Part shown: positions 1-64,000 of the stretch, piece by piece
How the letters are laid out: each line of letters opens with the position of its first letter
Position numbering within the stretch: the first letter of the stretch is position 1
Assembly: GCA_043228905.1 (NCBI GenBank)
Contig: JBHGNT010000010.1
Coordinates: 8,494,001-8,558,000, forward strand
Source: Azolla caroliniana
Taxonomy: Eukaryota > Plantae > Polypodiophyta
Direction of reading: 5' to 3'
Length of the DNA: 64,000 nucleotides
Notes under the pieces: generated by a model
What the model saw: the letters and a program-made list of their open reading frames with translations, nothing else
Told to the model about the DNA's origin: nothing
Databases searched by the model: none
Position numbers and translations under genes: made by a program

Positions 1-390
1 ACACCGGTTACCGCCGGTTGCTGGATGCCGATTTCCTTTCGGTCACCGGATCCCGGTTCCGTCGTCGGATGCCGGGCACCGGGTCCCGGTTCCGTTGCCA
101 GTCTGTTTTTGGTTGGGCGAAACTTTTGCAAGTAGCTAGGCCACACCGATTCATCCAATAGCTTAGTTCAAGTCACCTTGAACTCTCTATGCTCCACACA
201 TAGACACAAAGATAATAGCTTTTGCTCTACCTTATATATGGTGCGATCCTTATTTTCCTGTCTATGTGGGATATCTCATAGTTTTATTTTTCTCTTCTTC
301 CTTCTCATACTTCACTCCCACATAACTTGTCACTTAGATGCCTGTTTCTTATGTAGTAAAGTGCATCTCTTCAAGATCTTCGTCTTTTGT

Positions 391-912
391 ACTAAGATAT
401 TAAACTTACTTAGAATTAGTATATTCACTATTATTGTTTTATATGATTGACACTTGATTTTGTACGTCTTATGTAAATTTCACACCATTGCTGAAAATCT
501 TCACGACATCGTGAAGATTTCTCTCACGTTACTATGCGTTCATTCAATGAATGGGTCCTAGAAGAAAATAAAGCATTATCTGTAGTTGACATGAAAAAAG
601 AGTTTGATAGATTGTATGAACAATTAAAGCCAAAAGAAAGAAATTCTTTGTACTAAGATATTAAACTTACTTAGAATTAGTATATTCACTATTATTGTTT
701 TATATGATTGACACTTGATTTTGTACGTCTTATGTAAATTTCACACCATTGCTGAAAATCTTCACGACATCGTGAAGATTTCTCTCACGTTACTATGCGT
801 TCATTCAATGAATGGGTCCTAGAAGAAAATAAAGCATTATCTGTAGTTGACATGAAAAAAGAGTTTGATAGATTGTATGAACAATTAAATCCAAAAGAAA
901 GAAATTCTTTGT
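391..912. repeat. 261-bp direct tandem duplication (391-651 / 652-912)
   Basis: ACTAAGATATTAAACTTAC... starts at 391 and again at 652; TTTGT microhomology at the junctions. Confidence 0.9.
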
Positions 913-3400
913 CTTGGCAAAATATGGCTTCATTTTTGTAGGCAGTTGACAAGAGATATACAAAAGAATTGGAATTTATGCTTGAAGTACCAAATACCGA
1001 GGATGGTATAACTGCAGATTGGAATGAGGTAACAAATGCTTTTAATAAATTTATGAAAAGAATGCAAAGGAATGGTGCAATGCTACAAATACCACATGTG
1101 GGAATCACAAATCGGCTTGAGCAAAACATTGAAGTTCAAAGACTTGGTCGAAAAACATCACACGAAATGGTCCATCAACCACAAGAAATGATCAAAACTA
1201 AGAGTGAGTCTTTGCTTGATGATTTAGTTCAAAGTATGAAAGATTAAACAATTAAAGTGGCAAAGCTTGAGAATGGTTAGAGTTCAAGGTCAAGGGAACC
1301 ATTTAGACCTCGATGCATGTGGTGTGATAGTCTCAGACATTGATTCCGTGATTGTGCGGAATATAAAGACATCGAAAATCGAGACTTGGTCTATTGGAAA
1401 AATGGTAACATTTTGTTAACTGAAACTAGAAGTCCACTTACAAAGAACTTTGGTGATAGTGGTGTTAAGGTTAAGTTTGAAGAAGCTGAAGCAAAAAAGG
1501 CTTCTGCAATGTACTACTCGACAACGACAGGAATGTGTCTTGATGACAGGCCATGTCGATCATCACTCTAGGAGAAGGTTGTAAGTTCCACACAAAAGCA
1601 AAAGCTGAAGATGGAAGACCTTCGTGTTGCCAGAGATTTTGTAAGCAAAAATATTGGATGGGATGTTCCGGTAGATGCTATGACAATCTATGCTCAGATG
1701 GCAAAACACCGAGACCATGAAGTGATAATGGAAGAAAAAAGGAAAAGTCGGATGATGAGATTGGCCTTACAAAGAAGCATTAAACAAGAGAAAGCAAAAG
1801 AAAAAAGAGATGGATGCAAAAGTCGATAAAGGTAAATCTGGTCCTTCATTCAAATTAATGTTTGATATTGAAAAGGATACAGATTAAAGAAAATTTTAGA
1901 AACAAGAATACTAGACAGTCTAGTAGAATTTACACTAAGAGAAGTATTAGGTATTGCAAAAAAGGAATTTCATAATGAAATAATTGATATTTGTGCGAAG
2001 ACAGAAGCAAGTAAATGAGCAGGTTAAAGAGACAAATCCGAGGGTGGATATGAAGTGGTGAGCAACGAGTCGAACAATATCATTGTTGACTCTCAGCATG
2101 CATAACCTCAATGATAAGTTCAACATATACAAGAAGGCACTACTCTCACAAATGTTGTGCAAGAGCCACTACTGAGCATCATGTGAAGATTGGAAATGTT
2201 CCAGACCCGGTGATGGCACTTATTGATCATGGTTCTGAAATAATTATAATGAGTGCTGATTTTTACAAGAAAGGTAGATGGCCAATGTATACTCAGCATG
2301 GTTGGTGAGTAAAAGCAGCCACATCAGTCAGTGAAGATTTATTTGGTGTATGCCCAAATGTAAAGGTTATTATTGGTGATATAGAGGTAGATCAACATTT
2401 CTTTGTGCAAGAAGGATCTACCTATCCAATAATCTTGGGGCAACCATACATCGCAGAGGTTTGGATGGAGACCAAAGTCCTTGACAATGGATCAGCAGCC
2501 AAGATGGACGACGAACTGAACAGTTTATAACATTTCGCCCAAATCATGAGAGGAACAAGCAAGAGCTTCGTGATCATTCGATACCAAAAGACTTTGACGA
2601 TTTTAATAATTAGGTTTTTGACTAGGACTGTTGCAAATGAGGGTTACAATAGTCCCATTATTAAAAGACCTTGATGTGGGGCATTACAACATATGAATAA
2701 GTCATTTCATGTTTCTGAAAGTGGTGCTATATGTGTGACTAGGATGTAGGAATGCAAGAGGAACTTGAAAAAGAATGCTAATTTGTTTCAACAAGCATTG
2801 AAAGGTAATGGAGTACTTGAAATGGAAGAGCAGATTCAAAGTGTTATGGAAGAAATTTCTTTTGCAAATACTATAGAAGAGTTAGAAATGTATTTGAAAG
2901 AGGATGATGAGAGTGTTAAAAAGATACATGTAAACTCAATTGATATGTAATACGAGATTGATAGGTATAATTGTAAATATGAAGAAGTAGAAAGTTTATG
3001 TAATATAAAATACAAAACATTAGATAAAAAGGTTAAACCTGTTGCAGTACCATTACCTATTGGTAACGAAGAGAAGATGAAGGCAGCAACAACCAAGCCT
3101 ATGCTTTGACTAATACAAAAGATCGGACATCACTTCACTTCGGACACAATAAATAACTTGAGAATCGGAGGGGATGAATTTCTTCTGCAATCAGATATCG
3201 CGACTTTCAAAGAAATGATCTTTAGGCATGCGAAAACGTTTGCATTCAAATCTGAGGAGATTGGTTGTGTAGATCCAAACGTGGTGATGCCAATGGTAAT
3301 ATTATTATCCCTCATATTCCTTGGAATTTTAAACCTATTGTAGTATGGAGAGCTCGATTGCTTCAGTTGTTGGAGCTGCTAAAGGATTATGTCAAGATAA
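635..3400 (+). mobile_element. Degenerate AT-rich Ty3/Gypsy gag-protease-pol remnant (copy A)
   Basis: Broken ORFs with a CCHC-like knuckle (CMWCDSLRH..C, ~1315-1356), an aspartic protease motif ALIDHGSEI (~2215-2245), KYKTLDKKVKPVA and IPHIPWNFKP; many stops and frameshifts. Confidence 0.7.
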
Positions 3401-5649
3401 AGGACCGACGCAGACAGCTACATTCGGCGGATGCCGATATTACGTGCTCTTCATCGACGACTTTTCTGGGCACACTTGGATCTACCCGATGCGGAAAAAG
3501 AGCGAAGTGTTCGGACACTTCCAAAATTTTAAGAATGAAGTCGAGAAAGCCACGGGCCGACATGTACGATGCCTTCGATCGGATGGCGGCAAGGAGTACT
3601 TCTCGGACGATTTCACGGCGTATCTCCAAAAGGAAGGAACTCGGTGATAATTCACTTGCCGACACAGTCCGCAACAAAACGGAGTAGCCGAGCACAAAAA
3701 TCGGCACATCCTCGAAGTAGCGTGGGCCATGATGAACGAGAAGCATATGCCCAAGTCATATTGGGCCGAAGCTGCAAATACGGCCGTCTACCTAATGAAC
3801 TGGTGCACAACATCCGGCGTGCACGAGGTCACTCTGCACGAAAAATACTTCGGAAAGAAGTCGGACTTATTGCACACCTGGATATTCGGTGCAATAGCGT
3901 ACGTGCACATCCCCGACGAGAAGCGTCAAAAGCTTGACCCGAAGTCGGAGAAATGTATCCTCGTGGGATACTCACTGGAGCAAAAGGGGTACAAGTGCTA
4001 CAACCCCTTAACTCGAAAATCTCGAGTAAGTCGAGACGTCATCTTTGACGAGTCCGCATCCTAGTACGCACCAGAGACAACTTCGACTCCGATGGACCTG
4101 GAATCTGCTGAACAAGAGATAGAGGATGAAGATCGCCTTACGTGCATGATCGAAGAAAGTTCGATCATGACCTGACTGAGCAGACCACAAGAGCCTTTCA
4201 GCGATCAAAGCACATCAGGGCCTAGCCTGAAGATGGACAAAGGCAAGGCGAAAATGGCGGAATACGCAGACGATTGCTTTGACGACGGTGAGTAGACACA
4301 CTCACTCGACAGTGAGTTCGGCGGTTTTGAGTTACCAATCGGAGCTAAGAAAGCCCTCATCTCTCCAAATGAAAAGCTTTGCCGATCCACACGTGAAAAG
4401 AACCCCGTAAGCCGATTCGGCTACAACGATTATATGGCGTACCATTACGCCTTCATGATGAAGGTAGCGACAGTACGGGAGCCGGAAACCTTTTCCGAAG
4501 CCGCGAAGGACCCGCGATGGATCAAAGCAATGAACGAGGAGATGGAGGCACTTCGGAAGAACGAGACGTGGGATCTCGTTCCCACCTCACCACACAAAAA
4601 GGCGATTAGATGCAGATGGATTTACAAAGTGAAGTACAACACTGACGGTTTCGTCAACCGCTACAAAGCGCGACTCGTAGCGAAAGGCTACACACAAACG
4701 CACGGAGTTGACTATGAAAAGACCTTTGCCCTGGTGGCAAAGATGACGACGGTGCAGACCGTAATTGCACTTGCCGCGGCGAAAGGGTGGCACCTCCATC
4801 AAATGGACGTCAAGAACGCCTTTCTACAAGGTGAATTAGAAGAGGAGGTGTACATGATATAACCACCCGACTTCAACTCGAGCACCCATCCGAAAGCTGT
4901 ATGCCGACTCAAGAAGCCACTCTATGGCCTCAAGGAAGCACCACGTGCTTGGCATTTAAAGATAACACAATATCTTCATCAAATCGGCTTCCGTATGTCA
5001 AAATCGGACAACTCCCTTTACATCCAAACCGATTCCGCAAGTCCGATCGTCATCATCTTATATGTGGATGACCTAGTCATTGGAGGTGAGCATGTCGTCG
5101 AAATCAATAAGGTCAAATCCCTCCTTTCCGACAAGTTCGAGATGACGGACATGAAGGAGCTTTCCTCGGCATCGAGGTAATTCGGACTCCGGCCGGAATC
5201 CTAATCTCTCAACGACACTACATCCTCAACTTGTTATACAAGTTTGGTATGGCTGAGTGCAAATCCGCGGCAACCCCGCTCGATCGCAATCTCCAACTAG
5301 ATGCGAACTCCGGCACCAAAGCATGTGAGCTGACTTAGTATCGGCAACTCATTGGGAGTCTCATGTAACTCACAATCACTCGACCCGATCTCAGTTATCC
5401 GGTTGGTCTCCTTAGACAATTCATGCAAACACCGCGTGATGTTCACTTGGATTGCGCTAAGCGAGTTCTACGATACGTGAGCGGCACAATGGAGTACAAC
5501 ATCCTCTACAAGACCGTGATGCCAAGACAACTCGAGGGGTACACAAACGCCGATTGGGCCGAATACAAAGACGATAGAAGGTCAACCTCCGTATTTGTTT
5601 GCTCCCTCGGCAACGGAGCAATATCCTGGAGTAGCAAAAAGCAGCCGAC

Positions 5650-6313
5650 TGTTGGGATTACGGTCCCTCCGGATGGGATGGTCAGATGTCCGCGAAATCG
5701 GGAATGAAGACCCGAACGAGGAGTACCCGGTTCCGGAGCCGGATGATGAAGACCCGGTTCCGGATCCGGATGATGAAAACCCGGCTACGGAGCCGGATGA
5801 TGAAGACCCCGGCTACGGAGCCGGATGATGAATGTACCCGGAGCGAGATCCGGATGCGAGGACATATTTGTGAATATGTTTGCCAAGGGCCCTTGAGGCT
5901 ATATTTGTAAATAGCCCGAAAGTCATATGTGTATAAATATGACTTAGGGTAAACAGTTTTGTTGTTGTTGCTCATTTTTCTGTTTTCCACTTAGAGGGAG
6001 CGAAGTGAGAGCAGCCGAGAGAGAGAGAGCGAGAGAGAGAGAAAGGAAGAGGTCGACGCCTCTGTGTAATACTGCCGCCTGTGGCGAGGACAGCGAGCTC
6101 AAGGTCGTTGCCTTGCAGTTCGCCATTGTACATTCCCTGCGTATAGTGATAGTTGGAGTCTTGCACTCCCGTGGTTTTTCCCGTCTAGGGTTTTCCACGC
6201 TAAACCCTGTGCATTCGAGTCTCTCTCTGTGTTTTCGATTTACTGCTGCATTGATTCGTGTTTCCTCGGTTGTGGCCGAGAGGGGAAGGTTTGGAAAGCG
6301 TCAATTTCTAACA
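5650..6313 (+). mobile_element. Solo LTR of the Copia element that is full-length at 20733-26122
   Basis: TG...CA termini; CCGAC target-site duplication (5645-5649 / 6314-6318); interrupts the host RNaseH at KKQPT|IAFSSTEAEY. Confidence 0.95.
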
Positions 6314-6948
6314 CCGACCATCGCTTTTTCGAGTACGGAGGCGGAATACAAGGGTGCAACCATAGCTGCATGTGAAGCCGTATGGCTCAAGACGATTTTG
6401 AAAGATCTGGGCGTACCCATCAAGGATCCGACCTCCCTTTACTGCGACAACATGAGCAGTATCTATCTGGGTCGGAACCCGGTGTTCCACACACGGACAA
6501 AGCACATCGAAGTGCACTATCACTTCATACGAGAGCGCGTTCTAGCTGGCGATGTCGACCTACAACACATTAGCCCAAATCTTCAAGCGACCGACATCTT
6601 CACTAAAGCCTTAGGAGCCGACAAGCTGTGGCAATTCATGACCGATCTCGGATTGACGATCCCTGACTTGCCAAGCTTGAGGGGGAGTACTGAAGATATT
6701 ATGAAATATCGCGTGGATTACGCAACCACGCAACGAACCCGCGAAGAGTCGATCTACCGCGCAACGCCGCGAAGAAAGACGCAAGTCAAAGCACAACCTT
6801 CACAACTATGCACAACGCAAGCTAGAGCACGGATTCCGCAACTCCGCATAAATGCGAGTCGACGCGAGTCGACGCAGACTCCAGAATGCGAGTCGAAGCG
6901 GATTTCGGATACCGTCTAAAACCGACCAGACTTGAGCTTGAGGGGGCG

Positions 6949-7524
6949 TGTTGAGAATCAAGCTCAACTTGGTCTAGTGTGTGAACTCACCTTGAGAGTG
7001 AATAGACACTCCAACGGTCAAGAGTCACCATTAAGTCACCACTTTGTATTCTAGCATTTAGTATGAGTCATAGAATCATATTGTTGAGATATCAAGCTCA
7101 ACTAGTTTAATCTAGTTAGTCAACACATGTAACTTAGTAGTTACCTAGATCGAATCTAGTTAATATGTTGACCTTAAGCCTTTAAATAGGACCTTGTACT
7201 TCAGTGGGATATTCTAGATCCTCCACTCCTTAGTACATTTAATGTAGGACTTACACATAAGTACCTATGTTCTACCCACACATGTGCACCTTTGCACATG
7301 GGTTGTATATATACCTCATTGTGGGTATTTTTGAATGTTGATGACACTTTTCAATATAGTCAATCATCCCCCATTTATCTTCATGTTCATAAGTGTAACT
7401 TCCTCTCTCTCTCTCTCTTCCTCTCACACACTCTCACGTGCATATCATACTAATCTTCCGCTGCTTAACGTAACCATATAATTAGTCTCTAATTAACCCT
7501 AGTTAATTACCTAATTACGTAACA
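6949..7524 (+). mobile_element. 3' LTR of host Copia (copy A)
   Basis: Follows the PPT; TGTTGA...TAACA ends; right boundary inferred. Confidence 0.7.
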
Positions 7525-7770
7525 CATATTCTATGACACATAACTTATGAGCTTTCACATTCCCCATGCTCCATGAGTCTTGTAGTTAATGAAGAGAGAG
7601 GGTGACTATATAAAGCACCCTCCTCCCACCTTGTATGAGGTTGAGTCTTCTCCTTTGTTAATATACTTTTACCTTGCGTATTCTCTGTGTCTGATTCCTT
7701 GTCTCTCTCTCTCATACACACACATAACTCATATCTCTTCCACTTCACAAGAATCATATCCAATTCTTTA

Positions 7771-8180
7771 CAATCCCAAAGGTAACTATGCCATTTTTAG
7801 ACGATATTCCTATTAAGGGATGCTTAGAAAGATGAGACTATGGTTGGAAATGGTTGTAGAAAGTTTGTGATTTATCACATTAATGATTGTGAAAGTATTT
7901 TAAATAAGCTTGAGCAGGTACATTTGACACTATCAGGAACAAAGTCAAGCTTTATGAAGAACGAAGTTCTGATAGTTGGTCATATGTGTGGCTGGTATGG
8001 CAGGAAGCCTTCACCGATCAAAATTAACGCAATACAAAATATGAAGGAGGTTTGTGAATCGGTAACAAAGGTGAGAAGATTTTTAGGTGCATGTGTGTTT
8101 GATCATATTTGGTTACCACACTTTGCATATGTATCAGATCCTCTCTACCAACTTTTAAGAAAAGGGAAGAAGTTCATACG
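7771..8180 (+). pseudogene. Gypsy reverse transcriptase fragment (likely continuation of the 635-3400 element)
   Basis: IPKVTMPFLDDIPIKG (RT YxDD-type motif) followed by VRRFLG..HFAYVSDPLYQLLRKG. Confidence 0.75.
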
Positions 8181-9066
8181 ATGTACAGAGCGTTGATATA
8201 ATTTTTGAATAGAGATTCTTGTTCTCTCTCTCTATCTCTCCCACGTATTGTTAAGCTCTCCATTAAACCTGTTCTCTGTTTTCTATTTTTTTATTGCTTC
8301 CGCACGCTATTTGTTTTTACATGGTATCAGAGCGCAAGGGTTGAGAACCTTTGCAGCCAACATTCGCTTTTGCAAGAAGAAAACCTAACCTTTGTAAAGA
8401 ACAGAAGAAAAAAAAAACAATGGATAGAGGAATGGCTAGCTCGCTTCCAGTGGAGAAGCTCGACAGATCCAACTACGCATCTTGGTCATACAAGATGCAC
8501 CAGTACCTGCTTGGGCATGGTTAATGGAGCTATGTCGATGGAGTTAACGACACAGCACCTGATGCGGCACACAAGGACTTCCCGGTGTGGGAACAATCGC
8601 CAAGTAGAGTGATGTACTGCTTTGCATCCAGTGTGGGAGACCACCTGCTGAGCCACGTCCGAGATGCCAGGACGCCGAAAGAGGCTTGGGGAATACTGAA
8701 GAAGGTGTTCGCCGCAACCACCCCAGCTGGAAGCTGCAACGCCGACAAGAGTTGAGCAATGTCCGACAGAAGGACATGTCGGTGGCTGATTACACGACCC
8801 GAATCAAAGAGATCTGTGACTCGCTTGCCTCTATCAACGTCACTGTAGAGGGAGACGAGATGGTACAGGTCTGTCTTGGTTCCAAGCTTTCCAGACAGCA
8901 ATATGTACAAGGGACAATACGCCGTCATTTTTTGACTTACAGTCAATGCTCCTTGTAGAGGAGAACCACGCCGGTGCATCAACAACTACACCCACCGACA
9001 GTCGGATGTTGTACACGGAGGCGGATCGGCCCCGTGGGCGTGGTGGACGAGGCGGGTCGGCAAGGG
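8181..9066 (+). mobile_element. 5' end of a third Copia element: LTR 3' part, PBS and truncated gag (copy A)
   Basis: ...TTACA at 8321, PBS TGGTATCAGAGC 8322-8333 (initiator-Met tRNA), gag MDRGMASSLPVEKLDRSNYASW from 8420; cut off at the satellite junction. Confidence 0.85.
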
Positions 9067-9523
9067 TCGATAAACCTTCATGTTTAAGGGGTAGTGGATG
9101 AGACTAGATATCTAAACGTAAGTTGATCTCTAATTGCATCTTGATCGCAATGTTTAAGGGGGTATTGATGAGACTAGATATTAAGCGTTAATTAAATTAA
9201 TCAACTACACAACAAAAACTAAACGTAATCCTAATCTGTACTTGATAGCGAAACAATAATGCACACTGATTCGAGGTTATTGTTTATTAACTCAAAATAG
9301 GTGGAAATATACACACTCACAAGTTGCAGGAATAACTCAGTTTATAGAGTGTCAGATTGAATATCTGAATATCATACTTAGATACACCTTCATGTTTAAG
9401 GGGAAGTGGAGGAGACTAGATATCTAAACATAATGTTGACCTTTAGTTGATCCCTCAATTTTTATCCAAAGTTATTCGAGAATTTTGTTTATGAACCATA
9501 TAGACAATATTGGATAGGAAATT

Positions 9524-9528
9524 GTGGG

Positions 9529-9560
<32 letters not shown>

Positions 9561-9588
9561 GTCACGTGTTCGATCCACGTTCACCGCA
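9524..9588 (+). pseudogene. tRNA-Phe pseudogene (8-nt deletion in anticodon arm)
   Basis: CAGACTGAAG|GTCAC lacks ATCTGAAG. Confidence 0.85.
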
Positions 9589-10086
9589 AAACGTACCAAA
9601 CACTTCAGGGAGACATATTTGAATGCACATATAAACATCATATTAATGTCATCAAGTCTTGTCCTTTGGGTGACAATATGGTCATGAATAATGCTAATTC
9701 AATCTTGAGCGCAATGTTTAAGGGGAACTCGATGACACTAGATATTCTACATTAATTGAATTAATCAACTACACACACAGGACTAAACATAATCCTACTC
9801 TCTACTTGATCGCGAAAAATTGATGTACACTCATTCAAGATTTTTGATTATGGACTCAAACTAGATGGAAATATACACACTTGCAAGTTGCAAGGATAGA
9901 TTAGTTCAGAGAGCATCATATTGAATATCTGAATATCATTGTTCGATACACCTTCATGTTTAAGGGGTAGTCGATGAGACAAGATATCTAAATGTAATGT
10001 TGATCTCTAGTTGATCGCTCAACTTTAATTCACAGTTATTCGAGAATATTGTTTATGAACCATATAGACAGTATTTGATGGGATGT

Positions 10087-10159
10087 TGGGGGATAGCTCA
10101 GTTGGGAGAGCGTCAGACGAAAGATCTGAAGGTCACGTGATCGATCCACATTCACCACA
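10087..10159 (+). pseudogene. tRNA-Phe pseudogene
   Basis: Altered acceptor stem, anticodon loop (ACGAAAGA) and B box. Confidence 0.8.
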
Positions 10160-10645
10160 AAAGGCAACGAACACATTCAAAAGACACATTTGAATGCATT
10201 ATTTGACATGAAATCTACGACTAAAATGAATATATAAAAATACTGAAATGAACATATAAACATCCTGTTACTGTCGACATGCGCAATGTTTAAGGGCGAG
10301 ACGACGAGACTATATAATCAACATTCATTAAATTAATTAACTTAACATAATCCTAATCTCTACCAGATCGCGAAACTTTAATGTACATTCATTTGAGATT
10401 TTTCTTTATTAACCCAAAATAGGTGGAAATATACACACTCGCAAGTTGCAGGAATAGATTAGTTTAGAGAGCGTAAGATTGAATATCCGAATATCATTGT
10501 TCAATACACCTTCATGTTTACGGGTTAGTGGAGGAGACAAGATATCTAAACGTAATGTTGATATCTAATTGATCTTTCAACTTTAATACACTGTTATTCG
10601 GTAGTTTCGTTTGTGAACCATAGAGACAATATTTGATGGGATGTT

Positions 10646-10718
10646 GCGGGGATAGCTCAGTTGGGAGAGCATTAGACTGAAGATCTGAAGGTCACGAGTT
10701 CGATCCACGTTCACCGCA
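10646..10718 (+). tRNA. tRNA-Phe(GAA), variant with stem mismatches
   Basis: 73-nt match to consensus with 3 substitutions. Confidence 0.7.
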
Positions 10719-11251
10719 AAAGGCAACAAACACTTTCGAGAGACACATTTGCATGCATTACTTTACAAGAAATCTACGAATAAACTTTAACATATAAACA
10801 TCCTGTTAATGGCGACAAGTCTTGTTCTGTTCAGTTACAATATGGTCATGTTTCATGCAAATTACATCTGGATCGCTATGTTTAAAGGGGAATCGATGAG
10901 ACTAGATATTAAACGTTAATTGAATTAATCAACTACACAACTACAACCAAATGTAATGCTAATCTCTACTTGATAACGAAACATTAATGCACACTCAAAC
11001 AAGATTTTGGTTTACTAAGTAAAGATACGTGGAAATATACACACTCGCAAGTTGCAGGGATAGATATGTTCGGAGAGCGTCAGATTGAATATCGGAATAT
11101 CATTGTTGGATACACCTTTATGTTTAAGGGGTAGTGGATGAGACTAGATATCTAAACGTAAAGTTGATCTCTAATTGATCGTTCAACTTTAATCCACTGT
11201 AATTCGGGAATTTTGTTTGTGAAGCATAGAGACAATATTTGATGGGATGTT

Positions 11252-11324
11252 GCGGGGATAGCTCAGTTGGGAGGGCGTCAGACTGAAGATCTGAAGGCCA
11301 CGTGTTCGATCCACGTTCACCGCA
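11252..11324 (+). tRNA. tRNA-Phe(GAA), near-intact
   Basis: 2 substitutions (GAGGGCG, AGGCCAC). Confidence 0.75.
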
Positions 11325-11855
11325 AAAGGCAACAAACACTTTCGAGAGACACATTTGCAAGTATTATTATATGAGAAATCTACGAATAAACTTAACATAT
11401 AAACATCCTGTTAATGGCGACAAGTCTTGTTCTGTTCGGTTACAATGTGGTCATGTTTCATGCTAATTACATCTGGATCGCAATGTTTAAAGGGGAATCG
11501 ATCAGACTAGATATTATACGTTAATTAAATTAATCAACAACACAACTACAACCAAAACTATTCATAATCTCTACTTGATAGCGAAATATTAATGCACACT
11601 CAAACAAGATTTCCGTTTTTTAAGTAAATATAGGTGGAAATATACAGACTCGCAAATTGCAGTGATAAATATGTTCGGAGACCGTGAGATTCAATAAATG
11701 AATATCATTGTTCGATACACCTTTATGTTTAAAGGGTAGTGGATGAGACTAGATATCTAAACGTAAAGTTGATCTCTAATTGATCGTTCAACTTTAATCC
11801 ACTGTTATTCGGAAATTTTGTTTGTGAAGCATAGAGCAATATTTGATGGGATGTT

Positions 11856-11928
11856 GCGGGGATAGCTCAGTTGGGAGAGCGTCAAACTGAAGATCTGAAA
11901 GTCACGTGTTCGATCCACGTTCATCGCA
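11856..11928 (+). tRNA. tRNA-Phe(GAA), variant
   Basis: 3 substitutions. Confidence 0.65.
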
Positions 11929-12478
11929 AAAGGCAACAAACACTTTTGAGAGACACATTTGCATGCATTATTTTACAAGAAATCTACGAATAAACTTAAC
12001 ATATAAACATCCTGTTAATGGTGACAAGTGTTGTTCTGTTCGGTTACAATATGGTCATGTTTCATGCTAATTACATCTGGATCGCAATGTTTAATAGGCA
12101 ATCGATGAGATTAGATATTAAACGTTAATTGAATTAATCAATTGCACAACTACAACCAACGTAATACTAATCTCCACTTGGTAGCGCGACATTAATGTAC
12201 ACTAAAACAAGATTTTGATTTATTAAGTAAGGATAAGGGGAAATATACACACTCGCAAGTTGCAGGGATACATATGTTCGGAGAGCGTCAGATTTAGTAT
12301 ATGAATATCATTGTTTGATACACCCTTATGTTTGAGGGGTAGTGGATGAGACTAGATATCTAAACGTAAAGTAGATATCTAAATGTAAAGTTGATCTCTA
12401 ATTGATCGTTCAACTTTAATCCACTGTTATTCGGGAATTTTGTTTGTGAACCATAGAGACAATATTTGATGGGATGTT

Positions 12479-12483
12479 GCGGG

Positions 12484-12519
<36 letters not shown>

Positions 12520-12551
12520 AAAGGTCACGTGTTCGATCCACGTTCACCGCA
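12479..12551 (+). tRNA. tRNA-Phe(GAA), variant
   Basis: 1 substitution in anticodon stem (TCTAA). Confidence 0.75.
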
Positions 12552-13082
12552 AAAGACAACAAACACTTTCGAGAGACACATTTCCATGCATTCTTTTACA
12601 AGAAATCTACGAATAAACTTAACATATAAAGATCATGTTAATGGCGACAAGCCCTGTTCTATTCGGTTACAATATGGTCATGTTTCATGCTAATTACATC
12701 TTGATCGCAATGTTTAAAGGGCAATCGATGAGACTAGATATTAAATGTTAATTGAATTAATCAATTGCACAACTACAACCAAACGTAATACTAATCTCTA
12801 CTTGATAGTGAAACATTAATGTACACTAAAACAAGATTTTGATTTATTAGGTAAAGATAAGGGGAAATATACACACCTGCAAGTTGCAGGGATAGATATT
12901 TCGGAAAGCGTCGGATTGAATATCGGAATATCATTGTTGGATACACCTTTAAGTTTAAAGGGTAGTGGATGAGACTAGATATCTAAACGTAAAGTTGATC
13001 TCTAATTGATCGTTCAACTTTAATCCACTGTTATTCGGGAATTTTGTTTATGAAGCATAGAGACAATATTTGATGGGATGTT

Positions 13083-13155
13083 GCGGGGATAGCTCAGTTT
13101 GGAAAGCGTCAGACTGAAGATCTTAAGGTCACGTGTTTCATCCACGTTCACCGCA
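13083..13155 (+). pseudogene. tRNA-Phe, degenerate (B box TTTCATC)
   Basis: Several substitutions, including the D and T loops. Confidence 0.7.
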
Positions 13156-13687
13156 AAAGGCAACAAACACATTCGAGAGACACATTTGCATGCATTATTT
13201 TACGAGAAATCTACGAATAATCTTAACATATAAACATCATGTTAATGGCGACAAGTCTTGTTCTCGTCGGTTACAATCTGGTCATGTTTCATGCTAATTA
13301 CATCTATATCGCAATGTTTAAAGGGCAATCGATTAGACTAGATATTATTTGTTAATTGAATTAATCAACTGCACAACTACAACCAAACCTATTCATAATC
13401 TCTACTTGATAGGGAAATATTAATGCACACTCAAACAATATTTTTGTTTTTTAAGTAAATATAGGTGGAAATATAAAGACTCGCAAGTTGCAGTAATAGA
13501 TATGCTCGGAGACCGTGAGATTGAATATATGAATATCATTGTTGGATACACCTTTATACTTAAGGGGTAGTGGATGAGACTAGATATCTAAACGTAAAGT
13601 TGATCTCTAATTGATCGTTCAACTTTAATCCACTGTAATTCGGGAATTTTGTTTGTGAACCATAGAGACAATATTTGATGGGATTGT

Positions 13688-13760
13688 GCGGGGATAGCTC
13701 AGTTGGGAGGGCGTCAGACTGAAGATCTGAAGGCCACGTGTTCGATCCACGTTCACCGCA
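13688..13760 (+). tRNA. tRNA-Phe(GAA), near-intact
   Basis: Same 2 variants as the copy at 11252. Confidence 0.75.
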
Positions 13761-14292
13761 AAAGGCAACAAACACTTTCGAGAGACACATTTGCAAGTAT
13801 TATTCTATGAGAAATCTACGAATAAACTTAACATATAAACATCCTCTTAATGGCGACAAGTCTTGTTCTGTTCGGTTACAATGTGGTCATGTTTCATGCT
13901 AATTACATCTGGATCGCAATGTTTAAAGGGGAATCGATTAGACTAGATATTATACGTTAATTGAATTAATCAACTACACAACTACAACCAAACATAATCC
14001 TAATCTCTACTTAATAGCGAAATATTAATGCACACTCAAACAAGATTTTGGTTTTTTAAGTAAATATAGGTGGAAATATACAGACTCGCAAATTGCAGTG
14101 ATAGATATGTTCGGAGAGCGTCGTATTGAATATCAGAATATCATTGTTGGATACACCTTTATGTTTAAGGGGTAGTGGATGAGACTAGATATCTGAACGT
14201 AAAGTTGATCTCTAATTGATCATTCAAATTTAATCCACTGTTATTCGGGAATTTTGTTTGTGAACCATAGAGACAATATTTGATGGGATGTT

Positions 14293-14300
14293 GCGGGGAG

Positions 14301-14340
<40 letters not shown>

Positions 14341-14365
14341 ACGTGTTCGATCCACGTTCACCGCA
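14293..14365 (+). tRNA. tRNA-Phe(GAA), T8>G variant
   Basis: Single substitution in the A box. Confidence 0.7.
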
Positions 14366-14538
14366 AAAGGCAACAAACACTTTCGAGAGACACATTTGCA
14401 GGCATTATTTTACGAGGAATCTACGAATAAACTTAACATATAAACATATTCTCAATTGGACCGTGAAGTCGAAACAAGGAGTGCGGACGGTAGGCAATCG
14501 GTGGGTGCAATATGTAAGATGTAGAGTTATAGAGAAAA

Positions 14539-14657
14539 GGTTTAGGGTTTAGGAATTAGGGTTTGAGTTTTGGTTTAGGTTTAGGGTTAGGGTTAGGGTT
14601 TAAGAGTTAGGGTTTAGTGTTTGTTTTGGGCTTAGGGTTTAGAGGGTAAAAGGGTTT
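14539..14657 (+). repeat. Degenerate telomere-like repeats (TTTAGGG/TTAGGG mix)
   Basis: GGTTTAGGGTTTAGG...TTAGGGTTAGGGTTAGGGTTT... Confidence 0.8.
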
Positions 14658-14938
14658 ACGATTAAGTGCAAGAGGGGATAAAAGTGAAAAGAAACACCAA
14701 GAATAATTTGAGCACACCCAAATCATTTGACAAACTTGGTGTAAGTGAGGCATAATAAGAGATAGAGGAATGGGAGGGAGAGAGAGAGAGAGAGAGACGA
14801 GGGATTAATCACTAACATTATAATTAGTAACAAGGTAAAACATAACCATAAGCTAAATAGTCTAGATTAGAGAGAGGGAGAGATTAAGAAGGAGACTAAT
14901 TTTCATTAAGAAAAAGGAAAAATTACAATACGATGGGT

Positions 14939-14999
14939 AATGGTCATGAGCAAACTAATTTCGCCCCCTACGGGGCTCATCAGTGCTACCATGACCATT
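14939..14999 (-). ncRNA. Type I hammerhead ribozyme (minimal stem III)
   Basis: Minus strand: AATGGTCATG-GT-AGCA CTGATGA GCCCC-GTAG-GGGGC GAAA TTAG TT^TGCT-CATGACCATT; both core boxes, stem II and a long bulged stem I are present. Confidence 0.85.
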
Positions 15000-15701
15000 T
15001 GGGGTGGATAGGTTTATATAGGGAGTTTTCGGAGTGGCTTTAGAGAAATGACAATAGGGAGTGGGGTTGTGCTTATGGATGTGATTGAAAGGGGTGGAAA
15101 GATTTGGAGAAGAAGGAAGAGGATTTTATGGTCTTTAATGTGATAAGGGGAAGGCTTTGGTATGAGGTTATATTGTAAAAGGAGGGATAAGAAGAAAAGG
15201 GAGAGGTTAGGATATAAAATGTAAAAAGTGAGGAAATATAAGGGGCATTAAGAGAGAGGGGGAAACAAGGCTCACGTGAGATGATGAGAAGGGAAGGAGA
15301 GAGAGAGAGAGAGAATGAGTAGACATAAGGGGAGTGAGTAGATCTAGGAGGAGAGAGAGTGGGAAAACGTGAAAAAATTAAGAGAGAGCAAAAGGGGAGA
15401 GAGAGGAGAGAGATGTGTGTGTAAACTAGAAAAAGTAAGAGAGAGAAAGGAAAGAGGAGAGAGGTAAGGGAGAGAGACATGTGTGGGAAAAATAAAGGGG
15501 AAGGCTATAGATTTAGGAGGAGGAGGGGAGGGGTAGGGTAAGAAAAAGTAGAACATGGGTGAGGGTAGAAATATAAAATAGAAAGGTGGAGAAAGAGTAA
15601 AAAGAAAACGAAGGGACTTACAAAGAGGAGGCTAAGGGTTTAGAAAAAAGGAAGAGGAGGGGTAAGGTAAGCAGAAAAAAGGAAGAGGAGGGGTAAGGTT
15701 T

Positions 15702-18483
15702 AGAAAGAAATTCTTTGTACTAAGATATTAAACTTACTTAGAATTAGTATATTCACTATTATTGTTTTATATGATTGACACTTGATTTTGTACGTCTTAT
15801 GTAAATTTCACACCATTGCTGAAAATCTTCACGACATCGTGAAGATTTCTCTCACGTTACTATGCGTTCATTCAATGAATGGGTCCTAGAAGAAAAGAAA
15901 GCATTATCTGTAGTTGACATGAAAAAAGAGTTTGATAGATTGTATGAACAATTAAATCCAAAAGAAAGAAATTCTTTGTCTTGGCAAAATATGGCTTCAT
16001 TTTTGTAGGCAGTTGACAAGAGATATACAAAAGAATTGGAATTTATGCTTGAAGTACCAAATACCGAGGATGGTATAACTGCAGATTGGAATGAGGTAAC
16101 AAATGCTTTTAATAAATTTATGAAAAGAATGCAAAGGAATGGTGCAATGCTACAAATACCACATGTGGGAATCACAAATCGGCTTGAGCAAAACATTGAA
16201 GTTCAAAGACTTGGTCGAAAAACATCACACGAAATGGTCCATCAACCACAAGAAATGATCAAAACTAAGAGTGAGTCTTTGCTTGATGATTTAGTTCAAA
16301 GTATGAAAGATTAAACAATTAAAGTGGCAAAGCTTGAGAATGGTTAGAGTTCAAGGTCAAGGGAACCATTTAGACCTCGATGCATGTGGTGTGATAGTCT
16401 CAGACATTGATTCCGTGATTGTGCGGAATATAAAGACATCGAAAATCGAGACTTGGTCTATTGGAAAAATGGTAACATTTTGTTAACTGAAACTAGAAGT
16501 CCACTTACAAAGAACTTTGGTGATAGTGGTGTTAAGGTTAAGTTTGAAGAAGCTGAAGCAAAAAAGGCTTCTGCAATGTACTACTCGACAACGACAGGAA
16601 TGTGTCTTGATGACAGGCCATGTCGATCATCACTCTGGGAGAAGGTTGTAAGTTCCACACAAAAGCAAAAGCTGAAGATGGAAGACCTTCGTGTTGCCAG
16701 AGATTTTGTAAGCAAAAATATTGGATGGGATGTTCCGGTAGATGCTATGACAATCTATGCTCAGATGGCAAAACACCGAGACCATGAAGTGATAATGGAA
16801 GAAAAAAGGAAAAGTCGGATGATGAGATTGGCCTTACAAAGAAGCATTAAACAAGAGAAAGCAAAAGAAAAAAGAGATGGATGCAAAAGTCGATAAAGGT
16901 AAATCTGGTCCTTCATTCAAATTAATGTTTGATATTGAAAAGGATACAGATTAAAGAAAATTTTAGAAACAAGAATACTAGACAGTCTAGTAGAATTTAC
17001 ACTAAGAGAAGTATTAGGTATTGCAAAAAAGGAATTTCATAATGAAATAATTGATATTTGTGCGAAGACAGAAGCAAGTAAATGAGCAGGTTAAAGAGAC
17101 AAATCCGAGGGTGGATATGAAGTGGTGAGCAACGAGTCGAACAATATCATTGTTGACTCTCAGCATGCATAACCTCAATGATAAGTTCAACATATACAAG
17201 AAGGCACTACTCTCACAAATGTTGTGCAAGAGCCACTACTGAGCATCATGTGAAGATTGGAAATGTTCCAGACCCGGTGATGGCACTTATTGATCATGGT
17301 TCTGAAATAATTATAATGAGTGCTGATTTTTACAAGAAAGGTAGATGGCCAATGTATACTCAGCATGGTTGGTGAGTAAAAGCAGCCACATTAGTCAGTG
17401 AAGATTTATTTGGTGTATGCCCAAATGTAAAGGTTATTATTGGTGATATAGAGGTAGATCAACATTTCTTTGTGCAAGAAGGATCTACCTATCCAATAAT
17501 CTTGGGGCAACCATACATCGTAGAGGTTTGGATGGAGACCAAAGTCCTTGACAATGGTTCTGCCTATGCAAAGATCAGCAGCCAAGATGGACGACGAACT
17601 GAACAGTTTATAACATTTCGCCCAAATCATGAGAGGAACAAGCAAGAGCTTCGTGATCATTCGATACCAAAAGACTTTGACGATTTTAATAATTAGGTTT
17701 TTGACTAGGACTGTTGCAAATGAGGGTTGCAATAGTCCCATTATTAAAAGACCTTGATGTGGGGCATTACAACATATGAATAAGTCATTTCATGTTTCTG
17801 AAAGTGGTGCTATATGTGTGACTAGGATGTAGGAATGCAAGAGGAACTTGAAAAAGAATGCTAATTTGTTTCAACAAGCATTGAAAGGTAATGGAGTACA
17901 TGAAATGGAAGAGCAGATTCAAAGTGTTATGGAAGAAATTTCTTTTGCAAATACTATAGAAGAGTTAGAAATGTATTTGAAAGAGGATGATGAGAGTGTT
18001 AAAAAGATACATGTAAACTCAATTGATATGTAATACGAGATTGATAGGTATAATTGTAAATATGAAGAAGTAGAAAGTTTATGTAATATAAAATACAAAA
18101 CATTAGATAAAAAGGTTAAACCTGTTGCAGTACCATTACCTATTGGTAACGAAGAGAAGATGAAGGCAGCAACAACCAAGCCTATGCTTTGACTAATACA
18201 AAAGATCGGACATCACTTCACTTCGGACACAATAAATAACTTGAGAATCGGAGGGGATGAATTTCTTCTGCAATCAGATATCGCGACTTTCAAAGAAATG
18301 ATCTTTAGGCATGCGAAAACGTTTGCATTCAAATCTGAGGAGATTGGTTGTGTAGATCCAAACGTGGTGATGCCAATGGTAATATTATTATCCCTCATAT
18401 TCCTTGGAATTTTAAACCTATTGTAGTATGGAGAGCTCGATTGCTTCAGTTGTTGGAGCTGCTAAAGGATTATGTCAAGATAA
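15702..18483 (+). mobile_element. Degenerate Ty3/Gypsy gag-protease-pol remnant (copy B)
   Basis: Paralog of 635-3400. Confidence 0.7.
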
Positions 18484-21428
18484 AGGACCGACGCAGACAG
18501 CTACATTCGGCGGATGCCGATATTACGTGCTCTTCATCGACGACTTTTCTGGGCACACTTGGATCTACCCGATGCGGAAAAAGAGCGAAGTGTTCGGACA
18601 CTTCCAAAATTTTAAGAATGAAGTCGAGAAAGCCACGGGCCGACATGTACGATGCCTTCGATCGGATGGCGGCAAGGAGTACTTCTCAGACGATTTCACG
18701 GCGTATCTCCAAAAGGAAGGAACTCGGTGATAATTCACTTGCCGACACAGTCCGCAACAAAACGGAGTAGCCGAGCACAAAAATCGGCACATCCTCGAAG
18801 TAGCGTGGGCCATGATGAACGAGAAGCATATGCCCAAGTCATATTGGGCCGAAGCTGCAAATACGGCCGTCTACCTAATGAACTGGTGCACAACATCCGG
18901 CGTGCACGAGGTCACTCTGCACGAAAAATACTTCGGAAAGAAGTCGGACTTATTGCACACCTGGATATTCGGTGCAATAGCGTACGTGCACATCCCCGAC
19001 GAGAAGCGTCAAAAGCTTGACCCGAAGTCGGAGAAATGTATCCTCGTGGGATACTCACTGGAGCAAAAGGGGTACAAGTGCTACAACCCCTTAACTCGAA
19101 AATCTCGAGTAAGTCGAGACGTCGTCTTTGACGAGTCCACATCCTAGTACGCACCAGAGACAACTTCGACTCCGATGGACCTGGAATCTGCTGAACAAGA
19201 GATAGAGGATGAAGATCGCCATACGTGCATGATCGAAGAAAGTTCGATCATGACCTGACTGAGCAGACCACAAGAGCCTTTCAGCGATCAAAGCACATCA
19301 GGGCCTAGCCTGAAGATGGACAAAGGCAAGGCGAAAATGGCGGAATACGCAGACGATTGCTTTGACGACGGTGAGTAGACACACTCACTCGACAGTGAGT
19401 TCGGCGGTTTTGAGTTACCAATCAGAGCTAAGAAAGCCCTCATCTCTCCAAATGAAAAGCTTTGCCAATCCACACGTGAAAAGAACCCCGTAAGCCGATT
19501 CGGCTACAACGATTATATGGCGTACCATTACGCCTTCATGATGAAGGTAGCGACAGTACGGGAGCTGGAAACCTTTTCCGAAGCCGCGAAGGACCCGCGA
19601 TGGATCAAAGCAATGAACGAGGAGATGCAGGCACTTCGGAAGAACGAGACGTGGGATCTCGTTCCCACCTCACCACACAAAAAGGCGATTGGATGCAGAT
19701 GGATTTACAAAGTGAAGTACAACACCGACGGTTTCGTCAACCGCTACAAAGCGCGACTCGTAGCGAAAGGCTACACACAAACGCACGGAGTTGACTATGA
19801 AAAGACCTTTGCCCTGGTGGCAAAGATGACGACGGTGCAGACCGTAATTGCACTTGCCGCGGCGAAAGGGTGGCACCTCCATCAAATGGACGTCAAGAAC
19901 GCCTTTCTACAAGGTGAATTAGAAGAGGAGGTGTACATGATATAACCACCCGAGTTCAACTCGAGCACCCATCCGAAAGCTGTATGCCGACTCAAGAAGC
20001 CACTCTATGGCCTCAAGGAAGCACCGCGTGCTTGGCATTTAAAGATAACACAATATCTTCATCAAATCGGCTTCCGTATGTCAAAATCGGACAACTCCCT
20101 TTACATCCAAACCGATTCCGCAAGTCCGATCGTCATCATCTTATATGTGGATGACCTAGTCATTGGAGGTGAGCATCTCGTCGAAATCAATAAGGTCAAA
20201 TCCCTCCTTTCCGACAAGTTCGAGATGACGGACATGAAGGAGCTTTCCTCGGCATCGAGGTAATTCGGACTCCGGCCGGAATCCTAATCTCTCAACGACA
20301 CTACATCCTCAACTTGTTATACAAGTTCGGTATGGCTGAGTGCAAATCCGCGGCAACCCCGCTCGATCGCAATCTCCAACTAGATGCGAACTCCGGCACC
20401 AAAGCATGTGAGCTGACTTAGTATCGGCAACTCATTGGGAGTCTCATGTAACTCACGATCACTCGACCCGATCTCAGTTATCCGGTTGGTCTCCTTAGAC
20501 AATTCATGCAAACACCGCGTGATGCTCACTTGGATTGCGCTAAGCGAGTTCTACGATATGTGAGCGGCACAATGGAGTACAACATCCTCTACAAGACCGT
20601 GATGCCAAGACAACTCGAGGGGTACACAAACGCCGATTGGGCCGGATACAAAGACGATAGAAGGTCAACCTCCGTATTTGTTTGCTCCCTCGGCAACGGA
20701 GCAATATCCTGGAGTAGCAAAAAGCAGCCGACTGTTGGGATTACGGTCCCTCCGGATGGGATGGTCAGATGTCCGCGAAATCGGGACTGAAGACCCGAAC
20801 GAGGAGTACCCGGTTCCGGAGCCGGATGATGAAGACCCGGTTCCGGATCCGGATGATGAAGACCCCGGCTACGGAGCCGGATGATGAAGAACCTAGCTAC
20901 GGAGCCGGATGATGAATGTACCCGGAGCGAGATCCGGATGCGAGGACATATTTGTGAATATGTTTGCCAAGGGCCCTTGAGGCTATATTTGTAAATAGCC
21001 CAAAAGTCATATGTGTATAAATATGACTTAGGGTAAACAGTTTTGTTGTTGTTGCTCATTTTTCTGTTTTCCACTTAGAGGGAGCGAAGTGAGAGCAGCC
21101 GAGAGAGAGAGAGCGAGAGAGAGAGAAAGGAAGAGGTCGACACCTCTGTGTAATACCGCCGCCTGTGGCGAGGACAGTGAGCTCAAGGTCGTCGCCTTGC
21201 AGTTCGCCATTGTACATTCCCTGCGTATAGTGATAGTTGGAGTCTTGCACTCCCGTGGTTTTTCCCGTCTAGGGTTTTCCACGCTAAACCCTGTGCATTC
21301 GAGTCTCTCTCTGTGTTTTCGATTTACTGCTGCATTGATTCGTGTTTCCTCGGTTGTGGCCGAGAGGGGAAGGTTTGGAAAGCGTCAATTTCTAACAATC
21401 TGGTATCAGAGCGACTGCAGTGCAGAAA

Positions 21429-22559
21429 ATGGAAGGCGGCAGCAGCGGGCAGCCGGGGATGATAGTGCTGAATGCGCAGAACTACGCCGACTGCAAGATA
21501 AAGATGGAGGATCTGCTCATTGTTCGGGACCTGTATGAACCGATCGACAGGTCGGAAATACCCAAGGGGGTACTTGAGACGGAATGGAGGCTTCTGAACC
21601 GGAAAGCCGTTGCAACCATTCGGCAATACGTCGACGTGAGCGTTCTACAACATGTGGCGAACGACACCAACACATATGAGATGTGGCAGAAGCTGTCGGG
21701 CCTCTACGAGAGGAAGAATGCATTGAACCGGACCTCCCTGATAAGGAAGATAGTGAACCTCAAGTACCGGGACGGCGAGAGTATGGTGGAACACGTAAGC
21801 ACGTTCATGGGATTCGTGAACCAGCTTGCGGCGATCAAGTTCCCATTGGAGGATGCAATGCAAGCCATCATACTGATGTGTACATTGCCGGAAAGCTCGG
21901 AGAACTTGGTGGTGACTCTCAGCACCTCCTGCACCGAAGATAACTTGTCCCTACAAACGGTAAAGACAAGCATTTTGAACGAAGAAGCGCGTCGGAGAGA
22001 TAAAGAACCGGCCTCCGATCCGAAGATGCTGCTTGCCGAATCGGATCGGGGAAGACAACGGAACCGGAGTCCACAAAGACGGGAGAAGTCGGGGACCCGG
22101 TCGCAGTCAAGAGGAAGGCCCACATGCTTCCACTGTGGGAAGCCGGGGCACTTCCGAAAGAATTGTCGGCATTACCGAAAACACAACGGAGCCGACGACA
22201 CCGATTCGAAGAATTCTTCGGAACGGAACGGTGCTTACCGGGGAGCCACGGACCGGAATGGTTCTGATCGGCGAGGGCAGGACCGGAAAGGAACGACGGC
22301 ACTCGCGGCAAGTGAAGAGGAGATCATGCTCATCACCGAAGAAGGTGAACTAAACATTGCCGGCGACGAGACTACCTGGGTGGTCGATTCCGGAGCGTCG
22401 TTCCACCTGACCCCGGAAAGAAGATACTTCTCATCCTACACAGCCGATGAGCATGGCTGTGTTCGGATGGGAAATGAAGGTACGTGCCGGATTGCCGGCA
22501 TAGGAGACGTGTGGTTGACAACCTCGACCGGATGCAAAATGTTGCTGAAGGATGTCTGA
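21429..22559 (+). CDS. Copia gag + protease (N-terminal part of the polyprotein; premature stop)
   Basis: Zinc knuckle CFHCGKPGHFRKNC, protease WVVDSGASFH; ends LKDV* where LKDVRHVP is expected. Confidence 0.9.
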   Translation: MEGGSSGQPGMIVLNAQNYADCKIKMEDLLIVRDLYEPIDRSEIPKGVLETEWRLLNRKAVATIRQYVDVSVLQHVANDTNTYEMWQKLSGLYERKNALNRTSLIRKIVNLKYRDGESMVEHVSTFMGFVNQLAAIKFPLEDAMQAIILMCTLPESSENLVVTLSTSCTEDNLSLQTVKTSILNEEARRRDKEPASDPKMLLAESDRGRQRNRSPQRREKSGTRSQSRGRPTCFHCGKPGHFRKNCRHYRKHNGADDTDSKNSSERNGAYRGATDRNGSDRRGQDRKGTTALAASEEEIMLITEEGELNIAGDETTWVVDSGASFHLTPERRYFSSYTADEHGCVRMGNEGTCRIAGIGDVWLTTSTGCKMLLKDV

Positions 22560-22577
22560 CACGTTCCGGAGGTTCGA

Positions 22578-25502
22578 TTGAACCTGATTTCGGCCGGGAG
22601 GCTAGACGATGAAGGCTACACAGGTAGCATCCGGAACTGCGTAATGAAGTTCAGCAAGGGGAGCCTGATAGTGGCTCGGGCCCGGAAAGTCAACACACTG
22701 TACCTTATGAATGCCTGGTTGTGTCCGGAGGAGTTGAACGTGGCAGCCGACACTACCGGTGAGCTGTGGCACAAGAGACTGTGCCACATGAGTGAGAAGG
22801 GGATGAAGAGGCTTGCAGAAGACAACCTTATTCCAGTGAAGCATGTGCACCTGGAGAAGTGCACCGACTGCTTGGCCGGTAAGCAGAACCGAACCTCCTT
22901 CCACTCAAGGCCACCGACGAGACGTAGCGCACCATTGGAGTTGGTGCACACTGACGTGTATCAAGTAGAAACGAAGTCACATGGCGGAGCCCAGTACTTC
23001 GTGACATTCATTGATGACCACAGCCAGAAGCTGTGGACGACACCGTTGAAGACAAAGGACCAAGTGTTGTGCGTCTTCAAAGAACTCCACGCGAGAGTGG
23101 AAAGGGAATCCGGCAAGAAGCTGAAAGCGATACGAGCGGATAACGGAGGGGAATACCGGGGGCAGTTCGAGGAGTACTGTCGCTCGAAGGGAATCCGGCT
23201 CGAGTTTACTGTGCCGAAGACGCCGGAACTGAACGGGCTGGCTGAGAGGATGAACCGGACCATAATGGAGAGGGTCCGGAGTATGCTGGCGCATGCGAAA
23301 TTACCCAAGGGGTTTTGGGCTGAGGCAATGTCGACGGCGACATACGTGATAAACAGATCACCCTCAGTACCTTTGGACGGAGACACGCCGCAGAGAGTGT
23401 GGACCGGTAGGGAAGTATCCTACCGGCATCTGAAGGTGTTCGGGTGTCTCGCATATGTGCATGTGGCAAAGGACCGGAGAGGAAAGCTAGATCCAAAGAC
23501 CCGGCCATGCATATTCCTCGGTTACGGCAATGACGAGTTCGGCTACCGAGTATGGGACCCGGTCGACAAAAAGATATTCCGGAGTCGTGATATCATCTTC
23601 ATGGAGGACAAGACACTCGCCGACTGGGAGTCGGAGAAGAAGATGAAGAGCTCCAAGTCGACCGGTGAGGATCAACTCTACGAGGAGCTGTCCCGACCGG
23701 CAAGGGACCGGTTAGCACTCGAGGATCCGGCCGAAGATGGTGAAGAAACAGAACCGGCCGAGGAAGATGAAACTGATACCGGAACCGGCCCCGATCCCGA
23801 AATGGATTCGGATGAAGAGGAAACGGAGGAGCCGGTTACCGAAGCTCCGGAACGGAGATATCCTCTAAGAGAGAGAAGGGCCCCCCGGAGATTTCCGGAA
23901 CCAGAGCACGTGCTGCTAACCGACGAGGGGGAGCCGGAGAGTTTTGAAGAAGCAAAGCTTGACACCCATAGCCGCAGGTGGTTAAGTGCCATGCAGGAGG
24001 AGATGGATTCCCTGCATGAGAACCACACATATGAACTTGTTGAGTTGCCGAAAGGAAAGCGGGCACTTCGAAACAAGTGGGTGTTCAAGCTGAAACCGGG
24101 AGATGCCGAAAACCCCCCGAGATACAAAGCCAGGATCGTGGTGAAGGGGTTCCAGCAGAAGAAGGGCGTCGACTTCGACGAGATATTTGCCCCGGTAGTG
24201 AAGATGACCTCCATCCGGACGGTGCTGAGCATAGCGGCAAGCATGGACCTCGAGGTAGAACAGATGGACGTGAAGACGGCATTCCTTCACGGTGACCTCG
24301 AAGAAGAGATCTACATGCAGCAACCGGAAGGATTCGAGAAGAAAGGGAAGGAGCACCTGGTATGCCGGTTGAAGAAGAGCCTTTACGGACTGAAGCAGGC
24401 TCCCCGGCAATGGTACTGGAAGTTCGACTCTTTCATGACCGACGAAGGGTACCACAAAACGCAGTCCGATCACTGCGTGTTTGTGAAGAAGTTCAAAGGA
24501 GGAGACTCTCTAATACTCCTCCTGTACGTGGACGACATGTTGATCGTCGGACGGGACCAGGTCAAGGTACGGATGCTGAAGAAAGCGCTTCACCGAACCT
24601 TCTCAATGAAGGACCTGGGTCCGGCGAGGCAAATACTAGGGATGCACATCATCCGGGACCGGAAGAAGAAGCAATTGTGGCTGTCACAGGAGAAGTACGT
24701 GACAAAGGTGCTTCACCGGTTCAACATGTCGGAAGCAAGACCGGTCGGGTCAACTCTCCCGGCCAACTGCAAGTTGTCCAGCAAGCAAAGCCCCAAGACA
24801 AAGGCTGAAAAGGAGGACATGATGAAAGTACCATATGCCTCTGCCATCGGAAGCTTGATGTACGCAATGGTGTGTACAAGACCGGACATAGGATATGCAG
24901 TCGGAGTGGTGAGCCGGTACATGAGCAATCCCGGCAAAGAGCACTGGAACGCTGCCAAGTGGATACTCCGATACCTGAAGGGCACGGCAAACGTGTGCCT
25001 CCGATTCGGCTCCGGTAAGCCCGAACTCGACGGCTTTACCGATTCGGATATGTCCGCTGATGCAGATACCAGCCGGTCCACATCAGGGTATGTGATGACG
25101 TATGCAGGGGGAGCTGTTTCGTGGCAGTCGAGGCTGCAGAAGACGGTTGCGTTGTCAACCACGGAGGCGGAGTACATGGCGGCTGTTGAAGCCGGCAAGG
25201 AAATAATATGGATGAAGGACTTCATTAGAGAGCTCGGTATCCGGCAGGAGGAGTACCGACTCTACTGCGACAGTCAGAGTGCCATCCACCTTGCGAAGAA
25301 CGCGGCCTATCACTCCCGGACGAAGCACATCCAGCGAAGATATCACTGGATCCGGGAAAGGATAGAAGACCAGGAGTTCGTGCTGACGAAGATCCACACG
25401 GACGAGAACGGGTCAGATATGCTGACCAAAGTGCTCACACCCGACAAGCTGGAAGCGTGCCGGAAGAGGGTCGGACTGGAAAGACATCCCATGCCGAAGT
25501 GA
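22578..25502 (+). CDS. Copia pol (GAG-pre-integrase, integrase, RT, RNaseH), in frame with gag
   Basis: LWHKRLCH, VHTD..FIDD..RADNGGEY..NGLAERMN, YKARIVVKG, LYVDDML, ALSTTEAEY, HSRTKHI. Confidence 0.95.
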   Translation: MNLISAGRLDDEGYTGSIRNCVMKFSKGSLIVARARKVNTLYLMNAWLCPEELNVAADTTGELWHKRLCHMSEKGMKRLAEDNLIPVKHVHLEKCTDCLAGKQNRTSFHSRPPTRRSAPLELVHTDVYQVETKSHGGAQYFVTFIDDHSQKLWTTPLKTKDQVLCVFKELHARVERESGKKLKAIRADNGGEYRGQFEEYCRSKGIRLEFTVPKTPELNGLAERMNRTIMERVRSMLAHAKLPKGFWAEAMSTATYVINRSPSVPLDGDTPQRVWTGREVSYRHLKVFGCLAYVHVAKDRRGKLDPKTRPCIFLGYGNDEFGYRVWDPVDKKIFRSRDIIFMEDKTLADWESEKKMKSSKSTGEDQLYEELSRPARDRLALEDPAEDGEETEPAEEDETDTGTGPDPEMDSDEEETEEPVTEAPERRYPLRERRAPRRFPEPEHVLLTDEGEPESFEEAKLDTHSRRWLSAMQEEMDSLHENHTYELVELPKGKRALRNKWVFKLKPGDAENPPRYKARIVVKGFQQKKGVDFDEIFAPVVKMTSIRTVLSIAASMDLEVEQMDVKTAFLHGDLEEEIYMQQPEGFEKKGKEHLVCRLKKSLYGLKQAPRQWYWKFDSFMTDEGYHKTQSDHCVFVKKFKGGDSLILLLYVDDMLIVGRDQVKVRMLKKALHRTFSMKDLGPARQILGMHIIRDRKKKQLWLSQEKYVTKVLHRFNMSEARPVGSTLPANCKLSSKQSPKTKAEKEDMMKVPYASAIGSLMYAMVCTRPDIGYAVGVVSRYMSNPGKEHWNAAKWILRYLKGTANVCLRFGSGKPELDGFTDSDMSADADTSRSTSGYVMTYAGGAVSWQSRLQKTVALSTTEAEYMAAVEAGKEIIWMKDFIRELGIRQEEYRLYCDSQSAIHLAKNAAYHSRTKHIQRRYHWIRERIEDQEFVLTKIHTDENGSDMLTKVLTPDKLEACRKRVGLERHPMPK

Positions 25503-38414: not shown

Positions 38415-38946
38415 AAAGGCAACAAACACTTTTGAGAGACACATTTGCATGCATTCTTTTACGAGGAATCTACGAATAAACTTAACATATAAACATCCTC
38501 TTAATGGGGACAAGTCTTGTTCCGTTCGGTTACAATCTGGTCATGTTTCATGCTAATTACATCTAGATCGCAATGTTTAAAGGGCAATCGATGCGACTAG
38601 ATATTAAACGTTAATTGAATTAATCAACTACACAACTACAACCAAACATAATCCTAATCTCTACTTGATAGCGAAATATTAATGCACACTCAAACAAGAT
38701 TTTGGTTTATTAAGTAAAGATACGTGGTAATATACACACTGACAAGTTGCAGGGATAGATATATTCGGAGAGCGTCGGATTGAATACCGGAATATCATTG
38801 TTGGATACACCTTTATGTTTAAGGGGTAGTGGATGAGACAAGATATCTAAACGTAAATTTGATCTCTAATTGATCGTTCAACCTCAATCCACTGTTATTC
38901 GGGAATTTTGTTTGTGAACCATAGAGTCAATATTTCATGGGATGTT

Positions 38947-38951
38947 GCGGG

Positions 38952-38994
<43 letters not shown>

Positions 38995-39019
38995 ACGTGT
39001 TCAATCCACGTTCACCGCA
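38947..39019 (+). tRNA. tRNA-Phe(GAA), TTCAATC variant
   Basis: Same single G57>A as 36527. Confidence 0.88.
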
Positions 39020-39551
39020 AAAGGCAACAAACACTTTTGAGAGACACATTTGCATGCATTCTTTTACGAGGAATCTACGAATAAACTTAACATATAAACA
39101 TCCTCTTAATGGCGACAAGTCTTGTTCTGTTCGGTTACAATCTGGTCATGTTTCATGCTAATTACATCTGGATCGCAATGTTTAAAGGGGAATCGATGAG
39201 ACTAGATGTTAAACGTTAATTCAATTAATCATCTACACAACTACAACCAAACATAATCCTATTCTCTACTTGATAGCGAAATATTAATGCACACTCAAAC
39301 AAGATTTTGGTTTATTAAGTAAAGATACTTTGAAATATACACACCGACAAGTTGCAGGGATAGATATGTTCGGAGAGCGTCGGATTGAATACCGGAATAT
39401 CATTGTTGGATACACCTTTATGTTTAAGGGGTAGTGGATGAGACTAGATATCTAAACGTAAAGTTGATCTCTAATTGATTATTCAACTTTAATCCACTGT
39501 TATTCGGGAATTTTGTTTGTGAACCATAGAGACAATATTTCATGGGATCTT

Positions 39552-39556
39552 GCGGG

Positions 39557-39599
<43 letters not shown>

Positions 39600-39624
39600 A
39601 CGTGTTCGATCCACGTTCACCGCA
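39552..39624 (+). tRNA. tRNA-Phe(GAA), perfect
   Basis: Identical to consensus. Confidence 0.92.
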
Positions 39625-40156
39625 AAAGACAACAAACACTTTCGAGATACACATTTGCATGCATTATTTTACAAGAAATCTACGAATTAACTTAACATAT
39701 AAACATCCTGTTATTGGCGACAAGTCTTGTTCTGTTCGGTTACAATATGGTTATGTTTCATGCTAACTACATCTGGATCGCAATGTTTAAAGGGCAATCG
39801 ATGAGACTAGATATTTAACATTAATTAAATTAATCAACTACGCAACTACAACCAAACATAATCCAAATGTCTACTTGATAGCGAAATATTAATGCACACT
39901 CAAACAAGATTTTGGTTTATTAAGTAAAGATACGTGGAAATATACACACTGACAAGTTGCAGGGATAGATATGTTCGGAGATCGTCATATTGAATACCGG
40001 AATATCATTGTTGGATACACCTTTATGTTTATGGGCTGGTCGATGAGACTAGATATCTAAACGTAAAGTTGATCTCTAATTGATCGTTCAACCTCAATCC
40101 ACTCTTAATCGGGAATTTTGTTTGTGAACCATAGAGACAATATTTGATGGGATGTT

Positions 40157-40161
40157 GCGGG

Positions 40162-40204
<43 letters not shown>

Positions 40205-40229
40205 ACGTGTTCGATCCACGTTCACCGCA
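40157..40229 (+). tRNA. tRNA-Phe(GAA), perfect
   Basis: Identical to consensus. Confidence 0.92.
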
Positions 40230-40681
40230 AAAGGCAACAAACACTTTCGGACACACATTTGCATGCATTATTTTACTAGGAATCTACGAATAAACCTAAC
40301 ATATAAACATCCTGTTATAAACATCCATGAGACTAGATATTAAACATTAATTGAATTAATCAACAGCACAACTTCAACCAAACATAATCCGAATCTCTAG
40401 TTGGTAGCGAAATATTAATGCACACTCAAACATGATTTTGGTTTATTAAGTAAAGATACGTGGAATTATAGATACTAACAACTTGCAGCAGTAGATATGT
40501 TCGGAGAGCGTTGGATTCAATACCGGAATTTCATTGTTGGATACACCTTTATGTTTAAGGGATAGTGGATGAGACTAGATATCTAAACATAAAGTTGATC
40601 TCTAATTGATCGTTCAACTTTAATCCACTGTTATTCGAAATTTTGTTTGTGAACCATAGAGACAATATTTGGTGGGATGTT

Positions 40682-40692
40682 GCGGGGATAGT

Positions 40693-40729
<37 letters not shown>

Positions 40730-40754
40730 ACGTGTTCGATCCACGTTCACCGCA
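40682..40754 (+). tRNA. tRNA-Phe(GAA), C11>T variant
   Basis: GATAGTTCAG. Confidence 0.78.
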
Positions 40755-41206
40755 AAAGGCAACAAACACTTTCGAACACACATTTGCATGCATTATTTTA
40801 CGAGGAATCTACGAATAAACCTAACATATAAACATCGTGTTATAAACATCCATGAGACTAGATATTAAACATTAATTGAATTAATCAACAGCACAACTAC
40901 AACCAAACATAATCCGAATCTCTAGTTGGTAGCGAAATATTAATGCACACTCAAACATGATTTTGGTTTATTAAGTAAAGATACGTGGAATTATAGATAC
41001 TAACAACTTGCAGCGATAGATATGTTCGGAGAGCGTTGGATTCTATACCGGAATTTCATTGTTGGATACACCTTTATGTTTAAGGGATAGTGGATGAGAC
41101 TAGATATCTAAACATAAAGTTGATCTCTAATTGATCGTTCAACTTTAATCCACTGTTATTCGAAATTTTGTTTGTGAACCATAGAGACAATATTTGGTGG
41201 GATGTT

Positions 41207-41211
41207 GCGGG

Positions 41212-41254
<43 letters not shown>

Positions 41255-41279
41255 ACGTGTTCGATCCACGTTCACCGCA
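41207..41279 (+). tRNA. tRNA-Phe(GAA), perfect
   Basis: Identical to consensus. Confidence 0.92.
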
Positions 41280-41810
41280 AAAGGCAACAAACACTTTCGA
41301 GAGATACATTTGCATGCATTATTTTATGAGGAATCTACGAATAAACTTAACATTTAAACATCTTGTTACTGGCGACAAGTCTTGTTCTGTTCAGTTACAA
41401 TATAGTCATGTTTCATGCTAATTACAACTGGATCGCAATATTTAAAGGGGAATCGATGAGACTAGATATTAAACGTTAATGGAATTAATCAACTACACAA
41501 CTACAACGAAACCTATTCATAATCTCTACTTGATAGCGAAATATTAATGCACACTCAAACAAGATTTTTGTTTACTAAGTAAAGATAGGTGGAAATATAC
41601 ACACTCGAATGTTGCAGGGATAGATATATTCGGAGAGCGTGAGATTGAATATCTGAATATCATTGTTCGATACACCTTTATGTTTAAGAGGTTGTGGATG
41701 AGACTAGATATCTAAACGTAAAGTCGATCTTTAATCGATTGTTCAACTTTAATCCACTGTTATTCAGAATTTTGTTTGTGAACCATAGAGACAATATTTG
41801 ATGGGATGTT

Positions 41811-41815
41811 GCGGG

Positions 41816-41858
<43 letters not shown>

Positions 41859-41883
41859 ACGTGTTCGATCCACGTTCACCGCA
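41811..41883 (+). tRNA. tRNA-Phe(GAA), perfect
   Basis: Identical to consensus. Confidence 0.92.
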
Positions 41884-42414
41884 AAAGGCAACAAACACTT
41901 TCGAGAGATACATTTGCATGCATTATTTTATGAGGAATCTACGAATAAACTTAACATTTAAACATCTTGTTACTGGCGACAAGTCTTGTTCTGTTCAGTT
42001 ACAATATAGTCATGTTTCATGCTAATTACAACTGGATCGCAATATTTAAAGGGGAATCGATGAGACTAGATATTAAACGTTAATGGAATTAATCAACTAC
42101 ACAACTACAACGAAACCTATTCATAATCTCTACTTGATAGCGAAATATTAATGCACACTCAAACAAGATTTTTGTTTACTAAGTAAAGATAGGTGGAAAT
42201 ATACACACTCGAATGTTGCAGGGATAGATATATTCGGAGAGCGTGAGATTGAATATCTGAATATCATTGTTCGATACACCTTTATGTTTAAGAGGTTGTG
42301 GATGAGACTAGATATCTAAACGTAAAGTCGATCTTTAATCGATTGTTCAACTTTAATCCACTGTTATTCAGAATTTTGTTTGTGAACCATAGAGACAATA
42401 TTTGATGGGATGTT

Positions 42415-42419
42415 GCGGG

Positions 42420-42462
<43 letters not shown>

Positions 42463-42487
42463 ACGTGTTCGATCCACGTTCACTGCA
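42415..42487 (+). tRNA. tRNA-Phe(GAA), 1 acceptor-stem change
   Basis: TCACTGCA. Confidence 0.8.
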
Positions 42488-43018
42488 AAAGGCAAGAAAC
42501 ACTTTCGAGAGACACATTTGCATGCATTATTTTACGAGGAATCTACGAATAAACTTAACATATAAACATCATGTTAATGGCGACAAGTCTTGTTCTGTTC
42601 CGTTACAATATAGTCATGTTTCATGCTAATTACATCTGGATCGCAATGTTTAAAGGGGAATCGATTAGACTAGATATTATACGTTAATTGAATTAATCAA
42701 CTACACAACTAGAACTAAACGTAATCCTAAACTCTACTTGATAGCAAAACATTAATGCACACAAAATCAAGATTTTCGTTTATTAAGTCAAAATAGGTGG
42801 AAATATACACACTCGCAAGTTGGAAGGATAGATAATTTGGGAGAGCGTCAGATTGAATATCTGAAATTTTTGGTTGATACACCTTTATGTTTAAGGGGTA
42901 GTGGATGAGACTAGATATCTAAACGTAAAGTTGATCTCTAATTGATCGCTCGACTTTAATCCACAGTTATTCGGGAATTTTGTTTGTGAGTCATAGACAC
43001 AATATTTGATGGGATGTT

Positions 43019-43091
43019 GCGGGGATAGCTCAGTTGGGAGAGTGTCAGACTGAAGATCTGAAGGTCACGTGTTCGATCCACGTTCACCGCA
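43019..43091 (+). tRNA. tRNA-Phe(GAA), 1 D-stem change
   Basis: GAGTGTC. Confidence 0.8.
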
Positions 43092-43621
43092 AAAGGCAAC
43101 AAACACTTTCGAGAGACACATTTGCATGCATTCTTTGACATGAAGTCTACGAATAAAATGAACATATAAACATCCTATTAATGTCAACAATTGTTATGCT
43201 TTTGGTTGACAATATGGTCATGTTTCATGCAAATTCTATCTTGAGCGTAATGTTTAAGGGGGAGTCTGTGAGACTAAATATTCAACTTTAATCTAATTAA
43301 TCAACTCGAAAACCAGAACGAAATATAATCCTAATCTCTACTTGATCGCGAAACTTTAATGCACACATACTCGAGATTTTCGTTTAGCAACCCAAAATAG
43401 GTGTAAATGTACACACTCGGAACTTGCGAGGATTGATAAGTTGGGAGAGCGTGAGATTGAATATTTGAACATCATTGTTTGATACACGTTCATGTTTATG
43501 GGGAGTGGATGAGACTAGATATCTTTACCGTAATCTTGATCTCTAGTTGATCGGTCAAATTTTGATCAATTATTCGGGAATTTTGTTTATGAACTATATA
43601 GATTGTACTTGATGCGAATTT

Positions 43622-43694
43622 GCAGGGATAGCTCAGTCAGAAGAGCGTCAGACTGAAGATCCGAAGATCACGCGTTCGATCCACGTTCATCGAA
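43622..43694 (+). pseudogene. Degenerate tRNA-Phe
   Basis: Many substitutions. Confidence 0.75.
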
Positions 43695-43952
43695 AAAGGC
43701 AACAAACACTTTAAAGAGACACATTTGAATGCATTATTTCACAAGAAATCTACGAATAAATTGAACATATAAACATCTTGTTAATGTCGTCTCGCCCTAA
43801 AACATTGCGCTCAAGATGGAATTAGCATGAAACATGACCATATTTTCACCCAAAGGACAAGACTTGTCGACCTTAATAGTATTTTTGTATGTTCATTTTA
43901 GTCGTAGATTTCATGTCAAATAATGCATTCAAATGTTTCTTTCGATGCCTTT

Positions 43953-44025
43953 CACGGTGAATGTGGATTGAACACGTGACCTTCAGATCTTCAGTTTGAC
44001 GCTCTCCCACCTGAGCTATCCCCGC
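43953..44025 (-). pseudogene. Degenerate tRNA-Phe, inverted
   Basis: Reverse-complement match. Confidence 0.8.
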
Positions 44026-44512
44026 AACATGCCCTCAAATATTGTTTATATGATTCATAAACAAAATTCTCTAGTAGCTGTGAATTAAAGTTGAGCGATC
44101 AACTAGAGATCAACATTTCGTTTAGATATCTAGTCTCATCCACTACCCCTTAAACATGAAGGTGTATCGAACAATGATATTCAGATATTCAATCTGATGT
44201 TCTCTGAACTAATCTATCCTTGCAACTTGCAAGTGTGTATATTTCCATCTATTTTGAGGCTATAAACAAATATCTCGAATGAGTATACATCAAAGTTTCA
44301 CGATCAAGTAGAGATTAGGATTACGTTTAGTCGTGGTTGTCCAGTTGATTTATTCAAATAATGTAGAATATCTAGTGTCATCGAGTTCCCCTTAAACATT
44401 GCGCTCAAGATGGAATTATCATGATTCATGATCATATTATCATGATTCATGACATTAATATGATGTTTATATGTGCATTCAAATATGTCTCCCTAAAGTG
44501 TTTGGTACCTTT

Positions 44513-44571
44513 TGTGGTGAATGTGGATCGAACATGTGACCTTCAGATCTTCAGTTTGACGTTATCCCCGC
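44513..44571 (-). pseudogene. tRNA-Phe with D-arm deletion, inverted
   Basis: GAC GTTATCCCCGC. Confidence 0.8.
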
Positions 44572-45160
44572 AACTTCCCATCCAAACTGTCTATATGGTT
44601 CATAAACAAAATTCTCGAATAACTCTGGATAAAAATTGAGGGATCAACTAAAGATCAACATTACGTTTAGATATCTAGTCTCCTCCACAACCCCTTAAAC
44701 ATGAAGGTGTATCGAACAATGATATTAAGATATTCAATCTAACACTCTCTGAACGGAGCTATTCCTACAACTTGCGAGTGTGTATATTTCCACCTATTTT
44801 GAGTTAATAAACAATAATCTCGAATCAGTGTGCATTATTGTTTCGCTATCAAGTAGAGATTAGGATTACGTTTAGTTTTCGTTGTGTAGTTTATTTATTC
44901 AATTAACGTTATTATTGTTTCACTATCAAGTAGAGATTAGGATTACGTTTAGTTTTCGTTGTGTAATTGATTAATTCAATTAACGTTTAATATCTAGTCT
45001 GATCGAAACATGAAACAATTAGCATGAAACATGACCATGTTGTAAGCCAAAAGGACAAACCTTGTTGACATTAACAGGATGTTTATATGTTCATTTCAAT
45101 CATAGATTTCTTGTAATATAATGCATTCAAATGTCTCTCTCAAAAGTGTTTGTTGCCTTA

Positions 45161-45233
45161 TGCAGAGAATGTGGATCGAACACATGACCTTCAAATCTTC
45201 AGTCTGACGCTCCTGCAACTGAGGTATTCCTGC
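45161..45233 (-). pseudogene. Degenerate tRNA-Phe, inverted
   Basis: Reverse-complement match with many changes. Confidence 0.75.
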
Positions 45234-45409
45234 AACTTCCCATTAAATACTATCTATATTGTTCATAAATAAAATTCTCGAATAACTGTGGATTAAAGTT
45301 AAGCGATCTCTAAACATAATCTTGATCTCTAGTTGATCCCTGAAATTTAATCCACAATTATTCCGGAATTTTGTTTGTGAACCATATAGATAGTATTTGA
45401 TGGGAAGTT

Positions 45410-45482
45410 GCGGGGATAGCTCAGTTGGGAGAGCGTCAGATTGAAGATCTGAAGGTCACGTGTTCGATTCACGTTCACCGCA
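45410..45482 (+). tRNA. tRNA-Phe(GAA), 2 substitutions
   Basis: CAGATTGAAGA, TTCGATTCAC. Confidence 0.65.
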
Positions 45483-45966
45483 AAAGGCAACAAACACTTT
45501 CGAGAGACACAATGCATTATTTGACAAGAATTCTACGTATGAAATGAACATATCAATGCCCTATTAATGTCAACAAGTCTTGTCCTTCTGGGTGGACAAT
45601 ATGGTCATGTTTCATGCTAATTCCATCTGGAGCATATTGTTTATGGGGGAATCGATGAGACTAGATATTAAACGTTAATTCAATTAATCAACTGCACAAC
45701 CACAACTTAATGTAATCCTAATCTCTACCTGACCAAGAAAATAGGTGGAAATATACACACTCGCAAGTTGCAGGGATAGATCAATTGGGAGAGCCTAATA
45801 TTGAATATATGAATATCATTGTTCGATACATATTCATGTTTAAGGGGGAGTGGATGAGACCAGATATCTAAACGTAATCTTAATTTGTAGTGGATTGCTC
45901 AACTTTAATCTACAGTTATTCGAGAATTTAAGTATGAATCATATAGACTGTATTTGATGGGAAGTT

Positions 45967-46039
45967 GCAGGGATAGCTGAGTTGGGAGAGTGTCAGATTG
46001 AAAATCTGAAGGTCACGTGTGCGATCCATATTCACTACA
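45967..46039 (+). pseudogene. Degenerate tRNA-Phe
   Basis: Many substitutions. Confidence 0.7.
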
Positions 46040-46571
46040 AAATGCAACAAAAACTTTTGAGAGACACATTTGCATGCATTATTTGACAAGAAATCTACGA
46101 ATGAAATGAACATATAAACGTCTTGTTAATGTCGACAAGTCTTGTTCTTTTGGGTGACAATATGGTCATGTTTCATGCTAATTCCATCTTGAGCACAATG
46201 TTTAAGGGTGAGTCGACAAGACTAGATATTCAACGTTTATTAAATTAATCAACTGCACAACCACAACTTAGCGTAATCCTAATTTCTACCTGATCGCGAA
46301 ACTTTAATGCACACTCATTCGAGATTTTTGTTTATTAAGTCAAAATAGGTGGAAATATACACACTCGCAAGTTGCAGGGATAGATAAGTTCGGAGAGCAT
46401 CATATTGAATATATGAATATCATTGTTCGATACACCTTCATGTTTAAGGGGGAGTGGATGAAACAAGATATCTAAACGTAATGTTGATCTCTAGTTGATC
46501 GCTCAACTTTAATCCACAGTTATTCGAGAATTTTGGTTATGAACCATATAGACAGTATTTCATGGGAAGTG

Positions 46572-46644
46572 GCGGGGATAGCTCAGTTGGGAGAGCGTCA
46601 AACTAAAGATCTAAAGGTCATGTGTTCGATCCACGTTCACCGCA
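46572..46644 (+). pseudogene. Degenerate tRNA-Phe (anticodon mutated to AAA)
   Basis: AACTAAAGATCTAAAGG. Confidence 0.7.
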
Positions 46645-46765
46645 AAAGGCAATAAACACTTTCGATAGACACATTTGAATGCATTATTTGACAAGAATTC
46701 TAGGCATGAAATGAACATATAAACATCTTGTTAATGTCGACAAGTCTTGTCCTTTGGGTGACAAT

Positions 46766-48175
46766 TTTTTTTCACGAAGTTAGATCTTCAAGGTGCCTAC
46801 AACCTTGTTCGAATTCTTCTTGGGATGAATGGAAGACTGCTTTCCACACTCGTTATCGCCATTTTGAATGCACCAACAATTTTCCAACATATGACGAATG
46901 ACATTTTTCGGGACTTCCTCGATACCTTTATCATAGTTTACCTAGATGATATCTTGATCTACTCAAAAACTCAAGAGGAGGAAGTACGCATGTTCAAACT
47001 CTTACATACTTCTTGCAAACTCTCTTCCGGCTACCATCTAAAAACTAACAGACTGAGTGAGTGCACCAACCAAACAGCTAGAACAGTATCTTCATTGTTT
47101 TGTCCACTATCAACAAGATGATTGGGTTGATCTATTATATTTGGCGGAATTTTCTTACAACAACTCAGAACATTCTTCTACTGGATATTCCCCACTTTTT
47201 GCAAACATTGGGTACCATCCTCGTTGGACGATGCTTGAACATCCCAAACTTCTGGCAAACCCGGTTCTTGAAGATCGGCTCACCCGACTCAAAGAAGTTC
47301 AAGATATACTTCTGCACCATTTATGTGATGCCCAAAACACTTAAAAGAAGGTTGTTGACCATCATCAGTGTGATTCATCGACTACGTTTCAAGTAGGCCA
47401 TTGAGTATGGCTCTATCAAGGTAGCATTAAAACCACCCGACCTTCCTACAAACTGGATTATCAACGTTTCGGCCCATATGTGATCTCTTGTAAGGTCAAT
47501 GATGTGACGTTTCGCCTTAATCTTCCTCCTCATATGCGTCTTCACCCAGTCTTCCATGTTTCACTTTTGGAGACCTACACAACAAGCTCTATTTTGGGTC
47601 ATCTTACACCTCCCCCACCTCCAATCGACATTTCTAAATGGATCTGAATATGAGGTCATTGCCATTCTCGACTCCAAGATCATCCGCAACAAACTATATT
47701 ATTTGGTTGATTGGTTAGGTTATACACCTAATGATCGAACATGGGAGCTTACCGAGAATCTTGTTAATACCTCCGACATGGTTGTTGCATTTCACAACAA
47801 ATATCCCCATAAACCAAGTCCAAACTCTTGTCTTCCGACTCGTGGAACTCGTCGTCGAAAATGGGGGATAATGTCCTAAAGACATACATTTTGGCTTATC
47901 AGGAGTCAAACCCACAACTTTTTGGTCTATGTGTTGAACCTTTAACCATTGTAATAACATATATAATGTGTAATTATAATAATTATATTTTTAGTTATTA
48001 CAAGATATTTAGAATATTCTAGAGCATTCAATATTATTCTTAAACATTCTTGAATATTTCATGATTATATATATTATCATAAATATCTAAAATATTCTAG
48101 AACATTCTAGAATACTCCATAAGGATCTAATAAATCTTGATAATGTTTTATAAAGATAATATTAACAACACGCTA
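46766..48175 (+). mobile_element. Chromoviral Ty3/Gypsy remnant (RT, integrase, chromodomain, PPT, start of 3' LTR)
   Basis: FTKLDLQGAYNLVR, IVYLDDILIYSKT, QDDWVDLLYLAEFSYNN, chromodomain EYEV..ILD..YLVDWLGY..RTWE; PPT GGGGGATAA then TGTC at 47872. Confidence 0.88.
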
Positions 48176-50223
48176 TGATCAACTAGAGGTGCATGTGGTG
48201 CGACATTGTCAGCCATATTCGAAGAGTGCGTCGACTTCGCCGAAGCACTTAAGAACAATGTCATGTACCTATGGAATAGTCGGGTACACGTAGAGGGCGT
48301 CCACTAGAAATAAAAATCGGTCGGGGCAGGATAAAAAGGCTAATGGAGGAGGTTGCGGCGCGACACGCAGAGACCATCCACTACTCGGCGTCGGCTAGCA
48401 TCTGGGTCAAGGGTAAGAGCAGCGTTGGCTCCTGAGGCGATGCCGGATTCTGGCCGATAGTGCTTGAATGCTTCTCCGGAAAGAAGTTGGCGAAGGAGAA
48501 AGCAGACTGCGCGGAGAGGCGGGTTTGAGAGGTCACCAGATGGGACGATCCCGATTGAGGAAAAAAACGGTTTTGTAGAAACCACGTGCCAAAACTATGA
48601 GGTTCTGGTTGAAGACAAGCGGGCCGGGATGGCCGAAGGGGCTGGTCCCTCTAATTGATACGACACCCGAAGTGAACCGAAGGAAGATGATGGTGGTCCA
48701 GCTCGTGACGACATGCAAGGGTTGCCAACTGCATTCCGGAATCCGACACCAAGAGGAGTAGCACTCGACCTACCCGCCAGCCATTCACTTCAAGTGGATG
48801 GTCAACCTAGTGACAATGGTGATGGGGGTAGGGCAAATGAGGTACTTGGTGCTCGTGAGAGAGGACCTGACGAACCAGGTGGAGGATCGGGCCTTAATGA
48901 GCAAGACGACCGCAGCAGTATGCCGGTTCCTGATTGAAGACGTAGTATGCCGGTATGGATGCGTCCAGAAGATAGTAGCCGACCGAGGGGACCCTGATGT
49001 GCAAGAAGTCGAGGAGTTGTTCTACCAAATAGGGGTCAACCTCTCCCTTACAAGGGCATACAATCTGGAAGCGAACGGGGAAGTCGAACGAAGGCACATG
49101 CCGATCGTCAAGGCGATAGTGCGGGCATGCAACGGACAAGTCGGAAATTGGCCGAGACTTCTACCTTATGCACTATGGGCCGACCAAACTACACACAGTT
49201 CAATAACCGGATACATGCCAACCAAACTCATGTTCGGACAGGAGCCGATCATGCCGATAGAGCGAATGATAACATCATGGATGTTGGTCGACTGGTCAAA
49301 CGCGATGAGTCGGAAGGAGTTGCTAGCAACGCGGATCCAACAGCTCAAGCGAAGGCCAGAGGACGTGAAATGAGCGACGGTGAAGGTGGAAGAGGCGAAG
49401 TGGAAGAACAAGGGACGGTTCGAACGGACACACAGACTGAAGCCAAAGAAGATTGAAGAATGCGACTGGTTGTTGGTCTACGACAGCAGCCTCGACAACC
49501 AACATCAATCGACCCTGACGTTCGCAAAACGGTGTTTTGGGTTGTACATGTACGTGGTGATGAGCGCCAATGAGAACGCAACATACCACCTAGTGGAGCT
49601 CGACTGAATGAAGATAGTGGTATCGGTCGCAAGGAAGCGAATAAGGCCTTCAAGAAGTGACACAAGCCAGAACTGGATCCGGAGGTGGAAGAAGAAGACA
49701 GGAAGGCTTAGGAGCCGAATGAGGATCAGAGGAGGACAAGCAACGGGCCGGAATCCCCACTACTTCACTAGATTGGCACATATTGGAGGATGTGTGGTTT
49801 GGTGGGGGTGGATGTCGTGAAGGATTCCAGCCATAGGAGGAAAGGGGAGTCGGATGCGCGTGAACGGGGGTGTGCAAAAACGATGCACACGAACTAGGGT
49901 TTATATACATAAAACATATATGTAAATACCGAGGTCTAATAAGTACTAGACAAAGATAGTTTATTCAGTACTTTAAGTATCCCATAAAAAGAGGGGAATA
50001 ATAGGATATGATGGGAGTAAATCGTGTGAGGGATTGTTGACAGGAGCGATTGTCATCAATGCTAATGTAATCGACCTCCCCTTGTTCTATAAAAGGAGAG
50101 GAACGGATCTAAATCGGGGGCATCCATCGTTTTGGAGAACCAAGTGTTGTCGGACCGAGCGTTGCAGGTTTCAGTTTTCTGTTCTGAGTTTCCGGTGCTA
50201 GTAGTGAGCACTCTGTTTCGCAT

Positions 50224-51296
50224 TGTCGTGAAGTACGAAAGCTTCACATTAAAAGTTTACAATAAGATAAATAAGTAACTAAAATAAAATAAATATTGAT
50301 AATGTTTTATAAAGATAATATTAACAACACACTATAATAATAGTATACGTTATATGTAGAGGCAAATAAAAAAATCATATATATTATATTACATGGACAA
50401 GAGAGGACTTCAACCAATAACCCCCACCTTATGACTCTCAAACCTTACCATTTAAAGTGTCTGGTTTACCTTACCACTTGTAATATATATAAAACTATTT
50501 GTGTTGTTTTATTTGAAGTAGTATTGTCTGGTTTAATACCATAAACCATATAATGTACTACATGTGCACCATATAATATATTACATTGGCAAGAGAGGAC
50601 TTGAACCAACAACATCTACCTTACAAGTCTCAAACCTTACCATTTACCCAATATCCATGTATGTTGTATTATTTGAATTGATAATATATAGTCCAAACCA
50701 TGTACTTTACTACATGCCCATATAGCACAAATGCAAGAGCCCTCTCTGCATGTGTGACATATGGCCCACATGCAAAACCATCCCCTTCCTATAAAAGGAG
50801 AAGGGAGTATAGTCACAAGGATATGGAAGGAATTGAAATCGAAGAACTATATTGTATACTATATCATGAGAATCAAATAGAATTATATTACATAAGAGAT
50901 ATCATAAGATAAAAAGAGCAAGAGAAGAAGAAAAGACAAGACAAGAGCTAGCTTGGCGGTTGTGGTGCTCAACTCGCAACGAAAGGGCGACGGTTTGATT
51001 CTTATCTTCATCGAAATAGTGAAGTGAAGATTGTTGTGGCTCTTACTATCAACAAAGAGAAGAGTGATTACCTTGTGAGACAAAGTTCAAAGGTTCAACG
51101 TCGCCCGTAGTCATTTTGTAACTATTTCATCAAATAATTATAAATTTCTTTTATTCCTTCAAATATCATTTTATATCCTATATTGTCATATCTTGTTGAT
51201 CTCTATTTACTCTATCTCTACTTTTTCGTCTCTTCTGTCCATAATCCCAGTGATACCTTCCTCACTTTCACAATATCTTTTGTCTACATAACGATA
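50224..51296. mobile_element. Probable solo LTR nested in the Gypsy LTR
   Basis: TGTCGT...ACGATA ends; imperfect TSD CGCAT/CGCTT. Confidence 0.6.
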
Positions 51297-51363
51297 CGCT
51301 TCTAGGCGAGCCATGCCAAGACAGCGTTAGAAGCCTGTGTGATCCCAATCAGAGGCTCACTAG

Positions 51364-51367
<4 letters not shown>

Positions 51368-51408
<41 letters not shown>
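51368..51408. repeat. (TG)n microsatellite
   Basis: ~20 TG units. Confidence 0.95.
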
Positions 51409-51410
<2 letters not shown>

Positions 51411-52117
51411 AGAGCTCGAAGCTTTGTTATCGGTCGTGCCCTGTTGTATTCCTCACTGCTACTGACTAATCGATCACCTTTGTTACTATTTGGATCTCCT
51501 TGTGTCATTGAGTGTCTCTCTCTGTTCTGTCCACATTCTCATCTTCTGTTTTCCTTCGCTAGCTTGTTTAGCTAAGTCTCTGGGCCTGTGTGCTCATTGT
51601 CTAGAATCCGGCGACAAGACCGGAGCAGTATACGTGTTTGAACCCGTGGGCTCATCATCCGGCATCCGGTGACTAGTCTGGATTGGTTACGTACCCATGC
51701 GCGTGTGCCGATGAAGATATCCTAAAACCGGCTCGGATATTCACTACACATTTCTCTCACTTTCTCTTATCGGCTCCTTTGTCGAAGACCCCGGTGGTCC
51801 CACCCCATTTCGACACATACTGGCAGATTTCCGCGACAATGTGGTGTAATTTTTATGCTTGTCCTCCATAAACTTTAGATTATGGATTCAAATAGTGAGA
51901 TTGTAAATCTTCATAATGTTGGGTTTAGATTATGCATACTAATTGTTTGTATGACTTTACAAATTGACTGCCATGCCCATGGGCCACAATCCAAATTTGA
52001 AAATAAAACCATTTGCTGACTTGGGGCAATTCTAATAAAAACCAAACCAAATTTCATTTATTACTGTAGTTTGCACAAAAAACATTAACAAGATTAACAA
52101 AGCGCCACAATCCAAAT

Positions 52118-52776
52118 CATAGTATGAACCATGCGTACCATTCGTGCATTCGTGTTCGAGAATGATTCAATCATTCGAGAATGATAAACACTGTCGAAGA
52201 ATGATAAATACCATACTTTTGGATCAATTTAAAAAATGATAAACACTCACGAAATTTCTGAAAGATGAAATTTCATCACTGAAATTTCTGAAATTTCAAT
52301 CAAAATTTCTGAAATTTCAGTGATGATTGAAATTTCAGAAAATTTGATTGAAATTTCAGAAATTTCAGTCATCACTGAAATTTCGTTGATGAAATTTCAT
52401 CACAGAAATTTCTGTGATGAAATTTCTGATTTTTTAGCACAGAAATTTCTGATTTTTCAGCACAGAAATTTCATCACTGAAATTAAAACCATATTTCTAC
52501 ACTAAATATACCTGAAGATTGAATGCACTCTGCAGAATCGCAAATCGTTTGAGGCTAGGTTGTAGAGGAGAAGAGAGCGTAACGTTAGTGCAGAGGAAAA
52601 GGGAGAAAAGAGGGAAAAATTGAAAAAAATTGAAAAAAAAATGAAAAAAAGTGAAAAAAAAAATGAAAAAAATGAAAAAAAAAAAAACATACGAATATTT
52701 GCATATCATTCGTGTTCGTTTTCCAACGTATGAAAACGAATGATATGGCAGACGAACACGAATTTTACGTACTATG
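52118..52776. mobile_element. Non-autonomous hAT-type DNA transposon (MITE)
   Basis: TIR CATAGTA.../...TACTATG; 8-bp TSD ATCCAAAT (52110-52117 / 52777-52784); internal GAAATTTC repeats. Confidence 0.82.
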
Positions 52777-54302
52777 ATCCAAATTTAAAAATAAAACCAT
52801 TTGCTGCCCTAGGGCAATGCTAATAAAAACCAAATCAAATTTCATTTATTACTGTAGTTTGCACACAAAACAATAACAAGATTAACAAAGCATGAAACTT
52901 ATAACGTTAGATTCCCATATTAATCCTTTATGTTAAAATATGTCGCATAGTTTTTCCACAATTTCTCTATCTCTTGTGTTCTTCTTGAGATGATAGAACA
53001 CAAAAACATAAATAGAGTAATAATGCATGATCAAAAGAAGCATGTCAATTCTTGTATCAAGACAATTTCAATTCCAATATTACTATGTAGAAGGTTATTA
53101 ACTTGACTACCTTTGTGCCACATAGTATCACTTGCAAATTTAGGAAAAACAAAATATCATGACTTGTCAACGAACCCTATCGATTAGCATCACATCATTT
53201 CTGAAAGGAAAAGCTAAAAATGACGATATACAGAAAAGCATGCTATATAATTGATGTACTTTAAAACATAAGTTTTAATGAATTGTTTGTGCAACAGAAA
53301 TTCTCCTACTATGGAAAAGATCTCCACATAACAATGTTTCACAAAACAAAGGCGTAATACATTAATGTTGTTTACCTACGGGTTATGATAGTTGCCTGCA
53401 TTTAAAACTGGAGACATTCAATAACAGAATGATATTATAATTGACACACTGTTGTTAGGATTTCCTAAATACTAAAAATTTATTGACATCATTTAGCTTT
53501 AGTTATTAGATTCATGTTTCTTCTCTTCAAGAATGCCCACCATAGAGGCTAGAAAATCCAAATGAGATGGATGAGTACATTGTTGCAAACATCGCTCAAA
53601 CAAATAACGATAAATAGGGAAAGGTTTAACATTAGGTTTATTGATCACTGTATGTCATAGACTAAGTGATTCTAAGAATGTTTGTAGCTTGATCTCAAGT
53701 CCCATGTCCATGCCATCGTTGAATATACCTATGACAATGTTGTTAATTTCTACCAAATGCTCAGCAGAATAAAGCATAGCAGGCCTTCAAGCTAGGGTCA
53801 CAAATCATGGTAGGAAGGCCTATGACGATGAAATGGTGGAGTCTCATTGGTCTCAAGAAGAAGAACAAGAGTAGTACCAGCTAAGGCAACATATCTATAT
53901 ACAAATCCTCCTCTCATTCATCATCATGAAATACATGTGCTTGATTGCAATTTTTTGATACAAGGTTTAGCATCAAAGATAATGATTGTGTTGTGTGTCA
54001 TTGCCTAGAGCTCCAACCCATGCATCCATGGCATATCATTGTTAGCCTGTACAACATGAAAGCACACTTGAAAGGCTTTCTGCGGATGCTAAGTTTCTCC
54101 TTACTCCACACCAAACATATGCTTCCTTCAAGCACCAGACATCATGTTGCTGTTGTTGCTCTGCAGAATTGTTTTGCACATGCTCATTTCATTCATAGCA
54201 CATGTACCAGTGTTCCATGCATCAGAGAATCATGATTAACCTCGGAAATTTGTAGAACGAAACGTGCATTCTCTATCTAGTTATGTGAATACTCTCTATG
54301 GA

Positions 54303-56081
54303 TCACACCTGATACGATATCATCGGATTAGGGAGCCAACCATGCATTATACAGTATGTCATCTGATTCAGTTGACAGCCCTTTTCAATCATAGTACTAG
54401 CAATAGATATTGCCAATTCATGTTTGCCGTCCCTAAATAAAGCATGTAATACTGGGTTGTAAACAACTGCATCTGGCTCATAACCATTCTCCATCATATC
54501 ATTGATCAATGCCCAAGCATCATTTAATTCCCCCACCTTACAGAAGAATTCAATAAGCCAAGTGTAGGTGACCAAGTCTGGGGAACAACCCTTGGATATC
54601 ATATGATTTACAATCTGCAGGGCTACATCCGATTGACCCCCTTTCGCATACCCAAGAATCAAAGAATTGTAGGTGAATGTGTCGGGGGAAGGAGATCCCT
54701 TCTCCATCTTCTGCACCAGCACTGCTGCTTCCATGACTCTCCTCTCCTTGCACAACCAATCAACAACAATGTTGAAAGTGGCCACATTTGCATGTCCTTG
54801 CTCTGCCAGACTCTCAAAGGCTGACAAGGCAAATGTACTCTCTCCTGACTTGAGAAGACCATGAATGAGTGCTGTATATGACACTGTATCTAGTTGACAT
54901 GACCCACTGGTGACCATCTGCTCAAACACATGCATAGCCTCCTTTACCTTACCCATCCTGAAGAACCAGTGAAGAAAGATAGTGTATGTAACAGCATTAG
55001 GCTTGCTTTTGCTCGCCATGGCTTGTCCATATGTATGAAGGGCACCCTGTGTGCATCCCTGCTTCAGATACTCGGCCATCACAGTGTTGAACATCCGAAG
55101 GTCAGGTGAAAGACCCTGCTTCAGCATCTCCTGTAGAAAGAAGTTGGCGCTCTCGACTTGATTATTGGCACAGAATCCTGTGATTAAGGTGTTGAATGTG
55201 GCCTCATCAGGAGCACATCCAGAGTGCAGCATTTTGGAGAAGGTAAACAGTGCTCTTTCTGGTCGATTGTTGTGGAGCAACGCGAACAGGATGGCATTGT
55301 ATGTGTAGACGTTAGGCTTGCAGTGGAATTCACGCATCGAATGAAGTGTCATTTCTGCTTCTTTCAGCATTCCGGACTTGGCATATGCAGAGATGAGTAT
55401 GGTGAAAGGGATGGGTTTCACTCTCAACCCAGCATTCCTCATGTCCTCGATGACTGTCCAGATGCCGTCCAGATCCCCAGCCTTGCCCAGGACATGGATT
55501 AGGGCATAAAAAGTGTAGTAATCGTGCATGAACAAAGGCTGCCTTTGGGCCCAGCGGAAGAGGCTCCAGGCAACAGCAGGCTGCCTCAACTGCTTCAGAA
55601 TGCGAGCCAATATGCGTGTCTGGAGCTTGGGCAACAGGGCCGACAAGGCATGCTCAAGGCCGGCGCCTCCATCTCCTTCTTCTTCTTCTTCAAGCAATAT
55701 CCTGCAAACATCTACCGCTTCTTTGGCCTCTGATACCTTGAAAGAGGGCAAGGTGAAGGGCGCCTCCTTGAAATTGGATTTCATGGAGTCTGTGTCGGAT
55801 CGGGATTCAGAATCGGAGTTGGAGTTGGAAGAGGAAGACCACATCCTTCTCCTTCTCTGACCATTACTACGGCCGCCATCGCCACTTCTGCTGTTGCTTT
55901 GGGCTGAAGGAACAACAAAAACCCTACTAACAACAGCGATTCCTCCTCCCCCCCTTTCCTTTCTTGAACGTGTCAAAGCGCAGCCGTCCTCATCATTGAA
56001 GACGATGATGCCAACAGGTCTGCAGGGAGCTGCAGGAGCAGGATAGATGGAGATGGATGTTGCCAGTCGAATCCCCAACAT
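54303..56081 (-). CDS. P-class pentatricopeptide repeat (PPR) protein, probably organelle-targeted
   Basis: Uninterrupted ORF with ~10-11 tandem 35-aa motifs (PNVYTYNAIL, PDEATFNTLITGFC, PDLVTYTWLIEFFCKVG) after a Ser-rich N-terminus; likely start MLGIR at 56081 (the upstream ATG at 56231 runs through a hexamer repeat). Confidence 0.9.
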   Translation of the reverse strand: MLGIRLATSISIYPAPAAPCRPVGIIVFNDEDGCALTRSRKERGGGGIAVVSRVFVVPSAQSNSRSGDGGRSNGQRRRRMWSSSSNSNSDSESRSDTDSMKSNFKEAPFTLPSFKVSEAKEAVDVCRILLEEEEEGDGGAGLEHALSALLPKLQTRILARILKQLRQPAVAWSLFRWAQRQPLFMHDYYTFYALIHVLGKAGDLDGIWTVIEDMRNAGLRVKPIPFTILISAYAKSGMLKEAEMTLHSMREFHCKPNVYTYNAILFALLHNNRPERALFTFSKMLHSGCAPDEATFNTLITGFCANNQVESANFFLQEMLKQGLSPDLRMFNTVMAEYLKQGCTQGALHTYGQAMASKSKPNAVTYTIFLHWFFRMGKVKEAMHVFEQMVTSGSCQLDTVSYTALIHGLLKSGESTFALSAFESLAEQGHANVATFNIVVDWLCKERRVMEAAVLVQKMEKGSPSPDTFTYNSLILGYAKGGQSDVALQIVNHMISKGCSPDLVTYTWLIEFFCKVGELNDAWALINDMMENGYEPDAVVYNPVLHALFRDGKHELAISIASTMIEKGCQLNQMTYCIMHGWLPNPMISYQV

Positions 56082-56195
56082 TTGTTGCTCGAGAGTGTGC
56101 GTTTCTTCGTTCTGTTTTTCTGTGCTGGGTCTGAGTTGGGTCAGGTCGGGTCTGGTCTGGCCAAGCAGACAAGTCAGGTCTGGGTGGGGAAATCT

Positions 56196-56228
<33 letters not shown>

Positions 56229-56550
56229 CATGATTATGGTGAAATGATCAAGCTAAGACATAATAAATACATTCAGCAATAGTAAATTTCCCTTGGCTTC
56301 CTGGATAGGGAAGTCCAATCAAGGTCAAGGTCAAGGTCATGTTCAGAAGTTCAAGCTAGAGCTAATACATTCTGGAATAGTAAATTTCCCTTTCCTCCCA
56401 GGGTCGGGTAGTCCGGTAAAGGTCAAGATCATGGTCAGAAGGTCGAGCTAAACATAATACATTATGTGGTATCAAATTTCCCGTACTTTTCTTGGTAGGG
56501 AAGTCCGTTCAAGGTCAAGGTTAAGGTCATGGTCAGAAGGTGAAGCTAGA
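56196..56550. repeat. (GGTCAA)n tract and ~100-bp degenerate tandem repeats upstream of the PPR gene
   Basis: GGTCAA x5-6 at 56196-56230; recurring AAGGTCAAGGTCATG...AAGCTA...AAATTTCCC...AGTCC units. Confidence 0.8.
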
Positions 56551-57289
56551 CTTGGTATATATTATTATGAAGCACATACGAGAATGAACAACACTGACCA
56601 AAACACCACCTACCCACCCTCTCGACGCACTCCGGGTGTGCTACGAGAACATCTTCATAGTCCCAATCACATCATGTTAGTCGTATAAGAAGATGTAAGA
56701 GTGCATGCATGTTTGTTTGCATGTGATTAGGTTATGTCCATTGGAAACCGAAAACCATCATGATAGTCAAAACATGTACACCTTGCAAGTATGCAAAATA
56801 AATAGACAAAATTGATAGCCAAAAAAATGGATGTAAGAAATAAAAAAAGAGAGAGACTAATATGCAAGGGTAATTAAGTACTAGGATGTGGAGTGTGAGT
56901 TGTATATAGTATGCTTGTTTGCATTTTGCGATATACAAGTATCAAATGCATATCTAAGAGATCTTGTACTTCATGTATCCTTCAGTGAAATACAAGTGTG
57001 GCTCCTAAATATACATACATCGGAATCCATTACTTACAACTTTCTCTCTTAATAAGGTGAAGACAACTTCACCTTATTTAGAGGGAATGTGTGGAAGATC
57101 TTTGCTGACTTTTGTAGGTCTTGTCTTGTCTTGGGTTTTCTCCTTTTACTTAGTGATTTAGAGCTATTACCATATCCCCTTAATCTCCTATTTGATTCCA
57201 ATAGACATTAATTAAGCTAAACCTTACTCCACTCTTGTATGGTATTAAACACTTTCTCATAATAAAAAGTTGTCAAAATAGTATTACAA

Positions 57290-59688
57290 TTATTAGAGAT
57301 TTTTGTTAACTAACCCAAAACAGATAGAAATATATATATACTTTTGATAGCAAGTTGCAGGGAGAGCGTCAGATTCAAGATCTAAAGGTCACATGTTCAA
57401 TCCATGTTCACCACACAAGACAACACACTTTGGAGTGACACATTTGAATACATTATTTGACAAGAAGTGTACGAATGAAATAAACATATAAACATCTGTT
57501 AATGTCGACGAGTCTTGTCCTTTTGGGTGACAATATGGTCATGTTTCATGCTAATTCCATGTTGAGAGCAATGTTAAAGGGGGAGTCGATCAGACTAGAT
57601 ATTCAACGTTAATTAAATTAATCAACTGCACAACCACAACTAAACGTAATCCTAATCTCTACTTGATCGAGAAACTTTAATGCACACTGATTCGAGATTT
57701 TTGTTTATTAACCCAAAATACATAGAAATATACACACTAGCAAGTGGCGGGGATAGATCAATTGGGAGAGCGTTAGGTTGATGATCTGAACATCATTGTT
57801 CGATACACGTTCACTAGAAAAGACAACAAACACTTTAAAAAATGCATTATTTGACAAGAATTGTGCGAATGAAATGAACATATAAAGTTTCGCGATCCAG
57901 TAGAGATTAGGGTTACGTTTAGTTGTGTTGGTGCAGTTGATTAATTCAATTAACGTTGAATATCTAGTCTTATCGACTCCCCCTTTAACATTGCGTTCAA
58001 CATTAGCATGAAACATCCTGTTAATGTTGACAAGTCTTGTATTTTAGGGTAACAATATGGTCATGTTTCATGCTAATTCCATGTTGAGCGCAATGTTTAA
58101 GGGGGAGTCGATGAGACTAGATATTCAACATTAATTGAATTAATCAACTGCACAACCAAAACTAAACGTAATCCTAATCTCTACTGGATCGCGAAACTTT
58201 AATGTACACTAATTAAATTATTTTTTTTATTAACACAAAATAGGTGGAAATATACACACTCGCAAGTTGCAGGGATATATTAGTTGGGAGAGCGTGAGAT
58301 TGAATATTTGAACATCATTGTTCGATACAAGTTCATGTTTAAGGGGGAGTGGATGAGACCAGATATCTAAACGTAATCTTGATGTCTAGTTGATCACTCA
58401 ACTTTAATCCACAGGTATTGAAAAAATTTGTTTCTGAACCATATGGCCAGTATTTGATGGGAAGTTGTGGGGATAGCTCAGTTTGGAGAGCGTCAAACTA
58501 AAGATCTGAAGCTTACGTGTTCAATCCACGTTCATCGCAAAAGGCAACAAAGACTTTCGAGATACACATTTGAAAGCATTATTTTACGAGAAATGTACGA
58601 ATGAAATGAACATATAAACATCCTTTTAATGTCGACAAGTCCTATCCTTTTGGGTGACAATATGGTCATGTTTCATGCTAATTCCATCTTGAACACAATG
58701 TTTAAGGGCGAGTTGATGAGACTAGATATTAAACGTTAATTGAATTAATCAACTCCACAACCACAACTAAACGTAATCCTAATCTCTACTTGATAGCGAA
58801 ACTTTAATGCACACAGATTCGAGATTTTTGTTTATTAACCCAAAATAGGTGGAAATATACACACTCGCAAGTTCTAGGGATAGATCAGTTGGGAGAGTGT
58901 GAGATTCAATATCTGAACAACATTGTTCAATACACGTTCATGTTTAAGGGGGAGTGGATGAGACCAAATATCTAAACGTAATCTTGATCTCTAGTTGATC
59001 GCTCGACTTTAATACACAGTTATTCAAGAATTTTGTTCTTGAACCATATAGACAGTATTTGATGGGAAGTTGTGGGGACAACTCAGTTCGGAGAGCGTCA
59101 AACTGAAGATATGAAGGTCACGTGCTCAATCCACGTTCACCACAAAAGGCAACAAAAACTTTCAAGAGACACATTTGAATGAATTATTTGACAAGAAATC
59201 TATGAATGAAATGAACATATAAACATCCTGTTAATGTAGACAAGTCTTGTCCTTTTGGGTTTCAATATGGTCATGTTTCATGCTAATTCCATCTTGAGCG
59301 CAATGTTTAAGGGGGAGTTGATGAGACTAGATATTGAACATTAATAGAATTAATCAATTGCACAACCACAACTAAATGTAATCCTAATCTCTACTTGATT
59401 GCGAAACTTTAGTCCACACTCATTCGAGATTTTTGTTTATTAACCCAAAATAGGTGGAAATATACACACTTGCAAGTTGCAGGGATAGATTAGTTGGGAG
59501 AGCATCAGATTGAATATTTGAATATCATTGTTTGATAACGTTCATGTTTAAGGGAGTGTGGATGAGACTAGATATCTAAACGTAATCTTGATCTCTAGTT
59601 GATCGCTCAACTTTAATCCATAGCTATTCGAGAATTTTGTTTATGAACCATATACATAGTACTTCATGGGAACTTGCGGGGATAGCTT

Positions 59689-59721
<33 letters not shown>

Positions 59722-62700
59722 ACACGTGTTCAATCCATGTTCACCGCAAAAGGCAACAAACACTTTCGCGAGACATATTTGAATGCATTATTTGACAATA
59801 ATTCTACCAATGAAAGGAACATATAAACATCATATTAATGTCGACAAGTCTTGTTCTTTTCGGTGACAATATGGTCATGGTTCATGCTAATTCCATCTGG
59901 ACCATAATGTTTAAGCGGGAGTCAGTGAGACTATATATTTAACTGCACAACCACAACGTTAATTGAATTAATCAACTACACAACCACAACGAAATATAAT
60001 CCTAATCTCTATTTCATCGCGAAACTATAATGCACACTCATTCGAGATTTTTGTTTATTAACCCAAAATAGGTCGAAATATACGCACTCGCAAGTTGCAG
60101 GGATATATCAGTTGGGAGAGCATGAGATTGAATATCTGAACATCATTATTCCAGACACGTTCATGTTTAAGAGGGGGTGGAAGTGATGAGATATCTAAAC
60201 GTAATCTTGATATCTACTCGATCGCTCAACTTTAATCCACAATTATTCAGGAATTTTGTTTGTGAACCATGTAGAGAATACTTGACGGGAAGTTGCGGGG
60301 ATAACTGAGTTGGGAGAGCGTCAGACTGAAGATCTAAAGGCCATGTGTTTGATCCACGTTCAACGCAAAAGGTAAGAAACAATTTCGAGAGACACATTTG
60401 AATGCATTATTTGACAAGAATTCTACGAATGAAATGAACATATAAACATCCTGTTAATGTCGACAAGTCTTGTCCTTTTGGGTTACAATATGGTCATATT
60501 TCATGCTAATTCCATCTTGAGTGCAATGTTTAAGGGGGAATCGATTCGACTAGATATTCAATGTTTATTGAATTAATCAACTCACTCGAGATTTGACAAG
60601 AAAGCTACGAATGAAATGAACATGTAAACCTCATGTTAATGTCGACAAGGCTTGTTCTTTTCGTTGACAATATGGTCATGTTTCATGCTAATTCCATCTC
60701 GAGCCCAATGTTAAGGGGGGAGTCGGTGAGACCAAATATTCAACGTTAATCGAATTAATCAACTGCACAACCACAACGAAATATGATCCTAATCTCTACT
60801 TGATCGCGAAACTTTAATGCACACTCACTCGAGATTATTGCTTATAAACCCAAAATAGGTGGAAATATACACACTCGCAAGTTGCAGGGATAGATAAGTT
60901 GGGAGAGCTTGAGATTGAATATCTGAACATCATTGTTAGATACACGTTCATCTTTAAGGGGTACTGGATTTGACTAGATATCTAAACGTTGTCGTAGTGT
61001 ATTTCGTACACTACGTGAAAAAGTAAAAATAATATAACCGATTTAATTACATATAAATAAATAAAATAAGAATATTAAGATATTTATCACCAATAAATAA
61101 AATAAGAATATCAAGATATTTATCACGTGCATAGGGCAAGATTCAAACCTTGTACCTCCACGTAGCCAAACCTCAACTTTACCATTATGCTACCTTATCT
61201 TTAGTGTTCTACAAATAGATTTAATAACTATAAGTCCTTTATTTGCGCCTACCTTTATTAAAAGGTAAATCATGCATTTTTAGAGTGCGTGAATATTTTA
61301 TAGAAAAACGCAAGCAACTAAAAAGTGACTCATGCACATCTAGCGTGCATGAGCACTATATTTAGCAAATAAAAGCAAGGATTAGAAAAGCATCACGTGC
61401 ATATTTAGTGTGCATGAACATATTAGAAAAAAAGCATGTAGCTATGCTTAGTCTCTCCCATCACTACATAAGGATGGGGAGCACAATGTAATAGGTGTGT
61501 GAAAAATATTTGGAAACTGGATATGTTTCTAAAAAACACCAATTAATAAACTATACTCGTGGGATTCACGAGGATTCTATATCATTCTCTTTCAACCGAA
61601 GTTTATATTCTTATATTCATATTGATTAATCTAATACAATACACTCGTGGGATTCACGAGTTTGCTATAACTCTTTCTTACAACATATTTATATTCTTAT
61701 TAGCCTTAAAACTCTCCTCTTCCTAGTCCAAAACCCCAGCGGTTCCCACCCGACTCACGCAAACGATCCGGAGCCGAAAGGCACGACAACGTAATCTTGA
61801 TGTCTAGTTGATCGCTGAAATTTAATCCACAATTATTCGGGAATTTTGTTTGTGAACCATATAGACAGTATTTGATAGGAAGTTTCGGGGATAGCTAAGT
61901 TAGGAGAGTTAAACTGAAGATTTGAAGGTCACGTGTTAATTCCACGTTCACCACAGAAGGCAACATACACTTTTGAGAGACACATTTGAATGCATTATTT
62001 GACAAGAAATCTACGATTGAAATCAACATATAAACATCCTGTTAATGTCGACAAGTCCTGTCCTTTTGGGTGACAATATGGTTATGTTTCATTCTAATTC
62101 CATGTTGAGCGCAATGTTTAAGGGCGAGTCGATGAGACTAGATATTCAATGGTAATTGAACTAATCAACTTCACAACCACAACTTAACATAATCCTAATC
62201 TCTACTTGATAGCGAAACTTAAATCCACACTCATTCGAGATTTTTGTTTATTAACACAAAATACTTGGAAATATACACACTCGCAAGTTGCGGGGATAGC
62301 TCAGTTGGGAGAGCGTGAGACTGAAGATTTGAAAGTCTTGTGTTCGATCCACGTTTACCGGAAAAGGTAATAAACACTTTCGAGAGACACATTTGCATGC
62401 ATTATTTGAGGAGAATTATACGCATGAAATGAACATATAAACATCCGACACAAAAGGTAGCAAACACTTTAGAGAGACATAATTGAATACACATATAAAC
62501 ATCATGTTAATGTCGACAAGTCTTGTCCTTTAGGTGACAATATTGTCATGTTTCATGCAAATTCCATCTTGAGCGTAATGTTTAAGGGGGAGTCGGTGAC
62601 ACCAAATATTCAACGTTAATTGAATTAATCAACTGCACAACCACAACGAAATATAATCCTAATCTCTACTCGATCGCGAAACTTTAATGCACACTCACTC

Positions 62701-64000
62701 GAAAAATTTGTTTATAAACCCAAAATAGGTGGAAATATACACACTCGCAAGTTGTAGGGATAGATAACTTGGGAGAGCGGGAGATTAAATATCTGAACAT
62801 CATTGTTCGATACACGTTCATGTTTAAGGGGTACTAGATGAGACTAGATATCTAAACGTAATCTAGATCACTAGTTGATCGCTCAAATTTAATCCACAAT
62901 TATTCGGGAATTTTGTTTGTGAACCATATAGATAGTATCTGATGGGAATTTATGGGGATAGCTCAGTTGGGAGATCGTCAGACTGAAGATCTGAAGGTCA
63001 CGTGTTTGATGCACGTTCATCGCAAAAGGCAACAAACACTGTCAAGAGATACAATTGAACGTATTATTTTACAAGAAATCTACGAATGAAGTGAACATAT
63101 AAACATCATGTTACTGTCGACAAGTTCTGTCCTTTTGGGTGACAATAAGGATATGTTTCATTCTAATTCCATCTTCAGCGTAATGTTTAAGGGGGAGTCG
63201 GTGAGACCCAATATTCAACGTTAATTGCATTAATCAACTGCACAACCAGAACGAAATATAATTCTAATATCTACTTGATCACGAAACTTTAATCCACACT
63301 CACTAGAGATATTTGTTTATAAAACTAAAATAGGTGGAAATATACACACTCGCAAGTTGCAAGGATAGATAAGTTGGGCGAGCGTGAGATTGAATATTTG
63401 AACATCAAGTATTCGATACACGTTCATGTTTAAGGGGGAGTGGATGAGACAAGATATCTAAACGTAATCTTGATCTCTAGTTTATCGCTAGATATTAAAC
63501 ATTAAGGGTGAATCCATGCGACTAGATATTAAACGTTAATTCAATTAATCAACTAGGTAACCAGAACTAATCCTAATCCTAATCTCTACTTGATAGCGAA
63601 ACATTAATGCACAATCATTCGAGATTTTTGTTTATTAACTCAAAGTAGGTGGAAATATATACACTCGCAAGTTGTAGGGATATATAAGTTGGGAGAACGT
63701 GAGATTGAATATCTGAATATCATTGTTTAATACACGTTCATGTTGATCTCTAGTTGATTGCTCAACTTTAATCCACAGTTATTCAAGAATATTGTTTTAG
63801 AACCATATAGACAGTATTTGATGGGAGGTTGTGGGGATAGCTCAGTTGGGAGAGCGTTAGACTGAAGATTTGAAGGTCATGTGTTCGATCCACGTTCACC
63901 ACAAAAGGTAACAGACATTTTCGAGAGACATATTTGAACACATTATTTGACAAGAATTCTACCAATGAAATGAACATATAAACCTCATATTAATGTCCAC
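57290..64000 (+). repeat. tRNA-Phe satellite block 4 (older, more diverged; runs off the window)
   Basis: Degenerate tRNAs at 58467, 59072, 59676, 60295, ~61885, 62290, 62952 and 63831, plus chimeric remnants at ~57357 and ~57747. Confidence 0.92.
60990..61788. mobile_element. Solo LTR inserted in the satellite
   Basis: TGTCGT...ACGACA inverted termini; 4-bp TSD ACGT; the satellite resumes exactly. Confidence 0.85.

Follow-up and report, generated by a model that had tools for sequence, protein, structure and literature searches.

An unusually large, half-decayed tandem array of tRNA-Phe(GAA) genes in the fern Azolla caroliniana

Introduction

Tandem homoclusters of tRNA genes are well described in plants, where a single cluster can hold up to 110 genes (PMC12652284). 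The closest described systems are the tRNA-Pro and Ser-Tyr-Tyr clusters of Arabidopsis thaliana (Hummel et al. 2020, PMC7544208; 2025, PMC12308677), which consist of co-oriented whole nuclear genes in tens of copies. The array described here shares this organization, and both are surplus to need, near repeats and inclusive of pseudogenes. The Phe array differs from the Arabidopsis clusters in its isotype, in the presence of a dead twin tRNA within each 605-bp unit, and in a far greater degree of decay. In addition, silencing has been demonstrated for the Arabidopsis clusters, while for the Phe array we infer it.

Other plant clusters resemble the array in some respects. The maize tRNA-Ile cluster (28 copies) and the species-specific Ala and Gln homoclusters (PMC11700998, PMC13437025) are likewise lineage-specific, single-isotype and compact, whereas the Phe array belongs to another isotype and lineage, and spreads about 46 units over at least 55 kb that are broken by transposons and continue past the end of the analyzed DNA. 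The Val-Glu-Phe heterocluster of Ceratodon purpureus (PMC12652284, Fig. 5) is likewise tandem, occurs in a non-seed plant and includes tRNA-Phe(GAA), but it carries three isotypes per repeat in identical copies, in contrast to the single isotype and graded decay of the Phe array. The 5S rDNA arrays are also similar, with a tandem short Pol III gene, an internal promoter, a fast-evolving spacer of a few hundred bases and local homogenization; they are often partly silenced, as may be the case here. However, strong selection and concerted evolution hold the 5S genes almost uniform, while the Phe array shows weak constraint and many dead copies.

The array is an unusually large, half-decayed example of the known plant tandem tRNA clusters. 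With a probability of roughly 70%, it is best read as a nuclear tandem tRNA-Phe(GAA) homocluster of this kind that is mostly surplus, probably silenced and weakly constrained. The original prediction had likened the locus to the Arabidopsis clusters, and the comparison is a correct one. The novelty that it had suggested does not extend to the kind of element; as for the isotype, no Phe homocluster was found in the plant tRNA-cluster literature compared.

Results

Array organization

The window analyzed is the whole 64,000-nucleotide stretch of DNA. A BLAST search of positions 9069-64000 with one unit confirmed the predicted tandem repeat of about 605 bp in at least 45 copies: head-to-tail units with a period of 604-606 bp amount to approximately 27.6 kb, or about 46 unit equivalents. 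The prediction had also treated 9067-64000 as a single array. This is true of only half of the span, and the locus is therefore not one continuous satellite. The other half is made up of debris from LTR retrotransposons, a segmental duplication of 99% identity, an element carrying telomere repeats, and an intact PPR gene. The window ends (64000) within the last unit, so that the array continues beyond this point as had been expected. The positions of the array blocks and of the elements that interrupt them are listed in Table 1.

Table 1. Positions of array blocks, reference tRNA features and interrupting elements in the window.
Feature	Position	Strand	Details
Block A	9069-14456	+	2 edge units in heavy decay (9523, 10086) plus seven units of 604-623 bp
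Element E, inserted in array	14444-15359	.	Degenerate TTTAGGG-type repeats
Copy of left part of block A	28904-31749	+	One perfect tRNA (31089)
Second copy of element E	32326-33254		96% identical
Isolated unit	33250-33872	+	~91-96% identical; flanked by the second copy of element E and a retroelement-like stretch
Main block	34538-43789	+	Young core 36526-39020; 6 of 7 perfect tRNAs
Reference tRNA-Phe(GAA), A57 variant	37132-37204	+	73 nt; A box, B box, G20, G34-A35-A36, A73
Dead twin tRNA-Phe, in every unit	37538-37604	+	Offset ~+408
Inverted old units, ~2.4	43800-45234	-	tRNAs with 6 and 11 changes
Old units	45305-46765	+	Includes unit 45409
Array interruption	46766-57359	.	Ty3/gypsy chromovirus fragment and intact PPR ORF
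Chromovirus domains	RVT_1 46825-47121; chromodomain 47556-47879		Pfam Chromo match for the chromodomain
Intact PPR ORF	54303-56231	-	642 aa
Old rearranged block	57360-64000 (BLAST 57360-63995)	+	~80-86% identical to young unit; runs past window end

The units form a graded series. The young core consists of five units that are 99-100% identical, and all of them carry A57; the units flanking the core are 8-18% diverged, and identity falls to 75-86% at the array edges. The locus thus combines head-to-tail monomers, local homogenization and diverged edges, which are the hallmarks of a satellite. It also contains 15 consecutive tRNA copies (34726-43091), where a homocluster is defined by at least five tRNA genes within 5 kb (PMC13437025). 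Outside the core, the seven full units of block A show 88-93% identity to a young unit and have tRNAs with 1-5 changes, the main block includes two 525-bp deletion-variant units (40156-41205), the isolated unit has a tRNA truncated at its 5' end, and the old rearranged block has tRNAs with 4-9 changes, two of them with anticodon AAA.

A segmental duplication, in which 635-11912 corresponds to 15702-31750 with 98-99% identity, gave rise to the array block at 28904-31749. The two duplicated blocks differ in that one has a full copia element and the other a solo LTR. The TTTAGGG-like tracts are degenerate and are part of a repeated 0.9-kb element, and a reading of them as a true telomere or centromere was dropped. 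For the PPR protein encoded within the interruption, a look-up of identical proteins gave no match, and the protein atlas places it only in Streptophyta.

The tRNA-Phe gene and its dead twin

As predicted, a tRNA-Phe is found in nearly every unit, with 41 matches to Rfam RF00005 above the gathering score. ARAGORN called 32 tRNA genes, all of them Phe; the anticodon is GAA in 30 and AAA in 2, and apart from two old, inverted copies every gene lies on the + strand. The predicted counts of perfect and single-change copies were reproduced: seven copies match the consensus exactly (31089, 35320, 35923, 39552, 40157, 41207 and 41811), and in five G57>A is the sole difference (36527, 37132, 37737, 38342 and 38947). 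The T stem is the fully paired ACGTG/CACGT that had been noted. The consensus internal promoter consists of an A box, TAGCTCAGTTGG, at positions 8-19 and a B box, GTTCGATCC, at positions 53-61, and both boxes are present in every intact copy.

A functional cytosolic tRNA-Phe forms a cloverleaf and has G20, G34-A35-A36 and A73 in addition to the invariant U8, A14, G18-G19, G53-C61, T54-T55-C56 and A58. The consensus has all of these Phe identity and invariant elements, as do the 12 copies named above, which depart from it by the purine change G57>A at most. By these features, the tRNA of the array is a cytosolic-type tRNA-Phe(GAA). Twenty copies score at least 60 bits in Rfam. Approximately 18-20 copies combine such a score with all identity elements and look usable, while the rest are pseudogenes; damaged copies make up more than half of the total. 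The best Rfam score (67.4 bits) belongs to unit 45409, in which the tRNA has two loop-compatible changes and the spacer is 16% diverged. A tRNA-derived SINE was ruled out, since the copies occur exclusively in tandem, with a constant spacing, and contain a complete gene, with no tail at the unit ends.

Each unit also contains a second, dead tRNA-Phe, of which about 68 nt align with the living tRNA at approximately 75-80% identity, with shared derived changes. Rfam did not recognize this twin at E≤1, and no RNA family was found in the spacer at the same threshold. The unit derives from an older tRNA-Phe pair, one copy of which was dead before the array spread. A 21-nt conserved word of the spacer was found in two metagenomic contigs, but these are otherwise dissimilar to the window and the matches were rejected as chance.

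Substitution rates and constraint

Rates were estimated on a tree of 28 non-redundant units that was built from spacer columns. The number of changes per site was 0.85 for the tRNA, 1.32 for the spacer and 1.54 for the dead twin, such that the tRNA evolves at 0.64 times the rate of the spacer and 0.55 times that of the twin, and below the rate of every 73-nt spacer window (Poisson P = 1.3e-4). The tRNA/spacer ratio was 0.37 on internal branches, which left descendants, compared to 0.76 on terminal branches. The CpG observed/expected ratio of about 1.05 carries no footprint of long-term heavy CG methylation, which counts against the preferred reading as a silenced cluster. However, C>T changes per site were more frequent than A/T transitions, by a factor of 3.8 at CpG and of 2.1 at the remaining C/G sites.

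If the array were a neutral satellite of tRNA pseudogenes, intact copies would simply be young, and the slow rate of the tRNA would result from gene conversion or alignment noise with no selection involved. This explanation fits the slight constraint on terminal branches and the equal divergence of tRNA and spacer in units 13082, 45966, 58466 and 59071. It also fits the history of position 57, which changed about six times: although A57 arose by a CpG transition within the B box, it was amplified, and the five copies in the 99-100% identical block all carry it. However, the tRNA is richer in GC and CpG than the spacer and would be expected to mutate faster, yet no other 73-nt window changes as slowly. 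Units 43018 and 45409 retain tRNAs with only 1-2 changes despite a spacer divergence of 16-18%, and the twin has decayed by about 20-25% while the living tRNA of the same units stayed at consensus. The slower tRNA and the near-perfect tRNAs of the two old units therefore argue for weak purifying selection, present or past, and a purely neutral array is considered doubtful. The tRNA may thus be regarded as a gene under weak or intermittent purifying selection. Part of the modest constraint could nevertheless come from spacer misalignment or from short-tract conversion, either between units or from dispersed tRNA-Phe genes.

Pol III flanking signals

No CAA was found at -10 to -3 in any unit. 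The first 25 nt downstream of the gene contain only 3-4 T, compared to about 8 T in 25 nt for non-flowering plants (PMC13578239), and T runs are no longer than T4 and occur only at +16 or +43. Most young and middle-aged units indeed have the predicted TTTT at 40-45 nt downstream, located at +42/+43, and of the five youngest units four have another at +16, while most old units have no such run within 70 nt. In the Arabidopsis clusters CAA lies at -7 to -3 and the median run is T5-T6 (PMC7544208), and in contrast the Phe array lacks CAA at these positions, and its T runs are shorter and farther away. The combination of an upstream CAA and a nearby poly(T) is typical of angiosperms and does not define a cluster, and the cis-element rules, mainly derived from angiosperms, may not apply in this lineage. 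Because the upstream and terminator signals are poor, Pol III output per copy is probably low or conditional, and each copy would make a small contribution.

These signals bear on the possibility that the array is an active dosage locus, with transcription of most intact copies providing a major part of the cytosolic tRNA-Phe. The 18-20 high-scoring copies with all identity elements and the significant constraint on the tRNA are consistent with such a role, and it has been speculated that translation in a fast-growing fern could be served by a very high number of tRNA genes (PMC13578239). However, damage affects more than half of the copies, the CAA is missing, the terminators are weak and lie far from the gene, transposable elements abound around the array, and the Arabidopsis clusters are silent despite better signals (PMC7544208). 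A pure dosage locus, one of the roles originally put forward, is therefore improbable. The silenced satellite that was proposed alongside it fits better, in the form of a silenced or decaying array with some working copies, as the pseudogenes, weak Pol III signals and transposon context suggest.

Chromatin roles and assembly

The array could instead be a structural chromatin element that binds TFIIIC (as an insulator or condensin site) or a centromere-associated satellite, with no part in tRNA supply. The A and B boxes of every intact copy and the chromodomain retroelement fragment that adjoins the array would be consistent with this role, which had also been proposed. However, the B box evolves at 0.83 times the spacer rate and is no better kept than the rest of the tRNA, with the constraint spread over the stems. 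The array is short, interrupted and partly inverted, it contains an intact PPR ORF, and the Pfam Chromo match is no evidence of a centromeric retroelement clade. The proposal thus found no support, and such an element is very improbable.

Of the words sampled from two young units, between 22% and 46% were present in independent DNA runs (one organism in three studies, and a second organism in one run). Small DNA runs of approximately 70-80 million letters contained 28-46% of the unit's words, and this recovery hints at many genomic copies. The two RNA-type runs listed for the organism that has matching DNA runs contained next to none of the words. The presence of the words in independent runs indicates that the repeat sequence, array length aside, is not peculiar to this assembly. 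That a short cluster was inflated by misassembly has a negligible probability: the 99% segmental duplication is a structure that assemblers can create, with nothing more direct in its favor, but the units differ in a graded, tree-like way, have unique insertions, deletions and an inversion, and recur in independent runs, and the full copia element and solo LTR distinguish the duplicated blocks.

Discussion

On the preferred reading of the locus as a mostly surplus, weakly constrained tRNA-Phe(GAA) homocluster, the array evolves by birth and death, with local amplification accompanied by decay. Multiplication of the 605-bp unit would have taken place in the DNA itself, through repeated events of unequal exchange or slippage. 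Recent local amplification produced the 99-100% identical core, and the older units at the edges have diverged or are inverted, deleted or broken by transposons. By analogy with the Arabidopsis clusters, the cluster is probably silenced by chromatin.

A broader alternative is that the living tRNAs are kept as TFIIIC/Pol III chromatin organizers, and that the genome contains a whole class of structural tRNA-gene satellites. This is quite improbable, but if it were true, it would also explain the extreme numbers of tRNA genes that have been reported for a fern.

Why plants amplify, silence and sometimes reactivate surplus Pol III genes is an open problem, and tandem tRNA clusters are part of it. 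As a homocluster of the known kind, the array adds a Phe case in a non-seed plant, which is an incremental advance and not a new kind of element. The pairing of a living and a dead tRNA in each unit provides an internal control, and this control shows that the living copy is under constraint that is weak yet real. The tRNA gene and pseudogene counts of ferns have so far been ascribed in the literature to whole-genome duplication and repeats. If arrays of this sort fill the genome, these very high counts would be explained by tandem amplification.

Extent and composition of the tRNA-Phe array

BLAST with one 605-bp unit (37131-37735), the tandem repeat monomer that carries one tRNA-Phe(GAA) gene, mapped the array to seven stretches that sum to 27.6 kb, or approximately 46 unit equivalents. 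The end of the window cuts through the final unit. The original prediction had placed a tandem tRNA-Phe array at 9067-64000; the array is real, although only half of that span belongs to it. ARAGORN called 32 tRNA-Phe genes across the window, the anticodon being GAA in 30 and AAA in two, all except two on the plus strand and mostly spaced 604-606 bp apart, while 41 tRNA copies were above the gathering score of the Rfam tRNA model and BLAST with one tRNA as the query returned 52 pieces, fragments included. The predicted counts of seven consensus-identical copies and five with G57>A as the sole difference were reproduced. Anticodon AAA (G34>A) occurs in two decayed copies, 46572-46644 and 58467-58539, which ARAGORN labels tRNA-Phe(AAA); these are pseudogene variants and no distinct isoacceptor.

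Features of the window; array stretches were mapped by BLAST with the 605-bp unit
Feature	Position	Strand or orientation	Remarks
Array stretch (block A)	9069-14456	+	
Array stretch	28904-31749		
Array stretch	33250-33872		isolated unit
Array stretch (main block)	34538-43789	+	
Array stretch	43800-45234	inverted	
Array stretch	45305-46765		
Array stretch	57360-63995		
Copia LTRs	about 20863-21397 and 25588-26122		second duplication copy
Solo LTR	about 5779-6313		first duplication copy, at the place of the copia element
Older copia remnants	3729-4862		
Ty3/gypsy chromovirus fragment	46825-47879		adjoins array
0.9-kb element	14444-15359 and 32326-33254		degenerate TTTAGGG-type repeats; copies 96% identical
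P-type PPR ORF	54303-56231	-	intact, intronless, 642 aa; inside 10.6-kb array interruption

Unit anatomy and mode of array evolution

The 73-nt living tRNA of the unit has a full cloverleaf with an A box and a B box, and its T stem reads ACGTG/CACGT, fully paired as predicted. G20, G34-A35-A36 and A73, which are determinants of tRNA-Phe identity, are all present, as are the usual invariant residues. Angiosperm tRNA-Phe typically has G49-C65 at the position where the array tRNA has A49-T65. A second, dead tRNA-Phe (the dead twin) lies approximately 408 nt downstream of every tRNA start, with about 68 nt alignable at roughly 75-80% identity, and was not recognized by Rfam at E<=1. Because its derived changes are common to young and old units, the unit must descend from two tRNA-Phe copies, and the death of one of them preceded the diversification of the array.

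Identity to the young unit, as measured by BLAST, was 99-100% in the core of young units (36526-39020), 90-97% in the main block outside the core, 88-93% in block A, and 75-86% in the inverted and right-hand blocks. The tree built from spacer columns split an old family (units designated by position as 9523, 43018, 45409, 45966, 58466, 59071 and 59675) from a younger family. Two adjacent 525-bp units at 40156-41205 have a common deletion of ~80 bp (unit positions about 164-246) and constitute a small private duplication inside the array. There is also a four-unit duplication within block A and one inversion in the array. This pattern is the usual one for tandem arrays shaped by unequal exchange.

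Constraint on the tRNA

Parsimony counts for 28 non-redundant units, mapped on the spacer tree, gave 0.85 changes per site in the tRNA, 1.32 in the spacer and 1.54 in the dead twin. The tRNA/spacer ratio of 0.64 was below that of all 73-nt spacer windows (Poisson P = 1.3e-4), and was 0.37 on internal and 0.76 on terminal branches. Since G+C and CpG content are both higher in the tRNA than in the spacer, faster, not slower, mutation would be expected in it; over the whole array, C>T changes per site were 0.93 at CpG and 0.52 at other C/G positions, and A/T transitions were 0.25. Units 43018 and 45409 have 16-18% spacer divergence but only one or two tRNA changes, each compatible with pairing or loop rules, and in units 45966, 58466 and 59071 decay of the tRNA has kept pace with the spacer. 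Constraint extends across the stems and D arm, and the B box has no special conservation (0.83x). Gene conversion, instead of selection, is a possible alternative explanation for the slow change of the tRNA. We conclude from these substitution patterns that the living tRNA has experienced purifying selection, either weak or intermittent, and that many copies have been left to decay. Position 57, which is within a CpG, changed approximately six times on the spacer tree, and the youngest block amplified this CpG-decay variant (A57), which shows that the amplification process takes no account of tRNA quality.

Transcription signals

None of the units carries a CAA triplet between -10 and -3; the closest one is at -19 to -17. 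Within the 25 nt immediately 3' of the tRNA there are 3-4 T, in contrast to an average of about 8 T in non-flowering plants (PMC13578239). The sole terminator-like runs are T4 at +16 or +43. Most units of young or middle age have the predicted downstream TTTT at +42/+43, the T4 at +16 arose by CpG transition and occurs in four of the five youngest units, and most old units have no terminator-like T run within 70 nt downstream. In Arabidopsis, unlike in this array, clustered tRNA genes carry CAA between -7 and -3 and their T run has a median of T5, and they are nevertheless silent and methylated (PMC7544208). These signals suggest that Pol III output of the array may be low or conditional, and silencing by chromatin is likely. 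The CpG observed/expected ratio of ~1.05 is without the footprint of long-term methylation.

Surroundings of the array

The segment 635-11912 recurs at 15702-31750 with 98-99% identity; a complete copia element (gag, integrase, reverse transcriptase) is present in the latter copy only. Because the sequences on either side of the solo LTR match those bordering the full element, the first copy probably lost the copia body through LTR-LTR recombination after the duplication. GC-rich 27-29-bp minisatellites (ACCCGGCTACGGAGCCGGATGATGAAG-like) are located at the 5' ends of copia LTRs (5725-5841, 20808-20925, 25597-25665), and a related 54-bp repeat (33954-34074) adjoins the isolated array unit. The 0.9-kb element was inserted in the array twice, at different unit positions. 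It contains a sub-threshold Rfam match to the type III hammerhead (14953-15000, minus strand, 18.8 bits, E = 0.68); no hammerhead match at the gathering level (48.5 bits) was found anywhere in the window. The closest protein-atlas clusters of the PPR protein are from Streptophyta, and a 98-bp tandem repeat starting with (GGTCAA)n (56216-56551) flanks its ORF.

Independent sequencing runs

Of the words sampled from two young units, 22-46% were present in one organism's DNA runs, which came from three studies, and in one run of a second organism. Two RNA-type runs of the first organism contained next to no sampled words, and RNA runs of other organisms contained 4-8%, which could come from the tRNA part alone. 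A metagenome scan with one spacer word gave chance matches only.

Comparison with known tRNA clusters

Plant tRNA homoclusters and heteroclusters are already well described, including Pro and Ser-Tyr-Tyr clusters in Arabidopsis and other eudicots, Ile and Ala clusters in maize, a Val-Glu-Phe repeat in the moss Ceratodon, and, over 50 species, clusters with as many as 110 genes (PMC7544208, PMC11700998, PMC12652284, PMC13437025, PMC13578239). A single-isotype Phe cluster was not found in these papers, the product of a non-exhaustive literature search. The original prediction described the feature accurately, and the array is a new isotype (Phe) within this known class and no new kind of element; it is large, about half decayed, and under measurable but weak tRNA constraint. 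In the same literature, the tRNA genes (over 7500) and tRNA-like sequences (over 10,000) of the fern Azolla filiculoides are put down to genome duplication and repeats. Tandem arrays of the type described here would be a simpler source of these counts.

Follow-up and report, generated by a model that had tools for sequence, protein, structure and literature searches.

Hammerhead ribozymes of type I whose helix III is weak and palindromic count as a trait of metazoans and of Penelope-like elements, whereas the hammerheads of plants are mainly of type III and belong to LTR retrozymes. Plant LTR retrozymes carry type III hammerheads in LTRs of ~350 bp, together with a tRNA-Met primer-binding site, a polypurine tract and 4-bp target duplications (PMC4918200). 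Penelope-like elements bear hammerheads in their pseudo-LTRs (PMC4209133, PMC8557442), and animal retrozymes have been argued to be non-autonomous derivatives of such elements (bioRxiv 10.64898/2026.07.22.740005; PMC7761336). The canonical metazoan type I hammerhead has a helix III of 1-2 bp with a palindromic loop of 2-4 nt and is active as a dimer, while motifs without any helix III nucleotides are called min-HHR (PMC4209133). Type I motifs have also been reported from pseudo-LTRs that belong to Penelope-like elements in Selaginella moellendorffii (Cervera and de la Pena 2014, PMC4209133), where 111 motifs and four tandem units of 757-994 nt were counted (PMC4918200, Additional file 1, 2016), and from Chlamydomonas, in units of ~2000 nt (PMC4918200, Additional file 1). 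A preliminary description of the locus treated here had set the type III hammerheads of plant LTR retrozymes against the type I motifs of Penelope-like elements and non-LTR retrozymes; type I motifs are, however, already known in a plant, Selaginella (PMC4209133, PMC4918200).

The locus lies in a window of 64,000 nt (the whole stretch of DNA that was analysed), in which a motif-bearing repeat occurs twice, at 14444-15361 and 32326-33254, the two being ~96% identical. In the first of these, copy A, the minus strand reads AATGGTCATG GT AGCA CTGATGA GCCCC GTAG GGGGC GAAA TTAG TT TGCT CATGACCATT from 14999 to 14939, letter for letter as first described, and the parts claimed for it are all present: both catalytic boxes, a 5-bp helix II with a tetraloop, a 14-bp bulged helix I and a near-palindromic helix III (Table 1). 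The topology is that of type I, with helices I and II flanking the core, helix I open-ended and the G10.1-C11.1 pair closing helix II. Helix I of copy A consists of four proximal pairs (AGCA/UGCU), the GU bulge and ten distal pairs. The core (C3 U4 G5 A6 N7 G8 A9, G12 A13 A14, the A15.1-U16.1 pair and H17) is complete, and it is invariant in 12 family sequences. Re-examination of the letters predicts the cleavage site that had been proposed, after GUU between 14953 and 14952. H17 is U, which makes a cleavage triplet that is allowed under the NUH rule but slow.

Table 1. Positions of the element and its parts in the window, with the related loci and the sequence types of the family.
Feature	Positions	Strand	Basis or remark
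Element copy A	14444..15713	-	5'-truncated, ~1270 nt of ~1820-nt unit
Element copy B	32326..33254	-	5'-truncated, 929 nt, ~96% identical to copy A; same 3' end
Start of second, downstream unit, head-to-tail with copy B	31750..32325	-	L017 1-1038 matches 33168-32191
Type I hammerhead motif, copy A	14939..14999	-	Sequence, descriptor, fold, alignment
Hammerhead motif, copy B	32822..32882	-	Identical to copy A; sequence match
Helix I 5' strand, copy A	14999-14990 and 14987-14984	-	
GU bulge in helix I 5' strand, copy A	14989-14988	-	
A2.1, copy A	14984	-	
CUGAUGA (C3-A9), copy A	14983-14977	-	
Helix II GCCCC/GGGGC, copy A	14976-14972 with 14967-14963	-	G10.1-C11.1 closing pair
Loop II GUAG, copy A	14971-14968	-	
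GAAA (G12 A13 A14 A15.1), copy A	14962-14959	-	
AUUAGU near-palindrome (A-UUAG-U), copy A	14959-14954	-	
U16.1 and U17, copy A	14954-14953	-	
Predicted cleavage site, copy A	14953/14952	-	U1.1 at 14952 pairs with A2.1
Helix I 3' strand, copy A	14952-14939	-	
TATATAAA box	15013..15020	-	14 nt upstream of hammerhead; invariant in all subfamilies
Degenerate C-strand telomere-like block	14538..14642	-	(CCCTAAA)-like, ~16 units, 71% matches
Conserved 3' tail	14444..14537	-	~95 nt, all four subfamilies, end GAA(T/C)ATG(T); raised contig depth
Related loci (n = 10)			L002, L006, L007, L012, L013, L017, L031, L034, L035, L038; ENA assemblies ERZ1034377-ERZ1034427; BLAST
Sequence type V1			Window copies A and B, L012; helix I 5' strand AAUGGUCAUG-GU-AGCA; helix III AUUAGU (window), ACUAGU (L012)
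Sequence type V2			L002, L006, L013, L017, L035; helix I 5' strand AAUGGUCAU-UUU-AGCA; 3' strand starts UGCC
Sequence type V3			L007; helix I 5' strand AAAGGCCAC-UU-AGCA; 3' strand UGCU-CGUGGCCAUU; loop II AUAG
Sequence type V4			L031, L034, L038; helix I 5' strand as V3; loop II AUA

A relaxed hammerhead descriptor, which demanded the two boxes, a U-H, no fewer than 4 bp in each of helices I and II and a loop II no longer than 10 nt, returned only two sites from the window, copies A and B. Its chance rate in dinucleotide-shuffled windows averaged 0.02 matches, with any match at all in 4 of 200, and chance origin is negligible once the ten extra distal pairs of helix I are counted. A search with the Rfam hammerhead models, which the preliminary description had suggested as a check, gave no match at the gathering threshold, where the window yielded tRNAs only. 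In a permissive scan of 251 nt around the motif the sole meaningful match was to Hammerhead_3 (18.8 bits against a cutoff of 48.5), and when the window copy and its relatives were compared with Rfam, hammerhead families alone matched, at 19-26 bits against cutoffs of 48.5-52. The best type I alignment, of HH9 to L007, has type I topology and scores 26.1 bits (E = 0.008), below gathering.

The stretch containing the motif folds far better than its shuffles (z = -7.2). At minimum energy, however, the window copy takes the form not of the active fold but of an inactive rod in which CUGAUG is paired with AUUAGU (-34.6 against -27.7 kcal/mol for a hammerhead-like fold); the rod is thus favoured by 7 kcal/mol in the window copy, and by 3 kcal/mol in L012. 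Comparably stable alternative folds are likewise predicted for viroid hammerheads. In cis, helix III has 2 bp (A15.1-U16.1 and C/U15.2-G16.2) around a loop of only 2 nt and is therefore unable to close. In all relatives the segment ACUAGU is a perfect palindrome that could give a 6-bp intermolecular helix III, and the U15.2 of the window copies (AUUAGU) would place two G-U pairs in the same dimer helix. When two molecules of L007 or L031 were cofolded with the hammerhead core kept unpaired, the intermolecular ACUAGU helix III formed together with helices I and II. Since each locus seen has one intact hammerhead, the partner must be supplied in trans. Every type has, 3-4 bp away from the core, an internal loop that is asymmetric and contains a U that never changes. 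In type I hammerheads a contact with loop II is expected at such a helix I internal loop, and by analogy we infer that this is where it would be made here. The motif had been called a minimal type I hammerhead; the type and the short palindromic helix III stand, but the adjective is slightly off, because the min-HHR of PMC4209133 has no helix III nucleotides, and 'canonical metazoan-like' is the better term.

The element that carries the motif is non-coding and interrupts a tRNA array, as had been claimed, the 605-bp tRNA-Phe array being broken at 14444-14447. Copies A and B end on the same final base of the minus strand (...GAGAATATGT), and the sequence beyond it differs. The 3' end of copy A abuts the array with a 4-nt microhomology (ACAT/ATGT) at 14444-14447; intact array units read ...CATATAAACATCCTC... 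at the break point, so that ACAT is common to element and target. In the 5' direction copy A extends to ~15713, with L012 94.5% identical to it (E coordinates 32-1066) and unbroken across 15361/15362, a point that Logan contigs likewise bridge. There copy A abuts a very high-copy repeat beginning at 15714. The terminus of this repeat (TTTGTACTAAGATATT...) is found from 15714 onward and also at 386 and 647, has many different flanks in the DNA runs, and reaches contig depths of 2400-9900, against 50-800 for the hammerhead element. The second unit that follows copy B aligns over its first ~135 nt to the 5' region of a subfamily 2 unit and breaks off within a tRNA-Phe gene at 31749/31750. Because a segmental duplication of ~11-16 kb (635-11912 vs 15702-31750, 98-99% identical) surrounds both copies, they cannot be called independent insertions. 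We rejected 15362-15701 and 31750-32325 as LTR-like repeats, since their similarity is only of low complexity and the relatives show ordinary unit parts.

The tandem array contains more than 40 tRNA-Phe(GAA) genes with a 605-bp period (9232-14447, 29067-31750, 33250-46765 and 57360-63983) and includes inverted units (43952-45234), decayed units and two genes with an AAA anticodon (46572-46644, 58466-58540). Within the second copy of the segmental duplication, 21420-25502 is occupied by a copia element whose gag and pol frames (21420-22559, 22578-25502) are open; its tRNA-Met primer-binding site is at 21401-21412. A P-type PPR gene without introns (642 aa) occupies 54303-56231 of the minus strand; its best match is a Pteridium aquilinum transcript (50% identity), with angiosperm and Marchantia matches at no more than 30%. 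This fern match, the one pointer to the lineage of the host, makes Selaginella an improbable host; protein searches with the PPR and copia sequences turned up no close relative with a name, and a water fern would be no more than a guess.

Relatives were sought in metagenome contigs. A pattern requiring the helix I and helix III flanks of the window gave no matches in these contigs, and could not have matched the relatives, because they carry C15.2. A pattern fixing only CUGAUGA, helix II and GAAA gave 63 loci, 10 of them homologous to the element over 0.4-1.1 kb; the other 53 were set aside as unrelated hammerheads with a longer helix III, mostly type II-like microbial motifs. Together with the window, the 10 related loci form four subfamilies that are 65-94% identical overall. 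Each sample holds one V1/V2-type and one V3/V4-type element, which indicates two lineages coexisting in at least two related hosts. The family is also multi-copy, helix I variants included, in Logan contigs from the DNA runs of two organisms (A and B). In both, these contigs show the V2-type changes (14989, 14990 C>A), and the V3-type 5' strand turns up in them as a loose end, so the window's own species appears to have all lineages. On the minus strand of L013 (L013:216-277), ~1.1 kb from the intact hammerhead, there is a decayed one that belongs to a further subfamily and in which helices I and II are disrupted, and thus different family members sit side by side.

When the subfamilies are compared, conservation peaks at the ribozyme core. 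Around the motif L012 and L007 are 65% identical (462/712 aligned columns), whereas only one of the 39 positions from AGCA to UGCU differs, and that one is located in loop II; a binomial estimate for this degree of conservation is ~1e-6. The mean pairwise identity of the core, 0.95, is the maximum over ±320 nt in a sliding window of 30 columns. That the core is intact across lineages that have drifted to ~65-72% identity argues that the ribozyme is needed for propagation. Two distal pairs of helix I change from U-A to C-G on both sides between V1/V2 and V3/V4. A covariance model (R1), built from the family alignment and the hammerhead structure, matched the two window copies, the ten loci and the decayed copy in L013 (29 bits), and nothing else. 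The model-based alignment places standard pairs in 88.5% of cells, against 34-44% when the partners are slid by 1-3 columns, and four pairs change on both sides, a number reached by 8 of 500 shuffles; these figures are based on 4-5 distinct sequence types (seven distinct alignment rows) in an alignment fitted to the structure. Helix II never varies across the family and is uninformative on covariation. The preliminary description would have been contradicted by copies lacking conservation or covariation of the core; the metagenome contigs instead gave a conserved core and compensatory changes in helix I.

A complete unit is found in L035 (2135-3954, ~1820 nt). It comprises, in order, a 5' region of ~630 nt, a CT-rich region, the TATATAAA box, the hammerhead, ~300 nt, the (CCCTAAA)-like block and the 95-nt tail, which here ends in GAACATG; the hammerhead lies ~1220 nt from the 5' end. 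The tail is a candidate recognition and priming module for a reverse transcriptase. The telomere-like block occurs in subfamilies 1 and 2 and is missing from subfamilies 3 and 4 (V3, V4), and is therefore not essential to the family. The TATA-like TATATAAA box, whose equivalent in copy B is at 32896-32903 on the minus strand, is invariant although its flanks diverge, and may act as an internal promoter. Transcription starting 25-35 nt downstream of the box would begin within the 5' strand of helix I. A palindrome, CATGACCATATGGTCA, is present in the subfamily 2 tail (L035:2090-2125, L017:870-905), the halves of which match both strands of distal helix I; subfamilies 3 and 4 have no match of this type to helix I.

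Upstream of the L035 unit there is a short partial copy made up of the telomere-like block and the tail (2013-2140 matches 3838-3966, 93%), and the same layout of partial copy plus unit is seen in L002 and L006, each with a different flank. All three partial copies begin in the telomere-like block. Head-to-tail unit junctions occur in L017, in L031 (a self-repeat with a period of 1777) and at copy B of the window. These arrangements (L035, L002, L006 and copy B) are the pseudo-LTR partial tandems and 5' truncation characteristic of Penelope-like elements. The 3' end of the family abuts three unrelated flanks, namely the tRNA-Phe array of copy A, the tRNA-His side of L012 and the flank of L035. 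In L012 (1332-2393) 115 nt separate the end of the element from a downstream tRNA-His(GTG) gene (1456-1530), which sits in a 920-bp repeat (1332-1473 matches 2252-2393). L012 is a second example of a family member among tandem tRNA genes, which may reflect a target preference.

No ORF of the element or its relatives contains a Pfam domain, and the longest element ORF in the window (15073-15480, minus strand) represents the CT-rich region, with a translation of low complexity. The element has no long internal direct repeats, no poly(A) and no tRNA-Met primer-binding site, matches to the latter lying only outside it. An ORF for a Penelope-type reverse transcriptase was seen neither in the window nor in the fetched relative loci. 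A search of sequencing runs, in which matching runs were read as assembled contigs, found no RNA run containing the element; run X17, guessed to be RNA, has four low-depth contigs, all below 95% identity and one of them across the motif, which proves nothing. In L038 an L1-type LINE (1963-8104) lies directly downstream of the hammerhead unit on the same strand; its ORF1 has 601 aa, and its ORF2, of 1444 aa, combines endonuclease, RVT_1 and zf-RVT domains and recurs unchanged in ENA assembly ERZ27227290.

The copies have a fixed 3' end, are truncated to different extents at the 5' end, form partial tandems resembling LTRs, show microhomology at an AT-rich target, lack coding sequence and carry a type I hammerhead; together this argues for a non-autonomous, target-primed retroelement. 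Its partial tandems and its type of hammerhead suggest a Penelope-like element in particular. The ribozyme-bearing, non-autonomous retroelement family that had been proposed from the one locus is thus supported by multiple loci with different flanks, a defined 3' end, 5' truncation, partial tandems, no Pfam-matching ORF and a preserved core, all read from sequence. We consider it probable that the motif is a selectively maintained type I hammerhead within a ~1.8-kb non-coding, Penelope-like or retrozyme-like retroelement family of a non-seed land plant, its catalysis and its mobilisation both being predictions. Element RNA would fold helix I (3-4 bp, the internal loop, then 9-10 bp) and the 5-bp helix II. 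As helix III cannot close in cis, the palindromic A(C/U)UAGU segments of two copies would be expected to base-pair with each other as a 6-bp helix III, and the resulting double hammerhead would cleave at the predicted site. Target-primed reverse transcription starting from the conserved 3' tail would generate new copies, with a reverse transcriptase whose gene lies outside the element. The enzyme most likely to mobilise the element would be a Penelope-like one, given the 5'-truncated partial tandems, the absence of poly(A) and of a primer-binding site, and the microhomology at an AT-rich target. The two copies in the window would be truncated insertions in the tRNA-Phe array.

The same features can be read differently. 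In a true non-LTR retrozyme, tandem transcripts would be cut to ~1.8-kb units, ligated into circular RNAs and copied by rolling-circle reverse transcription, and the head-to-tail junctions of L017, L031 (period 1777) and copy B could be products of such a cycle. A type I hammerhead with a palindromic helix III is the hallmark of animal retrozymes (PMC7761336), and the tandem type I units of Selaginella (757-994 nt) and Chlamydomonas (~2000 nt) have been tabulated as putative retrozymes (PMC4918200, Additional file 1). However, the unit boundary is fixed at the end of the tail, ~510 nt downstream of the cleavage site, at several independent loci, which argues for a linear template with a defined 3' end. 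Among the loci seen, no contig has a second intact hammerhead from the same family, the unit exceeds those of animal retrozymes 5-10 times in length, and the element was in no RNA run. One contig of run X7 contains a joint (14950, TG, 14447) that could be taken for a head-to-tail junction 2 nt from the cleavage site; we rejected it, as it is probably a split alignment (a mapping artefact), the subfamily 2 tail CATGACCATATGGTCA resembling both strands of helix I. On this evidence we regard a circular-RNA cycle as unlikely. We give still less credence to a telomeric element of the Athena or Coprina type, whose C-strand telomeric block would anneal to G-overhangs and of which the present copies would be internalised relics. 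Such an origin would account for the presence of the hammerhead and the (CCCTAAA)-like block on one strand, as in Athena and Coprina (PMC8557442), and for upstream partial copies that begin in the block (L035, L002, L006), but subfamilies 3 and 4 have hammerhead and tail without it, and where present it lies within the unit, separated from the 3' end by 95 nt and from the hammerhead by ~310 nt. The copies seen are inserted into tRNA arrays or at other non-terminal sites; no telomere array occurs in the window, and neither the 3'-end telomeric repeats nor the location at chromosome termini that mark Athena and Coprina were found.

It is very improbable, finally, that the motif is an inactive relic or a chance match which travels with a repeat, or with a SINE-like element that an L1-type LINE mobilises. 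The sub-threshold Rfam scores, the LINE adjoining the unit in L038 and the lack of the element in RNA runs would be in keeping with this, but only 0.02 matches are expected per window even with the relaxed descriptor, lineages of only 65-72% identity have the same invariant core, and there are compensatory changes in helix I. The element is without poly(A), and by BLAST the L038 LINE has no sequence in common with it outside the unit.

A more ambitious reading, which we put forward only tentatively, is that this is an active, dimer-dependent, retrozyme-like type I hammerhead family of a fern-grade plant, with at least two lineages that predate the split of three related species, a conserved TATA promoter of its own just upstream of the ribozyme and a preference for tandem tRNA arrays (tRNA-Phe in the window, tRNA-His in L012). 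If this more ambitious reading is true, the family would offer a plant system for testing the role of Penelope-type hammerheads. With a defined unit, a 3' module and a conserved TATA-like box, the family makes that role approachable in a plant; for one Penelope-like element in vitro, hammerhead cleavage needed the protein and was dispensable for insertion (PMC11167929).

Identity with the plant LTR retrozymes is excluded by the type I topology and by the lack of LTRs, primer-binding site, polypurine tract and 4-bp duplication, although these elements (Cervera et al. 2016, PMC4918200) are likewise non-autonomous, non-coding and hammerhead-bearing and of ~1 kb scale. Athena, Coprina and Terminon, the endonuclease-deficient Penelope-like elements (PMC8557442), resemble subfamilies 1 and 2 in combining a hammerhead with reverse-complement telomeric repeats on one strand; here, in contrast, the telomere-like block is dispensable, internal and degenerate, the location is internal and there is no reverse transcriptase ORF. 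With the metazoan type I hammerheads and non-LTR retrozymes (newt satellite 2, Schistosoma Sm-alpha, HH9; PMC7761336) the family shares the helix I internal loop near the core, the shortness of helix II, a predicted helix III of only 1-2 bp whose palindromic loop would make cleavage depend on a dimer, and tandem non-coding units. It differs from metazoan retrozymes, which have units of 150-400 nt, in its plant host, its 1.8-kb unit, its fixed linear 3' end and a U at H17. The nearest published parallel is that of the Selaginella elements, which are also from a non-seed land plant and have type I topology, metazoan-like architecture and Penelope-like partial-tandem structure; compared by their descriptions, the window element differs from them in having no ORF, a unit of ~1.8 kb and a helix III too short for closure in cis. 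As the type I hammerheads of Selaginella Penelope elements were published in 2014 and 2016, our finding is not a new kind of system but extends those observations, making this family the second non-seed-plant lineage, beside Selaginella, with type I hammerheads.
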